From: a virus
IMG/VR virus record: IMGVR_UViG_3300035136_000101
Length of the DNA stretch: 64,000 nucleotides
Reading direction: 5' to 3' (one strand)
Shown here: positions 1 to 64,000 of the stretch, one piece after another
How the letters are laid out: each line of letters opens with the position of its first letter
Numbering within the stretch: the stretch's first letter is position 1
The notes under the pieces: model-generated
What the model saw: the letters and a program-made list of their open reading frames with translations, nothing else
What the model was told of the DNA's origin: nothing
Databases searched by the model: none
Made by a program: the position numbers and the translations under genes

Positions 1-9
1 AAGTGAAAA

Positions 10-249
10 ATGAATAAAAGAAAAGAAGAAATTTTTGAATCGGTACCTAAATGGGCTGATTTGTATGAGGTATCTCATGATACGGTTAAGATGAGAAGTT
101 GTGCTGGTCCTTTTTCACCATTAACTAATTCTCATATGATATTAGGTCCACCAATTTGTACCTTTAGATGTAAAAAATGTATGTCGATATATGATGAAGG
201 TGATGTAATAGGAGACATAAAATGTCCAAGTTGTGGATATGGAGGATAG
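10..249 (+). CDS. small zinc-ribbon protein (two CxxC pairs)
   Basis: ORF track; CxxC...CxxC motifs (CTFRCKKC, CPSCGYGG); plus-strand tiling. Confidence 0.4.
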   Translation: MNKRKEEIFESVPKWADLYEVSHDTVKMRSCAGPFSPLTNSHMILGPPICTFRCKKCMSIYDEGDVIGDIKCPSCGYGG

Positions 250-511
250 TTTGAACGTTAAGGAGGCTAAGAAGGCAAAGAACAAGTGGAAGAAATCTGC
301 ACCATCTATGGGGGAGGATGAAGCTAATGATATATTGTTGTCTTCTATGAAGTGGTTATCAAGACATGTTGATGGAGATGTTAAGGAAAGCAGAGAGCTT
401 GGTGAAATGCTTCGTGATAAAGGTATATGGTATATGTTTATTGAAGGAGATGAACAGAGGCCGATATTTAAGACTAGAAGAGGAAAATTTAGAAGAATGG
501 AATGGCCTTAA
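233..511 (+). CDS. hypothetical protein
   Basis: ORF track; tiles with neighbours on + strand. Confidence 0.35.
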   Translation: MDMEDSLNVKEAKKAKNKWKKSAPSMGEDEANDILLSSMKWLSRHVDGDVKESRELGEMLRDKGIWYMFIEGDEQRPIFKTRRGKFRRMEWP

Positions 512-517
512 AGATAG

Positions 518-805
518 GTGTTTAAAATGGATAGTAAATGGTTGAAAGATTATTCTTTAGGACCAGATTGGTTCAAGGAAGGTGTTGATAAGGCTAGAAA
601 AGAGTTTGATGAAAAAAGGCAAATTATATATGAAAAGTATGTTTTTAAGGACCCTAATAATGGCAAGATTTTGTTGATTGATGGAAGTGTTCATTTGTTG
701 AAAGGTTCTGAAAAGGAATATACTAATGAAATGTGGGTTGCTCAGAAGAAATATGATGAAGAAATTAATTTGTTGAAAGATAGATTATTATTTATTTTTC
801 ATTGA
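518..805 (+). CDS. hypothetical protein
   Basis: ORF track; + strand tiling. Confidence 0.4.
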   Translation: MFKMDSKWLKDYSLGPDWFKEGVDKARKEFDEKRQIIYEKYVFKDPNNGKILLIDGSVHLLKGSEKEYTNEMWVAQKKYDEEINLLKDRLLFIFH

Positions 806-820
806 TATGGTGAAAATAAG

Positions 821-1069
821 ATGAATAAGATAGATTGGCCTAGTGGTAAGAAGATGCATGTTCAGAATATTGTTCTTGCACCACCTAATGGACGTCACGT
901 TCATTCTGAATTGGTGGAAGAGGCTTACAAAGAATATTGTCAGATGTTTGGAAATAGTCAAACGTTAGAAAGATTACAAGAGAGGGGTGGATTTGATATA
1001 GTTGAATTGGCTACTTTTTTGTATATGAGGATAAAGCGGTTAGAGAAGAATATTGTAGAAAAAAGTTGA
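821..1069 (+). CDS. hypothetical protein
   Basis: ORF track; ATG preceded by purine-rich stretch. Confidence 0.4.
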   Translation: MNKIDWPSGKKMHVQNIVLAPPNGRHVHSELVEEAYKEYCQMFGNSQTLERLQERGGFDIVELATFLYMRIKRLEKNIVEKS

Positions 1070-1095
1070 CAAATTTTGTGTTGTATATAATATAT
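1066..1095 (+). promoter_or_regulatory. sigma70-like promoter (TTGACA ... TATAAT-like) upstream of 1143 gene
   Basis: ttgacaaattttgtgttgtatataatatat read directly; spacing slightly short. Confidence 0.3.
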
Positions 1096-1142
1096 TTGCA
1101 TGGATTTCTAGTTAGATTCTAGATGTGGAGTGAAAATGAAAA

Positions 1143-2375
1143 ATGAAAAGTTTAACTAAAAAGCAAATCGAAAAATTATCAATTTATAGAGATAAGTGGA
1201 TACGAATAGGTACATCTATATTTGATATTGATGATCGTAAAATAGCTGAAAAGTATATTGATGATGTATATTCGATTGCTGGATTTGAACCACCAAAATT
1301 TAAGATATGGTTATCTTCTCCTTATAGTGGTGTAATTGGAGTTGTGTTATTAAAACAGATTAGGGCTCAGGTTGGGGATCAGATTTGGGATCAGATTTGG
1401 GATCAGATTAGAAATCAGATTGTGGAACAGGTTGGGGAACAGGTCGGGGAACAGGTCTGGGAACAGGTCGGGCAACAGGTTGTGGAACATGTTGGGAATA
1501 AGGTTGGGGATCAGATTAAGGACCAGATTTGGTTTAAGAGTTTAGTTAAGGTTGTGAATCAGATTAGAAATCATGTTGGGGATCAGATTTGGGAACAGAT
1601 TAGAAATCAGATTAGAAATCAGATTAGAAATCAGGTTGGGGAACAGGTTGTGGAACAGGTTGGGGAACAGGTTGTGGAACAGGTTGGGAATCAGATTGAT
1701 GGTCAAAATTTGACATTTAACATTTGGCATCAGGTTGATGTTCAAACCTTTCAATGTGGATATGGAATTCATGATGCTAACTTCTTATCATTTTATGATT
1801 ATTTTGATAGTGAGGTATTATATAATTTGAATGAAATTAGGCCATTAATAAATTTGTCTAAATATGTTGGTTGGTGGTGGCCTTTTGAAAATGTAGTAAT
1901 TTTTACGGATAAACCAATATTTGTTTGTTGTGATGACCGAGGTAGGCTTCATCATGAGAATAGGATGGCATTAGAATATTCTGACGGATTCGGGATATAC
2001 TCATGGCATGGCATTATGGTTTCAGAACAAATTATTATGAAACCAGAAACTATAACGTTAGACCAAGTAGTGAAAGAGAATAATCAGGAGATTCGTCGTA
2101 TTATGTTGGATCGGTATGGATGGGATAGGGTTTTGTGTGATTTGCATGCTTGTGTAGAACATGAGGATAATACAGGAAAATTGATATCTATTTATAGGCT
2201 TGGAGAATATTTAGCTGGTGAAGATAAGATAGCAAAATTTGTATTAGTAGTTGACCCTTCTACTAATCGGAAATATTCATTAAGAGTACCACCCGAAACA
2301 AAAACAGCTAAAGAGGGAGTGGCATGGACATTTTGGCAAAAAGAAGATGAGTATAATCCAATAAAGGAGACATAG
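1143..2375 (+). CDS. tetrapeptide tandem-repeat protein ((Q-[IV]-x-[DEN])n core) with conserved W/C-rich C-terminal domain
   Basis: 410-aa ORF; central region QIWDQIWDQIRNQIVEQVGEQVGE... encoded by in-frame 12-nt DNA repeats. Confidence 0.6.
   Translation: MKSLTKKQIEKLSIYRDKWIRIGTSIFDIDDRKIAEKYIDDVYSIAGFEPPKFKIWLSSPYSGVIGVVLLKQIRAQVGDQIWDQIWDQIRNQIVEQVGEQVGEQVWEQVGQQVVEHVGNKVGDQIKDQIWFKSLVKVVNQIRNHVGDQIWEQIRNQIRNQIRNQVGEQVVEQVGEQVVEQVGNQIDGQNLTFNIWHQVDVQTFQCGYGIHDANFLSFYDYFDSEVLYNLNEIRPLINLSKYVGWWWPFENVVIFTDKPIFVCCDDRGRLHHENRMALEYSDGFGIYSWHGIMVSEQIIMKPETITLDQVVKENNQEIRRIMLDRYGWDRVLCDLHACVEHEDNTGKLISIYRLGEYLAGEDKIAKFVLVVDPSTNRKYSLRVPPETKTAKEGVAWTFWQKEDEYNPIKET
1363..1720 (+). repeat. 12-nt tandem repeat array, about 25 units in two blocks (consensus CAGRTTGGGGAW)
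   Basis: direct reading: caggttggggat cagatttgggat cagatttgggat ... ; contains GATC sites; in frame inside CDS 1143-2375. Confidence 0.85.
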
Positions 2376-2376
2376 A

Positions 2377-2667
2377 ATGTATAGGCAAGGTGATTTATTG
2401 TTTGTGATGGGCATCATCAAGCATGATGCAAAAGAACAAAAAGATGGTGTTTTGGCATTAGGCGAGGTAACTGGACATCGTCATCGTATTGAGGATCGTT
2501 CAAATGCAATGATGATGGTAATTGGTACTATGGCTTATGTGCGTGCAATACAAGAGGCTAATATAGTACATGAGGAGCATGCTGCGATTACATTGCCTCC
2601 TGGAGATTGGGAGGTAATTAGACAACGTGAGTACCATCCAGATGGATGGTTTCAGGTATCAGATTAG
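2377..2667 (+). CDS. hypothetical protein
   Basis: ORF track; start immediately after the previous stop. Confidence 0.45.
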   Translation: MYRQGDLLFVMGIIKHDAKEQKDGVLALGEVTGHRHRIEDRSNAMMMVIGTMAYVRAIQEANIVHEEHAAITLPPGDWEVIRQREYHPDGWFQVSD

Positions 2668-2994
2668 ATGATTTCTTATTTTAGAAATATATATATTATT
2701 CATATTCTTATTGTTTTTTTGTGGTTGTTGAATTTTGGTGATGCTGTTTTTACATGGTATTGGGTTAGTAATGGATTGGCAATAGAAGAGAATTGGTTGA
2801 TGAGGATATTGTTTGATGTTCATCCAATTTTGTTTTTCGTTTGTAAGATCGGTTTTGTGACTATTTTTTTGATAATGTTGAAAAGGTGGTTGAAAGAATA
2901 TCTTCTTGCCAGAGTAGGAATTGTATTGTGTTCTGTTGTCTATTCCTTTGTTATTTTATGGCATTTTTGTGGTGTATATTTGTGTTTTAGATGA
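2668..2994 (+). CDS. hypothetical multi-pass membrane protein
   Basis: several hydrophobic segments (IIHILIVFLWLL, ILFFVCKIGFVTIFLIML, IVLCSVVYSFVILW). Confidence 0.45.
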   Translation: MISYFRNIYIIHILIVFLWLLNFGDAVFTWYWVSNGLAIEENWLMRILFDVHPILFFVCKIGFVTIFLIMLKRWLKEYLLARVGIVLCSVVYSFVILWHFCGVYLCFR

Positions 2995-3002
2995 TTAGGA
3001 TT

Positions 3003-3018
3003 GCGAACTCGAGTTCGC
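3003..3018. promoter_or_regulatory. 16-bp palindrome GCGAACTCGAGTTCGC (copy 1), 13 nt upstream of the ATG at 3032, followed by AAGAGG
   Basis: perfect palindrome read directly; extended 20-bp palindrome TTGCGAACTCGAGTTCGCAA at 3001-3020. Confidence 0.8.
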
Positions 3019-3031
3019 AAAAGAGGATGAA

Positions 3032-3373
3032 ATGTATGAAGATGGATATGTAGTAAGAGAAAAAATAGGTAAAAAGAGTGATGAGGTTGCTTGGTGTATT
3101 CCTATGGATTATGAGATAATTCAGATTGTTCTTTATATTAGGCAGGGTGATGACAATATTATATTTGATATTATTGAAGGTAAGCCACGTGTATTTGTTA
3201 GAAAGAATAAAAAAGCTACTGCGTATCTTCAGCGTATAATTAATTCTTGTCATACGTTTGACATTATTGCCTTCAAGAAAAAAGGAGATGATTGTTGTGA
3301 TGTTGTTGCTAAGGAAGGATCTATATCATGGTATAATGATAATCCATCATTGAATCGTAGTTATCATAGATAA
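3032..3373 (+). CDS. hypothetical protein
   Basis: ORF track; RBS aagagg 6 nt upstream. Confidence 0.5.
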   Translation: MYEDGYVVREKIGKKSDEVAWCIPMDYEIIQIVLYIRQGDDNIIFDIIEGKPRVFVRKNKKATAYLQRIINSCHTFDIIAFKKKGDDCCDVVAKEGSISWYNDNPSLNRSYHR

Positions 3374-3407
3374 TAGATTGGAATATATCTGGTTAGGAAA
3401 ATAATGT

Positions 3408-3662
3408 TTGATGATTGTTTTATATATAAAAGATTGTGTAATGGTAAAAAAATATAGACAGGTTTTTCTTGGTTATAACGATAGACGATTGGTGGGATGG
3501 GTGGATAACAGAATGGCCAAAAAAAGGAATTTGGTGACGATAAATGGGTATGATGGTGTATGGGAGATACTTGAAGTATTTGATGATGTAATAGTGGATG
3601 ATGGGAATTTGGATACTTTATCTTCTGAGTATAGACATCATAGAGAAAGAACAGATGTATGA
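3408..3662 (+). CDS. hypothetical protein
   Basis: ORF track. Confidence 0.4.
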   Translation: MMIVLYIKDCVMVKKYRQVFLGYNDRRLVGWVDNRMAKKRNLVTINGYDGVWEILEVFDDVIVDDGNLDTLSSEYRHHRERTDV

Positions 3663-3847
3663 TATTTTTAGACCAAAAATATTTTGTAAAAAAGAAAGGT
3701 TTAAGAAGTAAAATTTGTCCAGATTGTGGTGGTTTTTTTACTAAAACTGAAGATGGATATTTATGTAATTTGTGTGGATTTGAGCTTGATAAAAATGGGA
3801 GTAGTAAATCATATTTTTATGGTGTGATTACTATTGAGAATAAATAA
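3659..3847 (+). CDS. small zinc-ribbon protein
   Basis: CPDCGG ... CNLCG motifs. Confidence 0.4.
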   Translation: MIFLDQKYFVKKKGLRSKICPDCGGFFTKTEDGYLCNLCGFELDKNGSSKSYFYGVITIENK

Positions 3848-3870
3848 TAGATAGGAATATAAGTGTCAAT

Positions 3871-4197
3871 TTGAAATTTAAATGTCTTGTTACTAGGAAA
3901 GAGAAAAAGACTGTTTCTGAAATTTTTTCATTGATTAAAGAACCTTGGTGTGAGGTTGTAGTTGAAATTAAAAAAATGAATATTAGTGTGGTTTCATATT
4001 TTGAGAAAGATGCTGTGGTTTCAAAAATAGATGTTTGGGAAAAGGCAAATACACTAGAAGATTTAATTGATGATATAGAATATTATTCTGGTGAAGTTAT
4101 GCAATTTACTGGAGATGGTGTTTGGTTGAAGTTTGAATTGTCAGAAGATATACTTAGAAGGGTTTTAGAAAAACTTTTGAGGAAAAACTATGGATAG
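3871..4197 (+). CDS. hypothetical protein
   Basis: ORF track. Confidence 0.45.
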   Translation: MKFKCLVTRKEKKTVSEIFSLIKEPWCEVVVEIKKMNISVVSYFEKDAVVSKIDVWEKANTLEDLIDDIEYYSGEVMQFTGDGVWLKFELSEDILRRVLEKLLRKNYG

Positions 4198-4606
4198 GAA
4201 AGAAAGCATAAGAATTCATTGGGATTGGTATGGATATTGTAGGACATGCAAATTTTGGGATAGTCATGAGGATAGAAAGAAACTAGAAGGTAGATGTGAT
4301 TATGAAAAATCACCTAATTACAATGAAGAAGTATGGAGTGAAGGACATTGTAAATGTTGGGAAAGTTTTGACCCTGAAATTGCTAATTTTATTGTGAATG
4401 TAGTTCAAAGAAGACCTAGGAGTGCAGGGGTATGGTTCTATGAAAATAATTATGATGGTCATATAGATGCAGCTCTTGTGGGCAGGAGATATGGAAGGCA
4501 TAGTGGGCCACTGCAAGTATTTCATGTGGAAAATGATGATTGGTGTAATTTTGATGTTTTTGAAAAAGCTGAGGTAGCTAGATGGATGGAGAAAGCAAAA
4601 CCATAA
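4190..4606 (+). CDS. Cys-rich hypothetical protein
   Basis: CRTCKFW ... CDYEK ... CKCWE motifs. Confidence 0.45.
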   Translation: MDRKESIRIHWDWYGYCRTCKFWDSHEDRKKLEGRCDYEKSPNYNEEVWSEGHCKCWESFDPEIANFIVNVVQRRPRSAGVWFYENNYDGHIDAALVGRRYGRHSGPLQVFHVENDDWCNFDVFEKAEVARWMEKAKP

Positions 4607-4797
4607 GATTGGAAGCAAAATGTTCGGAGTGTGGAGAATGGTCAGAAATATCATGGTTTGAGTTTGAATTTTATGCTGGTTATTGGTGGATAGAATCTGG
4701 TCCATGTCCAGTATGTGGAGAATCTGTTAGAGTTGAAGAATTAGAAAGAAGAAGATTCGGGGGTAATAGGAGTTGGAAAGTTGGAAAAGAATCATAG
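4582..4797 (+). CDS. small zinc-ribbon protein
   Basis: CSECGEW ... CPVCGE. Confidence 0.4.
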   Translation: MDGESKTIRLEAKCSECGEWSEISWFEFEFYAGYWWIESGPCPVCGESVRVEELERRRFGGNRSWKVGKES

Positions 4798-5008
4798 AGA
4801 ATGTCCTCATTGTAGATATGATAAGCAAAGTGTTTACGAGAAAGAGAGAGAAGGATTTGGGTGGGGTCCTGTGAAATATTATAGTGTAATTTGTGATAGG
4901 TGCAAAGCTCAAGGTCCTGAGATGGTTACACCAGATGATGCATGGATAGCATGGGATGATAGAGGTGAAGGAAAAATGGGACTTAGATTTCATAGATATG
5001 GAAGATAA
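4781..5008 (+). CDS. Lar-family restriction alleviation-like protein (copy 1)
   Basis: CPHCRYDKQSVY...YYSVICDRCKAQGP...DDAWIAWDDR matches the Lar family pattern CPFCG...yyVrCtnCga...eeAieaWNrR. Confidence 0.55.
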   Translation: MEKNHRECPHCRYDKQSVYEKEREGFGWGPVKYYSVICDRCKAQGPEMVTPDDAWIAWDDRGEGKMGLRFHRYGR

Positions 5009-5204
5009 GCATAAAAAATGTCCTTTTTGTGCTCATGATAAGCAAAGTATTTATTATAGAGAAACAGATGGATTTGGATGGTTTTCAGTAAAATATTACA
5101 ATGTTCGTTGTAATAGTTGTGGTGCAGAAGGTCCCGAAGAACGTACAGAAGAAGAGGCTTGGAAAGCTTGGGACAAAAGAAAAAGAAAGAGTGATAAAAG
5201 TTGA
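4998..5204 (+). CDS. Lar-family restriction alleviation-like protein (copy 2, tandem paralog)
   Basis: CPFCAHDKQSIYY...YYNVRCNSCGAEGP...EEAWKAWDKR; start moved to the internal ATG at 4998 to avoid overlap. Confidence 0.55.
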   Translation: MEDKHKKCPFCAHDKQSIYYRETDGFGWFSVKYYNVRCNSCGAEGPEERTEEEAWKAWDKRKRKSDKS

Positions 5205-5707
5205 TATTTATTGATGAAAAATGGTTGATGTATCTCTATGGTTGGATTTTCGTGAGACCACGTAGATGGTTTTTTATGAATATATGTATAAATAATAAAT
5301 TGCGTCTTTGGCCAAAAAAGGAATATGGTTATTGGTTTTGGCCTAATATGCATTGGATTGTTTTATATTATACTTTGTGGAAGTTTTTTAAATGGATGTA
5401 TTATGAGGCTTGGAGGTTTTTTTGTAATTGGGATGGTGGATATAGAAATACTTATCCATGGATTGCTAGATTTATTCATTGGATTGGGCGTACAACAGTT
5501 GGTGTTCATATATCCACGGTAGAGTGTTGGCATTGTGGATTTGAGGCTGGAAATCAGGTTGATTTATCATATGATGATAGTGGAACGACATTTATTTTAG
5601 GGGATTCTGGTTCTTATGGTACGCAGGATGGAATATGTCATTGGTTTGAAGGTACAACAATTTGTCCAATATGTGGATATAGAGAACACTATGAGGATAG
5701 TGATTGA
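5201..5707 (+). CDS. hypothetical Trp-rich protein with C-terminal zinc ribbon
   Basis: ORF track; CWHCG ... CPICGY. Confidence 0.4.
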   Translation: MIFIDEKWLMYLYGWIFVRPRRWFFMNICINNKLRLWPKKEYGYWFWPNMHWIVLYYTLWKFFKWMYYEAWRFFCNWDGGYRNTYPWIARFIHWIGRTTVGVHISTVECWHCGFEAGNQVDLSYDDSGTTFILGDSGSYGTQDGICHWFEGTTICPICGYREHYEDSD

Positions 5708-5934
5708 GTGGATCAAGTTAGGTATAGTTTATGATTGTTCCGTATATTCCAAGATTGTACGAAAGAGGACTGAAATTAAAGTGGTCAAAAATAATTTTGA
5801 TTATTTTAGTAAGTTCTATAATTGCATTTTTAATTGTAATAGCAACATGTTTGTGTGTAGGGTGATTACAATTAATAACTAAACGAGATATGGTGTCGTA
5901 ATATTGGTTTGGAGTTTAGAAGGAGTATTTAATA

Positions 5935-6264
5935 ATGATGAATCCAGAAACAAATAGATTTGAAGAAGTGCATCCTAAGGTTGAGAGTGCTCTTGAACAA
6001 TTTTCTGAAAAAATGTCTGATATGTCTGGGTATGTTCGTTATGATGGGTCTGATGTGCCTAAAGGATATCCTGTTTTTGGGATAGGAGAAGAGTTTCAAC
6101 TTAAAGGATATCGATTTAAGGTTAAAAGGATAAAAGAAGATGAAATTACTTTTGAACCAATTGGTCCAGTACCTATATCTAAAATGCGTAGTGTGGTATA
6201 TACAAAAAAAGGTACTGGGTCTTCAAAGAAGAAAAAGAAAAGTGGTAGTAGAAAGAAGAGATAA
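5935..6264 (+). CDS. hypothetical protein with poly-Lys C-terminus
   Basis: ORF track; preceded by an about 230-nt intergenic gap. Confidence 0.4.
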   Translation: MMNPETNRFEEVHPKVESALEQFSEKMSDMSGYVRYDGSDVPKGYPVFGIGEEFQLKGYRFKVKRIKEDEITFEPIGPVPISKMRSVVYTKKGTGSSKKKKKSGSRKKR

Positions 6265-6265
6265 A

Positions 6266-6442
6266 ATGTTGTCAGATAAAGCAATTTGTTGGACATGTAA
6301 TAAGTTTGTATATTCTGGAGAGTTAGATATTGGATATTGTTATTATCATGATAGAAATGTGAAACAAGATTCATCTTGTATTCATCATCCAGATTATGTT
6401 GAAGGTGATTTTATTGATATAGAAGATGAAGATGAAAGTTGA
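6266..6442 (+). CDS. small zinc-ribbon protein
   Basis: internal ATG at 6266 directly after the previous stop; CWTCNK ... CYYHD. Confidence 0.35.
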   Translation: MLSDKAICWTCNKFVYSGELDIGYCYYHDRNVKQDSSCIHHPDYVEGDFIDIEDEDES

Positions 6443-6728
6443 TACAATTGAAGATTTAAAAAAAATAGTTGGTAAAAAAGTTTATTTAGGTAAGCGTATT
6501 GCTTGGAACAACAATGATGATGATTTTGATACTTTTGAATTAGAAGTAGGAAGTATAATTATTGGACGCAAAAGATATAAAAATGAACTTGGGTTAGTAG
6601 AAGTTTTTATAAAGCCTATTTTAAAAGATGATCCTTGGGAAGTAATTGGTGAAGTTCCTATTGATTTTGTTTGGAATACTCGTGAAGAGGCATTGGATTT
6701 TATAGCGGAATATGAAAGACAAGATTAA
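6426..6728 (+). CDS. hypothetical protein
   Basis: ORF track. Confidence 0.4.
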   Translation: MKMKVDTIEDLKKIVGKKVYLGKRIAWNNNDDDFDTFELEVGSIIIGRKRYKNELGLVEVFIKPILKDDPWEVIGEVPIDFVWNTREEALDFIAEYERQD

Positions 6729-6973
6729 TGCATGTGAATTTTAATGGTATAAGGATAAATTTAGCAAGAGCATATAATGGTTTGTTTGAGCAATCTGAGT
6801 CAATAGATAATGAGAGGATTGAAATAAGCAAAGATAGACTTGCTGAGATGTGTGAAATGGTAGGTGCATTTTTGTGTATTTATAACGAAGGAGATGAATC
6901 TTTTCGTGATTTATCAGATGATGTTAAATTGATAGACCCATATACTGGTAGATGGGAAGAAGATGATGGTTGA
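6728..6973 (+). CDS. hypothetical protein
   Basis: ORF track. Confidence 0.4.
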   Translation: MHVNFNGIRINLARAYNGLFEQSESIDNERIEISKDRLAEMCEMVGAFLCIYNEGDESFRDLSDDVKLIDPYTGRWEEDDG

Positions 6974-7259
6974 TAATAATTATTGTATGACATGTGAAAG
7001 TGTAAGGAGGGTTGCATCTGAAGATTTAGAAAAAGAAGGATATGTGGGTTGTAATATTTTGAGTGGTATTAGAGGTGTTATTTGTTATAATAAAGATGAT
7101 TTGAATAAAATAATAGGTAATGTTGTTGCTATGGGATGGGTTGATTTGGGTTCTCGTCCTGGCAGTAAAAGTAGTGGTATGATAACAAATGAACAATTGA
7201 TAATAAAAGGTGTTATTTCTTGTCCATGGTTTGAATTGAATTGGAGGAATAGAAAATGA
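6963..7259 (+). CDS. hypothetical Cys-containing protein
   Basis: ORF track; CMTCES. Confidence 0.4.
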   Translation: MMVDNNYCMTCESVRRVASEDLEKEGYVGCNILSGIRGVICYNKDDLNKIIGNVVAMGWVDLGSRPGSKSSGMITNEQLIIKGVISCPWFELNWRNRK

Positions 7260-7519
7260 GTTGTTGCAAAGACAAAAGATATATAGTTGTAGAGATAGAA
7301 GAAATACATAGAGTTATTGATGTGTGGAAGGAGAGGTTGAAGGGGTCATATACTGATGAACCATCAGCATATCAAGCTATTTGTGGATTTTTGCTTGAGG
7401 ACTTGAAGAAACACAGATGTAAAAAAGGTACTGTGTCAAAGTCAAAGATTCTTTTGGAATCACAGTGTAAAGATAAAAAAGGGTCTTTAGTTACCATTGA
7501 TGAGTCTTGTTGTGAATAG
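7256..7519 (+). CDS. hypothetical Cys-rich protein
   Basis: ORF track. Confidence 0.4.
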   Translation: MSCCKDKRYIVVEIEEIHRVIDVWKERLKGSYTDEPSAYQAICGFLLEDLKKHRCKKGTVSKSKILLESQCKDKKGSLVTIDESCCE

Positions 7520-7820
7520 ATTTGTAATGATGAAAGATGGTTTTTGGAAATGGGATATTGGTGGGTTGAGTTTTTTGATTGGTAGTACAAAAGAAAAAAA
7601 TACATATTTAGCATTATGGGTAACAACTATTTCGATATTGAATTATAGAATGGTTGAAAGAAGAATTGTTGAAGGTAATTATGGATTGGTGTTAAAGAAT
7701 TTAGAGAAAAAAGCAGCAATTCTTTTGGTTAGAAGTAAAGTTAATGGTGGAAAAGATTTTATTGAATATATAAACAAAAGACAAGAGGTAATGGATAGTT
7801 TGATGTGTGTTAGGTATTGA
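7497..7820 (+). CDS. hypothetical protein
   Basis: ORF track. Confidence 0.35.
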   Translation: MMSLVVNRFVMMKDGFWKWDIGGLSFLIGSTKEKNTYLALWVTTISILNYRMVERRIVEGNYGLVLKNLEKKAAILLVRSKVNGGKDFIEYINKRQEVMDSLMCVRY

Positions 7821-7821
7821 T

Positions 7822-8382
7822 ATGAATAAATTGGAAGATATGTCTAAAGCATTTGATTCATTAACTGGTGTTTGTGATAATTGTGGTTATACAGATGATA
7901 ATATAGGTCGAAAAGAATGTTTAATGTGTGGAGCAAAGGCTTATGATGTAAAATTGCATGTTTTGGATAAAGATAGACCCAGTTTTCAAAAAATATATAT
8001 GAATCTTGCGATTGATATTTCTAAACGGTCTACTTGTTCTAGGAGACAAGTAGGTTGTGTAATATCTTCTAGTGATTTTAGAAGGATTCTTGCTGTTGGA
8101 TATAATGGTAATGCTTCTGGGTTGCCCAATAAGTGTGATGCACCAAATGTTTCCTCAGGGTGTGGATGCATTCATGCTGAGGAAAATGCTTGTATTTCTT
8201 GTGTTGAGCCAAGGAGTACAAAGAAAATAGTTTTTGTTACGGTTTTTCCTTGTAAGATGTGTGCAAAAAGATTTGTACAACTTGGTGGGGTTAAGCAAGT
8301 ATATTATTTAGATGATTATCATGGTGAAGAAGCAAAATTTGTTTTTGATATGGCTGGAATTGAGTTTTGTCGTTTGTTGTAA
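7822..8382 (+). CDS. dCMP deaminase (cytidine/deoxycytidylate deaminase family)
   Basis: zinc-binding motifs CIHAEENA and PCKMCAKRFVQLGV; STCSRRQVGCVI...GYNG typical of ComEB/dCMP deaminases. Confidence 0.85.
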   Translation: MNKLEDMSKAFDSLTGVCDNCGYTDDNIGRKECLMCGAKAYDVKLHVLDKDRPSFQKIYMNLAIDISKRSTCSRRQVGCVISSSDFRRILAVGYNGNASGLPNKCDAPNVSSGCGCIHAEENACISCVEPRSTKKIVFVTVFPCKMCAKRFVQLGGVKQVYYLDDYHGEEAKFVFDMAGIEFCRLL

Positions 8383-8402
8383 TAATTATGGAAGATTGAG
8401 TT

Positions 8403-8627
8403 ATGATAGAAGTGAAAAGATGGATGTTTAGATGTTGGGTGGAAGGAATAATAATGGAAAGAGATTCCAAAGGTAGGGTTGTTGCAGTTGAAGAAGGTAA
8501 ATGTCAAGAAGCGGAAGATGCGTTGAATAGGGGAGAAACAATAGGTTTTTTGGATAACAGGGGTAAATGTATTTCAACGATGTCATTAGTTGATGGTGAA
8601 TATAAGGAAAAGTTATATGAAGATTAA
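8403..8627 (+). CDS. hypothetical protein
   Basis: ORF track. Confidence 0.35.
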   Translation: MIEVKRWMFRCWVEGIIMERDSKGRVVAVEEGKCQEAEDALNRGETIGFLDNRGKCISTMSLVDGEYKEKLYED

Positions 8628-8865
8628 GCATAGAGATATCTTTACAAAAGAACAAATTGAAGAATTTGTTGGTGAATTTGTTACAATTAATTATAAGGGT
8701 CTTTTAGATAGGAAAGTTTTGGTAACTAGGCTTTTTAAGGGAAGTATAGGTTTTGATTCTAAAGAAGAATGGATATTAGGTGTTGTTGAAATTGGGAAAG
8801 GATTTTTTGAGATACCGATTGCTATTTCTAATATATTAGAGATAAAGAAATTGGTAGTTGATTAG
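8617..8865 (+). CDS. hypothetical protein
   Basis: start set at the internal ATG with aaggaaaag RBS. Confidence 0.4.
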   Translation: MKIKHRDIFTKEQIEEFVGEFVTINYKGLLDRKVLVTRLFKGSIGFDSKEEWILGVVEIGKGFFEIPIAISNILEIKKLVVD

Positions 8866-8868
8866 TTG

Positions 8869-8884
8869 GCGAACTCGAGTTCGC
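8869..8884. promoter_or_regulatory. 16-bp palindrome GCGAACTCGAGTTCGC (copy 2), 12 nt upstream of the ATG at 8897
   Basis: perfect palindrome; followed by aaagagg RBS. Confidence 0.8.
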
Positions 8885-8896
8885 AAAGAGGTTGTT

Positions 8897-9100
8897 ATGT
8901 CGAGACGGGTTGTTGTTTGGTCTGGATGTGCTGATTCTACATATCTTCTTCATTGGTATGCTACTTATTCTTCTATACAAAATCCTGTTTATGCTATTAC
9001 GGTTGATTATCATCCTCAATTAGATAAGAAATTTATGGCTGCACAAAGAGCAGCAAAATTTGAAATGGAAAAGAAGAATCCACGGTCACCGTTTTTTTAA
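8897..9100 (+). CDS. hypothetical protein
   Basis: start chosen downstream of the palindrome and RBS; the track start at 8858 lies inside the motif. Confidence 0.4.
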   Translation: MSRRVVVWSGCADSTYLLHWYATYSSIQNPVYAITVDYHPQLDKKFMAAQRAAKFEMEKKNPRSPFF

Positions 9101-9111
9101 GGAGAAAAGAA

Positions 9112-9405
9112 ATGAATAAAATAAAATTAGGTGAAGGAAAATATCTTGTTAAGGTTGCAAGAGATAATGATACTAAAGATATAGGAATTGCATTTGTTAA
9201 GTTTGATAATAGTCATAAGATTGGGTCAAAGCCAACAGAAGAAGAAGATAAAAAAGAACCTTCATTTTTTATATCGTTAGGAAATATTAATAGTGCAACT
9301 ATTATGTTGCAAGTACTTACGTATTCAATAGCATTAATAAATGGTGTTTCAGAGACAGATTGGTCAGAACATATAGATTTCGAAAGAGTTAATGGAAGAG
9401 CATAA
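9112..9405 (+). CDS. hypothetical protein
   Basis: ORF track; RBS ggagaaaag. Confidence 0.45.
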   Translation: MNKIKLGEGKYLVKVARDNDTKDIGIAFVKFDNSHKIGSKPTEEEDKKEPSFFISLGNINSATIMLQVLTYSIALINGVSETDWSEHIDFERVNGRA

Positions 9406-9430
9406 TAAAGAATATATGAAAGGTTAAGAA

Positions 9431-9778
9431 ATGAAAATTGATAATTATGGTGAATGTATAATTTGTGATAAATGGTTTAGTTTAGGTGATGAATATGATG
9501 ACCATTTAATGTCTGAACATTCAGATATTATGGATATTGTTATGAAAATTGATGATAGTGAGGATAGTGAGAAAAATAAATTGATTTTTGACCTTATTAG
9601 GAAGGGATATGGGGAAAAACAACTTCCTGATAGATGGAAGGGCAAAGGTGGATTGAAGGATATTTATGAGATTCATGGTTGGGAAGCTGTTTTTTGGGTT
9701 GGTAAAGCCATTAGGCAAGAAGAATTGTATGTTGAAGAGATGAAAGATAGGAATAGTAATGCAGACAATAAAGTTTAA
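9431..9778 (+). CDS. C2H2-type zinc-finger protein
   Basis: CIICDKWFSLGDEYDDHLMSEH = C-x2-C-x3-F-x5-Y-x2-H-x4-H, the classical C2H2 pattern. Confidence 0.45.
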   Translation: MKIDNYGECIICDKWFSLGDEYDDHLMSEHSDIMDIVMKIDDSEDSEKNKLIFDLIRKGYGEKQLPDRWKGKGGLKDIYEIHGWEAVFWVGKAIRQEELYVEEMKDRNSNADNKV

Positions 9779-10307
9779 TTATGATTTTTTGGATGTACCA
9801 TGTAAGAAGAATAAAGAAGTTATGGTTGGTTCTATTACATGTAAAAAATGTAAGCATAACAAAACTTCAGGCATAAGAATGAGATATGGAGGGGAAATAA
9901 TGTGTAATTATGATGAAGATGTTATTGGTGACAGAGAAATAGTTGGTTGGTCATGTAATAAAAATGAAGAGCGGATTGTTTGTAGTGATAAAGATGAAGC
10001 TATACGATATTATCTTGAAGCGTTTGAGTGTGGAGAAAAACCAGATAAGATAAAGGTTTTTGGCTTTGCTCGTTCTGAAATACATGATGATGGAACAGGT
10101 GTTTTAGAAGATTTTTTGATATGGTTAGATGAAGATTTTGGAGATCCAGATAGTGGATGGACAGAACCTTCTGATAAAATGAAAAAGGCAGCAAAAGAAT
10201 TTGTTGATGTCGTAATATCAGAATATGAGGTTTGGGCTTGTGATTGTGTTTATGAAGAGGAAGTTGATTTGAAAAAATGGATTGAAAAGAATGAAAGAAA
10301 AATTTAA
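9759..10307 (+). CDS. Cys-rich hypothetical protein
   Basis: CKKCKHN ... CNYDE ... WSCNK ... CSDKD. Confidence 0.45.
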   Translation: MQTIKFNYDFLDVPCKKNKEVMVGSITCKKCKHNKTSGIRMRYGGEIMCNYDEDVIGDREIVGWSCNKNEERIVCSDKDEAIRYYLEAFECGEKPDKIKVFGFARSEIHDDGTGVLEDFLIWLDEDFGDPDSGWTEPSDKMKKAAKEFVDVVISEYEVWACDCVYEEEVDLKKWIEKNERKI

Positions 10308-10587
10308 AGATCTTGATAAATGTATAGCAATAATTCGTGAAGTATTTGGTAATCCTAGGATATTGATTGAATCAGTGATTGGTCCAGCAACTCATTATGA
10401 TGATGATCCAGATTATTATATTGAAATGACGCTTTATCCATCAAAGTTTTTGGGTGATATATCAAAAGAAGAATTTAGAAAGAAAAGTTTGAAAGTGTAT
10501 TCTATATTGAGACAAAAAGGATATAGAGATATTTGTGAAAAAGTTGTGATTAGAAAAGGTTGGAGTGGAAAGGAAGATAAAAAATGA
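10282..10587 (+). CDS. hypothetical protein
   Basis: ORF track. Confidence 0.4.
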   Translation: MKRMKEKFKDLDKCIAIIREVFGNPRILIESVIGPATHYDDDPDYYIEMTLYPSKFLGDISKEEFRKKSLKVYSILRQKGYRDICEKVVIRKGWSGKEDKK

Positions 10588-11297
10588 AAATTGTAGAACC
10601 ATCAGTTGAAGTTATATTTTGGGCTCCTGAAGATAGTGGAACATTAGAGGAAGGAATTGAGAAAGCAGCAAGAACTTGTTACAAAAGTGAAGGGAAAATT
10701 GGTGAAGGAACAGCGGATAAACTGATTAGGAAACTCAGAAAAAGTGGTCACCATGCTATGCTTGAATTTGGTTATATAATGGCAAGGATTATTGCGGACC
10801 GAGGTTTGAGTCATGAATTGGTAAGGCATAGATTGGCTTCCTTTGCACAGGAATCGACACGATGGTGCAATTACAATTCTGAAAGATTTGATTCTGAAAT
10901 TTCTGTAATAGAACCTCCAGGATTGACAGAGGAACAGAGAGTCATATGGTCTGTAGCAATGGCTGATGCTGAAAGACATTATATGACTTTGATAAAAATT
11001 GGTGCTAAGCCACAAATAGCTAGGTCGGTTCTTCCGATAGGGTTAAAGACTGAGATTGTTATTGGGGCAAATCCAAGGGAATGGAGGCATATTTTTAAGA
11101 TGAGGTGTGATAAATATGCTCACCCTATAATTAGGAGTATAATGATAGAGATTTTGTTGCAGTGTCGTGATAAATATCCTGCTATTTTTGATGATCTTTT
11201 TGATGATTTGCCTGATGAACTTATAAATAAATGGTCGGAATTAAAAGATAAAACTATGAGAGAAGTGATTATGAAACATGTTGTTGACAAAACATGA
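10584..11297 (+). CDS. thyX: flavin-dependent thymidylate synthase ThyX
   Basis: ThyX signature RHR-x7-S then RW/Y (ELVRHRLASFAQESTRWCNY); HHAMLEFGY upstream. Confidence 0.85.
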   Translation: MKIVEPSVEVIFWAPEDSGTLEEGIEKAARTCYKSEGKIGEGTADKLIRKLRKSGHHAMLEFGYIMARIIADRGLSHELVRHRLASFAQESTRWCNYNSERFDSEISVIEPPGLTEEQRVIWSVAMADAERHYMTLIKIGAKPQIARSVLPIGLKTEIVIGANPREWRHIFKMRCDKYAHPIIRSIMIEILLQCRDKYPAIFDDLFDDLPDELINKWSELKDKTMREVIMKHVVDKT

Positions 11298-11315
11298 ATA
11301 TGCTGTAATATATTA
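11286..11315 (+). promoter_or_regulatory. sigma70-like promoter TTGACA-16-TAATAT
   Basis: ttgacaaaacatgaatatgctgtaatat read directly, upstream of 11364. Confidence 0.35.
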
Positions 11316-11363
11316 ATGTTAGATCTGTAGGGCGATCTTACATGGATAGGAAATGAAACAAAA

Positions 11364-11549
11364 ATGAGACCATATAAATCAGAATATTGGTGGTATGAAA
11401 TAAAGCCAAATAGTAGATATGGTAATTTTGAGATAGCAGATTTAAGGGGGTTATCTGATAAAACAAGAGAGAAGCAAGTTTTATGTATAGAGAATGATCC
11501 TGTTTTTGTTAGGTGGTTAGATTTGGCATATCCGCCTAAGCATGTATAG
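11364..11549 (+). CDS. hypothetical protein (MRP..YWW family, copy 1)
   Basis: paralogous to 13108-13317 (MRPxxxxYWW...FVRW). Confidence 0.4.
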   Translation: MRPYKSEYWWYEIKPNSRYGNFEIADLRGLSDKTREKQVLCIENDPVFVRWLDLAYPPKHV

Positions 11550-11561
11550 ATTGATAGAAAG

Positions 11562-11828
11562 GTGATATTGATGATATGCACAAGATGTGATGGTACTGGA
11601 TTTATAAATTGGGATGAAAGGTGTGACCCAGAAGAATTTCATTCTGAAAATGTAGAAGGGGTTTTGAAGTGGATATCAGAACATGAAGATACTGATATGT
11701 CGGTTTGTGATTGTTGTGGGGATGGAGAAGGGTGGTATGGGGTGCCAGGACAACATTATGGACATGATGACCCAATAGGGAAGAATGGACCTTATGCTTA
11801 TAATGGGGGGCTTTGTGAGTGCCATTAA
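11562..11828 (+). CDS. Cys-rich hypothetical protein
   Basis: CTRCDGTG ... CDCCGDGEG. Confidence 0.4.
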   Translation: MILMICTRCDGTGFINWDERCDPEEFHSENVEGVLKWISEHEDTDMSVCDCCGDGEGWYGVPGQHYGHDDPIGKNGPYAYNGGLCECH

Positions 11829-11834
11829 TGAATT

Positions 11835-12056
11835 ATGAAAACTGTAAAAATAACAATTGAAGTTAAAGTACCTAATAAAACTAAGTTTGTAGCTGTTGAC
11901 AAGAATGGGTATGTATATGCTTATTCAAGTGTTAAACCAGTTGTGTTTTCTAACGAAAGTGTATGGGATATTGATGGTGGTGGTATTGAAGAGTCAAAAA
12001 ATTTTTCTAAAAGGGAAGTTTATAATTGGAGAGATACGTTGACGAAAGTTGAATAG
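11835..12056 (+). CDS. hypothetical protein (MKxVKITIEV family, copy 1)
   Basis: paralogous to 12752-13063 (MK.VKITIEV.V...KFVAV..G.VY...NWR.T.T.VE). Confidence 0.45.
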   Translation: MKTVKITIEVKVPNKTKFVAVDKNGYVYAYSSVKPVVFSNESVWDIDGGGIEESKNFSKREVYNWRDTLTKVE

Positions 12057-12058
12057 TT

Positions 12059-12442
12059 ATGGTTGATATAGATAATTTTTTACCGTTGACTGGTAAAGAA
12101 CCACCACCAGGTTGGAGAAGACGTGTTGATGGTTTATCTGCTTTCTATCATGGGGTATGGGATAATAAGAAAAAGCAGATGAGAGTGATAATATCGTATT
12201 CTAATGAATACGGTGATGGTAAATGGTGGTACCATGTTTCAGTATCTCATCGAAAAAGAATTATTACCTATGATGAACTAACATATGTGAAGAGGCATTG
12301 GGTTGGAGATGACCATAAAGCTATTATGGTGCTTCCTGAAAAATCAAAACATGTGAATATACATCCAAATTGTCTTCATTTGTTTTGTTGTCTTGATGGA
12401 GACCCTTTGCCTGATTTTACTGGAGGTATGGATACGATATGA
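12059..12442 (+). CDS. hypothetical protein
   Basis: ORF track; conserved-looking WYHVSVSH...LHLF segment. Confidence 0.45.
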   Translation: MVDIDNFLPLTGKEPPPGWRRRVDGLSAFYHGVWDNKKKQMRVIISYSNEYGDGKWWYHVSVSHRKRIITYDELTYVKRHWVGDDHKAIMVLPEKSKHVNIHPNCLHLFCCLDGDPLPDFTGGMDTI

Positions 12443-12765
12443 CAAAAGAATTCCATGTTGAAACTGGAATATTGACGGAAGTTAAAACATCTAAGGTAGT
12501 TTTGATTACTGTTATAGAAAAACCATTTAGTTCTTTTGGTGAGTATAGAGATGACCATGAACATTCACGTAGTGGAGATCTGCAATCTTATTGTTTTATG
12601 TGTTCTAGATTGTTTAAAAATGAAGACAATATATTTTTAAGTTATTGGGAATCTCATGATAATGTGTTTTTATGTGAATCATGTAAAAATTTAGCATTAG
12701 AGTCTTGTGAAAAAAATATTGGGTCTGGTTTGATTGTAAAGAGGGGAAGATATGAAGAAAGTTAA
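12439..12765 (+). CDS. hypothetical zinc-binding protein
   Basis: CFMCSRLF ... CESCKN. Confidence 0.4.
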   Translation: MTKEFHVETGILTEVKTSKVVLITVIEKPFSSFGEYRDDHEHSRSGDLQSYCFMCSRLFKNEDNIFLSYWESHDNVFLCESCKNLALESCEKNIGSGLIVKRGRYEES

Positions 12766-13063
12766 AATTACAATAGAAGTAGAAGTAAAAGATGAAGCGA
12801 AGTTTGTAGCGGTAGAAAGTGACGGTACCGTTTATTCATTTGGTGAATTTCCTCATCCTTCTCTTCATGGATCATACTTTGAAGTAGAAGATGATGTTTT
12901 TTGTGAGTCTGCTAGAGTTAGTAATTGGCGTGAAACAATTACTGAAGTAGAAGATACTGAAGTAGAAGATACTGAAGTAAAAAATACTGAAGTAAAAAAT
13001 AAAAATAGACCAAATGAGCCTGAGAAAGATTGGTGGGATAACATTTTTGATACCAAAAAATGA
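12752..13063 (+). CDS. hypothetical protein (MKxVKITIEV family, copy 2) with TEVED tandem repeat
   Basis: paralog of 11835-12056; 15-nt x4 tandem repeat at 12944-13003 encodes TEVEDTEVEDTEVKNTEVKN. Confidence 0.45.
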   Translation: MKKVKITIEVEVKDEAKFVAVESDGTVYSFGEFPHPSLHGSYFEVEDDVFCESARVSNWRETITEVEDTEVEDTEVKNTEVKNKNRPNEPEKDWWDNIFDTKK

Positions 13064-13107
13064 TTAGCAGAATGGGGTCAAAAACTGAATAGGTGATGAA
13101 ATAATAA

Positions 13108-13317
13108 ATGAGACCAGATAGACCAGGATATTGGTGGTGGCGTGTTGATGCTTCATGTAAGTGGGAGATAGTAGAAATATTAAAAAATTCTGATGATGAA
13201 TTTATAGTTAGATGGATAGGTAAATCAGGATTTAGTTTTTTGTCTGTTGTTGGAGGTGAGTGGCTTGGAATGGTATGTTTAAATCATGTAATACCATTTG
13301 TTAATGAAGGAGAGTGA
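13108..13317 (+). CDS. hypothetical protein (MRP..YWW family, copy 2)
   Basis: paralog of 11364-11549. Confidence 0.4.
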   Translation: MRPDRPGYWWWRVDASCKWEIVEILKNSDDEFIVRWIGKSGFSFLSVVGGEWLGMVCLNHVIPFVNEGE

Positions 13318-13532
13318 TATGTATAAAGAAAAATTAGAAGTATTACGTGCAAATGTTGCTGTTCAATCTTCTGATGGAAATTGGAATTATGACCCATATA
13401 ATCATGGTTATGCTAATGGTTTAATTTTAGCTGAAGCTATTATGCATGATTTGGAACCTAGATTTGAAGGATTTTGAAAGAATTAGTTTGGATTCTGAAT
13501 TGTCAGCTTTGAATGTTTTGAACAGGAGTATT

Positions 13533-13548
13533 GCGAACTCGAGTTCGT
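13533..13548. promoter_or_regulatory. 16-bp palindrome variant GCGAACTCGAGTTCGT (copy 3), 20 nt upstream of the ATG at 13569
   Basis: one terminal mismatch; followed by aaaggagga RBS. Confidence 0.75.
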
Positions 13549-13568
13549 TGTAAAGGAGGATATATAAA

Positions 13569-13904
13569 ATGGAATGGATAGGTGTTGATTTGGATGGAAC
13601 ATTGGCTGAATATGATAAATGGCGTGGTCCTTCTCATATAGGTAAGCCTATTTCTAAAATGGTTGATAGAGTAAAAAGATGGCTTAAGGATGGAAAGGAT
13701 GTTCAGATTTTAACAGATAGATTTCATAAGGATAATCCTGGTAAGGTTGAATCTGAATTGGCAATTAATTTGTGGACTAAAAGAGTCTTTGGAAAATCGT
13801 TAAAGACTAGAGCTGATAAAGATTTGAATATGATTGAATTATGGGATGATAGATGTATTCAGTTGCTTACTAATACTGGAGAAAGAGTTGATGGTAAAGA
13901 ATAA
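13569..13904 (+). CDS. HAD-family hydrolase (putative nucleotidase/phosphatase)
   Basis: HAD motif I DLDGT (GVDLDGTLAEY); DD-type motif near C-terminus (LWDDR). Confidence 0.55.
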   Translation: MEWIGVDLDGTLAEYDKWRGPSHIGKPISKMVDRVKRWLKDGKDVQILTDRFHKDNPGKVESELAINLWTKRVFGKSLKTRADKDLNMIELWDDRCIQLLTNTGERVDGKE

Positions 13905-13983
13905 AATAATTATATCTTGGAAAATAGATGAATGTTCATTACTTGATGTAAACAGGATTGAGAAAGTAAGATGAGGTTATAAG

Positions 13984-14244
13984 ATGGCTGTTTTTTATGA
14001 AGAACATGAAAAACCAACAAGAATATTTAGTTTTAAAGATACTATTGGTGATTTTCATTTTATTGATTTTACATTAATTTATAGAATAAGTATTCATGAA
14101 AATTGTGCGTCTGATTCATCTGATGTATCTATATTTTGGAATTTTAAAATTACTGGATTAATTAAAACTGAATTTAAGACAAGTAAAGATAGTGCAAAAA
14201 AAATAGCTAATGCATGGTGTATGTGTATTAATGGAGGTAATTAA
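13984..14244 (+). CDS. hypothetical protein
   Basis: ORF track. Confidence 0.35.
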   Translation: MAVFYEEHEKPTRIFSFKDTIGDFHFIDFTLIYRISIHENCASDSSDVSIFWNFKITGLIKTEFKTSKDSAKKIANAWCMCINGGN

Positions 14245-14553
14245 GTGAGTGAAGATGACAGTAAGTTATCTATAGTTAAAAAAAGTAATGATAGTGTTGA
14301 GTTGTTTAGTTTATCTGCAATTTATACTCAAGATGCAGATTCTTGTAGCAATGAAACATGTCAGGAATTGGAATTGAAGACAGATGATGCAGGTTGCGGA
14401 ATGTATTATGTTTTATCTACGAAAAGATGGGCTTTTGAAAGTGTTGATGAGATAGTAGGTATAATTGAAGATTTTCTGAAAAGAGTATGGCATTCTCGAA
14501 CACAATCATTTGGATTGGGTCTGGATCAAAAGGATGGTGAGAATGATGATTGA
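14245..14553 (+). CDS. hypothetical acidic protein
   Basis: ORF track. Confidence 0.4.
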   Translation: MSEDDSKLSIVKKSNDSVELFSLSAIYTQDADSCSNETCQELELKTDDAGCGMYYVLSTKRWAFESVDEIVGIIEDFLKRVWHSRTQSFGLGLDQKDGENDD

Positions 14554-14824
14554 AATTATGAGTAAAATTAAATGTATAAAATGTGATTATATGGCTAAAG
14601 ATATAGAGGATATGATGTGTCATATTGAAAAAGAACATGTTGATGTGTTTAATATGATTGAATCTATTAAGAATGTTGACCCAAATGAAAGAGGTAAAAA
14701 AATTGCTAGTGTTATTGAAGAAATATTAGGAGAAAAGATTCATGGAAATATTAATTATGATTCTCTTAGTGATATGTATGCTTTAAATGGTATATGTTCA
14801 ATATTGGAATTGATTGTTTATTAA
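14543..14824 (+). CDS. C2H2-like zinc-finger protein
   Basis: CIKCDYMAKDIEDMMCHIEKEH = C-x2-C-x12-H-x4-H; start at ATG 14543 after aggatggtgag. Confidence 0.4.
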   Translation: MMIEIMSKIKCIKCDYMAKDIEDMMCHIEKEHVDVFNMIESIKNVDPNERGKKIASVIEEILGEKIHGNINYDSLSDMYALNGICSILELIVY

Positions 14825-14847
14825 TATATATAATAAGGAGAGTAGTT

Positions 14848-15363
14848 GTGGTTAAACCTGAGATTAAGCCGGAATGGGTTGAAAAGTATACTGATTCATT
14901 TGCATCACATTTAAGATATTATCGGCAGGCTGCTGATAAACTTGGTGTGGATAAATCACTTGTGCTGATTCATGATAATTCAAAAAGTATGGATGAAGAG
15001 TTTCCTTGGTATGTAAGGAGATTTGGTGGTGAGATTAAAGATGATCCTGAATGGTTGGCTGCTTGGAATCATCATATTCATAATAATCCTCATCATTGGG
15101 AATATTGGATAACACCAGGTGGTAATAATGAACCTAATACAATATTGCCAATGCCAGAAAGATATGTGTTAGAAATGGTGGCAGATTGGATGGGGTCTGG
15201 ACGTGCATATACTGGTGATTGGGATATGACAGATTGGTTAAGTAGAAATTTGTCAAAGATAAAAATTCATAACAAAACAAGAGATAATGTTGAGAAAATT
15301 TTAGTTGATAAGCTTGGATATGAGAAACAGAATATACTGTTATGGAGATGGAGTTTGAAATGA
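14848..15363 (+). CDS. putative HD-domain-like phosphohydrolase
   Basis: GTG start after aaggagag RBS; LIHDNSK and NHHIHNNPHHWEYW His/Asp-rich metal-binding-like segments; weak. Confidence 0.35.
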   Translation: MVKPEIKPEWVEKYTDSFASHLRYYRQAADKLGVDKSLVLIHDNSKSMDEEFPWYVRRFGGEIKDDPEWLAAWNHHIHNNPHHWEYWITPGGNNEPNTILPMPERYVLEMVADWMGSGRAYTGDWDMTDWLSRNLSKIKIHNKTRDNVEKILVDKLGYEKQNILLWRWSLK

Positions 15364-15429
15364 GTGGTTTTTTGTCGGGTATTTGGGGTTGTAAAGAGGG
15401 TAGTTGTTTATTGTTAGAAGAGGATACTA

Positions 15430-16155
15430 ATGAATAATTTTATTGTATTTGAAGGTATTGATGGTGTTGGAACTACAACACAATCATATATGATGTATGA
15501 ATATTTAAAAGATTTGATTGGAAAGAATAAAGTTGTATGGACAAAAGAACCAACTGATTCTTGTATCGGATATTTAATACGAGAGATTTTAGGTGGTACA
15601 GAAGAGAAGCCTTCTGGTAATGCCATGGAATTACTGTTTAGAGCGGATAGAATAGACCATGTTGAAGATTTTATAAGACCAAAGATAGAGGAAGGGAAAT
15701 GGGTTATTTGCGATAGATATTATCCTTCAACACTTGTGTATCAAGGAATTCAAAATACTATGTTAGATAGTATAAAGCAGATGAAGCGTATGTTTTATCA
15801 TTTTATTGATAATGATGGAATTGTTATTCCTATTTTAACAATTATTTTAGATGCTGATGTTGATATTTGTCAGAGCAGAATAAAAGATAGAGATACTCAT
15901 CGTGAAATTTATGAAGATATAGAATTTCAATTAAAGGTAAAAGAATTGTATTTAGAGTGGGCTAATGTCGATTGGGATAGAATAGCTGGGGCACATGGTA
16001 AAACTGATGAAATTATTTATCCATGGAATAAAAAAATAGTTGTTGATGCGAACGGAAGTGAAAAAGAAGTTCATGATAGATGTAAAAAAGTATTATGTGA
16101 TGTTTTATCTGATGCTTTAGGTATCGATTGGAACAGTTTAGAAGGTGTAAAATGA
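15430..16155 (+). CDS. tmk: thymidylate kinase
   Basis: P-loop FIVFEGIDGVGTTTQ and DRYYPSTLVYQG (DRY..S..YQG) Tmk motifs. Confidence 0.8.
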   Translation: MNNFIVFEGIDGVGTTTQSYMMYEYLKDLIGKNKVVWTKEPTDSCIGYLIREILGGTEEKPSGNAMELLFRADRIDHVEDFIRPKIEEGKWVICDRYYPSTLVYQGIQNTMLDSIKQMKRMFYHFIDNDGIVIPILTIILDADVDICQSRIKDRDTHREIYEDIEFQLKVKELYLEWANVDWDRIAGAHGKTDEIIYPWNKKIVVDANGSEKEVHDRCKKVLCDVLSDALGIDWNSLEGVK

Positions 16156-16355
16156 AATATTCTGTTTATGCAAAAGTTATTGGAAGTAAATATTTGGGTG
16201 AGGTAGAAGCGTCTAGCGAAAAAGAGGCCATTGAAAAAGGTTGGGAATTAGATGAAGCTTGCGTTTGTCTTTGCCATCAGTGTTCTTCGGAATGTGAAAA
16301 TCCAGAAGTAGATCATATATCTGTTGTTCAGCATGGAGATGAAGATAATGGGTGA
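16152..16355 (+). CDS. Cys-rich hypothetical protein
   Basis: CVCLCHQCSSEC; start at ATG 16152 after gaaggtg. Confidence 0.35.
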   Translation: MKYSVYAKVIGSKYLGEVEASSEKEAIEKGWELDEACVCLCHQCSSECENPEVDHISVVQHGDEDNG

Positions 16356-16716
16356 TTTTGATAAGAGTGGTGTTGAGTTAATAGCAGATGAGAGAAGAAG
16401 GCAGATTGAAGAAGAGAAGTATAGTTTAAAACACGATAGGTCTGTTAATAATTGTGGTCAATTGTCTTGGGCAGCTATTGCATATGCTGCACCTGGAAGA
16501 GTATACAGAAGAATGGGTTTAGGAGAATCTAATTTTAAGTTTATGGACCCTTTTCCTTGGGATATTCAGTATGATGCTAGACTTAGAACTAGAAAAGCAA
16601 ATAGAGGTAGTTTTTGTCCTTCTGAATATGAAAAAGAGGAGAGGATGAGTTTGTTGATAAAAGCTGGTGCTTTGATTGCTGCAGAGATAGATAGGTTGAA
16701 CAAATGGCAGAAGTAA
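16348..16716 (+). CDS. hypothetical protein
   Basis: start at ATG 16348 after ggagatgaag. Confidence 0.4.
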   Translation: MGDFDKSGVELIADERRRQIEEEKYSLKHDRSVNNCGQLSWAAIAYAAPGRVYRRMGLGESNFKFMDPFPWDIQYDARLRTRKANRGSFCPSEYEKEERMSLLIKAGALIAAEIDRLNKWQK

Positions 16717-16961
16717 AAGATGGGTTAGAAGTACTTTCTAGGGTTTCTGGTGTTCCTAAAAATGAAGTTGATGAAATATGGCAGAGGGTAAAAGAAAACA
16801 AAGCCAGGTTAGATTCTTGTGAACTTCCTCATGATTTTTATCCGATAAATGAGAATGGTAGGTTACCAAGAAAAGCTGTATGCAAGAAGTGTCTTGGTGT
16901 TGTTGATATAACTAATGCTAGATTTTATATACAAGGTTTAAGAGATGCAAAACAAGGATGA
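16704..16961 (+). CDS. hypothetical protein
   Basis: ORF track. Confidence 0.4.
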   Translation: MAEVKDGLEVLSRVSGVPKNEVDEIWQRVKENKARLDSCELPHDFYPINENGRLPRKAVCKKCLGVVDITNARFYIQGLRDAKQG

Positions 16962-17127
16962 AAAGGTTCATATTTGTACATGGGAAGACCCATGGACACC
17001 TGAAAAATCTAAGAGAGCACAGCATCCATTTGCTAAATGTGTATTTGATGGTGGTTGGGACCAAGAATATGAGAGATATGAATGTCCATGTTGTGGCAAG
17101 AGATTTAAAGTAGATATTCCTGGTTAG
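16945..17127 (+). CDS. small zinc-ribbon protein
   Basis: CPCCGKRF. Confidence 0.35.
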   Translation: MQNKDEKVHICTWEDPWTPEKSKRAQHPFAKCVFDGGWDQEYERYECPCCGKRFKVDIPG

Positions 17128-17144
17128 GAATGGAAGGATAGAAA

Positions 17145-17351
17145 ATGAAAGAGAAGAGGATGAGGGATGAAGATAGATTAATTGGAATAGCTTTTGATGA
17201 TAAGTATGATGATAATTGTCCATGTTTTCATGTATTTGAAAATGAAGATGATTTGATAGAATTTATTGGTGACAATAAAGATGAAATTGGAGAGTATTCT
17301 ATATATAAACTAGAAAGAATTTTTTTAGATCAAGATAGAATTTTGCATTAA
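17145..17351 (+). CDS. hypothetical acidic protein
   Basis: ORF track. Confidence 0.35.
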   Translation: MKEKRMRDEDRLIGIAFDDKYDDNCPCFHVFENEDDLIEFIGDNKDEIGEYSIYKLERIFLDQDRILH

Positions 17352-17362
17352 CAAGGAGATGA

Positions 17363-26976: not shown

Positions 26977-27597
26977 ATGAAAAGGTTGTTTTTTGTTGGA
27001 TTGTGTGTGATTTTTGTTGGATGTATACCTGATTTTGGTGAAAAAGAAAATAAAGCGCCACGATCAAAATCTGGGGTAAAGGCGGCTAGAGTAAAAGTAA
27101 AAACGAATGAAAAAGGTTTGACGGTTGAACAAGAAAATGTTGGTGCTCGTTTGAAAAATGATAGTGATGGAACATCAATAAAGCATTTGTATCTTGTTTC
27201 TGCATATACAGGAGATGTTCTTGTTTATTCGACTGTGAAGGGGAAAGTAACATCTTCAGGTAAAAGATTGACACCATATACTGTTGCTGCTGGAGCTATT
27301 TCTGATGGTCATGGTAATATAAACCATTATGGAATTCCTATTGTTGTTAATGGGACACAATATAGAACATCAGAGATTCTTCAAGATGATGGGACATATG
27401 GTCATTCAATGGAATATTTGTTTTGGCATGATATAAATGGTGTTTTTAGAAAAACATATGTTACGGGTGGAATAATGCCAATTATTAGTGCTGAACCAAT
27501 GGCTTTTCCAAAAGTTATTTTGAATGTGGATGATTCATGGTCGCCGAAAAAAAATAAGTCAGATGATGCATTATCTTCAAAAAAAAAATCTGAATAA
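26977..27597 (+). CDS. putative lipoprotein
   Basis: signal peptide MKRLFFVGLCVIFVGC with lipobox-like FVGC. Confidence 0.5.
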   Translation: MKRLFFVGLCVIFVGCIPDFGEKENKAPRSKSGVKAARVKVKTNEKGLTVEQENVGARLKNDSDGTSIKHLYLVSAYTGDVLVYSTVKGKVTSSGKRLTPYTVAAGAISDGHGNINHYGIPIVVNGTQYRTSEILQDDGTYGHSMEYLFWHDINGVFRKTYVTGGIMPIISAEPMAFPKVILNVDDSWSPKKNKSDDALSSKKKSE

Positions 27598-27632
27598 AAT
27601 AACTTTTTTCCCACACAAATAGGAGACAAATC

Positions 27633-28613
27633 GTGGATTATAGTAAAGAAGCGATAGATAACACTATCTTGAAGGTTAGAGTAGGATCTCATTTATTTGG
27701 GACAAATACAGAAGATAGTGATTTAGATATTGAAGGTATTTTTATGCCTCCAATATCTGTTTTATATGGTTTAGGGGAATGCAAGGAGGTTGATTTAAGT
27801 GAAGCATCAAAGGATGAAAAGGGTCGGAATACATCTGATGCTATAGATTTTAAATTGAGAGAATACAGGACATTTATGCGATTAGCTATTCAGAATAATC
27901 CTAATATTTTGAATATTGTTTTTTCAAATGATGAAAATGTTATTTTTCAAGACGAATTTGGAGAGCGATTGAGGGGAATGGCAGAGTATTTTCCATATAG
28001 AGATGGGTTAAGAAGGTATTATGGATATGCTCAATCTCAATTGCAGAAAATGACTATTAAGCCAGATAATTATTCTTATTTAAACAAAGCGTTGGATTTT
28101 TTATCTGGATGTAATCAAAAAGCTATTCTTGTTGATGTAATAAGATCAAAATGTAATCCATTGGCTAGAGTGTTTATTGATAAGGGGCCTGGTAAGCATG
28201 TTGTTGTTGCTGATTTGCATTATGAAAGGGGACTTCAAGTAGGAAAAGTTGTATCGATGATTAATGGTAGATTAGAAAGGGCTAGTTCAAGAGCTGATAA
28301 TTGGGAAAGATTTGGATATGATGTGAAATTTGCATCGAATTTGATTCAGATTTTAAAGCAAGGCATAGAGCTTGGTAAGACTGGTGTACTTAAATTTCCA
28401 TTAGGATATAGAGATTTGATTCTTGATATAAAGAAAGGCAAGTTTAAGTTATCTGAGGTTGATAATATGGCTACAGATTTGATTGAAGAAATGATTTCTA
28501 TTATAGAGGGTGAATGTTGTTTGCCAAAGAAGCCTAGAAGGTTGGAAATTGGAAATTTCACTATTATTGAAGTAAAGAAATGGTGTGACAAGCAGTTTGT
28601 TAGTTGTCATTGA
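27633..28613 (+). CDS. nucleotidyltransferase-fold protein (Pol-beta-like minimal NTase)
   Basis: GS-x9-SDLD motif: RVGSHLFGTNTEDSDLDIEG. Confidence 0.55.
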   Translation: MDYSKEAIDNTILKVRVGSHLFGTNTEDSDLDIEGIFMPPISVLYGLGECKEVDLSEASKDEKGRNTSDAIDFKLREYRTFMRLAIQNNPNILNIVFSNDENVIFQDEFGERLRGMAEYFPYRDGLRRYYGYAQSQLQKMTIKPDNYSYLNKALDFLSGCNQKAILVDVIRSKCNPLARVFIDKGPGKHVVVADLHYERGLQVGKVVSMINGRLERASSRADNWERFGYDVKFASNLIQILKQGIELGKTGVLKFPLGYRDLILDIKKGKFKLSEVDNMATDLIEEMISIIEGECCLPKKPRRLEIGNFTIIEVKKWCDKQFVSCH

Positions 28614-28659
28614 TATAATGTTTCACGTGAAATATTAGTGTTATTAAAGAGAATTAATT

Positions 28660-28675
28660 GCGAACTCGAGTTCGT
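28660..28675. promoter_or_regulatory. 16-bp palindrome variant GCGAACTCGAGTTCGT (copy 6), with TTGACA-17-TAAGTA-like promoter just downstream
   Basis: read directly; 71 nt upstream of the ATG at 28746. Confidence 0.7.
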
Positions 28676-28745
28676 TATGATTGTTGACAAAATATTAATT
28701 AAGTGATAAGTATGAAATGATATTGGTATAGATATCAATGGAGTT

Positions 28746-29192
28746 GTGATGGGTAATAAGATTGTGATTTGTCCATATTGTGGAAAGAAGGCTGAATTAA
28801 AAACTGGCAGAGAAATATATTTGGGTAGGGGTTCTTGGGATGGTAAAAAGTTTTGGGTTTGTGAGCCTTGTAATGCTTGGGTTGGGTGTCATGACCGAAA
28901 TAAGAGATATGGGCGTGTTGGTGATGAACCATTAGGTAGACTTGCTAATAAAGAGTTGAGAGAAGCGAAGATGAAAGCTCATTTGGCATTTGACCCTATT
29001 TGGAAAGAGAAAAGTATGAAGCGTAAAGAGGCTTATGCATGGCTTGCTAAGAAGTTAGGAATACCTGCTGAGGAATGTCATATAGGAATGTTTGATGTAG
29101 ACATGTGTAGAGAAGTGGTAATAGTAATGTCTGATTATTCGTTAGTAGTTGCAAATGCAATTTGTGGGCATCAACTTGGGAAATTGGAATAA
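28746..29192 (+). CDS. zinc-finger-containing hypothetical protein
   Basis: CPYCGKK ... CEPCNAWVGCHD. Confidence 0.45.
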   Translation: MMGNKIVICPYCGKKAELKTGREIYLGRGSWDGKKFWVCEPCNAWVGCHDRNKRYGRVGDEPLGRLANKELREAKMKAHLAFDPIWKEKSMKRKEAYAWLAKKLGIPAEECHIGMFDVDMCREVVIVMSDYSLVVANAICGHQLGKLE

Positions 29193-29197
29193 TAAAA

Positions 29198-29410
29198 ATG
29201 TCTAATAATAAATATAGGCTAAATATTGAACTTACAGATCAAGTAATGAAAAGATTGAACAAATTAGTTGTGGAAAGTGATTCAAGTTCTAAGACTGATG
29301 TTATTAGAAAATCGCTTGCTTTATATGAGACAATAATGCGGATTCGAAAAGAAGATGGACAAGTTATATTATTATTAAGAGACGGAAATCAGATGGAATT
29401 GGTATTTTAA
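29198..29410 (+). CDS. ribbon-helix-helix (CopG/Arc-like) small DNA-binding protein
   Basis: YRLNIELTDQVMKRLNKL...KTDVIRKSLALYE beta-strand plus two helices pattern; start at ATG 29198. Confidence 0.4.
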   Translation: MSNNKYRLNIELTDQVMKRLNKLVVESDSSSKTDVIRKSLALYETIMRIRKEDGQVILLLRDGNQMELVF

Positions 29411-29496
29411 ATAGGAGTGTCATATTATGGTGGTTTGACAAGGAAACAACGTAATAAATTAGAGCAGATCTATGATTATTTTTTGGGAGTTTATTA

Positions 29497-29682
29497 ATGG
29501 AAACAAATGAACAATTTTATAATGATATTGATAAAGCAAGAGAAGAAGGAAAGATTAGTTTAACAGAATGGGAGATTGATTTTATTGATTCAATTGGTGA
29601 ACGATTGGATATGGGACGTGATTTATCCAGGAAACAGCGTGAAACGCTGGATAGAATTCATGAAAAAATAAGACCATGGTAG
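29497..29682 (+). CDS. hypothetical protein
   Basis: ORF track. Confidence 0.35.
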   Translation: METNEQFYNDIDKAREEGKISLTEWEIDFIDSIGERLDMGRDLSRKQRETLDRIHEKIRPW

Positions 29683-30161
29683 ATGATAAATATTTAATAG
29701 ATGCAGCTGTTAGAATACTTGCATCTGTTTCTGATAGACACCTTGATGTGATTAAGCTTAATAAAATTCTTTTTTATCTTGATTTGAAATCATTGCTTGA
29801 GTGTAGTGAAACAGTAACTCATAAAGATTTTATTGCAATAAAGCAGGGGCCAGTAATTTTAAATTACAGAAAATGTCTTGTTGATTCTATGAAAGAAAAA
29901 GGTTTGATTGTTGTTGAAGGTGATACGTTAATATTGTTGAACAGGACAGGTTTTGATGGGAAATTTTATTCTGATGAATTTTTATATGTTTTAGACCTTA
30001 GCAATGATGATTCTTTTTGGGATTGGTATAAAGAAAATATTGGTTGGCAGATTGCATATAGAGAGGGATTAGGAAGAGGGAGGAAACCACAATTTATTAA
30101 TATGCATTTGGCTATGCAACAGATAGTTGATGATAATTGGAGGTATGAAAATGTTGAATAG
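29676..30161 (+). CDS. Panacea-domain (SocA/GepA-like) protein
   Basis: DVIKLNKILFYLDLKSL...FIAIKQGPV matches the Panacea pattern (KLQKLLYYAQ ... GPV). Confidence 0.55.
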   Translation: MVDDKYLIDAAVRILASVSDRHLDVIKLNKILFYLDLKSLLECSETVTHKDFIAIKQGPVILNYRKCLVDSMKEKGLIVVEGDTLILLNRTGFDGKFYSDEFLYVLDLSNDDSFWDWYKENIGWQIAYREGLGRGRKPQFINMHLAMQQIVDDNWRYENVE

Positions 30162-30330
30162 AATAAAGAATTTTTTTGGTAGAATTATTTGTATGTGTGT
30201 TGGTTGCAAAATGGATCGTGATGTTTCTATAGTCGAGGAGTGGAAGTGTACTAGGTGTGGATATCATCATGAGAAGATTGATTGGCCAACGGTAGATGTA
30301 AATTATAATCATTTTGATGATGCAAGTTGA
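30151..30330 (+). CDS. small zinc-ribbon protein
   Basis: CMCVGCK ... CTRCGYHHE; start ATG 30151 after ggaggtatg. Confidence 0.35.
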   Translation: MLNRIKNFFGRIICMCVGCKMDRDVSIVEEWKCTRCGYHHEKIDWPTVDVNYNHFDDAS

Positions 30331-30336
30331 GATAAT

Positions 30337-30549
30337 ATGAAACCTATTATAAAAGTAAGTGGTGAAGTTATTACTATTAAAGAGTTGAAGGATTTTGTAA
30401 AAGATTTACCAGAAAAAGATAGTTATACTGGTGATGATTATGAAGTATGGATTGGTAGAGGAAATATATCAAATCCATGTAGACAATTATGGACATTAAA
30501 TAAGAGTGACCGTGGTTGTGATATTTTATTGAGTGATGATGTTGGTTAA
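30337..30549 (+). CDS. hypothetical protein
   Basis: ORF track. Confidence 0.4.
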   Translation: MKPIIKVSGEVITIKELKDFVKDLPEKDSYTGDDYEVWIGRGNISNPCRQLWTLNKSDRGCDILLSDDVG

Positions 30550-30573
30550 AGTAATTATTGGAATAGCAATTAA

Positions 30574-30816
30574 ATGAGTACCGTGAAGATAAAAAATGAT
30601 GCTGATCTAAAAAAAGCTTTTAATCGTCTCGATGAAATTTGGACATCAAAGCCAGGTGAAGAGAACTGGGAAGAACGTTGTGACTTGGTGGACAAGATTG
30701 AACAATATGAGAATTTGACTGTTGATATTTCTCCACCAAATCCGGTTGATGCGATTCTTTTTAGAATGGAGCAAAGTAACCTGCTTTTGAAGGTGATTAA
30801 TAATGAAAAAGAATGA
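30574..30816 (+). CDS. HigA-family antitoxin N-terminal-domain-like protein
   Basis: IKNDADLKKAFNRLDEIW ... PNPVDAILFRMEQ matches the conserved N-terminal extension of HigA-type antitoxins (I.teeey..al.ri.eL ... PDPveaIkFRMeQ). Confidence 0.45.
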   Translation: MSTVKIKNDADLKKAFNRLDEIWTSKPGEENWEERCDLVDKIEQYENLTVDISPPNPVDAILFRMEQSNLLLKVINNEKE

Positions 30817-31051
30817 ATTTGGTAGGCATCTAAATGCTATCCGCATTAGCAAAAATATAAGTCTTGATGAATTAGCAAATGAAACCCAAATAGCTTCATG
30901 GGTTTTATGGCTTTATGAAGAAGGGAGGGAAATTCCTAAAAAACCTAAAGTTCATGCGATAGCAAGAGTATTAGGTTGTGATGCTAGGAATCTTTTGGAT
31001 TCAAGGAAGTATTCATTAGCGGAGAAACGGAGAAATAGTAATGAAATTTGA
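30803..31051 (+). CDS. XRE-family HTH DNA-binding protein
   Basis: helix-turn-helix LNAIRISKNISLDELANETQIASWVLWLYEEG. Confidence 0.5.
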   Translation: MKKNEFGRHLNAIRISKNISLDELANETQIASWVLWLYEEGREIPKKPKVHAIARVLGCDARNLLDSRKYSLAEKRRNSNEI

Positions 31052-31307
31052 GGAGAACAAATCAATAGGGCATAAGGAAGGGGATTTTTTTATTGGTGGA
31101 AAGATGGTAACGGTACCAGTTCCTCAATGGGAGAATACTAAACAGGGTGATGCTATACGTTCTAAAAGAAGAGCAAGTGGTATTACATTGAGAAGAGCTG
31201 CATCTATGATAGGAATAACTGGTACAGAATTGACAGGGTTAGAGATAGGGAAATATAGTATTTCAGAAGATGATTTTGATGATATTATGAGAAAATTGAG
31301 TGAGTAA
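31041..31307 (+). CDS. XRE-family HTH DNA-binding protein
   Basis: IRSKRRASGITLRRAASMIGITGTELTGLEIGK. Confidence 0.5.
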   Translation: MKFEENKSIGHKEGDFFIGGKMVTVPVPQWENTKQGDAIRSKRRASGITLRRAASMIGITGTELTGLEIGKYSISEDDFDDIMRKLSE

Positions 31308-31309
31308 TA

Positions 31310-31591
31310 ATGTTTGATAAATATGATGAAATGATAAAACGTGAAAGGGAAAAATGGCTTTGTGAAAGAAAAAAATGGTATAATAAAATTGAAAAAAATT
31401 TTGAGGTAAAATCATGTAAAGGTTTAGCTAATAAATATTGGTTTATTTTAGCAGCAATATTTTTATCTTTGGTATCTTTGCCTTTTTGGGTTCCTACTAA
31501 TATTTTAAGAATAATAGGTAATGTTTTCCCATTAATTGGATTATGTTATTCATTGTTAGCATTATTATTATTATTTTATAGGAATAGGTGA
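31310..31591 (+). CDS. hypothetical membrane protein
   Basis: two hydrophobic helices (YWFILAAIFLSLVSLPFWV; FPLIGLCYSLLALLLLF). Confidence 0.4.
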   Translation: MFDKYDEMIKREREKWLCERKKWYNKIEKNFEVKSCKGLANKYWFILAAIFLSLVSLPFWVPTNILRIIGNVFPLIGLCYSLLALLLLFYRNR

Positions 31592-31594
31592 ATT

Positions 31595-31897
31595 ATGACT
31601 TGGTTTCGTAATATGACTTATTATGAATGGGCGTTAATTATGTGTAAGGAACTTAAAGAATGGAAAAAGACTGCACCAATATTAACGGATGAGGAGGCTT
31701 ATGAAAGATTAAATGGGCTTGGTTACCTTACAACAGATAGAGAATCTAGGATGAAAATTTTAAATGTTGGATTATGGATTAGTGCAACGTTGGTTGATTT
31801 TGATGAAGGTTATCATTTAGATGCAAGACCATGTTTTTTGAATAAGGATGGACATTTGAGGAAGATGAAAGTAGGGCCATTGGCTTTTGAGTTATAA
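31595..31897 (+). CDS. hypothetical protein
   Basis: ORF track. Confidence 0.4.
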   Translation: MTWFRNMTYYEWALIMCKELKEWKKTAPILTDEEAYERLNGLGYLTTDRESRMKILNVGLWISATLVDFDEGYHLDARPCFLNKDGHLRKMKVGPLAFEL

Positions 31898-31910
31898 GGA
31901 GATAGTTAAG

Positions 31911-32102
31911 ATGGTTGTTGCTAAATTGCATATTATATGTGGTAATTGTGGAAAAGATGATGAATTTGAACATGATATTTTGCTTGGTCAAAAAGGTGCT
32001 AGAATGAAATCAACTCGTGTATTTTTGAAGTGTAAAAATTGTGGTACTATTCATGAATTAGATAATTATTCTGAGTTGAATGTTATTCAAGAAGAAATTT
32101 AA
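31911..32102 (+). CDS. small zinc-ribbon protein
   Basis: CGNCGK ... CKNCGT; start at ATG 31911 after aaggagatag. Confidence 0.4.
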   Translation: MVVAKLHIICGNCGKDDEFEHDILLGQKGARMKSTRVFLKCKNCGTIHELDNYSELNVIQEEI

Positions 32103-32104
32103 AT

Positions 32105-32296
32105 ATGTTATTGAAAATAGATAAAAATGGTATTTGGGATTTAGACAGAGGATGTTATATTGTATGGACAGGTTTGGATGCAAGGTTGCATTGTTTAGGT
32201 GATAAAATTGAAAAGTTGAATGATTGGTTTGCTGATGTCTGTAGAAAACATCCTATCAATATTGAAAACGATAAAAACGGGAATAGTATCTCTTGA
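32105..32296 (+). CDS. hypothetical protein
   Basis: ORF track. Confidence 0.35.
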   Translation: MLLKIDKNGIWDLDRGCYIVWTGLDARLHCLGDKIEKLNDWFADVCRKHPINIENDKNGNSIS

Positions 32297-32603
32297 ATCA
32301 GAAGTGGTATTTTTGATTGAAGAAAAATTTAAAGAATTTGGTATTAAATATTCAAAAGAAGTTTTTTTATCTAAAGGATGCAGAGTAGACCTTTTGACAG
32401 AAGATGGGATTGCTATAGAAGTAAAAAAGGGCAAGCCCAATACAAGATCTGTATCAATGCAAATTCAAAGATATGCGAGTAGTGATAAAGTAACGGCTGT
32501 AATTCTTGTATCTGAGAGGGGATTATTTAGTCATATAACAGAAGCAAATGGTAAACCGATTGGGTATGTTTCATTATCATCGAATTGGGGAGTAGCTTTA
32601 TGA
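32220..32603 (+). CDS. small PD-(D/E)xK nuclease-fold protein (start uncertain; overlaps the previous ORF by 77 nt)
   Basis: GCRVDLLTEDGIAIEVKKGK = D ... E-V-K catalytic-like motif; possible GTG start at 32304 or a frameshift with 32105-32296. Confidence 0.4.
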   Translation: MIGLLMSVENILSILKTIKTGIVSLESEVVFLIEEKFKEFGIKYSKEVFLSKGCRVDLLTEDGIAIEVKKGKPNTRSVSMQIQRYASSDKVTAVILVSERGLFSHITEANGKPIGYVSLSSNWGVAL

Positions 32604-32722
32604 AGATGTGTGTTAATGGGTGTAATGAGCCGGTTCATGACCCATCAAAAGTTTTATGTAAAAGATGTTTAGATGAATTGGATAAAAAGATGAAGACAAT
32701 ATTGAAACGGATGAAGGATAGA

Positions 32723-32738
32723 GCGAACTCGAGTTCGC
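32723..32738. promoter_or_regulatory. 16-bp palindrome GCGAACTCGAGTTCGC (copy 7), 15 nt upstream of the ATG at 32754
   Basis: perfect palindrome, followed by agaaagg. Confidence 0.8.
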
Positions 32739-32753
32739 AGAAAGGTTGAGAAG

Positions 32754-33131
32754 ATGAAGTTTCATAATTGGACAGAAGAAGATGATAGTAAGTTGAAGGT
32801 AGCTATAAGAGATTGTCAGCCTATTTTTGACCACTATAAGGAACAAGGTAAAACTTATAGTGAAGCTAATGCATGGGATGCTATTGCTGGAAGATTGTTG
32901 CCTGATATTTGTGTCACAGGTGCAGCATGTAGAAGACGATACGAGAAAATAAAGGAAAAAGAGAGTAGTGGTTGGGAGGATACAATAGAAAAAGTTGAGG
33001 CTTATGAGCGTGGATTAGCAGAGACAACTTTTGATGGAGTTTCTGAATTGCTTGGTAATGTAGATGCTATATTTGACGCTATAAGAGATATAAGAGAAGA
33101 GATTAGAGAATTAAAAGACATTTGGAAATGA
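32754..33131 (+). CDS. hypothetical protein with Myb/SANT(MADF)-like segment
   Basis: WTEEDDSKL ... AWDAIAGRL ... CRRRYEKI resembles the W..(spacer)..aW..IA..L...C..rW spacing of SANT/MADF domains; weak. Confidence 0.4.
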   Translation: MKFHNWTEEDDSKLKVAIRDCQPIFDHYKEQGKTYSEANAWDAIAGRLLPDICVTGAACRRRYEKIKEKESSGWEDTIEKVEAYERGLAETTFDGVSELLGNVDAIFDAIRDIREEIRELKDIWK

Positions 33132-33287
33132 AAATTAATTGGATTGTTATTTTGAAAGTTGATGATAGGGTACCAGAGTTTTATCCATGTGAAGAGAATA
33201 GTGAAGCTGAAAGATTGTATGAACATTTCAAGCAGAATTGGTCAAACGTGTATTTGTGTAAAGTAGAAAAGGGACCGTTGGTATAAT

Positions 33288-35057
33288 ATGGCAGATGAAT
33301 TTCCTGATTACTTAAAAGAACCGACAAATATTGGTTATAAATATGGAGATCTTTATTATAGAAAGGGAAGGTTTATTCTGTCTGGCGAACCTGTCATGAT
33401 GGAATTTGCAAAGCGTGTCTTTCCTGGTGCTCAAGTAGGAGGATATAGAAAAACAGGGAAATTATCATTTGGAAGGTCATCTAGAGAAGTTTCAGATCTT
33501 AATTGGATGATGATGAGATTTCCGTTGAATGTGCATTGCAAGGAATACTTAGATAAAGCAAGAGACACTGCGGTTGACAGATGGTTTGGATTAGCAACTG
33601 GAAATAATTTAAAGCCAACCACTCCACCATCTGAGTTTTTAGGGAAGTTATATCCATATCAAGAAGAAGCTGTTACTTTTATGACATCAAATAAAAGAGT
33701 TTTATTAGGAGACAGCATGGGATTGGGTAAAACATGGAGTGCTCTTGGTGCAGTAGCTCAATCTAAGATGTATCCGTGTTTAGTAGTATGTCAGGCACAT
33801 GTTCAATTACAATGGCAAAGAGCTATAGGATCTCTTTTTGATATGGGTAGTGGATATCAGAAGAGTCTTTTTGATACTGATTTTGATATATCAATAAAAA
33901 GAGGAAAATCTTTAGCACCTATATTAAAGGGAAGGACATCATACAGAATTCCAAGATTGCCATTTTCAATAATACATTATGGATTGATTGCATGGTGGGA
34001 AGAAGAATTATTGGCAAATAGATTTAAAACTGTAATTTTTGATGAAATTCAAGAATTACGACATAGTGACACTAAAAAATATTCTACTGCTTCTCTTTTG
34101 TCTGGGGAAGCAGAACACGTTTATGGGTTATCAGGAACTCCAATTTACGGGTATGGTTCAGAGATATGGTCAGTTACAAATGCTGTTGATTTTAATTGCT
34201 TAGGGTCACAGGAGGCATTTGGTAGGGAGTGGTGTGATGGGTATGGGTCTAAGATAGTTTATGATCCAAAGGCATTGCACGGTCATATGGTGCGTGAGGG
34301 ATTACTCCTTAGACGTAAATATGATGATGTAATGCCTGATTTGCCGAAAGTAATAAGAAGAGTTCAAGACCTTGAACAAGATGATGAATTGTATGAACAA
34401 TTAATTGAAACAGCTAAAAGGAGAGCTGATGTTTGGCTTACTTCTTCTTTTACTGAGAAAGGTAGATTAGCAAGAGAGATAGAGGGAGAAACAAGACAAG
34501 CTGCAGGTATAGCAAAAGCAAAATATGTAGCTGAGTTTGTGGCTTCATTGATAGAAGCAGGAGAGAAACCACTTATTTATGCTTGGCATCATGCTGTTCA
34601 TAATATTCTTCGTGAGACATTGGCAAGATATGAACCCAGTTTTATAACTGGAAAACAGACGCAAATACAAAAAGATAGGGCAATACGTAAATTTGTTAAT
34701 GGTGAAAATGATGTTGTTATTTTAAGTTTGAGGTCTGCATCTGGAATAGATGGTCTTCAATATCGTGCAACATGTTGTGTTTTTGCTGAATTAGATTGGA
34801 GTCCGGCAGTTCACGGGCAAAGTGAGACAAGAATTGCAAGAATAGGTGTAGACTCAACAGTGAAAGAAGTTCCTGCTTATTATTGTGTTTCACGAAGCGG
34901 ATTTGATGAAATAATATTAGATGTTTTAGGTGTAAAGAAAGGACAATTTTTAGGATTGATGGGGGATGAACCTGAAGATGAACAAGAGGAATATGTTGCT
35001 TCACAAAGAATAGCTTCGAGAATAAAACTTTTGGTTGAAAAGTTGACAAATGGTTAA
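33288..35057 (+). CDS. SNF2-family DNA helicase/ATPase
   Basis: motif I LLGDSMGLGKT, motif II VIFDEIQELRH, motif VI QSETRIARIG, YPYQEEAV Q-motif-like. Confidence 0.8.
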   Translation: MADEFPDYLKEPTNIGYKYGDLYYRKGRFILSGEPVMMEFAKRVFPGAQVGGYRKTGKLSFGRSSREVSDLNWMMMRFPLNVHCKEYLDKARDTAVDRWFGLATGNNLKPTTPPSEFLGKLYPYQEEAVTFMTSNKRVLLGDSMGLGKTWSALGAVAQSKMYPCLVVCQAHVQLQWQRAIGSLFDMGSGYQKSLFDTDFDISIKRGKSLAPILKGRTSYRIPRLPFSIIHYGLIAWWEEELLANRFKTVIFDEIQELRHSDTKKYSTASLLSGEAEHVYGLSGTPIYGYGSEIWSVTNAVDFNCLGSQEAFGREWCDGYGSKIVYDPKALHGHMVREGLLLRRKYDDVMPDLPKVIRRVQDLEQDDELYEQLIETAKRRADVWLTSSFTEKGRLAREIEGETRQAAGIAKAKYVAEFVASLIEAGEKPLIYAWHHAVHNILRETLARYEPSFITGKQTQIQKDRAIRKFVNGENDVVILSLRSASGIDGLQYRATCCVFAELDWSPAVHGQSETRIARIGVDSTVKEVPAYYCVSRSGFDEIILDVLGVKKGQFLGLMGDEPEDEQEEYVASQRIASRIKLLVEKLTNG

Positions 35058-35121
35058 TTGATGATTATGAATAGAGTTGATTAAGGCTAAGATGGTCTTT
35101 ATTATTTAAAAGGAGGTAAAA

Positions 35122-35439
35122 ATGTTTTGTACTTATAAACATACGTCAGTTCAAGTTTCAGATGAGGAATGGAAATGTCCAAAATGTGGGGCTGGTGTTG
35201 AGTATACTAATGAAGTTGGAGATATTACAGATGGATTTGTAATATCTGATTCTGTTAATTATGATTGTGAATTATTGCACGAAGATGATGAAGTAGAATG
35301 TTGCAGATGTGGATATACTGCATCTGGGTCAAAATATATTAGAGAGTATATAAAAATAAAAAATTTGGTTAAATGTCCTTGTTGTAAGGGAAAAGGAATG
35401 ATAACAAAAAATAAGGCTGAAGAATATAAAAATAGATAG
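35122..35439 (+). CDS. zinc-ribbon protein (three CxxC pairs)
   Basis: CPKCGAG, CCRCGY, CPCCKGKG; RBS aaaggaggtaaaaATG. Confidence 0.45.
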   Translation: MFCTYKHTSVQVSDEEWKCPKCGAGVEYTNEVGDITDGFVISDSVNYDCELLHEDDEVECCRCGYTASGSKYIREYIKIKNLVKCPCCKGKGMITKNKAEEYKNR

Positions 35440-35447
35440 GATTAACA

Positions 35448-35762
35448 GTGAAGCATTTAATTTTTACTGCAAAATACAACAGATTGATATCTAATAATGA
35501 AATTTTATCTATATTTCATGGTGCTTGTGAAAAAGCTAATGCTCATATTAGACGTTCTATGGAGTATTCTTTTTTCCCTGGTGGTTTTACAGCAATAGTT
35601 ATTTTGGCCGAGAGTCATGCTTCAATTCATACATGGCCAGAAACCGGATTGATAAGGGTTGATTATTTTTCTTGTTCTATGTCTCCCAATTTTGGTGATT
35701 TTATAGATTATTTTAGTGAAAGCGGATTTATTATGAACAAAGTTGATATTTTGGAGAGATGA
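35448..35762 (+). CDS. S-adenosylmethionine decarboxylase-fold (class 1b SpeH-like, pyruvoyl-dependent) decarboxylase
   Basis: AIVILAESHASIHTWPETGLIRVDYFSC matches the AdoMetDC processing and active-site motif (S)ESHxxIHTWPE...VDxFTCG; GTG start. Confidence 0.75.
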   Translation: MKHLIFTAKYNRLISNNEILSIFHGACEKANAHIRRSMEYSFFPGGFTAIVILAESHASIHTWPETGLIRVDYFSCSMSPNFGDFIDYFSESGFIMNKVDILER

Positions 35763-35769
35763 ACTACTA

Positions 35770-35809
35770 ATTAACTACTAAAAAGTTGAAAATTAGTAGT
35801 TTGATAAAA
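35770..35809. promoter_or_regulatory. 11-bp inverted repeat AACTACTAATT ... AATTAGTAGTT (operator-like)
   Basis: read directly; spacer of about 18 nt. Confidence 0.4.
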
Positions 35810-35826
35810 AAGATGAAGAATAAGTT

Positions 35827-35855
35827 GACAAATGCTTTTTGATGAATAAAATGGT
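35827..35855 (+). promoter_or_regulatory. sigma70-like promoter TTGACA-16-TAAAAT
   Basis: ttgacaaatgctttttgatgaataaaat read directly, upstream of 35897 and the RNA cluster. Confidence 0.35.
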
Positions 35856-35896
35856 TAGTAGATGGTTGGCAAGATGTAAACCAAAAGGAGAAAGAT

Positions 35897-36118
35897 ATGT
35901 CGGCAAATAGTTTTGATAAAGAAGAGTTTGCTAAAGAAGTATTTGGAGAAATTCTTGATGAGGTTATTGCTTGGATTCGAAAGGAATTAGATCCAAGTGA
36001 GGTTTTTTCTGAAGAAGTTTTAGTAGAGTGGGTGACAAGTAATAAAAAACCAGAAGAAGTGTTTTCTTTTGATGACCTCGAAAGGCTATGTAAACATATT
36101 GACAGAAGTGTAGATTGA
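35897..36118 (+). CDS. hypothetical acidic protein
   Basis: ORF track; RBS aaaaggagaaagatATG. Confidence 0.45.
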   Translation: MSANSFDKEEFAKEVFGEILDEVIAWIRKELDPSEVFSEEVLVEWVTSNKKPEEVFSFDDLERLCKHIDRSVD

Positions 36119-36177
36119 TATAGTTTAAGAGTAATTGTTGTAATTGTTCTTTGAAAAATTAATAAAGTGAATGATTT

Positions 36178-36525
36178 GGGGTCGATTTGGTTTCGACATT
36201 TGACTAGATTGATATTATGCATGTTCCGCTTTGGGTGTTCAGCGGATTAAAAAGAATGCTTGAATACAATCGTCAGACATAACGATAGCCAAGTTTGGGC
36301 TGAAGCTGCCTAAACCGTCCAAGTGCTGATTGCCTGTGTAGGTATAAGGGCGTCATTTTTACAGGATAGTGACCATTTTTCATGGGAAATGGTGAGCGAA
36401 AATTACCATGAAGAATTTGTATGTAGTTGTCTATCATTGCATGCAAATTATTTAGATAGACTAAACATGTGAAGATTAATATTGAGATGTCTAAATGGAC
36501 TGGGGTTCGATTCCCCACGACTCCA
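36178..36525 (+). ncRNA. ssrA: tmRNA (SsrA-like)
   Basis: 5' GGGGTCGATTTGGTTTCGAC matches the tmRNA 5' consensus GGGGnnGAUUnnGnUUCGAC; 3' tRNA-like GGACTGGGGTTCGATTCCCCACGACTCCA, acceptor pairs with the 5' end; internal frame ending NDSQVWAEAA-TAA resembles tag peptides (ANDENYALAA). Confidence 0.65.
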
Positions 36526-36532
36526 ACTATAT

Positions 36533-36742
36533 GGGAATGATGTGTGGTGGGACACACTGGAAATGGTCAACGAGGCTCTTCAAGTAAGTTGTAAGATATT
36601 TATACCTAACCGCATAGGCGAATGATATCTTATGGGTTAATACTGAACAAAGATGCGTTCCAAGCTTTCATGATTTATCTGGCGAGATTTATTGTGTAAA
36701 GATTCCATAAACTCGTTTCCGGTTCGAATCCGGACATTCCCC
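36533..36742 (+). other. tRNA-like element with canonical T-arm (TCCGGTTCGAATCCGGA) but 210-nt span; possible intron-containing or degenerate tRNA
   Basis: acceptor 3' CATTCCC pairs with GGGAATG at 36533; D-arm-like GTGTGGTGGGACAC; boundaries uncertain. Confidence 0.3.
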
Positions 36743-36754
36743 TAGTAATATTGG

Positions 36755-36873
36755 ATACTGTATGTGTCAGGTGGCACAGTTCTGCATGGAGAACTTCTTG
36801 AGACAAATAACCTATAACCAGTGAGTGCTGATCAAAAAATGTCAAAGAGAAATGGTTCGATACCAGCAGTATC
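36755..36873 (+). other. tRNA-like element (T-loop TTCGATA; 119-nt span)
   Basis: acceptor ATACTGT/GCAGTAT pairing; 5' part resembles the previous element (AT GTGT ..GGTGGCACA); weak T-stem. Confidence 0.25.
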
Positions 36874-36916
36874 CTAAAATTTTAAAAATATTTTTAATAT
36901 ATTAGGAGATATAAAA

Positions 36917-37105
36917 ATGGATAAGAAAACAGCATGCAAGACGGTCGTGTTGCATCTATGTGATGAACCATATAAAGAATGTGATTTTTATGTAGATGAC
37001 CATATGAGGTGTAAGTATAGGGGATATGGAGATGGAAGATGCTTATGTGAAGAAGCATGGATAGAGAATATAAAAAAGGAAAATAGTAAACCCAAAGATG
37101 GCTAA
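36917..37105 (+). CDS. small Cys-rich hypothetical protein
   Basis: ORF track; RBS aggagatataaaaATG. Confidence 0.4.
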   Translation: MDKKTACKTVVLHLCDEPYKECDFYVDDHMRCKYRGYGDGRCLCEEAWIENIKKENSKPKDG

Positions 37106-37226
37106 TTTAAGGGTTATAGATGAATGGCTTTATATTGAAGTGTTCGAAGCAGTGGCAAAATGAACACGAAAAAAAGATCTGCCATTGAGGAATTTTCCAT
37201 GTTTGCCTTTAAAAAAACATGGTTAT

Positions 37227-37301
37227 CGGGATGTAGCGCAGTCTGGTTAGCGCACTTGATTTGGGGTCAAGGGGTCATAGGTTCGAATCCTATCATTCCG
37301 A
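37227..37301 (+). tRNA. tRNA-Pro (anticodon UGG)
   Basis: full cloverleaf drawn by hand: acceptor CGGGATG/CATTCCG, D-arm GCGC-AGTCTGGTTA-GCGC, anticodon stem CTTGA/TCAAG with loop TTTGGGG, T-arm ATAGG-TTCGAAT-CCTAT; 75 nt. Confidence 0.85.
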
Positions 37302-37599
37302 CGAGGAGCAGCCTCAAAACTGCAATATAGGTGAAAGTCCTTAAGGATGTTAACGATGTGAGAACATTTAAGTGTTGTTTTCCTCTGGCGAATTGGCTAA
37401 GTCATGAAACCACAAGGCATCCTTGCCACTGTTGCTGTGCAGTATCACAGTGTCTATGTCCTATAATCAGTTTGTTTTAGAAGACGTTCTAGACAAAGAT
37501 GAATAAGGAGTAGACCGGGTTTGCTGATTGTCCGAGAAACGAATTAGACCTATATGGAGTGAGCCATACAGCTTGGTGCGATGCCAGGCATTTAAATAT

Positions 37600-37759
37600 T
37601 GGCCAATGGCGGAAAGGTATACGCATCAGAAGTGACCGGTTGTTGTCAGATTAGCTGTTTGATATACAGAAAGGGTCCCAGCCATGTATAGTTATATATA
37701 TGGTAAAAGTATGATATTAGGGTGCACACTAATTGTAGGTTCGAATCCTACTTGGCCAA
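37600..37759 (+). other. tRNA-like element with canonical T-arm (GTAGGTTCGAATCCTAC), 160-nt span
   Basis: acceptor 3' TTGGCCA pairs with TGGCCAA at 37600; internal structure unresolved. Confidence 0.3.
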
Positions 37760-37813
37760 CTGAAAATAGATATATTGTAAGGAAATGAAGAAATAGGTAG
37801 ATTAGGACATTTT

Positions 37814-38056
37814 ATGAATCATTGGCGAAATCGTGTTTTTTATAAATTAGGTCTTATGTTTGACCCAATAATTATGGTGGATAACAGCAGGAATTCTAAA
37901 TGTCTTAGTCGTGGTTATCATGAATGGGTATGGGATGAAATAAGATGTGATTTACCAAGAAATATAAAATGTAAGCAGTGTTCTAGTGTGGCGATTTTTC
38001 ATTCTGCTGATTGGGATAAAGTTGATGAGTTTTTTAAGGAATATTTTGGTTGTTAA
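37814..38056 (+). CDS. hypothetical protein
   Basis: ORF track. Confidence 0.4.
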   Translation: MNHWRNRVFYKLGLMFDPIIMVDNSRNSKCLSRGYHEWVWDEIRCDLPRNIKCKQCSSVAIFHSADWDKVDEFFKEYFGC

Positions 38057-38071
38057 TGGAGGATTTATTTT

Positions 38072-38560
38072 ATGAGAATTGCTGAAGAAATATTAGAAAG
38101 AATTAAAGTAGAACAACAGAATGATATTTTAGAGTTAGCGATAGGTGATTTAATAGGGGTTCTTACGTTTGAGGAGGCGAAGAGTATACGCAAAAAGGAT
38201 ATTACTAAAGAGGATTGGGGAGAGGTATTAAGTAGGGATATTGAAAATGTAAAGAAACGACTTGTTGATTATTTGCCTTTTGCTATAGAAAAGGCGCTTG
38301 ATCATAGAGGTATTTCATCATTTAGAAGTGTCGCACATATGAGGACTTATGTATGGTTAATTGGTGATGATGAGGCATTGAAGTTCGTTGAGGATTCATC
38401 TAATTATCCTCAGTATGGTGTTCCAGTTTTAAAATATTTAGCTGATAGATATAATTTTGATTATAAAAACATTCTAGATGAAGAAGAATTAAGAATGTTT
38501 TTAAATATGTCGAAGGGTTTGTCATGTAAGGAAGATTGTGATATGGGTTGTGGAAGATGA
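38072..38560 (+). CDS. hypothetical protein
   Basis: ORF track; RBS ggaggatttattttATG. Confidence 0.45.
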   Translation: MRIAEEILERIKVEQQNDILELAIGDLIGVLTFEEAKSIRKKDITKEDWGEVLSRDIENVKKRLVDYLPFAIEKALDHRGISSFRSVAHMRTYVWLIGDDEALKFVEDSSNYPQYGVPVLKYLADRYNFDYKNILDEEELRMFLNMSKGLSCKEDCDMGCGR

Positions 38561-38616
38561 AAATGATTGTGAGTATCCCATTTCATGGGGAGACTAATAA
38601 CAGTTGAAGGAGATTT

Positions 38617-39204
38617 TTGATGGAAGAAGAAAAAAAAGGAAAGAGTGAGATTAGTATTAGAGCCGAAAAGATGGCTAACGAGATTTGGGAAAAGGCATCT
38701 GCTGTTAATACTGATTGGTATGCAGATTTGGTTTTGAGACTAGAAAAGTCAATGAAGAGAGTACAAGAGAAACGTGATTTTGAAAAATATATGAAAGATG
38801 GAGTGCGTTTTGTTACAGAGAATTCTGATAAGATTTCTATGTACAAGATTGTGATGCCAGATCTTAAATGTATTATTGGTGTTGGAATTATGGCGAAAGA
38901 TGATTCTCGTAGGAGATTTAATGTTTCAACATGTATTTGTGCTCCTCCTGATTTTGATAGATGGAGTGATAAAACAGCGAAAGGATATATTGGTAATAGA
39001 CTCAGAGAATTTGGTTATGAAATAGAATATGATTCTCATATTGATGAAGCAAAAATTGTTATTGGTATTTATTTTAGGATTATGAGTGATGCTTTGTTGA
39101 ATTTTTTAGGACCAGCATTTTTAAGAAAAAAAGTTCAAGCATGGGGAAAAACATCGTTCTATTTTGAAAAAATTAAATTGGGTAGAAAACTGGATTTAAA
39201 ATGA
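38617..39204 (+). CDS. hypothetical protein
   Basis: ORF track; RBS gaaggagatttttgATG. Confidence 0.45.
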   Translation: MMEEEKKGKSEISIRAEKMANEIWEKASAVNTDWYADLVLRLEKSMKRVQEKRDFEKYMKDGVRFVTENSDKISMYKIVMPDLKCIIGVGIMAKDDSRRRFNVSTCICAPPDFDRWSDKTAKGYIGNRLREFGYEIEYDSHIDEAKIVIGIYFRIMSDALLNFLGPAFLRKKVQAWGKTSFYFEKIKLGRKLDLK

Positions 39205-39464
39205 TTGAACGAAAGTATCAGTATGATTATAAATGTCCCTTTTGTGATTCAGTGGAGTGGGAGGATTTAACAGAAGAGGGTGAAGTGCTTATGCTGAGTA
39301 ATCATAAAGAAGTTGATATAAATGAATTAGCTGGTGGTAATTGGAGTGCAAGGTTACCTGAGAGATGGGTTGGTTCTGTTCAGAAACCATATATTAATGG
39401 TATTCCGATTCGTGGTATAACATGTAAGAAATGTGGTAATTTGGCATTTTTTTCGATTTTTTAA
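39201..39464 (+). CDS. small zinc-ribbon protein
   Basis: CPFCDS ... CKKCGN. Confidence 0.4.
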   Translation: MIERKYQYDYKCPFCDSVEWEDLTEEGEVLMLSNHKEVDINELAGGNWSARLPERWVGSVQKPYINGIPIRGITCKKCGNLAFFSIF

Positions 39465-39494
39465 TGAAGTTTTATTTGTTTTGCCTCCTTCAAG

Positions 39495-39734
39495 GTGGAG
39501 AGAATGACAACGAAATATCAGCGCTTTTTATTGGAACACTCACTCGGCGGAAAAGACCCTAAAAAGTGGTATCGAAATCATTTTGTTGCAAGCCCCGGTC
39601 ATACCGATTTAACAGACATCCGGGAGCTTGAAAAAGCCGGTTTCATGAAACAGATAAAAGCCCCGGAATTCTGTGACGCCGATTCAATGCTTTTCGTCGT
39701 AACGGACGACGGGAAAAAGTTCTTGTCCGGATAA
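39495..39734 (+). CDS. hypothetical protein encoded in a GC-richer island
   Basis: noticeably higher GC and different codon choice (CCC, CCG, CGG) than neighbours; RBS aaggtggagagaATG. Confidence 0.4.
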   Translation: MERMTTKYQRFLLEHSLGGKDPKKWYRNHFVASPGHTDLTDIRELEKAGFMKQIKAPEFCDADSMLFVVTDDGKKFLSG

Positions 39735-39905
39735 GTCTTTGGATGACTATAAACTCATCATGGTGGAGGTGCAAAAGCAACTATAGCTAATATATCATGA
39801 TGATATATTGCAACCTGTCCTGGGGTTGTTGCAACATGAATTAATTAAGGTTCTCACATTTTCACTGTTTCATGTCCAGGACATTTTTAAAAAAAACGAA
39901 GGATA

Positions 39906-39940
39906 AAGCCTAGCAAATGATGATTTGTTAGGCTTTTTTA
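39906..39940 (+). terminator. rho-independent terminator
   Basis: 12-bp stem AAGCCTAGCAAA / TTTGTTAGGCTT, loop TGATGA, followed by TTTTTTA. Confidence 0.55.
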
Positions 39941-40032
39941 TTTATTCTGTTATATTTCTATAATATCATATCAGTTGCAGTAGGTTTGGAATTGAGTATA
40001 ATGGATAGTAGTATGGTAGGTTGCTGCTATTT

Positions 40033-40048
40033 GCGAACTCGAGTTCGT
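40033..40048. promoter_or_regulatory. 16-bp palindrome variant GCGAACTCGAGTTCGT (copy 8), 22 nt upstream of the terS-like ATG at 40071
   Basis: read directly. Confidence 0.75.
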
Positions 40049-40070
40049 AGCTTGTTGATGGAGTTGATAG

Positions 40071-40721
40071 ATGGATAGAGATATAGTTAAAAGGGAGAAA
40101 TTTTCTAAAATAAAAAAGCTTCGTTGTTTTCAGAGAGTGCATGAGATGTTATCTCATGGTTATCCTGCACCAGGGGTTGCAAATTTTATTAGAGAACAGG
40201 GAGAATATCTGCATGTTAAAGAACAATCTTTAATTGAGGTACTTAGAAAATATAGACAAGAGATTCTTCCTGCAGATGTTTTGGTGACTAGACAGCCACA
40301 TGTTATTATTGATGCAAGAAAACAATATACTGATAAGTTGGAAGAGCTTCGTAGAATGGATGATTTGTATGAAGCTCTTAAATATGAGTTTGATGTTGGA
40401 CATGCTCAATTTAGAATGCATGGATTTTCAGATCAAGAGCATAGACATACCGCAAAAGCATTGATGGATTTAATTTATAAAATGCACATGGTCAAGATGG
40501 ATCTTGGTATTTCTGGTCAAAGAAATCTTGGTACGATAACTGTATCACCAGAGAGATTGGAAGAGATTCGTTTAAAATATGGTGATAAAGCAGCTAAGGC
40601 GATGTCTGATCCAGTAAGTAGAGCAAGAGTTATTGCTTATCTTAAAGCAGCACAAGATGCAGCTGGTTTGAAGGAAAAGGAAGATGCTGGAGAAATAATT
40701 GATGTTAAGGTTGAGAAATGA
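40071..40721 (+). CDS. putative terminase small subunit
   Basis: 216-aa gene immediately upstream of, and overlapping by 4 nt, the large terminase; position only. Confidence 0.45.
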   Translation: MDRDIVKREKFSKIKKLRCFQRVHEMLSHGYPAPGVANFIREQGEYLHVKEQSLIEVLRKYRQEILPADVLVTRQPHVIIDARKQYTDKLEELRRMDDLYEALKYEFDVGHAQFRMHGFSDQEHRHTAKALMDLIYKMHMVKMDLGISGQRNLGTITVSPERLEEIRLKYGDKAAKAMSDPVSRARVIAYLKAAQDAAGLKEKEDAGEIIDVKVEK

Positions 40722-42769
40722 TTACTACTGGTAAAAATGGAAGAAGATATTCAAAGACTACATTTGATGAAGCAGTTGGTATCATTGACCATATGAAACA
40801 GAATTTAACACCAGAAGAAAGATTGTTAGTTGATATTCTTGGTGAAGAGGAATTAGAAAATCAGGTTCTTGTTAAAGAAGGATTGTTTGGTCATATTTAT
40901 CATACTATTCCAGTTACTATGGAGCAATTTATTGATGATCCTTATTTTTTAGGTGAGTCATGTTCTACTATATATCCTGCAATAAAAGAAGATTTGATAG
41001 ATATGTTTGAACGTCCATATAGAGAGGTAATATTGACGGGATCTATCGGTGTTGGTAAAACTTATTGCCTTTCAATTGCGATTTGTAGGATTTTATATGA
41101 ATTATCTTGTATGATTTCACCACAAAAAACATTTGGTCTTTCATCTGGGTCTGAAATGGTGATTCCATTAATATCCAAAAATCTTACATTAGCTAGAGAA
41201 GTAATGAAATCAGCAGTTGATGATAAGATAAAAGAATCACCATATTTTATGACTAAGTTTGCTCCTAATATAAAACAAGATTATACTTTATTTCCTCATA
41301 ATATTAGAGTGAAAATTGGTTCATATGGGTCTGATAGAATTTTGGGTACAAATATTTTTAGTGCAGCATGCGATGAAACAAATTTTCCACCAAAGCGAAA
41401 AGGACAACAAATTGCTATAGGTTTTGGTCAGAAATTAAAGGCTGCTCATTTTGATATAGTTGAGAAGATATACAGAGGGTTAGTTAGAAGGATAAAATCT
41501 AGGTTTCAGAATGCAGGAGGGGGATTTCCTGGGATGGTGATTTTGGCGTCTTCTGCAGCTACTGTAGAGTCATTTACAGAAAGGAAGCTTAGAGAGAGTA
41601 AGGATGATCCTTTAGTTTTTGTTAGGGACCATACTCAATGGACTGCAAAGCCAAAGGAAGAATTCTGTGGTGAATTTTTTTATATCATATGTTCTACATC
41701 AGCAACGAAATCAAGGATTCTTAGAGAGGATGAATATGATGCTATAACTGATGAATATTTAGAAGCAAATGATGCTTTTATTATGGATATTCCTGTTGAA
41801 TACAAAGAAGATTTTGAATCAAATATGGAAGAGTCATTAAGGGATATTGCTGGCTTTTCTACAGAAGCTATTTCTCAGTTTGTGCAACGACCTAAAATGA
41901 TTTCTGTTTGCACCAATACAAATATTGTTCATCCTTTTGATAGAGAAGAATGGGTAGCTGGTGGTCCTGGTGTTATGGATTGGAATGCTTTAGTAGTAGA
42001 GATTGAAAGGAACTTGCCAGGTGGATTTAAGGAAAGAGCGTTTATGCCTAGGAGAAATCCATCAGCAATGCGTTGGTGCCATGTAGATGCGTCAACATCT
42101 GGTGATAGTTCTGGCTTGGCAATAGGACATATAGATAGGTGGGTAGAAGTAGTAAGAAGAGATTTGGAAGGATATGTTCATGTAGATCAGGAACCATATT
42201 ATATTATAGATTTTATGTTGAGAATTAATCCTCCACCAGCTGAACAGATTTATATGCCAGATATTAGGGTAATGATTTATGATTTTATGGTTCATGGTTT
42301 TAAATTTATTGGGTTTTCGTCAGATACTTATCAGCATGTTGAAATGCACCAACAGATATCTAGAAAAGGAATAAAACCACATATTGTATCTATGGATTCA
42401 TCTACTGAGGCTTATGATGAATTGAAATCGGCTTTTTATGAAAAAAGAATTGAGATATATTATTATGAACCTTTTATTGAAGAATTTAAAAAACTAGAGT
42501 ATGATCGTCTTGCTGGGAAGATTGACCATCCGTTGGCTGGCTCGAAAGATTGTAGTGACTCAGTTGCCGGAGTGGTTCAAGGATTAAAGAAAGCGGCATC
42601 TATGATGCCACTACAAGGTAGAATGGCGAAATCACCTAATCTTTCCCACGAGCATTCATGGGTGTCACCCCTGATTCCTGCTGATAAAGTTGATATAGAA
42701 GATGTGAAGGCTGCAAAAGAAGGGATAAGCAAAGAGGATTATTTGCCAATACTCTTTGATGGAGATTAA
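40718..42769 (+). CDS. terL: terminase large subunit
   Basis: Walker A LTGSIGVGKTY, Walker B-like NIFSAACDETNF, C-terminal RNaseH-like nuclease segment CHVDASTSGDSSGLAIGH. Confidence 0.85.
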   Translation: MITTGKNGRRYSKTTFDEAVGIIDHMKQNLTPEERLLVDILGEEELENQVLVKEGLFGHIYHTIPVTMEQFIDDPYFLGESCSTIYPAIKEDLIDMFERPYREVILTGSIGVGKTYCLSIAICRILYELSCMISPQKTFGLSSGSEMVIPLISKNLTLAREVMKSAVDDKIKESPYFMTKFAPNIKQDYTLFPHNIRVKIGSYGSDRILGTNIFSAACDETNFPPKRKGQQIAIGFGQKLKAAHFDIVEKIYRGLVRRIKSRFQNAGGGFPGMVILASSAATVESFTERKLRESKDDPLVFVRDHTQWTAKPKEEFCGEFFYIICSTSATKSRILREDEYDAITDEYLEANDAFIMDIPVEYKEDFESNMEESLRDIAGFSTEAISQFVQRPKMISVCTNTNIVHPFDREEWVAGGPGVMDWNALVVEIERNLPGGFKERAFMPRRNPSAMRWCHVDASTSGDSSGLAIGHIDRWVEVVRRDLEGYVHVDQEPYYIIDFMLRINPPPAEQIYMPDIRVMIYDFMVHGFKFIGFSSDTYQHVEMHQQISRKGIKPHIVSMDSSTEAYDELKSAFYEKRIEIYYYEPFIEEFKKLEYDRLAGKIDHPLAGSKDCSDSVAGVVQGLKKAASMMPLQGRMAKSPNLSHEHSWVSPLIPADKVDIEDVKAAKEGISKEDYLPILFDGD

Positions 42770-42771
42770 AT

Positions 42772-44448
42772 ATGAGTTGGACAGATAGAATTAAAAAGCT
42801 TGTTCAAAGAGATAAAAAGGAACAGATAGTAGAAAAGGGGAAGGGATGGACTTTTGATGACCCATTTAGTTCTGTTTCAGGTAATTTAGTTGTTGATGCT
42901 GGATATACTAATTTAAAATCTGCGTTAACAATGGACCAATCATTATTGGCAAGGTTTGCTGATTATGAAAATATGGACGATTATCCTGAACTATCTTGTG
43001 CTCTCGATATTTTTTCAGATGATACAACTATTACGGATAATTTACGTGGTAAAACAATATGGGGTGAATCTAAAGATACGATTTTAAAAGATATTATTGA
43101 TGATTGTTTGCATAGGAGATTAAGAATAGAGGAAGATATTTGGCTTGCTATTAGAACATTATGTAAATACGGGAATGTTTATGCTGAAATTATAACAACG
43201 GATATTGGTGTTGTTGGGTTAAATTTTTTGCCAGTTCCAACTATGCGTAGATTGGTGACAATGAAGGGTGATCTTGTAGGTTTTATTCAAGATTTAAAAG
43301 GAAGATTTAATACTGAAGGTTTGGCTATAAATGATATTAATAAACTTAAGGAACAGACAAAAGAACGTGGAATGATTTTCTTTGAGCCTTGGGAAATTGT
43401 TCACTGGAGGCTTCAGTCTAAATTTACTAATTCATTATACGGGTATGCAGTTTTTGACGCAGCTAGGTGGGTATGGAAGCGTCTTGTAATGCTTGAAGAT
43501 ACAGCATTATTATATCAACTGACTAGGTCTCCAGGACGGTATGCTTTTTATATAGATACAGGAGATTTGCCTCCTGATGAAGCAATGGCGTTAGTTAAAA
43601 AGGTAAAACGACAGTATAAAAAACGAACACTTGTTAATCCGTCTACAGGAGAACTTGAATTTAGAAATAATCCTCTTAGTCCTGAAGATGACATGTGGAT
43701 TCCTACAAGAAGCGGTAAAGAGTCTGCAAGAGTTGATGTATTGTCTGGGCCAGATTGGCAATCAATGGATAGTATTGAGTACCTACGTGATAAGATGTTT
43801 ACGTCCATTAAGATTCCACGTAGTTATTATGGTGGTGATGCTGAAGCAGAGCAAGGACTTGCACAAAAGGATGTACGATTTGCACGTACATGTATGAGGA
43901 TTCAGAGAGAATTTAGAAATGGTATACGTCAGATACTTCGTGTTCATTTGGCTGCAATAAATATAGATCCTGATACGGTTGAATGGGATACACGAATGAC
44001 TATGCCGTCAAGTATTTTTGAATTACAGCAGATAGAAGTTATGAATGCACAAGCAGGTTTGATAGAAACTCTATCTCAATTCTTCCCGAAAGAATGGTTG
44101 TTGCGTAGAATTCTTCACCTAAGTCAGGATGATGCTGTGTCAGTTGTTAATGATAAGATGAGTGAAGAAGAGAGAGCATTAATGGACCAAGCTAGGATTG
44201 CTTCATCAATAGAGAAAAGATATCCTGGAATAGATATTGGTGATGCAACTATTGCTGATGCTGGTCAAGAAGCCAGAAATGAAGAAGTTAAGTTTTCAAG
44301 AGAGATAAAAAAATTGACAGAAATGGTAAGTAAGTCTATGCAAGAGTCCAATAGGGTGATAAAAAAGTTAGAGGAAATGGATTTATCATCTAAAAGAGAT
44401 ACACGAAAGATTGATAATAGTATAAAATATATACGTAGGGTGAAATAG
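42772..44448 (+). CDS. putative portal protein
   Basis: 558-aa gene directly following terL; size and position only. Confidence 0.5.
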   Translation: MSWTDRIKKLVQRDKKEQIVEKGKGWTFDDPFSSVSGNLVVDAGYTNLKSALTMDQSLLARFADYENMDDYPELSCALDIFSDDTTITDNLRGKTIWGESKDTILKDIIDDCLHRRLRIEEDIWLAIRTLCKYGNVYAEIITTDIGVVGLNFLPVPTMRRLVTMKGDLVGFIQDLKGRFNTEGLAINDINKLKEQTKERGMIFFEPWEIVHWRLQSKFTNSLYGYAVFDAARWVWKRLVMLEDTALLYQLTRSPGRYAFYIDTGDLPPDEAMALVKKVKRQYKKRTLVNPSTGELEFRNNPLSPEDDMWIPTRSGKESARVDVLSGPDWQSMDSIEYLRDKMFTSIKIPRSYYGGDAEAEQGLAQKDVRFARTCMRIQREFRNGIRQILRVHLAAINIDPDTVEWDTRMTMPSSIFELQQIEVMNAQAGLIETLSQFFPKEWLLRRILHLSQDDAVSVVNDKMSEEERALMDQARIASSIEKRYPGIDIGDATIADAGQEARNEEVKFSREIKKLTEMVSKSMQESNRVIKKLEEMDLSSKRDTRKIDNSIKYIRRVK

Positions 44449-44459
44449 GAGATTTTCAC

Positions 44460-45314
44460 ATGGCATATATTCAAGGTTCAGCAATAGAAAAGGTGAGAAT
44501 AGGAAGTATTGAGCATAAGCTTGGTGATATACACGATTTTATTCAGGAGGAATATAAAGATGCTTTGCGTATTATTGCTACATTTGATGACCATGTGTTA
44601 GCCTTTAATGGAGAAGGCAAATTAAGGAATATTTCTTTTTTGATAGATGAAGATGGGAAGATGAGAATTAATGAAGACAAAGCATCTAGGTCTATTCCTA
44701 TTATAAAAGAAGAAGAAATCCCATCTCATGTATCAAAAGAACTAAAAAGTATAGCTAAATCTATGATGAATGGTGATGATGTATTGCGAACTCGAGTTCG
44801 CGAGTTGGTGCCTTTTATTAATGATAAAGATATGATTTGGTTTTCTGATATTATGAATGGTATCAAAGAATCTACAAAGCCTAATGAGTGGAGTAAAATG
44901 TATGAGGCTAATGTAGAGCGTATAAAGACAAGACTTTATGGTCGCATTAGAGACATAGAAGGTGGAGTTCCTAAAACAAGATATTCTAGATTGCCGGAAG
45001 AAAGAATTTATGAATTTGCAAAAGAAGTGAATGAATCTATGTCAATTCTTCTTGACCGATATAAAATTATAATAGAAGGTTGCAAAGATTTATCATTTTG
45101 TGATAATAAGTTTTTAGGTGCCGTTTGTGAATCGTTGATAGTTGAAGCGCAGGCTGCTGTTAGTCTGCTTGGTAAGGCCGAAAAGTTGTCAAGGCATGAG
45201 GATTTGCCTTTAGTAGCAAAGGCACATGACAAATTGGCCGACCGAGCAAGGACAATGGTTTTGTTATCAGAATATCTGAAATTAAAAGCAAAACCTAACA
45301 ACAAGGAGCGTTAA
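44460..45314 (+). CDS. hypothetical virion-assembly-region protein
   Basis: ORF track; contains palindrome copy 9 in frame (encoding LRTRVRE). Confidence 0.45.
   Translation: MAYIQGSAIEKVRIGSIEHKLGDIHDFIQEEYKDALRIIATFDDHVLAFNGEGKLRNISFLIDEDGKMRINEDKASRSIPIIKEEEIPSHVSKELKSIAKSMMNGDDVLRTRVRELVPFINDKDMIWFSDIMNGIKESTKPNEWSKMYEANVERIKTRLYGRIRDIEGGVPKTRYSRLPEERIYEFAKEVNESMSILLDRYKIIIEGCKDLSFCDNKFLGAVCESLIVEAQAAVSLLGKAEKLSRHEDLPLVAKAHDKLADRARTMVLLSEYLKLKAKPNNKER
44786..44801. promoter_or_regulatory. 16-bp palindrome GCGAACTCGAGTTCGC (copy 9), inside CDS 44460-45314, about 33 nt upstream of an in-frame ATG
   Basis: perfect palindrome read directly. Confidence 0.8.
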
Positions 45315-45318
45315 TGCA

Positions 45319-46236
45319 ATGACTCGTCAACGAATGAAGACAACATTAGAAGAGGATTTTTCAGCGCTTGGTATAAAAATGAATGCTGGAAGATCCGTGA
45401 AAATGTCTGGTATTATCGAGGAGGATAAAGATGATTCTCCCAAAGAACCTGAAAAGGATTTAGATGAAGACAATGATCCTTTCGATGGTGAATATGTCAC
45501 CAATGAGCTTTTTGACAGGATAGAAGCACTTCCATTAGATGATTTGGAAGAAGATGATATTCAGAAAGTTCTTGATGGTCTTTCTGAAAAGAAAATTCCG
45601 GACAACAATGTTGATATTCTTGAAAGAGCTGAGAAGATAGTAACGGCCTTGAAAGAAGCAAAAGCTACTCGTCAGAGGCGTTTTAAGGGTGGTTCTACCG
45701 CAAGAAAAATGTCCTTTCAGTGCCCCCCTGGGATGCGTGCAGTAAAGACAGGTGGTGGCACACCTGTTTGTAGGCCATCTCATGTTGTAGCTGGTGGAAT
45801 GGGAAAACTGGCAAAAGAAGGACGATTGAAAAAGAAATGGCGTAGAGGAGGCAAAGGCGTTGTTTCTAAGATGCGGTCAGGAAGGGTAGAAAAACGACGT
45901 AAGGGGCTCAGAAGCGAAGAGAATATGTCGTCATTTGCTCAAGAACTTTTGCTTTTATCAGAGGATATATCACGAGAAGAATCGAAGAGTGTTAGGGATG
46001 AAATTGTAGAGCGAATTGTTAATATAGTTGATTTTCTTAATGAGGAATTTTGTGATGATTCAGTGGCTGATATTTATACAGAGTCTGTAGATTCTGTTCT
46101 GGATATGTATGAAGCTGGTCGATTAGAAGAAGACGTAATGGATGATGAAGAGTTTATAGCGGAGTTGAACCCAATACTTACTATTATCAGCAAGTCAATT
46201 AATAAGCTGGATGATGGTGAGTTGGGAAACGATTAA
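45319..46236 (+). CDS. hypothetical protein (acidic N- and C-terminus, basic centre)
   Basis: ORF track; RBS acaaggagcg. Confidence 0.45.
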   Translation: MTRQRMKTTLEEDFSALGIKMNAGRSVKMSGIIEEDKDDSPKEPEKDLDEDNDPFDGEYVTNELFDRIEALPLDDLEEDDIQKVLDGLSEKKIPDNNVDILERAEKIVTALKEAKATRQRRFKGGSTARKMSFQCPPGMRAVKTGGGTPVCRPSHVVAGGMGKLAKEGRLKKKWRRGGKGVVSKMRSGRVEKRRKGLRSEENMSSFAQELLLLSEDISREESKSVRDEIVERIVNIVDFLNEEFCDDSVADIYTESVDSVLDMYEAGRLEEDVMDDEEFIAELNPILTIISKSINKLDDGELGND

Positions 46237-46470
46237 ACCGCTTATCAGAAAAAAAGACTGATGGATCAGGTGGTAAGCGGAAACGGAGAACGGCATATAC
46301 GTCTGGGAGATTAGAATTGATTGGTTATGTTTCACCATTGAAGAGTTTGAGCTTGGATGGAAATAAAACAAGAAGAAAAATCTCTCCAGAAGCTAAGCGT
46401 AAACTAGATCGTAATCCACTTGCTAGAAAACGTGGTCTTCGGTTTAAGAGCTGGAGAAAGTGGTGATATT

Positions 46471-48108
46471 ATGAGCATGAGAAAGATTTTAATCGAATCA
46501 ACTCCTGTAACTCTTTCATTGGTAGAGGGTGCCGGAAATAAGACTATAGCACGTGGTGAATTTGGTCGTTGTGATGTTCCAACTCAGAATGGTAGGGTTT
46601 ATCCTCAGAGATTAATGCAGCGAGAAATTGATCGTCTTCAAGAAGATTTGTCTCATAGGAGAATATTAGGTGAACTTGATCATCCTAGTGATGGAAAAAC
46701 ATCATTGAAGCGTGTTAGTCACGTGATAACTGGGTTGAAAATAAAAGATGGTATTGTAATAGGTGAAGCAGAGATTCTTAATACTCCTGAAGGAAAGACG
46801 TTGAAGGCTCTTATAGAGGCTAACGTTCAAGTTGGAGTATCAAGTAGAGCATATGGTTCTACTGCACCTGCAAAGGGACAATCAGAGGCAGAAGAAGTTC
46901 AAGATGATTTAATTTTGAAGACATATGATTTTGTTGCTGATCCTGCTGTAAAAACAGCTGTTCCTGGTATTTATACTGAAGATGTCGATGATCCAACATT
47001 GGCTAAGATGTTTTTAGATGAGTTTCCAGAAGTTGCAGAGTCTTTAAAAAATATGAATGATGGTGTTTTGTCTGAAGAGAAATTATCAGATAAAAATAAA
47101 GAAGCACCAAAGAAGGATAATGTTTCTGAACAGTTTGAAAGAAGACTTCGTGACGAAATTCTTGAACTAAAGGAAGTTGTTAGACAGGAAATAATTGAAG
47201 AGGTAGAAGCTGATCCTGAAATTGCTGGTTCAAAAGCTGTATTGTCAGCTATAGCTGAAATGGTGAGTGCTTATAAAAAAGATCCTAATGAGGATGATAT
47301 AAAAGCTACTATTAAAGCTGGTGAGCTTCAAGTATCAGAAGCAAATAGAGAACGTGACGAAGCAATTGAAGAGGCTAAAGTATTAAAATGTTGGCTTGAA
47401 ATTGAAAAAAAGATTTCTGGTCATCCAATGATTGAGTCAATTAGGAGTCTTTTGAATGGTAGAAAATTTGAATCAGCTGAAGATGCTGTTTCCGTTGTAG
47501 ATACTATTTTAAAAGACCTTCCAGAGGGAGAAGTAATAAAAAAAGAAGAGGCAAAACTTCGCGAAGAAAATATAGAATTGAATGGTAAAATAACCCTGCT
47601 GCAAAGCAAGGTTGAAGAGTTGTCTAGTAAATTGTCGAAAGCTGCTAAGTTGGGAGAGCGCATAGACCTTCAAAGACGCAAAGAGATTGAAGAATATGAG
47701 TCAAGAATTTCAAAGATTGAAATTGAATCTCAAAATGCTATTAAAGAAGCTGAAGAAGCTAAATTAAAAGCAAAAGAGAGTAGTGAATTGGCTCGTAAAA
47801 AGTTTGAAGAAGCTGATTTGAAAGCCTATAAGCTTGAGAAGGTTGCACGTTTCACTAATGGTAGAGAGTTGATGGCCTTAATGGAAGATGTCCATGATCG
47901 GTCTCGTGTTGATACGTTGATTTCTGAGAGAGGGTTGACTGAGTTAGGAGATCCTACTCTTCAACGAATGAGAAACTCACTTGGTAAAGGACAAGTGAGT
48001 GAAAAACCAATTGTTGAAGAAACAATTCCAAAGAAACAATTCAGAACTGAGTTAGGACATGACCTTGGTGAGATTGTTACTTTGGCTGGGATTTCCAAGG
48101 TGGATTAA
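46471..48108 (+). CDS. putative prohead protease - scaffold fusion protein
   Basis: N-terminal region resembles HK97-type prohead protease segments (GEFGRCDVP ... ILGELDHP ... VGVSSRAYGS); the C-terminal 350 aa is a charged coiled coil; position between portal and capsid. Confidence 0.5.
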   Translation: MSMRKILIESTPVTLSLVEGAGNKTIARGEFGRCDVPTQNGRVYPQRLMQREIDRLQEDLSHRRILGELDHPSDGKTSLKRVSHVITGLKIKDGIVIGEAEILNTPEGKTLKALIEANVQVGVSSRAYGSTAPAKGQSEAEEVQDDLILKTYDFVADPAVKTAVPGIYTEDVDDPTLAKMFLDEFPEVAESLKNMNDGVLSEEKLSDKNKEAPKKDNVSEQFERRLRDEILELKEVVRQEIIEEVEADPEIAGSKAVLSAIAEMVSAYKKDPNEDDIKATIKAGELQVSEANRERDEAIEEAKVLKCWLEIEKKISGHPMIESIRSLLNGRKFESAEDAVSVVDTILKDLPEGEVIKKEEAKLREENIELNGKITLLQSKVEELSSKLSKAAKLGERIDLQRRKEIEEYESRISKIEIESQNAIKEAEEAKLKAKESSELARKKFEEADLKAYKLEKVARFTNGRELMALMEDVHDRSRVDTLISERGLTELGDPTLQRMRNSLGKGQVSEKPIVEETIPKKQFRTELGHDLGEIVTLAGISKVD

Positions 48109-48138
48109 CAACGATCACATTTTAAGGAGAGTTAGATT

Positions 48139-49755
48139 ATGAGTACAGAGGCAAGGCAGCTTCTAGAAATGGCAGGGCCAAATACTATCCATGATGATAG
48201 TTATGCGAATGCTTGTATTTCTAAATGGAAACCATTATTAGAATCAACTGGTAAAGATGACCCAATTGAAATTCCATGGAATAGGAAAGTTACAGCTGTT
48301 CTTCTTGAGAATGAGATGCAGCATCTCAAACAACTCAATGAAGATACGTTGTCAACAAATACTGGGTATTTCACCAAGTATACATTCCCGATTCTTAGGA
48401 GAGTATGGCCGAATCTGATTGCAAATCAAATTGTTAGTGTTCAGCCTATGACTTCACCTGTTGGTGGTATTTTCTATTATGAAAGACGATACACTGATAG
48501 AAAAGGCACAAAAGTTCCATATCTCGGGATTTCGAATGATCCAACAGATATGAACTATGATGGTGAATTGGATGCTGGCGATAGTATGGTTCGGAATTTT
48601 GGTAGATACTATTCGTCTGAGTTTGTGGATTATGATTGTGTTTGTACGGATACTGGAACGAGTACATCTTCTTTAACGAATGCTTCTACTAATTGTAGGA
48701 CTACAGATTGGTCTCCAATTCGTGCTAATGGTACCGTTGGTCAGCGTACATTTTATGTTAAATTCTATTATTCAATGGCGACTGGTCCAGTAGATGTAAT
48801 TGCGACTATGAATGATGCTGGTAATTTGATTGATAATACTGCAAATACGAATAATGTTGGTACATTTGATATTACTGACGGTACTTGGTCAATTACTCCA
48901 GCGGATGCTTCTGGTAGTGCAGATAATTTTGAGGATAATACTGTTGTTTATGTTCAATATTTTGTTGAGTGGGAGAAAGTTTATCAGACTAGTGGAGCTA
49001 AGATTCCTAGCGTTGATTTAAATATAACGCTTCAAACTGTTCAGGCAGAGAGCAGGAAACTTAGGGCGCGTTGGACGGTGGAAGCTGTTGACGATATGCG
49101 TGCACTTCATGGAATAGATGTTGAAACTGAGATTGTTTCAACATTTAGTCATGAAGTTATGCTCGAAATTGACCGAGAGATAATTAATGATTTAATTGCT
49201 GGAGCTATGCATTCAGCATCATATGATTATTTCAATGGTACTGGTGCTGCTGTAATGCCTGGTGAGATTGAGAATATTCGCAGATTACTTACTATAATTG
49301 GTTCGGTATCTGCACAGATTCATAAGACTTCAGGAAGAGCACCTGCTAATTTCTTAGTTGTTGGACCTGCTGTAGCATCATTACTTGATCAACTTTCTAC
49401 GCATGGAGATTATGCATCGATAGAGCAATCGGTTCTTCAACCATCATATGGTCCAGTGATGGCAAATTATGGTATTTGTAGGATAGGTACTCTTCTTAGA
49501 AAATGGACTGTTTATTTGAATCCATTCCAGAATGAGACTAAGATTCTTGTTGGTTTAAAAGGTCGTGGTTTTATTGATGCTGGATATGCATATTGTCCAT
49601 ATGTGCCACTTCAAGTTACACCTACGTTCCTTGATCCTGATGATCAAACATTTAGGAAGGGAATCAGGACAAGATATGCTACTAAGATGCTTCGAAAGGA
49701 GTATTATGGTGTTATTACTTGTTCTAATCTTCCATCTGTTACTAGTGCTCCTTAA
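48139..49755 (+). CDS. putative major capsid protein
   Basis: 538-aa gene following the protease/scaffold and followed by a strong terminator; RBS aaggagagttagattATG; position only. Confidence 0.5.
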   Translation: MSTEARQLLEMAGPNTIHDDSYANACISKWKPLLESTGKDDPIEIPWNRKVTAVLLENEMQHLKQLNEDTLSTNTGYFTKYTFPILRRVWPNLIANQIVSVQPMTSPVGGIFYYERRYTDRKGTKVPYLGISNDPTDMNYDGELDAGDSMVRNFGRYYSSEFVDYDCVCTDTGTSTSSLTNASTNCRTTDWSPIRANGTVGQRTFYVKFYYSMATGPVDVIATMNDAGNLIDNTANTNNVGTFDITDGTWSITPADASGSADNFEDNTVVYVQYFVEWEKVYQTSGAKIPSVDLNITLQTVQAESRKLRARWTVEAVDDMRALHGIDVETEIVSTFSHEVMLEIDREIINDLIAGAMHSASYDYFNGTGAAVMPGEIENIRRLLTIIGSVSAQIHKTSGRAPANFLVVGPAVASLLDQLSTHGDYASIEQSVLQPSYGPVMANYGICRIGTLLRKWTVYLNPFQNETKILVGLKGRGFIDAGYAYCPYVPLQVTPTFLDPDDQTFRKGIRTRYATKMLRKEYYGVITCSNLPSVTSAP

Positions 49756-49825
49756 CGGGATGTGTTGCTCCATTCAATGGGGTGTGGATTGAAACAGTGG
49801 TAGTATAGTATTGTGACCAATTGTT

Positions 49826-49860
49826 AAGGGTCGGGTCGATATCGGCTCGACCCTTTTTTT
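49826..49860 (+). terminator. rho-independent terminator after the capsid gene
   Basis: GC-rich stem AAGGGTCG...CGACCCTT with inner GTCGATATCGGC hairpin, then TTTTTTT. Confidence 0.65.
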
Positions 49861-49872
49861 AGGAGATTAAAA

Positions 49873-50394
49873 ATGCCAAAATATAAGATGAAAAATGGTC
49901 AGAAGCGACAACAGTTTTGTGGTGGTATAACTAGAATTATAAATAATGGTTCTAAAGCTAGTGGTATAAGAGATTTTGTTTTTGAACCAGGTGAGATTGT
50001 TGATACTGGCGATTTTAATCTTAATTGTTGGGTTAGAGATGGATATCTTATTGAAGTAGAAGATGAAATAAAAGATGAATGTTTGGATGAGGATTTAGAT
50101 AAAAAGTTGGATATAATTGAGAATATTTCTTTAGAATCAGATTCGATTGATAATTTTAGTATTGTTGATTCTAATATAGAAGAAAATGATAAAATAGATG
50201 GTGATGATGAAGATAATTGTGACAAAGAAGATAATAAAGAGTTTAATAATTCAGATGATATTAATAATGAAGTAGGTGATTATGTATCAGTAAAAGGTGG
50301 TTTTAGATGTCTTTCTTGTGGAAAGTTTCTTAAAAGTGAGAAGAGAATGATTACTCATGTAGATAGAAAACATAAAGGGTTGAAATTGTATTAA
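49873..50394 (+). CDS. acidic protein with C-terminal C2H2-type zinc finger
   Basis: FRCLSCGKFLKSEKRMITHVDRKH = F-x-C-x2-C-x12-H-x4-H; central D/E/N-rich region. Confidence 0.45.
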   Translation: MPKYKMKNGQKRQQFCGGITRIINNGSKASGIRDFVFEPGEIVDTGDFNLNCWVRDGYLIEVEDEIKDECLDEDLDKKLDIIENISLESDSIDNFSIVDSNIEENDKIDGDDEDNCDKEDNKEFNNSDDINNEVGDYVSVKGGFRCLSCGKFLKSEKRMITHVDRKHKGLKLY

Positions 50395-50406
50395 ATGGAG
50401 GATTCC

Positions 50407-51084
50407 ATGAAAAAAACATTATTTGAGAGTAGGCTTGATAATACAATTGATGCAGGTTTAATAGGGATTGGTGAGACAGTAGAGGTTAGAAATAAAATGG
50501 GTGTTCATGTTGCTGTGGGAGAGGTAGTGGCTGTTACACCTATGGGTTTATCTATTAGAGAAAATGGTTTTTTTGATCGAGATTTATATTTATTTTCTGT
50601 TTTAGAGCCAGAACAATTGGAAGTTGTTGGATATAGTTTATTGAGTTCACCTGATGATCGTGTAGCTAAAAGATTAGCTGAGCTTGGTGAGGAAGTACCA
50701 ATAAATGAAGCTGATAAAATGGATAATTATGTAAATAAAGATAATGGTAATAAAGATGATGAAGATGAAGAAGAAGATGATGATAAAAAAGACAAAGAAA
50801 AAGGGAAGAAATCTAATGGTGATATGGAACCATTAGCAAAACCGGAATCATCGGTGGATGTTGATTCACTTCCGGAAGATATAAAAAAATCTATTATATC
50901 AATTGTTCAGATGAATGAAGACCAACTTAATGGTGTGCTATCTGAAATAGGAGATGCTACAGTAAAGGCATTAAAGAGAGTAAATATAAAGGAACCTGAA
51001 ATTTATAGTGTTGTTGGTAAAATACAAGATTCTGCAGAGAAGATATTGACATCACCTATTAAGCGGTCAATTGGGAAGAAATAA
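50407..51084 (+). CDS. hypothetical acidic protein (poly-D/E tract)
   Basis: start at ATG 50407 after aaatggaggattcc; DEDEEEDDDKKDKEKGKK. Confidence 0.45.
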   Translation: MKKTLFESRLDNTIDAGLIGIGETVEVRNKMGVHVAVGEVVAVTPMGLSIRENGFFDRDLYLFSVLEPEQLEVVGYSLLSSPDDRVAKRLAELGEEVPINEADKMDNYVNKDNGNKDDEDEEEDDDKKDKEKGKKSNGDMEPLAKPESSVDVDSLPEDIKKSIISIVQMNEDQLNGVLSEIGDATVKALKRVNIKEPEIYSVVGKIQDSAEKILTSPIKRSIGKK

Positions 51085-51089
51085 TCATT

Positions 51090-51830
51090 ATGAATTGTGG
51101 AGTAGAATGGAGTGATAATAGAGCAACTGATGTTGTGAAAGAATATATTCTTGATGAACTAGGTTGTGATGTCATAGGTGTTGAGCTCACGGATAAGCAT
51201 TTGGAGAGTGCTATTCGTAAGGCACAGGAATATTGGTTAATGTGGGTTGGTAGGGTACGTTCCGTTGATTTGACGCTTACTAGTGCTAGGGAATATCCTG
51301 CTTCTGTCCTTGGTCCAGATGTTGATAGTGTAGTTGATGTTTATTTCGATGCTTATGATTCTTCTTTGAAAGATATTTTTGGGTGGGCAGATGTAGAGAT
51401 AAATCCATTTCAATATGTTTATGAAGGGAGAGGGGGATATTCTGGATTAGTTCAATATATGATGTATCGGGATGATGCTAAAAAAATTGTATCAGCTGAC
51501 CGAGATTGGCAATGGGATAAGTCTAGGCGTATATTGGTAATATCTCCAGAGAATAGTAATACTAGGAAGATAAAAGTTGTTTATCTTTCAAGATGTTTTG
51601 ATTATAATTATTTAAGTACATATGAGTGGCATCTATTTAAGGAATATGCTTTAATGAGAGCAATGAAAACTTTGGCTACGATTAGAATGAAATATTCTGA
51701 TAAGCCATCTGCAACAGGTACATATACAATGGATGGTGAAACGATGTATGCAAATGCTGAAGCTATGGAAATGCGACTTGAAGAGAAGATGCGGTTGATG
51801 CAACATCCAGTTGGGATAATGACCGATTGA
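51090..51830 (+). CDS. hypothetical structural-region protein
   Basis: ORF track. Confidence 0.45.
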   Translation: MNCGVEWSDNRATDVVKEYILDELGCDVIGVELTDKHLESAIRKAQEYWLMWVGRVRSVDLTLTSAREYPASVLGPDVDSVVDVYFDAYDSSLKDIFGWADVEINPFQYVYEGRGGYSGLVQYMMYRDDAKKIVSADRDWQWDKSRRILVISPENSNTRKIKVVYLSRCFDYNYLSTYEWHLFKEYALMRAMKTLATIRMKYSDKPSATGTYTMDGETMYANAEAMEMRLEEKMRLMQHPVGIMTD

Positions 51831-51845
51831 TAGAACTAATTTTTG

Positions 51846-51861
51846 GCGAACTCGAGTTCGC
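51846..51861. promoter_or_regulatory. 16-bp palindrome GCGAACTCGAGTTCGC (copy 10), 18 nt upstream of the ATG at 51880
   Basis: extended shared context AATTTTTGGCGAACTCGAGTTCGCAAGAGG, same as copy 12. Confidence 0.8.
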
Positions 51862-51879
51862 AAGAGGGAGAATTTTAAA

Positions 51880-52743
51880 ATGGAAGACATCGCAAAGTTT
51901 CGCATTTTGACAGAACAAGTTCTTAGTGAAGATGAAAAAAAACTTACTGGAATAGGGCTTCAAAACAAACAAAGGCGTGAATTAGATGAGGAAGTTGTTG
52001 GATATAAGATAGAATCTTCTAAAAAGGAAGAAGTTCCTTCTTTGGTTTCAGATAATGATAGTGATGATTTGGTTTTTGTTTTTGAAGATGAAGAAGATGC
52101 TGTGGATATGTATTCTTTTTTTGTTGAATCAAAATTTTTAGATGTTGGTGAAATAGTTTTGAGGAATGTTAATGAGGAACATACTGTTTCTTTTAATTCT
52201 AATGTTATTACTATGAAACCAGAACTGATTCAAGCAGCATTGTTAGCATATGAAGATCGTTTATATGTTGAGACAGAAGATGAATTGAAAGCTTTTGAAG
52301 ATGTTATAGAAGGTCTTACTGATTTGTTGGAAGCATCAGGTACAAGAACATCTGGAGCGCCAAAGCGCAAAAAAGGAATGGGTAATCCTTTTCATGATAG
52401 AGATGATGGTAAGTTTTCTGGTGCAGAAAGTCATGCATCAAAAGGTGGTGGGTCTTGGGCTATTGGGAAAAGGAAACTAAAATTTACAGGTAAGGGTAAA
52501 AATAAGGATGGAGGATTGCTTGTAAAATATGGGTCAACGAAGCATCCATGTGGTAGGGCAGCTAGAAAAAAAGGGCTTGATGTTCGTTGTTGGGATGGAA
52601 AGGGTGCATCAGGTTCAACTCTTTCAAGAATTGGTGCTAAGATATCAGGAATTATGAAAGGAAAGAAGCGAGCGAAAGAAGATATAAATATTGCTGATCT
52701 TTCTTTTATAATGGAGATGAGAGCTAAATATAATAATATGTGA
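51880..52743 (+). CDS. hypothetical structural-region protein
   Basis: ORF track; RBS aagagggag. Confidence 0.45.
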   Translation: MEDIAKFRILTEQVLSEDEKKLTGIGLQNKQRRELDEEVVGYKIESSKKEEVPSLVSDNDSDDLVFVFEDEEDAVDMYSFFVESKFLDVGEIVLRNVNEEHTVSFNSNVITMKPELIQAALLAYEDRLYVETEDELKAFEDVIEGLTDLLEASGTRTSGAPKRKKGMGNPFHDRDDGKFSGAESHASKGGGSWAIGKRKLKFTGKGKNKDGGLLVKYGSTKHPCGRAARKKGLDVRCWDGKGASGSTLSRIGAKISGIMKGKKRAKEDINIADLSFIMEMRAKYNNM

Positions 52744-52756
52744 TTTGGAGAAATGA

Positions 52757-53341
52757 ATGGGATGTATAGGCAAGGGGTACTGGGGTTCTCAAGATGAGGA
52801 TTATTTTAAAGCACAGGAAGCAGAAAGGATTGCTTCTTCTGGTACATCTTGTGAATATTATTCTTTGAATAGAGGAAAGAATGTAGATCCTCTTTATGGT
52901 GAGCCAGATAATGATCCTCTTTATGGTGGAACGAATCCAAAATCACCTATTGGTACATCTCAAACTCACGATCTTGCGTGGAATTTTTGTCCAGATATAG
53001 CACAAGGTGATTCTGCTATTATTATTCCATGTTCTTTTCAATATGAAGAAGCTGAAAATAGAAGTCCAATGGTTAGACCAGAGGGTAAGATTGTGGAATA
53101 TGATGCAGTAATGTCTATTGCTGTTAATCATTGGATTTGTGAAATCTTAGAATCTGGGTTGATTTGTTTGAGTGGTAGGGTACCAAAAGAAGATGATGTT
53201 GTTTATTGCTTTAATGAATGGTGGGATGTTGTTAAAGTTGGTGGGTCTGGATATATATTGGGAACACCTATTTATGTTGGATATAAATTTGAGTTAAAAA
53301 AGAGAACTCAATTTACTCCTGATAGAAAAGTTGATTTATGA
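52757..53341 (+). CDS. hypothetical structural-region protein
   Basis: ORF track. Confidence 0.45.
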   Translation: MGCIGKGYWGSQDEDYFKAQEAERIASSGTSCEYYSLNRGKNVDPLYGEPDNDPLYGGTNPKSPIGTSQTHDLAWNFCPDIAQGDSAIIIPCSFQYEEAENRSPMVRPEGKIVEYDAVMSIAVNHWICEILESGLICLSGRVPKEDDVVYCFNEWWDVVKVGGSGYILGTPIYVGYKFELKKRTQFTPDRKVDL

Positions 53342-53709
53342 TAACAAAAGAAATGATTGATGTTGAGTTGTCAACTGGGTTGTGTTTTGTTTGTTCTTCT
53401 TGTGAATATTGGCATAATTCAAAGGGGAAAGAACATATTTTCATGTGTGGTCATGACAGATGTGGTGGTCCAATGGTTGGTCGTGGATTTCCTGAATACA
53501 AAGGGCCATATGAAAATAAATTGTCGGAATATTGTTTTATATGTGGGAAAGATGCAGATGGTTCTATTAAAATAGGTGGTAGATTGCTTGGGTTTTGTAA
53601 AAATGTTGGTCCAAATAATGAAACATGTTTTGATAAAATGAAGAAAATGCTTTCTGGTAATAAAGTAATTGCAAAAGAGATTATTGTTAATAAAATTGAT
53701 AGTATTTAG
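53338..53709 (+). CDS. Cys-rich hypothetical protein
   Basis: CFVCSSCEYWH ... CGHDRCGG ... CFICGK. Confidence 0.4.
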   Translation: MITKEMIDVELSTGLCFVCSSCEYWHNSKGKEHIFMCGHDRCGGPMVGRGFPEYKGPYENKLSEYCFICGKDADGSIKIGGRLLGFCKNVGPNNETCFDKMKKMLSGNKVIAKEIIVNKIDSI

Positions 53710-53711
53710 AT

Positions 53712-56363
53712 ATGGCTAACTATAATGCTACAACAGATATGACACTTGAAGCAGCAATTGCTGCTGGTCCTATGACTAATGGCGATAATCTTACGATTAG
53801 TAATAATGCTATTGTAACGTGTACTCAAACACCTAGTATATTAATGGGCAGAGTTATAGGTGATAGTGGCGAGTTATTTTTAGATGGTAAGAATATTTCT
53901 AGTGGTAATTTAATAAATTTTTGTGGAGAATATCAAGAAGCAATTTATCTTTATTTTAAAGGCAAATTGAGAGTTGATGGAGATTGGTATTCAATAGGTA
54001 CTACAAATGGTACAGACAGTCAGACTTTTAATCTTGCTTCATATTGGGGAGGTAGTCTTGAGGATTTAATACCTGCTATATGGGTTGAAACTGGAAGAAG
54101 AATAGATTTTGATAATGATTCAGGAGAGACACCAGAAATAGGAGATTGGCTTTACAAGACTTCTGATGATTTAGTTATGGGAAGGATTGTAGAGGTACAA
54201 TCTACTTATGTTGTGGTAAAATTTTTAACAGGAAGCCTTGCTGATAATGATGGAATAGAGATAAGAAAAATAGTTGATAATGAAGGTCCAGATTATCAAA
54301 TTTCGTGGACTGCTCAAGTTGCAAATGCAAGTGGTGATATAAAAGAGTCAGGAGTATATCAAGAATTTGCTAATGTTATTGCGAATAGTACAAGTTATAT
54401 AAGTACATTTAATCATCATTTGGGAGGGTTTGTTTTCGAACATACTTTTCAATCTAATACATTAACGATGGGTTCTAGTGTTGGGGGTGGATTTGTTCCT
54501 CCCAGTGGATGTGATGTAAAGGTACCAAACGTACATTTTTCTACATCAGATATTGCAAATTATACAAGTGGAAATACTTATCAAGATGGGAGTAATTTCG
54601 AAAATAACAGATATGAAATAATCATGTCAGGAGCTGGAAAGGTTGAATTGAGTATTTGTAATATTGGCAGTTCTTTTTTTGGTACTTCTGGTGCTTATTA
54701 TTACTATGCTGATTATGTTGGGGCATCTGTATCTTTAGGTTCTGCTGCGTGTTTACAAAAATCCATATATAATAATTGTGTTGTAATAAATGATCCGTTT
54801 GCATTGGCGTCAAATTCAAATTCCGCAATAGGCGTTGTTGATTGCGGTAATGGTGCTGATATAATAGATTGTTTAGCTGTACAAGCATATGCTTATTGGA
54901 TGTACCTTGGAGCAAATACTTCATCTAATATATTAATAAAGAATTGTATTTCCGTATTGGGCGGAAATGCTTATGGAGCGAATACGTATTTATTTTGTTA
55001 TTACGCTGGAAGGTGTGAAAATTTTACTATAGATAATTGCGTTGGAATATCTGCAGATATACATTCTAATGCTAAGGTTTTAGTTCTTAGAGATACGAAT
55101 GATGCCACGGTAACAAATATTATTGCTGCGTCTTCCCAAGATTACCAAAATCCCACTTTAACAACTAACGCAATCGCAATGGAAAACGCTAAAGACGTAT
55201 ATTTGTGTGGTTGGAAAACATTGGGACCAGCAGGTTATAGAGTATTTTATTTTACCGATTGTAATAGAATAAAATTTAGGTGTTTAGGAAGAATAGACTC
55301 TCCTGATGATATGAATAATAAAAGTCGGGAATTATTTACTCTTGTAGGAAGTTGTGTTGACATAGATATATCTAGGATATGGGCTGAAAATTCTAATTAT
55401 AATTTTTCAGCCCCTCTTCCAACAACAGCAATAGGAACTTTGATTGGTAATTGTAGTTACGATTATGACCAAACATTCGATATTGCTGGGGTGGATACGG
55501 TTGTAAAAGGTTTACATGCGGGTTCTGGAAGCATTGGAGCGCCAGGCGGCATAAACGCATCTTATCCTGGCGATATTGGTGTACAAATTCACGATGGATT
55601 TAAATCTGATACATCGGGATTTATTGTTTGTGCATTAATACCACCTTCTGATGATAATAATTATATAACTATAGTTAGTGGTAATCCCGAATTCAATGGT
55701 GATGGTTCTTTGAATATGTCCAATGGAGATGTGATAGAAGTAGAACAAAGTTATTTTTCAAAAGGCCATATTTCGTTTACTGGTAATATAACATCCATGT
55801 TAGGTTCAGGAGCTATTTCTTGGGGAACAGATGAATGGACGGACGTTACAGTAGAATTTCAATACGACACAGGAAGCGGTTGGAGTGGAAGTTGGTTGAA
55901 CGCAAGAACAGTGGGCAATTGGACCGGAATAAGCGGCATTTCAAGCGGAATAAAATTGAAATATAAATTTACTGCTACGAACGACGTAACGGATATGTTT
56001 ATGTTTATTACAGAAACTACTACTAGTATTGCCGTACAAGAAGCTAACTTATATTCTATTGACCAGACAGTAGTTGATTTGACAATAACGGTTGTTGATA
56101 AAAATCAAGATCCAATAAGTGGTGTACAAACTGCTATTTTTAGACAGGATAATGGTCAGCAGTTAATGAATAAGGATACCAATGTATTAGGTGTTGCAAC
56201 CGAAGAATTTGTGTATTCATCAGATATTGCGATAATAATTAGATGCAGAAAATCAGAAGATATAGATGACCCTAGATATAAGCCATTTAGTACTACTGGT
56301 ACAATTAGGTCTACTGGTTTTGATTTAAAAGTGACAATTCAAGAAAGTCTTGTCCTGAATTAG
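53712..56363 (+). CDS. putative tailspike / tail fibre with parallel beta-helix (pectate-lyase-like) repeats
   Basis: 883 aa; repetitive N/G/S/T-rich turns with I/V/C ladders (NCVVINDPFALASNSNSAIGVVDCGNGADIIDC ... NCISVLGGNAYGANTYLFCYYAGRCENFTIDNCVGIS). Confidence 0.5.
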   Translation: MANYNATTDMTLEAAIAAGPMTNGDNLTISNNAIVTCTQTPSILMGRVIGDSGELFLDGKNISSGNLINFCGEYQEAIYLYFKGKLRVDGDWYSIGTTNGTDSQTFNLASYWGGSLEDLIPAIWVETGRRIDFDNDSGETPEIGDWLYKTSDDLVMGRIVEVQSTYVVVKFLTGSLADNDGIEIRKIVDNEGPDYQISWTAQVANASGDIKESGVYQEFANVIANSTSYISTFNHHLGGFVFEHTFQSNTLTMGSSVGGGFVPPSGCDVKVPNVHFSTSDIANYTSGNTYQDGSNFENNRYEIIMSGAGKVELSICNIGSSFFGTSGAYYYYADYVGASVSLGSAACLQKSIYNNCVVINDPFALASNSNSAIGVVDCGNGADIIDCLAVQAYAYWMYLGANTSSNILIKNCISVLGGNAYGANTYLFCYYAGRCENFTIDNCVGISADIHSNAKVLVLRDTNDATVTNIIAASSQDYQNPTLTTNAIAMENAKDVYLCGWKTLGPAGYRVFYFTDCNRIKFRCLGRIDSPDDMNNKSRELFTLVGSCVDIDISRIWAENSNYNFSAPLPTTAIGTLIGNCSYDYDQTFDIAGVDTVVKGLHAGSGSIGAPGGINASYPGDIGVQIHDGFKSDTSGFIVCALIPPSDDNNYITIVSGNPEFNGDGSLNMSNGDVIEVEQSYFSKGHISFTGNITSMLGSGAISWGTDEWTDVTVEFQYDTGSGWSGSWLNARTVGNWTGISGISSGIKLKYKFTATNDVTDMFMFITETTTSIAVQEANLYSIDQTVVDLTITVVDKNQDPISGVQTAIFRQDNGQQLMNKDTNVLGVATEEFVYSSDIAIIIRCRKSEDIDDPRYKPFSTTGTIRSTGFDLKVTIQESLVLN

Positions 56364-56372
56364 GAGACATAT

Positions 56373-58844
56373 ATGAGTAATACAATTTTGTCAGGTGATT
56401 TAACAATTTATTATTTGTCTGAAAATAGAAGAAAACAGATTACATGGAGTGGTGGTAGTACTAAAGCAGATACACAGAAGATGATTGATATTTATTCTGC
56501 GATGCAGGATTTATTTTCTTCTGCTCCTCAAATGGATGATGGGGTTATTTTTTCAGCTGAAACACCTGGTGAATATACAATTGGTAAAATTGATGCTGCA
56601 GATGCTGAGCCATGGTTTATAGATTTGAGAACTATGCAGCATATAATAGGTGATTATGAGAATTTTACTGGATGTGCTTTAAAGACATCAGGATGGAAAA
56701 GAATAGTTGATAGTAATACTGGTATAGTTGTTGTTCCTGTTACAAATGCTAGTAATAATATAGTATTAGGTGATGTTGGAAATGCAATAACTCATACAGA
56801 TGGAGATGCTGGTATATTATTAGATGTTGTTGTTCCAGGTGGTACAACAGATTATTTGTTTGTAAGACCTGATTCTAGCGCTGCTGCGAATAATTTTGAC
56901 AGTAGTAGTGGAACTTTGACTTGTAATGCACATACAGCAACTCAATCGGCGGTTTCTGTTACAGGAGAGATGATTTGGGGAAATGTATATACGCAGGGTG
57001 GAATTTTATCTGATACTCATATTTACCTTTATCAAAATGGTGAGCGTGTTACATCTTTTGATCAGACAAATCAAGATTGGTGGGAAGATGGTCATTTGGA
57101 TAGAGCTATTCCCATAACAGATTATACTACAGATAATTTTCCAGTTATAGATAGTGGTTATTTGACGGTTTATGCTAGATGTTACACAAGTGGATATTCA
57201 TTTGTTGAAATTAGAATGAATACAACTTCAGGAGGTAATGTTTCTGCTCCATTGTCTTCTAGCACAGATTCTAATAATTCTACTGGATATGCAAGTATTA
57301 CTCTTTCTGGAGGGTCTGGTAATTGGAATATTGGAGATGAAATTTCAGGAGATACATCAGGTGCAAGAGGTATAATAACTCTTGTTTCAGGTACTAATCC
57401 TACCCCAACGTTGCATTTTTATTATGTAGGAGACCCATTTATAGCCTTTAATGGGTCTGAAGCAATTACAAATGAGGATGATACTGGTGCAGCAACTGGG
57501 TCTGGATCTGTTGCTAATCAAGGTCCAGCATTAACCACTTGGTTTGATGGAAATGTTTTACCAACAGTTGCTTTTACTGCGGTTACAGCCGATATTGATG
57601 ATGATGGTTCAGATGAGCCATATAGTATAACATGGGATTTAAATCAAGCAAGTTTAGCTCAATTTTATGAGTATATGAAATATGTATGCAGAAGAGGTTC
57701 CACATATAATTTGGATGATCTTGATGGTCAAGAGTATATTGGTGTCACATATAGAGTAAATTATACTGGAACAGTTACAGGTACTGTAGACGAAGGGGAT
57801 TCAGTAACTGGAGTTACTTCTGGTGCTATTGGTTTAGTTCTATCTCATGATACAACTAATAAGGTTATACTTCTTAGAAATACAAGGGGTACTTTTATAG
57901 ATGGAGAGCAAATTCAGGTTGATGTAGGTAATTATATACCAGCAAGTGGAACTACTGTTTCAACAATTACTCCTATTTCTGAATGTCCGTTTGGAACATT
58001 AGCTGGTGGTATTTTCTTTGGGTCTGTTGGGGTTTTAATTTCTGATTATAAAAGTTCAGAAGAGAATTATTTTCAGCTAAAAGATTCAAATGGAGTAACT
58101 AGATCAAGGCCAACTTCTACATCTATGACTGTTTCGAATGTTGCACCATATGATTGGGTTGGAGTTTACAGGTTGTTATCTCAAGGTGGAAATATAAACA
58201 AAACAGAGTATTCCGCTGCTGGAGGGGAAACACCTGGTGATAGTACATTAGATGTGAGTGGGTCTGTAACCGTTGATACTCCAGGGAAAACAGCTGGAGG
58301 AAGATTGGTTCTTATTGATGCTAGTGAAAATAATGCTGAATATATATTAAGATATTCTTCTTGGTCTGGTTCGCAATTTATTTTGGCAAATTTTGCTGAT
58401 ACAGCAGAAGCAGGAACCAATTCAACAACGATTGTTGCTGTTGGTGCATTTTCATCTTCTGAAGTTGGAGACTTGATTTATAATGTTACTAGAGACGAAG
58501 TATCTTATATATCAGAGGTTACAAGTAATGATGAAGTTCAACTTGACCCAAATTATCCAATAGTTGGACAGACTACTGGAGATTCATTTGAGGTTAATGC
58601 TGTTCCTATAACGGTTACATCTAGTGATTATATATTTGTTCCTATTATTTTAACGTTTGTTACATCTGGTACAACAGTAAGTGCTTCGATGGTTTTTGTT
58701 TCTCCTATTTATGGAAGAACAAGAGTTAGAAATACATCTGGTGCATCAGTTAAAATTGAGCCATTTACATCAGAGGTAACGATTCCTGCTACTGGTGGTG
58801 AAACTGTTGCTGTTAGGAATCCTGATACGGTTTATAATGGATAA
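56373..58844 (+). CDS. putative tail fibre / receptor-binding protein
   Basis: 823 aa, Ser/Thr/Gly-rich; follows the tailspike. Confidence 0.45.
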   Translation: MSNTILSGDLTIYYLSENRRKQITWSGGSTKADTQKMIDIYSAMQDLFSSAPQMDDGVIFSAETPGEYTIGKIDAADAEPWFIDLRTMQHIIGDYENFTGCALKTSGWKRIVDSNTGIVVVPVTNASNNIVLGDVGNAITHTDGDAGILLDVVVPGGTTDYLFVRPDSSAAANNFDSSSGTLTCNAHTATQSAVSVTGEMIWGNVYTQGGILSDTHIYLYQNGERVTSFDQTNQDWWEDGHLDRAIPITDYTTDNFPVIDSGYLTVYARCYTSGYSFVEIRMNTTSGGNVSAPLSSSTDSNNSTGYASITLSGGSGNWNIGDEISGDTSGARGIITLVSGTNPTPTLHFYYVGDPFIAFNGSEAITNEDDTGAATGSGSVANQGPALTTWFDGNVLPTVAFTAVTADIDDDGSDEPYSITWDLNQASLAQFYEYMKYVCRRGSTYNLDDLDGQEYIGVTYRVNYTGTVTGTVDEGDSVTGVTSGAIGLVLSHDTTNKVILLRNTRGTFIDGEQIQVDVGNYIPASGTTVSTITPISECPFGTLAGGIFFGSVGVLISDYKSSEENYFQLKDSNGVTRSRPTSTSMTVSNVAPYDWVGVYRLLSQGGNINKTEYSAAGGETPGDSTLDVSGSVTVDTPGKTAGGRLVLIDASENNAEYILRYSSWSGSQFILANFADTAEAGTNSTTIVAVGAFSSSEVGDLIYNVTRDEVSYISEVTSNDEVQLDPNYPIVGQTTGDSFEVNAVPITVTSSDYIFVPIILTFVTSGTTVSASMVFVSPIYGRTRVRNTSGASVKIEPFTSEVTIPATGGETVAVRNPDTVYNG

Positions 58845-59121
58845 AAATATAAATATTGTAGAGATAAAAAGAGTTGCATCTGTTTTGTCATGTCTAGAAA
58901 ATGATTTTTTAGAGTTGGAAAAGGTAAAACATCATTTATCTAGACGAAGAGATAATTTAAATCGTCTTTTGAATGGTAGTGAATATGACAAAACTGCATT
59001 GAAATCTCAACTTGAAATGATTCCGGTTGAAGAACGAAAAGTTGATGATTTGATGTGTGAGAACAGAAGGAAAATGACGATATATAGTAATGCAATGAAA
59101 AGATTGACATCTATAGTATAG
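58837..59121 (+). CDS. hypothetical protein
   Basis: start at ATG 58837 overlapping the previous stop. Confidence 0.35.
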   Translation: MDKNINIVEIKRVASVLSCLENDFLELEKVKHHLSRRRDNLNRLLNGSEYDKTALKSQLEMIPVEERKVDDLMCENRRKMTIYSNAMKRLTSIV

Positions 59122-59123
59122 TT

Positions 59124-59510
59124 ATGAGAATAAAAATAAAAAATAAAGATAAGGATGAGAATATTAGAAAAAAATTAAGAGCTTCTAATATTGATAAAAC
59201 TGATACTATTGAACAAAGTATAGAAGAGGTTAGATCTCTTAAAAAAGAACGTTTGAAATATATTGAAATGCGTGAAGCGTGTTCTGTACAGTATGAATAT
59301 ATTGACCAGATTTATTATGATGGAGAAATAGATAAGGATAATAGAGATGATATAATGGATAAAATTGAAGTTAATAAAGAGCGATTTGAAAATTTAATTG
59401 AATCATATGATTTATTAATAGAAGCTAGTGAGGATATATTAAAAAGTTTGACTGGAAGTAATTCTTTAACTGGAAAGATAAAAGATAATGGCAAGGTAAG
59501 CAAAAAATAA
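59124..59510 (+). CDS. hypothetical coiled-coil protein
   Basis: ORF track; K/E-rich. Confidence 0.4.
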   Translation: MRIKIKNKDKDENIRKKLRASNIDKTDTIEQSIEEVRSLKKERLKYIEMREACSVQYEYIDQIYYDGEIDKDNRDDIMDKIEVNKERFENLIESYDLLIEASEDILKSLTGSNSLTGKIKDNGKVSKK

Positions 59511-60130
59511 TGTCTTATTATGTAGACTGGCATAATCATTTGATTCATATTTTGGCTCCTCAAGTTGAGGTTATTGTCCAGGATTTATATGATTTTCTTA
59601 GTGATATTATGCAGTCTCCTGTTGGTATGAATTATGATGAAATATGTTTTGCTACTGGGAAAGATTTATTGGATGAAGATATTACTACTGGTATAACATT
59701 GACTTTATATTCTCCATGGCAATTAAGATTTTGGGATGGTGCTTATGTTGCTGTAGTTAAGGGTGGAAATCTTACTGGTGGATTAGATGGTGATCCTATT
59801 GCATATACTCCTAATGTTCAGGTTATGGTTCTTCAAGCTGTTTCTTCGACGATAGTACAAACAGGAGGTACGGCACTTACTCAGGATGAACATGATAAGT
59901 TGATGACGGGTCTTGATGAGAGTATTCCGGAAGGTGTTTGGAATGATACACCTCTTGGTGAATATTTAACAAAAGTTTTAAATATAGAGGAGGGTGATTG
60001 GCGAATAATAAATAATCAGATGATTTTTTTTGAAACAGACGGTGTTACAGAGGTAGTAAGATTTGATTTATTTGATGAAAATGGAAATCCATCAATGGAA
60101 TCAGTATATTATAGAAAGCGTGTAACATAG
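59510..60130 (+). CDS. hypothetical protein
   Basis: ORF track. Confidence 0.4.
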   Translation: MSYYVDWHNHLIHILAPQVEVIVQDLYDFLSDIMQSPVGMNYDEICFATGKDLLDEDITTGITLTLYSPWQLRFWDGAYVAVVKGGNLTGGLDGDPIAYTPNVQVMVLQAVSSTIVQTGGTALTQDEHDKLMTGLDESIPEGVWNDTPLGEYLTKVLNIEEGDWRIINNQMIFFETDGVTEVVRFDLFDENGNPSMESVYYRKRVT

Positions 60131-60222
60131 TTTTTGGACATGGTAATTTTGAAATTGTAGTATATTTGTATATGTAGTATTTTGTATATGTTTGTAATAT
60201 ATTTAAAAATCAGGAGAATATC

Positions 60223-60552
60223 ATGACTAAAAATTTTGAAACTGTAATTTTTGTTGACCCAGTAATTTTGATTATATCTGTATTTATTTTAACGGTTGTT
60301 AGTATTTCTACTTTAGTAATTGTTTATAAAATATATAAGATGCATGATGTTAGGAATTCTGATGGCTCTTATGCCTGGATGGTACCTACTAATTTTTTTG
60401 ATATTCAAAAGCAAATTACTGATAGCCAAAATAATATGGTTGTTTTAATTAAAGAAATGAATGAGCAACAGAGTCAGATTTGTGAAATTTTAAGTAATTT
60501 AGTTAGTGAAACGTCATCTTGGAGAGAACAAAAAGATGTCGAAAAAGAGTGA
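60223..60552 (+). CDS. small membrane protein (holin-like candidate)
   Basis: single TM helix ILIISVFILTVVSISTLVIVY; RBS caggagaatatcATG. Confidence 0.35.
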   Translation: MTKNFETVIFVDPVILIISVFILTVVSISTLVIVYKIYKMHDVRNSDGSYAWMVPTNFFDIQKQITDSQNNMVVLIKEMNEQQSQICEILSNLVSETSSWREQKDVEKE

Positions 60553-61090
60553 TGAATATGATATCCGATATTTAGGAACTCTATATGAGGATTTATCAGA
60601 AGTTACTAAACGTCAAACTATTACTCTTCAGTCATTAGAGAGAATTGCTATAGAGACACAGACTTTTCTAGAAGCACAAGGAGAGAAGGTTGATGATAAT
60701 AAGAAAACGATAAAAGATCATGATGTTAGAATAAGAAGTGTTGAGAGAAAACAGGATTTGTGTAATGCATCAGATGATATTAGTGGAATAAAGAAACAGT
60801 TGAATCGTCTTATAGCTTTTAAAGATATGATTTTGTCTAAAACAAATGAAGATAGTGGAGTTTTAGATATTCATGCATTGAGGATGAAGAAAGCTGTTGA
60901 TGATGCGATGCTTAATCAAATACCTGTTAAGCTTTTGTTGATAAAAATGTTACCTTGGATGATTCTTGTTTTTGTAGTAGGTATTGTATTAGCTACTATT
61001 ATTACTACTAAAATGTTTTATGATGATAAAATTATTGTTCCTAATCCGCCAATTTCGCCAATAGAAACAGAAACGAACTCGAGTTCGTGA
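60536..61090 (+). CDS. hypothetical protein with C-terminal TM helix
   Basis: LPWMILVFVVGIVLATIITT; coiled-coil N-terminus; palindrome copy 11 overlaps its stop codon. Confidence 0.4.
   Translation: MSKKSDEYDIRYLGTLYEDLSEVTKRQTITLQSLERIAIETQTFLEAQGEKVDDNKKTIKDHDVRIRSVERKQDLCNASDDISGIKKQLNRLIAFKDMILSKTNEDSGVLDIHALRMKKAVDDAMLNQIPVKLLLIKMLPWMILVFVVGIVLATIITTKMFYDDKIIVPNPPISPIETETNSSS
61073..61088. promoter_or_regulatory. 16-bp palindrome variant ACGAACTCGAGTTCGT (copy 11), 19 nt upstream of the ATG at 61108
   Basis: two terminal mismatches; followed by aaaggag RBS. Confidence 0.7.
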
Positions 61091-61107
61091 GTTAAAGGAG
61101 AATTGAT

Positions 61108-61374
61108 ATGCCAAAAGATATGAGAGAATTGATAGAAAAAACAAATATTGATTCAAAATTAAAAATATCATGGAATAAAATTTTTAAACAATTAAGTGAT
61201 ACTTCTGAACTTGATACTGTTATTTTTCATTTTTCAAAGTCTATTTTGAGAGCTGGAATTAATAATAAAGAATTAGAAAAAAAAAGGAAGGAATTTAGAA
61301 AAGTTGCTGATGAATTAACAGAAATAATGCATGATATTGTTTATGGATATTTAGAGAAAAGATCTAATATATGA
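61108..61374 (+). CDS. hypothetical protein
   Basis: ORF track. Confidence 0.4.
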   Translation: MPKDMRELIEKTNIDSKLKISWNKIFKQLSDTSELDTVIFHFSKSILRAGINNKELEKKRKEFRKVADELTEIMHDIVYGYLEKRSNI

Positions 61375-61683
61375 ATAGGATTGTTACAAGAGGATTAGGT
61401 CCAACGCAATTATTGATTACTCGAGGTTATGGGTTTACTGGTGCAATAGTAAAAATTTATAGAGAAATTTTAAGATTAGTATCAAAAGTTACTACTAGAT
61501 TGGGATTAGTATCACAATGTCAGAAGAAAGATTGTGTTTAGTATCAAAAATTACTAAAGAAGTAGATTTAACATCTAATCTTAACATATCTGTCAATATT
61601 GTATCAAATATAGGATTGGTGATAGAGGAGGTTTCTATGATATCTCCAGGATTGATTTTGACATCAGCATTTCATTTAGAGGA

Positions 61684-62010
61684 GTGCACATAATGGCTAC
61701 AGTTTGTTCTAATTGTGATCTTGATGGTAAATATTATATAGGAGATATAGGTACTGAGATAATTGTAGATACTTGTGTTGATTTAGTTGAAGCTGGAGCT
61801 ACAGTTACAAATTTGATTGTTGAAAAGCCAGATAGGACAGTTGAAATATGGGTTGGTTCTATTTATGGAACAACAAGTATTAAATATGTTGTTCAGGTTG
61901 GTGATTTTGACCAGGCAGGTCCATATAGAATTCAAGCATATGTTGAGATGCCTGGTTGGACTGGTAGGGGTAATACAGCAACATTCCAAGTAACGGATTT
62001 GTTTGGTTAG
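61684..62010 (+). CDS. hypothetical protein
   Basis: ORF track; RBS tagaggagtgcacataATG. Confidence 0.45.
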   Translation: MHIMATVCSNCDLDGKYYIGDIGTEIIVDTCVDLVEAGATVTNLIVEKPDRTVEIWVGSIYGTTSIKYVVQVGDFDQAGPYRIQAYVEMPGWTGRGNTATFQVTDLFG

Positions 62011-62012
62011 TT

Positions 62013-62864
62013 TTGAGACGAATAAGAAAATATAAATGTACTAATGGGCCATCTACGTTGTGTCAGTTTTCATTAAGTAGTAAGACAATAAAATTAATGA
62101 AAGAAATTGAGAATGAATGGCCTAAAAGATTAAAGGAATCTCGTTTCTTTTTTTTACTAGATGTAGCAAATTTTTTAGTAGAGGAAGTTAAAAAGGCGAA
62201 TGTATCAATTAGTATTGACGGAAAAGATAAATTATATGCAGAAGATTTGAGAATAGGGATAGTAGATAGTGAAGAAGAAAATGATGTAATTGCTATTTAT
62301 TTAGATGGTGAAAATGCAGAAGTAACAGAAGAATATGCTACAAAAACAGTATTATATTTTAATTCACATAATGGTTCACCTGAATGGATATCTGTATTAA
62401 ATAGATATGGTCCTTGGCCATCAAATATGGTTCCTATTGAAGTTAATTCGACACATGCTAGAATTGTTTCGAGATTGGCAAGAAAAGATGAAATTTTAGC
62501 ATTACAAGAGAGAATATTTAAGAATAGAGGTAAGATTGAATTGGATTTTTTACGGTCAGGAATTCCAAATGTTGATATTGGTGAAACAACAAATGGAATA
62601 GGGCTTAAAGTTCATGAAGATTTGGGATATAATGTACTTAGAAAGGAATTTGGGTTTGATGGTGAAAAAGGAAGAGCGCATTGGAGGCCAGCTTTTAAGG
62701 AAACAAAAAAATATGCTATGAAGTGCATGGAAAAGGTTGTAGAATATATACAGACTGGTGATAAAAATATATTTAATTTATCATTAAAAGCTGATAAAAT
62801 TAATTCGTCTGTAGTTAAATCAGGAGAGGGTTTTGCAAAAGAACTAGCTCCTTTTTTGAAATAA
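62013..62864 (+). CDS. hypothetical protein
   Basis: ORF track. Confidence 0.45.
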   Translation: MRRIRKYKCTNGPSTLCQFSLSSKTIKLMKEIENEWPKRLKESRFFFLLDVANFLVEEVKKANVSISIDGKDKLYAEDLRIGIVDSEEENDVIAIYLDGENAEVTEEYATKTVLYFNSHNGSPEWISVLNRYGPWPSNMVPIEVNSTHARIVSRLARKDEILALQERIFKNRGKIELDFLRSGIPNVDIGETTNGIGLKVHEDLGYNVLRKEFGFDGEKGRAHWRPAFKETKKYAMKCMEKVVEYIQTGDKNIFNLSLKADKINSSVVKSGEGFAKELAPFLK

Positions 62865-62881
62865 GAGTTGAGAGGTGAAAG

Positions 62882-63178
62882 ATGACAAAATCGGTTGATA
62901 TAAATCCTAATAATGTTGATAAGAATAGTAGTAAGGTTAGTAGGTTAGATGATTTGAATATTACTTTGATGGGAGTAGAGAATGATTTGATGGGTAGAGC
63001 TTTGGATAGAAGTAGAGATGAAGTAGAAAGAGCATATGATTTTATAAATAAAGCTGCAGAGAATGATGTGATAGAAATAGATTGTGATGGTTGTGATGAT
63101 GAATCTAATATTGTACAATCATCCAGTGATGAAGATAAAGATAAGAATAATGAGCCTGTTAAAGAGCCATCTGATTAA
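62882..63178 (+). CDS. hypothetical acidic protein
   Basis: ORF track; RBS gagaggtgaaagATG. Confidence 0.4.
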   Translation: MTKSVDINPNNVDKNSSKVSRLDDLNITLMGVENDLMGRALDRSRDEVERAYDFINKAAENDVIEIDCDGCDDESNIVQSSSDEDKDKNNEPVKEPSD

Positions 63179-63185
63179 TTTTTTG

Positions 63186-63201
63186 GCGAACTCGAGTTCG
63201 C
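63186..63201. promoter_or_regulatory. 16-bp palindrome GCGAACTCGAGTTCGC (copy 12), 11 nt upstream of the ATG at 63213
   Basis: perfect palindrome; AATTTTTTGGCGAAC context identical to copy 10. Confidence 0.8.
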
Positions 63202-63212
63202 AAGAGGATTAA

Positions 63213-64000: not shown

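Follow-up and report, generated by a model that had tools for sequence, protein, structure and literature searches.

The 64,000-nt stretch of phage DNA analyzed here (the window) carries twelve copies of the 16-bp palindrome GCGAACTCGAGTTCGC, and a search for this word allowing up to three mismatches returned exactly these twelve, compared with a mean of 0.03 matches and a maximum of one in dinucleotide shuffles of the window. The search reproduced the coordinates and the number of perfect copies given in an earlier sequence-only reading: seven copies are perfect, four have one terminal mismatch and one has two. These terminal mismatches, which had been taken as departures from the motif, were not noise, as position 1 was R and position 16 was Y in every copy. 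The invariant core is therefore the inner 14 bp, and the functional unit is a 14-bp dyad, CGAAC-N4-GTTCG, with R and Y as its flanks. The copies and two host-type terminators in the window are as follows:

Copy 1, 3003..3018, unstranded: GCGAACTCGAGTTCGC, 8 nt past the stop of ORF 2668-2994 and 13 nt 5' of ATG 3032; the palindrome can be extended to 20 bp (TTGCGAACTCGAGTTCGCAA)
Copy 2, 8869..8884, unstranded: perfect, 3 nt past the stop at 8865 and 12 nt 5' of ATG 8897
Copy 3, 13533..13548, unstranded: GCGAACTCGAGTTCGT, 55 nt past the stop at 13477 and 20 nt 5' of ATG 13569
Copy 4, 20291..20306, unstranded: perfect, its first base completing the TAG stop of ORF 20043-20291
Copy 5, 25800..25815, unstranded: ACGAACTCGAGTTCGC, 8 nt past the stop at 25791 and 26 nt 5' of ATG 25842
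Copy 6, 28660..28675, unstranded: GCGAACTCGAGTTCGT, in a 132-nt intergenic region, 70 nt 5' of GTG 28746
Copy 7, 32723..32738, unstranded: perfect, 15 nt 5' of ATG 32754 (Myb/SANT-like 125-aa protein)
Copy 8, 40033..40048, unstranded: GCGAACTCGAGTTCGT, 22 nt 5' of ATG 40071
Copy 9, 44786..44801, unstranded: perfect, inside ORF 44460-45314 (the gene after portal), codons R-T-R-V-R
Copy 10, 51846..51861, unstranded: perfect, between the gp13-like neck gene (51090-51830) and ATG 51880
Copy 11, 61073..61088, unstranded: ACGAACTCGAGTTCGT, forming T-N-S-S-S and the TGA stop of ORF 60506-61090, 19 nt 5' of ATG 61108
Copy 12, 63186..63201, unstranded: perfect, 7 nt past the stop at 63178 and 11 nt 5' of ATG 63213
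Terminator, 39905-39936: host-type, with a T-run
Terminator, 49833-49853: host-type, with a T-run

The placement of the copies relative to genes was not random, as eight of the twelve are fully intergenic although 7.2% of the window lies outside plus-strand ORFs (P=2.7e-7). For nine copies the distance from the end of the motif to the next start was 13, 12, 20, 26, 15, 22, 18, 19 and 11 nt, confirming the 11-26 nt described previously. The overlaps with stop codons reported for the copies at 20291 (TAG) and 61073 (TGA) were also borne out, with the correction that the former most likely lies within ORF 20252-20647, in its 5' portion, and is read there as A-N-S-S-S. Similarly, the copy at 44786 is inside a coding sequence as had been stated, but the in-frame ATG downstream of it is not a conserved feature, as one relative (L021) has GAT there. 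Copy 6 is 43 nt downstream of a -10-like element (TGATATAAT) and is followed by TTGACA. Copy 8 is at the 3' end of the 336-nt region with which the terminase/head gene block begins; a TATAAT, itself conserved in L008, lies 30 nt upstream of it. Copy 7, which may fall within the final 27 nt of an ORF of 49-54 aa, has a conserved counterpart at the orthologous position of L008 and of L024 (~75% nucleotide identity), and copy 12, whose 3' neighbor encodes a gp15-like tail sheath stabilizer, is conserved in L132.

The intervals between copies (2.1-9.2 kb, CV 0.38) were more even than random (P=0.0006), and the eight copies in an independent related contig were likewise evenly spaced (CV 0.41, P=0.012). 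In this large, T4-like phage genome, as in those of its uncultured relatives, the motif occurs approximately once per 5-6 kb, and such even spacing fits a function that is required once per genome stretch.

The relatives are uncultured T4-like phages with contigs of 160-190 kb. Of 39 non-identical copies from the window and from relatives of low GC, 37 had a perfect 14-bp core, and the other two had one substitution each. Distant relatives contained 26 further perfect CGAAC-N4-GTTCG boxes in ten loci. Nine of these loci (gp13-like protein 44-74% identical, GC 41-58%) held 23 boxes, compared with ~0.13 expected from their composition, and the remaining three were in L147. Comparison with related phage genomes therefore showed the motif to be conserved across T4-like relatives down to 44% neck-protein identity and over a GC range of 33-58%, with its half-sites unchanged and a spacer of four nucleotides between them in every case. 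In the comparison of the gp13|gp14 junction, the box and the ATG alone were invariant. The site at the copy 10 junction was kept in L021, L129, L135, L139-L142 and L147, with the surrounding spacer sequence diverged.

The intragenic site in the gene after portal occupied the same codons in nearly all relatives, and its third codon positions were invariant inside the core (4/4) versus outside it (1/29). About half of the copies in distant relatives were deep inside genes (6/6 in L145), some of them inside terminase inteins or the prohead protease gene. The emphasis originally placed on 5' leaders and Shine-Dalgarno sequences, which suits nine of the window copies, is weakened accordingly.

The central spacer and the half-sites each showed lineage-specific changes. 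The spacer TCGA was confined to the window's lineage, outside of which it was TCAA (13 copies) or TTGA (9 copies); these are reverse complements, that is, one double-stranded sequence in two orientations. Neither TCGA nor TTAA was found outside the window's lineage (0/22), and GTAC and ACGA occurred once each as rare spacers in other lineages. Both spacer orientations were found upstream of co-oriented genes, even at one orthologous junction. In three families the center is itself palindromic (TCGA, ACGT or GTAC), which points to double-stranded DNA, since a hairpin loop would not need such a center. Two distant lineages, L146 and L145, use other half-sites. L146 has no CGAAC box and carries CCGCACACGTGTGCGG twice (the CGCAC-N4-GTGCG family): one copy occupies the codons of the intragenic site in the post-portal gene, where R-T-R-V-R is retained with paired synonymous changes, and the other is immediately 3' of a stop codon. 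In L145 there were six YGCAA-N4-TTGCA sites (the TGCAA-N4-TTGCA family), one of them at the post-portal gene codons with the peptide altered to C-N-Q-L-H, and in L136 the intragenic site was lost and the peptide there was changed too. All three phage families retain the 5-N4-5 layout. The switching of half-site families in step is consistent with co-evolution with a trans-acting factor. Together, the dyad, the use of both orientations, the recoding and the half-site switches suggest that a protein with two-fold symmetry, co-evolving with the sites, reads them as double-stranded DNA.

What was missed in the sequence-only reading is that the core is identical to the canonical LexA box of Gram-positive bacteria, CGAAC-N4-GTTCG. 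The main phage family agrees with the LexA (SOS, "Cheo") box of Firmicutes and Actinobacteria at 10/10 defined positions, in span and in spacer length, making it a candidate site for this protein. The LexA boxes of B. subtilis are GAAC-N4-GTTC and CGAAC-N4-GTTCG (PMC4234289; PMC3091678), and the Firmicutes consensus is CGAACRNRYGTTYC, with TACGAACATATGTTCGTA at lexA promoters (PMC2248561). The Verrucomicrobium spinosum LexA site, TGTTC-N4-GAACA, has the same 5-N4-5 layout, and mutagenesis of this operator showed that the half-sites are essential and that the 4-bp spacer and flanks tolerate changes, a pattern shared with the phage sites, whose half-sites are invariant and whose center and flanks are softer; across phyla, the half-site readout of LexA shifts and the 5-N4-5 layout stays (PMC4951493).

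The repeat is most likely a docking site for a symmetric DNA-binding protein and not an RNA element, and we put at about even odds that it is a family of double-stranded DNA binding sites (operators) for a two-fold symmetric protein of LexA type. A genome-wide family of LexA-type operators or roadblocks, resembling stoperators, is our best reading of these comparisons, with CGAACTCGAGTTCG and CGAACTCAAGTTCG as the predicted candidate operator sequences. An operator for a dimeric regulator was among the roles suggested previously and is favored by the comparative evidence, but nothing links the motif to the XRE/RHH proteins of the window. Most likely, a dimer of host LexA, or of a phage-encoded LexA-like winged-helix protein of equal specificity, would occupy approximately one site per 5-6 kb, mostly at cistron junctions of long co-directional operons and in some cases within genes, and the bound dimer would serve as a removable roadblock or operator in the style of a stoperator. 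If this is correct, transcription of the whole phage genome would be coupled to the level of active LexA, i.e., to the SOS state of the host, and the sites of the replicating phage genome would also titrate LexA.

Phages with LexA boxes are known. GIL01 is repressed by host LexA and has, in addition, a gene for a truncated LexA homologue (the LexA DNA-binding domain; PMC6182141), and SPbeta has ~10 SOS boxes, some of them bound by LexA at nanomolar Kd (PMC8270828). However, the known phage SOS boxes are few, degenerate and promoter-associated, whereas here there are ~12 perfect sites per 64 kb, mostly off promoters and some within structural genes, in a T4-type and apparently lytic phage. The spacer also differs, being a conserved T-Y-R-A in the phage and AT-rich R-N-R-Y (ATAT) in the Firmicutes preference. 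Since LexA reportedly tolerates changes in the spacer, it does not account for the conserved T and A. A classical LexA box overlaps a promoter, unlike the boxes in this phage.

Several observations argue against a LexA-type protein. Neither LexA_DNA_bind nor Peptidase_S24 had a match among the ORFs of the window, and phmmer with approximate LexA query sequences found no match in the readable small parts of all related loci. The window showed neither an integrase nor a repressor, and the phages look like lytic T4-type phages. Sigma-70-like sites were not enriched in the window (85 vs 88.7 in shuffles), and where a -10-like element was visible the box was 26-43 nt downstream of it. In addition, a 5-N4-5 dyad is not exclusive to LexA among helix-turn-helix dimers. 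It is possible, though in our view doubtful, that the sites are dispersed double-stranded DNA operators or roadblocks for a phage-encoded symmetric regulator unrelated to LexA, with the identity to the LexA box arising by coincidence or mimicry. The entire site set changes its half-site together in L146 and L145, paralleling the co-evolution of repressor and stoperators in Cluster A mycobacteriophages, and host jumps explain such lineage-specific switches no better than a phage-encoded factor does. The boxes lie away from promoters, and LexA is not known to need either the conserved outer T..A of the spacer or the concerted TCGA center of the window's lineage. However, the chance of an unrelated palindrome matching all ten CGAAC-N4-GTTCG positions is ~1-in-1000, and a host factor that is itself conserved would explain the constancy of the half-sites from 100% to 44% neck-protein identity and from 33% to 58% GC better than would a phage protein drifting along with its sites. 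No candidate regulator conserved along with the boxes was found, and the Myb-like protein downstream of copy 7 is present also in an unrelated phage without boxes. The tight placement of the sites just 5' of Shine-Dalgarno sequences is suggestive of a role at the RNA level, in which a hairpin (6-bp stem, 4-nt loop) in leaders or between cistrons would be read by a sequence-specific RNA-binding protein or nuclease and affect mRNA stability, processing or translation. In the window, 9/12 copies end 11-26 nt 5' of a start codon, usually 0-6 nt from the Shine-Dalgarno sequence, a leader-type architecture that recurs in distant relatives; where promoters are visible the box is in the leader, and the A-T to C-G changes between lineages at positions 3 and 12 keep pairing. 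The histone stem-loop with SLBP is a sequence-invariant 6-bp/4-nt hairpin that is recognized by a protein in this way. We nevertheless consider the hairpin unlikely, and the proposal of a 5'-UTR element weak. Short intergenic spacers by themselves place the site beside the Shine-Dalgarno sequence, as also happens with stoperators, and processing or termination would be harmful at the copies inside terminase inteins or the prohead protease gene, among the half or so of distant copies that are deep in genes. Within a family, no G-U-type or compensatory change was found across ~60 copies. Folding is weak, at -6.6 to -10 kcal/mol with z-scores from -0.8 to -2.4, and in L140 the minimum-energy structure is a different one. 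Centers are frequently self-complementary, and loops of UCAA and UUGA that are interchangeable, with UCGA and UUAA absent outside the window's lineage, are sensible only for double-stranded DNA.

Two further explanations carry little weight. A target of a DNA enzyme (nickase or methyltransferase), or a recombination signal providing short homology for module shuffling as in PeSL cassettes, is very unlikely. Copies are gained and lost along with mobile DNA, one lying within an intein/homing-endonuclease insertion of the terminase gene in L020, L131 and L139; in L139 a duplicated gp13 3' end adjoins the box, suggesting imprecise exchange, and the CpG to TpG/CpA pattern in the center could reflect a methylated CpG. 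However, synteny breakpoints between the window and its relatives are not at boxes, the site is kept to the exact codon over very long evolutionary times, and at 14 bp the repeat is very short for homologous exchange. The motif itself accounts for 12 of the window's 14 CTCGAG sites, but most lineages have TCAA/TTGA centers and neither CTCGAG nor TCGA, and an XhoI/TaqI methylation or nicking target, as once suggested, fails as a general function. It is scarcely credible that the motif serves a phage-specific RNA polymerase or sigma factor as a promoter or transcription-start element, or that it is an unusual terminator. The motif is a conserved 14-16 bp word that recurs upstream of genes every few kb, its center is 19-34 nt from the ATG, which resembles T4 late promoter geometry, and phage N4 has hairpin promoters. 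A promoter, also among the roles listed earlier, is nonetheless unlikely because the site is perfectly symmetric and both orientations are used upstream of co-oriented genes, all genes being on one strand. The window yielded no RNA polymerase gene and has host-type intrinsic terminators and TTGACA/TATAAT-like elements elsewhere, and essential late genes contain deep intragenic copies. The motif is generally not followed by a T-run, and the earlier statement that it is not an intrinsic terminator was correct.

Dispersed palindromic operators of one global dimeric regulator are found in the KorB OB sites of the IncP plasmid RK2 and the SopB centromere sites of the phage-plasmid N15, which are similar to a LexA-type operator family in having ~12 identical palindromes on a mobile element of ~60 kb, some far from promoters. 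These systems differ in using ParB-family proteins and parS-like sites without an N4 spacer, and ParB was not found in the window. Other short conserved intergenic phage repeats, namely the PeSL cassettes of T4-type phages and, in mycobacteriophages, Cluster O 17-bp palindromes and Cluster K start-associated sequences, show dyad symmetry in some cases and nearness to start codons in some; PeSLs consist of a sigma-70 promoter and a terminator stem-loop, and start-associated sequences lack symmetry and contain the ribosome-binding site. To our knowledge, none of these elements is of LexA type and none is retained within genes by recoding.

The stoperators of Cluster A mycobacteriophages (L5, Bxb1) are similar to the phage sites in being tens of copies of a short site in short intergenic gaps (20-30 dispersed sites, mostly off promoters; PMC6550527), with a lineage- or subcluster-specific consensus that co-varies with the binding protein and a proposed block to elongation (PMC6550527, PMC9283540). 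They differ in being 13-bp, asymmetric, oriented with transcription and bound by the monomeric immunity repressor of temperate phages, whereas the sites described here are symmetric and orientation-free. The CtrA boxes of "lytic deferment" are conserved motifs for a host master regulator, carried in the genomes of lytic phages, that make the infection programme depend on host state (PMC9437464). CtrA sites have variable scores and group together in promoter-rich intergenic regions, whereas the sites in this phage are evenly dispersed, perfect and often located in operons or genes.

A search of the window with GCGAACTCGAGTTCGC, allowing up to three mismatches, identified exactly the twelve copies of the 16-bp palindrome that the sequence-only reading had counted, where dinucleotide shuffles predict 0.03 on average. 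They start at 3003, 8869, 13533, 20291, 25800, 28660, 32723, 40033, 44786, 51846, 61073 and 63186; of these, seven match perfectly, four differ at one terminal base and one at two. The terminal differences, previously taken as mismatches, follow a rule: the first base is a purine and the sixteenth a pyrimidine in every copy, which leaves the inner 14 bp, CGAAC-N4-GTTCG (referred to here as the box), as the invariant core. The dyad is present in all twelve window copies, in 14 copies from further low-GC loci and in 26 from distant relatives.

The distances to start codons proved correct, nine copies lying 11-26 nt from the start and the one at 28660 lying 70 nt away. Also correct were the two overlaps with stop codons and the location of the copy at 44786 within a gene. 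The copy at 20291 is probably inside the 5' part of ORF 20252-20647. Although about 93% of the window lies within plus-strand ORFs and only 7.2% is intergenic, eight of the twelve copies are fully intergenic (P=2.7e-7). The copies are also more evenly spaced than chance would have them, with intervals of 2.1-9.2 kb in the window (CV 0.38, P=0.0006), and the same was found for the eight copies on a related, non-overlapping 38-kb contig (CV 0.41, P=0.012). Pooled from all loci, 34 intervals average 5.9 kb (range 1.8-12.2 kb). This regularity may not extend to every part of these genomes, as among the matches listed for contig IMGVR_UViG_3300034989_000065 there is no exact 14-mer over the ~21 kb between its loci L004 and L009. 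Isolated or decayed pieces of the motif exist as well:

Window 21175-21183: lone half-site TTGGCGAAC, 5' of the vault-protein gene
L142 (a relative's locus) 10677-10690: degenerate box TGAAATTGAGTTCA, 46 nt upstream of a perfect box

The window belongs to the genome of a T4-type myovirus. It has a GC content of 31-37% and a G>C skew of +0.28 to +0.53, is coding almost solely on the plus strand, and encodes a T4-like portal, prohead protease and gp23-type capsid protein, together with a large terminase (PHROG match), a gp13-like neck protein (PF26809), a gp15-like sheath stabiliser, an SNF2 helicase, ThyX, dCMP deaminase and thymidylate kinase. Homologues are located on metagenomic contigs of 160-190 kb. 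Host-type intrinsic terminators with T-runs occur at 39905-39936 and at 49833-49853 (3' of the capsid gene), and TTGACA/TATAAT-like elements are found in several intergenic regions. A megablast search of INPHARED with 12 kb of the window gave no match, and tblastn with the capsid and neck proteins identified relatives at no more than 32% identity (best capsid match, 31.5%), indicating that there is no annotated or cultured relative. Scans with the capsid protein identified four close relatives in metagenomes and one in GTDB; the latter is a phage contig binned as 'uncultured archaeon' and is uninformative on the host, and the cluster names of NCBI-derived homologues carried no taxonomy. Other features of the window include the following, among which the Major Vault Protein-type gene is unusual for a phage and the three T-arm-like motifs may be fragmented, intron-containing or degenerate tRNA genes.

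21203-23857 (+): 884-aa protein with a Major Vault Protein shoulder domain (PF11978, E=3.6e-24), a weak Vault_3 repeat match and no PHROG match
36178-36528: tmRNA (Rfam, 109 bits), with a tag peptide ending in AEAA
37227-37302: tRNA-Pro(UGG)
~36721, 36854 and 37738: 'intergenic' tRNA T-arm-like motifs, GGTTCGA(A/T)(T/A)CC, with no ARAGORN or Rfam call

The comparison with related phages that the sequence-only reading had called for showed the motif to be retained at orthologous places. The exact 16-mer is present in 13 low-GC, skewed IMG/VR fragments, its remaining matches being chance occurrences in high-GC contigs; most of the matches listed in the 14-mer scan of IMG/VR were likewise of this kind, and only low-GC, skewed loci were used. 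In relatives of 71-99% nucleotide identity, it has been kept at the counterparts of 32723, 40033, 44786, 51846 and 63186. In 37 of 39 non-identical contexts the 14-bp core is perfect, and the other two have one substitution each. The flanking pair is otherwise the sole variable (G-C 15, A-T 10, G-T 9 and A-C 5). Covariation of this terminal purine/pyrimidine pair was considered and set aside; it is not significant, and the excess of G-T is as predicted by strand composition bias.

Box copies have also been gained together with mobile DNA. Four loci of relatives (L020, L131, L135 and L139) have in the terminase gene an intein that contains a box copy, and the window is without that intein. More broadly, relatives of ~98% identity have inteins in both the large terminase and the portal, neither of which is in the window. 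Within the terminase intein, a 329-aa ORF of the homing-endonuclease type, with NUMOD3-like repeats, lies out of frame and overlaps the open intein frame; its TAG stop overlaps a copy of the motif.

L020 (reverse complement) 3054-4509: intein
L131 1-1445 and 2623-3884: inteins
Window 41377: insertion point

In L139, at 10745-10843, the last ~20 nt of the gp13-like gene (…GTGGGTATAATAACCGGGTAA) recur in diverged form in the spacer 5' of the box, a feature resembling a scar left beside the box by imprecise exchange with another lineage.

The decisive evidence on the box, by sequence comparison, comes from distant relatives. Using the gp13-like protein as a ladder, we collected 20-kb loci from phages at 34-74% identity and with a GC content of 41-58%. 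Perfect CGAAC-N4-GTTCG boxes number 26 in ten of these loci; 23 are in nine loci for which composition predicts ~0.13, and the other three are in the tenth, L147. Neither a spacer length other than 4 nor an altered half-site was found in the ten loci. The centre of the box does vary, TCGA being confined to the lineage of the window and the centres elsewhere being TCAA (13 copies), TTGA (nine), GTAC (once) and ACGA (once). TCAA and TTGA, which are mutual reverse complements, both occur 5' of co-oriented genes, even at the same gp13|gp14 junction, and the symmetric centres TCGA and TTAA occur in none of the 22 copies of the TCAA/TTGA lineages. At that junction, represented in the window by the copy at 51846, the box and the ATG are the sole invariant columns, the rest of the spacer having diverged. 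About half of the distant-relative copies are deeply intragenic, with examples in the protease gene, tail genes and an intein. The intragenic site in the gene after the portal (window 44786, within ORF 44460-45314) falls on the same codons in nine sequences, and all four third codon positions inside its core are invariant, whereas this is true of one of 29 outside. The in-frame ATG that had been pointed out 33 nt past this copy is not conserved in relatives, and an internal translation start there was rejected for this reason.

More divergent phages have exchanged the half-site as a whole. Three families were identified, CGAAC-N4-GTTCG, CGCAC-N4-GTGCG (in L146) and YGCAA-N4-TTGCA (in L145), each used at the same orthologous intragenic position and elsewhere. 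L146, whose gp13-like protein has 43% identity, has no CGAAC box and has CCGCACACGTGTGCGG twice. In its intragenic copy the peptide R-T-R-V-R is kept and the codons CGA ACT CGA GTT CGC have become CGC ACA CGT GTG CGG; two synonymous position pairs have thus changed complementarily, such that the dyad is kept. The other copy is directly 3' of a stop codon, with the next ATG 27 nt further on. All six YGCAA-N4-TTGCA sites of L145 (34% identity) are intragenic, and at the same codons of the intragenic site the peptide is now C-N-Q-L-H, which spells the new palindrome. In L136 there is a single box, with the centre GTAC; the intragenic site has been lost and the peptide there has changed (PARMRE). 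Together, these changes indicate that the place and the 5-N4-5 layout of the dyad are conserved and that the half-site word is lineage-specific, with all copies in a genome switching together. The LexA box of Fibrobacter is TGCNC-N4-GTGCA, which we take to be similar to the L146 family.

The box probably acts at the level of DNA. As TCAA and TTGA are one and the same thing on double-stranded DNA, the pattern of centres points in that direction. The alternative, that the motif is an RNA hairpin, had been proposed as an element of 5' leaders, and we consider it unlikely. With energies of -6.6 to -10 kcal/mol and z-scores of -0.8 to -2.4 it folds only weakly, and in one relative, L140, another structure is the predicted minimum-energy fold; Rfam gave no match to it. 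A purely structural hairpin was excluded by the ~60 long-diverged copies, in which the stem shows no wobble or compensatory change within a family. A hairpin recognised by a sequence-specific RNA-binding protein is less easily dismissed, though such a protein would need to read the stem and ignore the loop. Interchangeable UCAA and UUGA loops, with UCGA and UUAA unused, would be sensible only for double-stranded DNA. A hairpin loop also needs no self-complementarity, yet the four central bases are self-complementary in three families. Moreover, many copies are deep in genes, including those in the terminase, and would be harmful as processing or termination sites. The adjacency of the motif to Shine-Dalgarno sequences is largely expected for a 16-bp site in the very short gaps of a compact genome, and stoperators, whose action on DNA is established, are placed likewise (PMC6550527).

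A promoter is unlikely because the word has no orientation and is used in both orientations, while the genes all run one way. No RNA polymerase for a phage-specific promoter was found in the window, and no promoter was found to be conserved beside the boxes. Matches to sigma-70-like sites are not enriched (85 compared with 88.7 in shuffles), in a scan that is uninformative in such AT-rich DNA; visible -10-like elements lie 26-43 nt upstream of the box. The earlier view that the motif is not a terminator stands, since there is no T-run and most copies are followed by an A-rich Shine-Dalgarno sequence. Targeting through the XhoI or TaqI sequence, also suggested, fails as CTCGAG and TCGA are missing in most lineages.

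Of the original suggestions, the operator for a dimeric regulator fared best, its architecture being favored by the dyad, the orientation independence and the conservation seen in these sequences. By sequence, the box core is the LexA box of Gram-positive bacteria. The box of Bacillus subtilis is given as GAAC-N4-GTTC and CGAAC-N4-GTTCG (PMC4234289; PMC3091678), and the Firmicutes consensus is CGAACRNRYGTTYC, with TACGAACATATGTTCGTA in lexA promoters (PMC2248561). We did not retain the TA..TA flanks of the Firmicutes box as evidence, because only the purine at -1 and the pyrimidine at +1 agree and the T/A preference is one position further out. In Verrucomicrobium spinosum, whose LexA box has the same layout, the 5-bp arms are essential and the 4-bp spacer and flanks tolerate change (PMC4951493); the phage sites likewise have invariant arms and a softer centre and flanks. 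The arm that LexA reads differs across phyla with the 14-bp layout kept, as in TGTTC-N4-GAACA of Verrucomicrobia and AGTAC-N4-GTACT of cyanobacteria (PMC4951493; PMC3091678), and the phage sites similarly show long stasis followed by arm switches within a constant layout. The central step of the spacer is always pyrimidine-purine here, as it is in ATAT. However, the LexA spacer is AT-rich (R-N-R-Y) and tolerant of change, whereas the outer positions of the phage spacer, T..A, are conserved. In addition, LexA sites overlap or abut the promoter of the regulated gene; the phage boxes do not, and many are inside operons or genes.

The leading reading, at about even odds, is that the box family comprises sites for a dimer of the LexA type, whether supplied by the host or encoded by the phage. 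Weighing against a simple LexA operator are the lack of promoter overlap, the T-Y-R-A spacer, the lytic look of the phages, the family switches and the search for a LexA-like gene, which turned up none in the readable parts of these phage genomes. A crude phmmer search with LexA sequences as queries gave no match. A Pfam and PHROG survey of 120 window ORFs identified two HTH_3 proteins, one RHH protein, one weak FUR-like match and one 'transcriptional regulator', and no LexA, S24 peptidase, integrase, ParB or RNA polymerase. That a symmetric regulator unrelated to LexA is encoded by the phage and uses sites of the same architecture is somewhat unlikely; such a factor would account for the family switches no less well than host jumps, but only about one in a thousand unrelated 14-bp palindromes would agree with the LexA box at all ten defined positions. 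The readings other than a LexA-type dimer, such a regulator and an RNA hairpin have a small probability. Host control of this kind has precedents: in phage GIL01 host LexA is the lysogeny repressor and a truncated LexA homologue is also encoded (PMC6182141), SPbeta carries about ten SOS boxes (PMC8270828), and lytic phages of Alphaproteobacteria carry sites for host CtrA (PMC9437464).

Two stretches of the window encode regulator-like or Myb/SANT-like proteins.

29162-31307, between the copies at 28660 and 32723: RHH, SocA/Panacea-domain and two adjacent XRE-type HTH genes
32754-33131 (+): 125-aa protein with a Myb/SANT-like W-x-EED signature, a C-terminal coiled-coil and no Pfam match

The former is a cluster of small regulator or toxin-antitoxin-like genes, and no link was found between the motif and its XRE/RHH proteins, which had been put forward as binders. 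The Myb/SANT-like protein, 3' of the copy at 32723, is kept in the clade (50% identity on a 188-kb contig) and is 56% identical in L144, an unrelated phage, where it lies between two DNA methyltransferase genes. It was dropped as a binder because it has no box upstream in the related locus L143 and is also present in L144, which is free of boxes.

By analogy, the box family would work most like stoperators, without their asymmetry, orientation and known immunity repressor. The two are alike in having many dispersed copies (here 12 per 64 kb), mostly away from promoters and in short gaps, and in having a lineage-specific consensus with all sites changing together. Stoperators, however, are asymmetric, oriented with transcription and bound by a known immunity repressor; the box is a perfect dyad whose asymmetric centres occur in both orientations, and Pfam and PHROG surveys of window ORFs revealed no repressor, integrase or RNA polymerase.

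From the observed anatomy and conservation of the sites, their orientation independence, their retention through recoding and their family switching, we infer the identity of the binding protein and every consequence downstream of it. In the favored mechanism, a LexA-type dimer (host LexA or a phage homologue) would occupy a site every 5-6 kb or so. Most of these sites are at junctions between cistrons in long co-directional operons, and the bound dimer would form a roadblock or operator that can be removed. Genome-wide transcription would thereby depend on the pool of active LexA, and as the ~30 sites of each genome were replicated they would inevitably tie up LexA. Regular placement is in keeping with a role that has to be filled once in every stretch of genome, and it remains the least explained feature of the box family. 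Tentatively, we propose that a clade of apparently lytic T4-like phages may carry ~30 perfect host-LexA boxes, one of them defended by recoding in a head gene; that infection may be SOS-gated, as a LexA-dependent 'lytic deferment'; that replication may titrate LexA and turn on the SOS response; and that the box family may be swapped when a lineage passes to hosts in which LexA recognises another half-site.

A literature search identified nothing describing such a box family in T4-type phages. Its interest lies in sites that are perfect across the clade, in a head gene recoded so as to retain one of them and in the possible link to the SOS response. Should LexA or a LexA-like protein bind the sites, no earlier case is known to us of a lytic-type T4-like lineage with a single global, SOS-linked operator placed at regular intervals through early and structural genes alike. 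The comparative data also provide a natural experiment in the co-evolution of a protein and its ~30 sites, with half-sites static over very deep divergence and then switched as whole families, and with coding sequence rewritten to hold a site. The family bears on the ways in which large virulent phages detect damage to the DNA of the host and on whether roadblock ('stoperator') control extends outside temperate actinobacteriophages. The motif could in addition mark this uncultured clade and narrow its hosts to bacteria with a LexA of the GAAC-N4-GTTC type.

Several further observations were made. CpG is strongly depleted in the window (CGCG, 3 observed and 38 expected; TCGA, 78 and 171), and the motif holds three CpGs despite this. 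Its central CpG is replaced by TpG or CpA in relatives, a pattern that, as read from the sequences, would be expected from deamination of methylated CpG. An AT-rich intergenic region at 60131-60222 contains several repeats of TGTATAT(G/T)T and GTAGTAT, which may be promoter elements of another class. In the related locus L016, a 24-nt deletion between direct repeats (GAATTGAT) at ~3597-3620, compared with window 61089-61135, takes out the ATG of the gene after the copy at 61073 and leaves a possible TTG start.

Follow-up and report, generated by a model that had tools for sequence, protein, structure and literature searches.

Hyperplastic regions of T4-like phage genomes are runs of small, lineage-specific early open reading frames that lie between conserved genes. 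Orphan antitoxins are described as a means of counter-defence in T4-like phages (PMC11825919), and so far this has been shown for AdfN, which is an enzymatic, DarG-like protein, and for Dmd. Antitoxins with the Panacea domain pair with dozens of unrelated toxins, small peptides included, and are found in either gene order, with 78% of the pairs toxin-first (PMC8832971, PMC10440598). Enzymes of the RlaP family add one or two NMPs to RNA 3′-OH ends, biochemistry that comes only from Pseudomonas enzymes, and the T4 protein NrdC.11 has been assigned to this family (PMC12776372).

The window analyzed here is a 64,000 nt stretch of an uncultured phage (IMG/VR record IMGVR_UViG_3300035136_000101). 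The presence of Portal_T4, Gp23 and prohead protease genes shows the phage to be T4-like; the T4-like phage genome is approximately 160–170 kb and the source contigs are 158–173 kb in length. The segment at positions 27633–30330 is part of a hypervariable accessory region, one that is likely to be transcribed early. It is not one system. Single-gene cassettes have been gained and lost between a few conserved backbone genes, and the genes for the DUF3268 protein, the RHH protein, a 65 aa paralogue, the Panacea protein, p70 and p80 are each independently present or absent among close relatives. The backbone genes display dN/dS ratios of 0.16–0.32 in comparison with the related locus L083. Every open reading frame named in the first-pass annotation is present on the plus strand, where it had been placed, and all features described below are on that strand. 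The accessory, counter-defence flavour which that annotation gave to the region is upheld, but its single toxin-antitoxin island is not, as the genes vary independently among near-identical phages.

The best explanation, to which we assign a probability of roughly 0.55, is a hypervariable early region that contains orphan antitoxin derivatives possibly blocking host RelE-type toxins. With an RNA-repair-type enzyme and two look-alikes of antitoxins, neither accompanied by a toxin, the stretch is likelier to be a set of independent counter-defence cassettes than a toxin-antitoxin pair. It is very probable that the segment is a collection of independent cassettes and holds no PanAT pair; that the orphan derivatives truly neutralise host toxins is put forward tentatively, at somewhat below even odds. 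A DNA search of the 6-kb region against INPHARED phages shows only a 123 nt match at chance level. The Rfam scan of positions 27400–31400 shows neither the DUF3268 RNA motif nor any other family, there are no tandem repeats suggestive of a type III (ToxI-like) antitoxin, and a local inverted-repeat scan shows no further noteworthy element.

The gene at positions 27633–28613 encodes a 326 aa nucleotidyltransferase. The sequence matches the RlaP profile PF10127 (7.7e-16, 59 bits, cut-off 23) and phrog_388 (4e-47), the latter at residues 4–309, which is a full-length match. The Pol-beta signature (GS...DxD) is GSHLFGTNTEDSDLD at residues 18–32; the RlaP catalytic motif is defined as hG[GS]x9-13Dx[DE]. 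The protein resembles T4 NrdC.11 and is kept in every relative of the phage, with a dN/dS of 0.21 compared with L083. A tblastn search with it detects 1,676 other phage records, mostly T4-like and labelled NrdC.11 or nucleotidyltransferase, and identity to homologues in cultured phages is about 27%. Thus the nucleotidyltransferase is a Pol-beta enzyme of the RlaP/NrdC.11 family and a backbone gene, outside of any toxin-antitoxin pair. The first-pass annotation had termed it a minimal nucleotidyltransferase; the Pol-beta signature is there, but the protein is not minimal. PDB searches with the enzyme were uninformative, with no solved chain matched in sequence, and a single-protein scan of IMG/VR found nothing. 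A Pfam scan of 60 window proteins, a part of the open reading frames in 64 of the approximately 160–170 kb, shows no RNA ligase, RtcB or Pnkp.

The intergenic control region (28619–28712) follows. It holds a palindrome, TTTCACGTGAAA, at positions 28621–28632, and a 16 nt palindrome, GCGAACTCGAGTTCGT, is found at 28660–28675. The latter is the sixth of 12 copies in the window, where 0.05 is the chance expectation, and lies between the nucleotidyltransferase gene and the next gene as first described. A –35 element, TTGACA, at 28684–28689 is followed by a 17 nt spacer and then by TG-n-TAAGTA, a TG-extended –10 element at 28707–28712. The TTGACA first described as promoter-like is present. A simple promoter scan gave the TTGACA/TAAGTA element no score, but conservation extends over the entire intergenic region in L083, L080, L081 and L084 despite a dS of 0.7–1.1 in the flanking genes. 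Look-alikes of the form TTGACAAA, 16–17 nt and TAnAAT are found at six other intergenic sites.

The next two genes are variable cassettes. The gene at positions 28746–29192 encodes a DUF3268 zinc-finger protein of 147/148 aa, which covers nearly the whole PF11672 profile (4.8e-40, 137 bits) and matches phrog_1934 at 7e-48. The 70 aa RHH (CopG-like) protein is encoded at 29198–29410; its match to PF01402 (RHH_1/CopG) is marginal, 21.9 bits with a cut-off of 20.5 and an E-value of 1.6e-4, and it matches phrog_8557 at 1.4e-9. The initial designation of these two proteins as Zn-finger and RHH stands. Both genes are missing from L080 and L089 and the RHH gene also from L083; in L001, L002 and L084 the two open reading frames are fused in frame. 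DUF3268 homologues in 15 unrelated IMG/VR phages have no neighbours in common with the window.

Positions 29417–29494 contain the 3′ remnant of a deleted 65 aa paralogue of p61. In a tblastn comparison this remnant shows 88% identity to residues 40–65 of the 65 aa protein of L002, and the full-length paralogue is kept in L002, L084, L088 and L083. A second TTGACA, at 29435, is inside this remnant and thus not in true intergenic DNA.

The open reading frame at positions 29676–30161 has a translated sequence of 161 aa and is an orphan Panacea (SocA/PanA-like) gene. Analyzed alone, the sequence scores 25.3 bits with PF13274, just under the cut-off of 25.7 (E-value 3.1e-5), and the match spans the N-terminal 43 of the 113 profile positions. 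An exhaustive HMMER search gives 140 relatives, and PF13274 is matched by 51 of 51 relatives that were aligned (best E-value 7.4e-15), which gives membership by transitivity; 100 of 101 profile matches of the family carry a precomputed PF13274 annotation. The AF2 model (pLDDT 88.4, pTM 0.86) shows seven main helices and two hairpins, in line with the compact fold of the family (alpha1–alpha7 and a beta-hairpin), and matches BFVD models with a probability of up to 1.0, including an annotated Panacea-domain protein. The fold is thus judged against predicted viral models, and neither a Foldseek search of the PDB with the model (no significant match) nor a PDB profile search with the family gave anything useful. 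The Panacea domain of the first-pass annotation is therefore confirmed by fold and by relatives, but the protein's own HMMER score is slightly short of the cut-off. Single-protein and profile scans of IMG/VR found nothing, and a word-indexed protein search with this sequence alone returned only a twin of 97% identity.

The bacterial homologues form a family with a chain length of about 192 aa and are 28%–39% identical to the phage protein. In 45 of 50 bacterial loci an open reading frame of about 125 aa is directly downstream of the Panacea gene on the same strand. PF06296 (RelE) is matched by 20 of 28 of these downstream sequences at E ≤ 0.01, with scores under the Pfam RelE cut-off, and their PDB matches are solely to HigB-2 toxins, at a non-significant E-value of about 0.3. 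This defines a family of PanA and RelE-like pairs in Planctomycetota, Myxococcota and Sumerlaeota. The source annotation was inspected for L008 and L010, and it leaves the RelE-like toxin gene uncalled at both loci. A search of the six-frame open reading frames of the 64-kb window with an HMM of the RelE-like toxin shows none (best E-value 2.3). The PanAT pair that was first proposed thus lacks the partner usual for this subfamily.

The phage protein is without the C-terminal tail of about 19 residues found in the family. The SxxSH motif has been lost through S115W, S118Y and H119K, changes at residues that are 97%–100% conserved, and P85L is a further change. As the tail and conserved residues have been lost, the protein may no longer bind a RelE-like toxin. 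At the same time 26 of the 36 core positions conserved in the family are retained, and the open reading frame is unbroken in more than 10 variants, with few substitutions and a dN/dS of 0.23–0.48. The composition of the gene is fully phage-like (GC 0.31, skew 0.45). The gene derives from one for a bacterial PanA antitoxin; it has diverged, is fully adapted to the phage and is without its toxin.

The Panacea gene is flanked by two small backbone genes. p61 (29497–29682) encodes an acidic protein of 61 aa (pI 4.8) for which the AF2 model (pLDDT 85) shows three helices. ZnR59 (30151–30330) encodes a 59 aa CxxC...CxxC zinc ribbon and is preceded by GGAGG. The Panacea gene overlaps the end of p61 by 7 nt and the beginning of ZnR59 by 11 nt. 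Both genes are common to all relatives, with dN/dS ratios compared with L083 of 0.16 for p61, which is thus a real gene under purifying selection, and 0.19 for ZnR59. In L083 the Panacea gene is absent and p61 is joined straight to ZnR59, a clean single-gene indel; with a single relative of this kind, insertion and deletion give the same picture. Their persistence in L083 speaks against the proposal that these two frames, given as 61 and 60 aa, are PanT toxins. However, a lytic phage could live with a toxin that goes unneutralised, and L083 therefore makes it less likely, but not impossible, that p61 or ZnR59 is toxic. p61 has no family match in Pfam, PHROG, PADLOC or NCBIfam scans and its model no significant fold match in the PDB (Foldseek). 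A profile search with p61 shows homologues in this phage lineage only, to which a metagenome scan added three near-identical loci.

Downstream, p70 (30337–30549) encodes an acidic 70 aa protein and is a variable cassette. It is conserved, with 68% identity to the copy in L083, and is missing from L080, L089, L087 and L002. It has no family match in the Pfam, PHROG, PADLOC or NCBIfam scans.

p80 (30574–30816) is likewise a variable cassette and is missing from L083. The p80 sequence matches the N-terminus of PADLOC PD-Lambda-2_B (3e-11) and shows 39% identity over 67 aa to residues 9–75 of a HigA from a Stx1a phage (pairwise E-value 2e-11). Directly upstream of that HigA is a HigB (PF09907, 4.5e-30), but a search of the 64-kb window shows no HigB. 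A complete HigA-type antitoxin combines the N-terminal domain and an XRE HTH in one protein and is encoded beside HigB. p80 ends ahead of the HTH domain, and with a match to the N-terminal part of HigA only, it resembles a HigA fragment and is not a complete member. Thus p80 is a second orphan, homologous to the N-terminal ~75 residues of HigA-type antitoxins and lacking a HigB. PDB searches with p80 were uninformative.

Two XRE-type HTH proteins of 82 aa (HTH82, 30803–31051) and 88 aa (31041–31307) match HTH_31, HTH_19 and HTH_3. Both genes belong to the backbone and are found in all relatives, with HTH82 disrupted in L084; dN/dS ratios compared with L083 are 0.25 and 0.32, respectively. A reading of p80 and HTH82 as a frameshifted HigA was considered and rejected, as HTH82 is a complete XRE domain with an E-value of 8.8 against the HigA HTH, and it remains in L083 without p80.

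Could the segment still hold a genuine phage PanAT, with the Panacea protein as antitoxin and the translationally coupled ZnR59 or p61 as a new small PanT? The wide choice of partners among Panacea antitoxins, the 7 and 11 nt overlaps, and the position of ZnR59, which is that of the toxin gene in the bacterial homologues, are all consistent with this. It is nevertheless very unlikely. p61 and ZnR59 are intact, coupled and under selection in L083, which has no Panacea gene, and the p61 paralogue never adjoins a Panacea gene. Neither small protein has a membrane-spanning segment or a toxin-family match in Pfam, PADLOC or NCBIfam, and the usual partner of this Panacea subfamily is a RelE-like protein. 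p61 homologues are confined to the phage lineage, and there is thus no independent conserved pairing with Panacea. Still further from the evidence, and almost certainly wrong, is that the nucleotidyltransferase is the core of an MNT-HEPN-like or CD-NTase/CBASS-like module with the downstream small genes as partners. The Pol-beta signature and the antitoxin-like RHH and HTH folds nearby recall such modules, but the full-length RlaP and phrog_388 matches, the spread of the family over so many phage records and the conserved promoter-like region that separates the enzyme from the downstream genes all argue otherwise. PADLOC gives no match to these systems for the enzyme and its neighbours, the flanking genes show no HEPN or effector domains, and the nucleotidyltransferase is constant, in the relatives and in T4-like phages generally, while the downstream genes vary. 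A defence or toxin-antitoxin role for it as an MNT or CD-NTase, families with which the first-pass annotation suggested a structural comparison, is largely refuted.

It is rather unlikely, though clearly less far-fetched, that the Panacea protein and the HigA N-terminal derivative are old captures with a use other than neutralisation, or decaying relics. They might serve as a decoy or sponge for the Panacea “sensor” trigger, as a SocA-like protease adaptor or as a small regulator. Loss of the tail and of SxxSH, together with the phage-like composition, points to long residence and divergence; the Panacea core is proposed to be sensory where appended elements neutralise (Ernits et al. 2023); the N-terminal half of the model weakly resembles winged-helix regulators; and the Panacea gene and p80 are both dispensable in some relatives. 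Against this are the intact open reading frame in the variants and the retained core positions. Moreover, two independent orphan antitoxin derivatives directed at one toxin superfamily in one small region are better explained by a common anti-toxin purpose than by chance.

In the preferred reading, that of an early region with orphan antitoxin derivatives, the Panacea protein and p80 would be made early in infection and would bind or otherwise silence host RelE-superfamily mRNA-cleaving toxins that abort infection, in a mode similar to that of T4 Dmd toward RnlA/LsoA or of the orphan DarG-like AdfN toward DarT. The RlaP enzyme would extend the damaged 3′ ends of RNA by one or two nucleotides, which may be part of RNA/tRNA repair after ribotoxin attack. 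The DUF3268, RHH, p61, ZnR59, p70 and HTH proteins would be independent small early DNA- or zinc-binding proteins. A phage-encoded tmRNA is found at positions 36178–36528, and a coordinated toolkit of Panacea core, HigA N-fragment, RlaP and tmRNA directed against RelE/HigB-type ribosome-dependent mRNA-cleaving toxins can be envisaged, although this is improbable. Here tmRNA would rescue ribosomes stalled on cleaved mRNAs, RlaP would repair RNA 3′ ends and the HigA fragment would act without its DNA-binding part. The Panacea core, without the His motif and tail, might then be a decoy for the proposed “sensor” function of Panacea and not a classical antitoxin, and host PanAT modules would be kept from being triggered.

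If the orphan derivatives do neutralise toxins, the principle known from AdfN and Dmd would extend to protein-binding type II antitoxins, the largest class of toxin-antitoxin defences, and the proteins would offer natural minimal toxin-binding or decoy modules for study. Should the orphans be inactive, the region would be one more hyperplastic stretch of the kind usual in T4-like phages.

As in the T4 hyperplastic regions, runs of small open reading frames are found here and gene content differs between close relatives; the present region differs in its single strand, extreme GC skew and repeated 16 nt palindrome. The nucleotidyltransferase agrees with RlaP and T4 NrdC.11 in PF10127 score, GS...DxD signature, full-length phrog_388 match and occurrence in T4-like phages, but shares little sequence identity with homologues from cultured phages and has no RNA ligase or Pnkp neighbour among the scanned proteins.

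With PanAT (Kurata et al. 2022; Ernits et al. 2023) the locus shares a protein that is Panacea by sequence and predicted fold, and one whose bacterial relatives are encoded in classic overlapping two-gene antitoxin-toxin pairs. Unlike these, the phage copy lacks toxin, tail and SxxSH, and its flanking genes persist without it. With the lambdoid/Stx-phage HigBA and PD-Lambda-2 systems, p80 shares the N-terminal 75 residues of a HigB-partnered HigA; it differs in stopping before the HTH and in having no HigB in the window, and no relation of HTH82 to the HigA HTH is detected. Dmd is without a bacterial homologue and AdfN acts as an enzyme (a type IV antitoxin), whereas the candidates here are homologous to antitoxins of type II, the protein-binding kind (PanA and the HigA N-domain), with key residues lost in the Panacea protein. 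Like Dmd and AdfN, however, the Panacea gene is a toxin-less gene of antitoxin type in a variable region of a T4-like phage, and as with AdfN it appears to have been co-opted from a bacterial toxin-antitoxin antitoxin.

The stretch that extends from the nucleotidyltransferase gene to two small HTH genes forms an accessory, hypervariable region in a T4-like phage. It carries an RlaP/NrdC.11 enzyme together with two antitoxin derivatives that lack a toxin; the antitoxins from which they derive normally pair with RelE-superfamily toxins. The phage is assigned as T4-like because its structural genes match Portal_T4 (4e-63), the Gp23 major capsid protein (5e-65) and a prohead protease. The sequence is also found on metagenomic contigs of 158–173 kb. 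The G+C content is ~33%, virtually all open reading frames of 100 aa or more are on the + strand, and the GC skew, (G-C)/(G+C), is +0.19 to +0.60 across all 1-kb bins, i.e. the coding strand is unusually C-depleted. A nucleotide-metabolism set is also present, i.e. dCMP deaminase (7807–8382), ThyX (10584–11297) and thymidylate kinase (15430–16155), as are genes for a 104-aa AdoMet-decarboxylase-like protein (35448–35762) and a 410-aa DUF6745 protein (1143–2375).

All open reading frames listed in the first-pass annotation exist, and all are on the + strand. The nucleotidyltransferase (27633–28613; PF10127 RlaP, 7.7e-16; phrog_388, 4e-47) is followed by a DUF3268 zinc-finger protein (28746–29192; PF11672, 4.8e-40), an RHH protein (29198–29410; PF01402, slightly above the cut-off), the 61-aa p61 (29497–29682), a 161-aa Panacea-like protein (29676–30161), the 59-aa zinc ribbon ZnR59 (30151–30330) and p70 (30337–30549). 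Profile searches thus back the nucleotidyltransferase, zinc-finger and RHH calls made there. The unit was extended in the present analysis to p80 (30574–30816) and two small HTH proteins, HTH82 and HTH88 (30803–31307). Other genes nearby have features of their own. An 884-aa protein (21203–23857) displays a major-vault-protein shoulder domain (PF11978, 3.6e-24) and a weak Vault_3 repeat, which is unusual for a phage. A 60-aa protein (26754–26936) has the prepilin-type N-terminal methylation motif KRGFTLVELMVVL (PF07963, 1.3e-8); its gene is in tandem duplicate in the diverged relative L083 (2034–2357), and the next gene in the window (26977–27597) starts with the lipoprotein-like signal MKRLFFVGLCVIFVGC. 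The SNF2-family helicase (33288–35057) is 589 aa in the window and 1,040 aa in the relative L080 (8514 onward), where it contains an intein bearing a LAGLIDADG endonuclease.

The Pol-beta motif of the nucleotidyltransferase is GSHLFGTNTEDSDLD. With its 326 aa, however, the protein is too long to be the minimal enzyme it had been taken for. Full-length homologues of ~27% identity are present in 1,676 phage records (tblastn), mostly T4-like phages of Escherichia, Klebsiella and Aeromonas, some annotated as NrdC.11. T4 NrdC.11 has been assigned to the RlaP family, and Pseudomonas RlaP adds one or two NMPs onto RNA 3′-OH ends, with a preference for damaged RNA (2025 preprint, PMC12776372). PADLOC gives no match for the protein, and profile searches detect no HEPN or effector domain in nearby genes. 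The gene is kept in every relative examined wherever the contig reaches that far, and its dN/dS is 0.21 in comparison with the most distant of them. Given this homology, the lack of such matches and its universal presence among the relatives, the gene is a phage backbone gene and not one half of a toxin-antitoxin pair. The enzyme may contribute to RNA repair.

About a dozen variants of the phage were obtained from context look-ups and a metagenome scan. p61, ZnR59 and HTH88 are intact in all of them; HTH82 is always present but is disrupted in L084. The DUF3268 and RHH genes are missing from L080 and L089, and RHH is missing from L083 as well. In three relatives a short deletion has fused the two in frame into a single open reading frame of 208–209 aa (L001 728–1357, L002 5–292 and L084 4357–4983, compared with window 29140–29200). 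The unfused C-terminus also occurs in the distant relative L083 and is probably the ancestral state. A 65/77-aa paralogue of p61 is full length in L002, L084, L088 and L083, and only its 3′ remnant is left in the window (29417–29494). p70 is missing from L080, L089, L087 and L002; p80, itself a variable cassette, is missing from L083, which has an extra zf-FCS protein instead, and the Panacea gene is missing from L083 also. Divergence forms a mosaic: compared with L081 the nucleotidyltransferase is 99% identical and p61 only 85%, and compared with L001 and L084 the values are 96–97% for the nucleotidyltransferase and 86–87% for DUF3268. Such a pattern suggests that recombination is frequent here. 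An insertion of 11 aa, DGRDYYIYGGR, is seen in the L081 Panacea protein. None of the neighbours of DUF3268 genes in 15 unrelated viral contigs recurs in the window. Since gene content varies in this way and DUF3268 occurs elsewhere without these neighbours, the presumed island consists of cassettes that are independent of one another.

Even L083 conserves the 132-nt spacer that separates the nucleotidyltransferase gene from the DUF3268 gene. This spacer contains TTTCACGTGAAA, palindrome copy 6 (GCGAACTCGAGTTCGT) and TTGACA + 17 nt + TG-n-TAAGTA (TATATT in L083); the palindrome and TTGACA are thus located where they had been reported. The 16-nt palindrome, GCGAACTCGAGTTCGC/T with an XhoI core, has 12 copies in the window where 0.05 are expected (3003, 8869, 13533, 20291, 25800, 28660, 32723, 40033, 44786, 51846, 61073 and 63186). 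For most copies a Shine-Dalgarno sequence and ATG follow 3–15 nt downstream, and the 28660 copy is unchanged in a diverged relative. The palindrome could form an intercistronic RNA hairpin (6-bp stem, UCGA loop) or serve as a protein-binding site. A simple promoter scan gave no score to the spacer element at 28684. However, a similar A-rich element, TTGACAAA + 16–17 nt + TAnAAT, is found at six other intergenic sites (1066, 11284, 19964, 25168, 35043 and 35825), which makes a promoter reading reasonable; these are candidate early promoters of the phage. In L080 the promoter-like element is directly upstream of the remnant of the p61 paralogue, thus the DUF3268–RHH cassette lies between the promoter and the p61-type genes. 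A second TTGACA, at 29435, is accounted for by the remnant at 29417–29494, within which it falls. Further downstream are a tmRNA (36178–36528; Rfam RF00023, 109 bits, E 7.5e-42; ARAGORN tag peptide VRHNDSQVWAEAA) and a tRNA-Pro(UGG) (37227–37301). The tmRNA could rescue ribosomes stalled on mRNAs cleaved by RelE-type toxins.

Membership of the 161-aa protein in the Panacea family, as first proposed, is established, although the phage protein by itself is just under the PF13274 cut-off (25.3 versus 25.7 bits). A word-indexed search found only a 97% twin; 140 relatives came to light when 1.8 billion representatives were searched exhaustively with HMMER. These form a well-conserved family of ~192 aa with the motifs LNKALFYLDL, GPVV, SxxSHxNPGW, IAMQQ and DPW, and all 51 aligned members match PF13274 (best 7.4e-15). 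The AlphaFold2 model (79 homologues as input; pLDDT 88.4, pTM 0.86) matches viral models at probability 1.0, one of them annotated "Antitoxin SocA-like Panacea domain-containing protein". Neither fold nor sequence searches turned up a solved Panacea structure, and searches for the subfamily in IMG/VR and in 50,697 phage records gave no match.

Scanning one genome per species yielded 52 bacterial loci, chiefly from Planctomycetota, Myxococcota and Sumerlaeota. An open reading frame of ~125 aa with the conserved core GGKVLKVRWALPGCGKSGGLRL is directly downstream of the Panacea gene on the same strand in 45 of the 50 loci with enough flank (L008 3573–3953, L010 ~3663–3878 and 43 further loci). 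In L008 and L010 the Panacea gene appears solitary in the source annotation, where the open reading frame overlapping its stop codon was left uncalled; no gene is listed after it in L010, whose open reading frame appears frameshifted. Pfam RelE (PF06296) is matched by 20 of 28 such sequences at E≤0.01, though under the cut-off, and a sequence search of the PDB gives HigB-2 toxins only, at a non-significant E of ~0.3. From this adjacency and resemblance, the bacterial relatives appear to be antitoxin-first PanA:RelE-like pairs. The toxin HMM has no match among the six-frame open reading frames of the 64-kb window (best E 2.3).

The first-pass annotation had paired the Panacea protein as antitoxin with p61 or the adjacent zinc ribbon as toxin. 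In L083 the p61 stop overlaps the zinc-ribbon gene start directly (junction CCATGGTAGA|AAAAATAAAAAGATTTTTTGG) and both genes are intact (dN/dS 0.16 and 0.19, dS 0.6–1.0). Thus the Panacea gene is a clean indel of one gene, and both proposed toxins occur in its absence. No membrane-spanning segment and no toxin-family match was found in either of them; fold searches gave no match for p61, an acidic protein of three helices, and no p61 homologue was found outside this phage lineage. Such a pair is very improbable.

The phage Panacea protein keeps 26 of the 36 positions that are ≥85% conserved in the bacterial family, and shows S115W, S118Y and H119K within the SxxSH motif (97–100% conserved), plus P85L. 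It is without 34 commonly occupied alignment columns, including a C-terminal tail of ~19 residues, and the end point of the lost tail coincides exactly with the place where ZnR59 has its new ribosome-binding site and start codon, as if capture had cut inside the 3′ end of an antitoxin gene. The capture appears to be old, since the gene's composition is fully phage-like (GC 0.31, skew 0.45). According to Ernits et al., direct neutralisation by one PanA requires a conserved His located where helix alpha5 ends, and others neutralise through appended C-terminal elements. K119 is at the end of predicted helix 5 in the AlphaFold2 model and might correspond to this His. The losses in the phage protein form the chief argument against simple antitoxin activity.

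The second orphan is p80, which matches the N-terminus of PADLOC PD-Lambda-2_B (3e-11) and, by tblastn, Stx phages. In one of these the gene for a 95-aa HigB toxin (PF09907, 4.5e-30) precedes that for a HigA of 218 aa, whose HTH spans residues 67–118. p80 is 39% identical to HigA residues 9–75 (pairwise E 2e-11) and ends before the HTH, to which HTH82 has no detectable relation. No HigB was found within the 64-kb window.

A non-neutralising or relic role for the orphans is quite possible, if on the whole unlikely. The proposed role is that both derivatives may counter abortive-infection toxin-antitoxin modules of the host, as anti-toxins or decoys borne by the phage. T4 Dmd is one precedent for this role, and the orphan DarG-like AdfN, found in T4-like phages, is another (PMC11825919).
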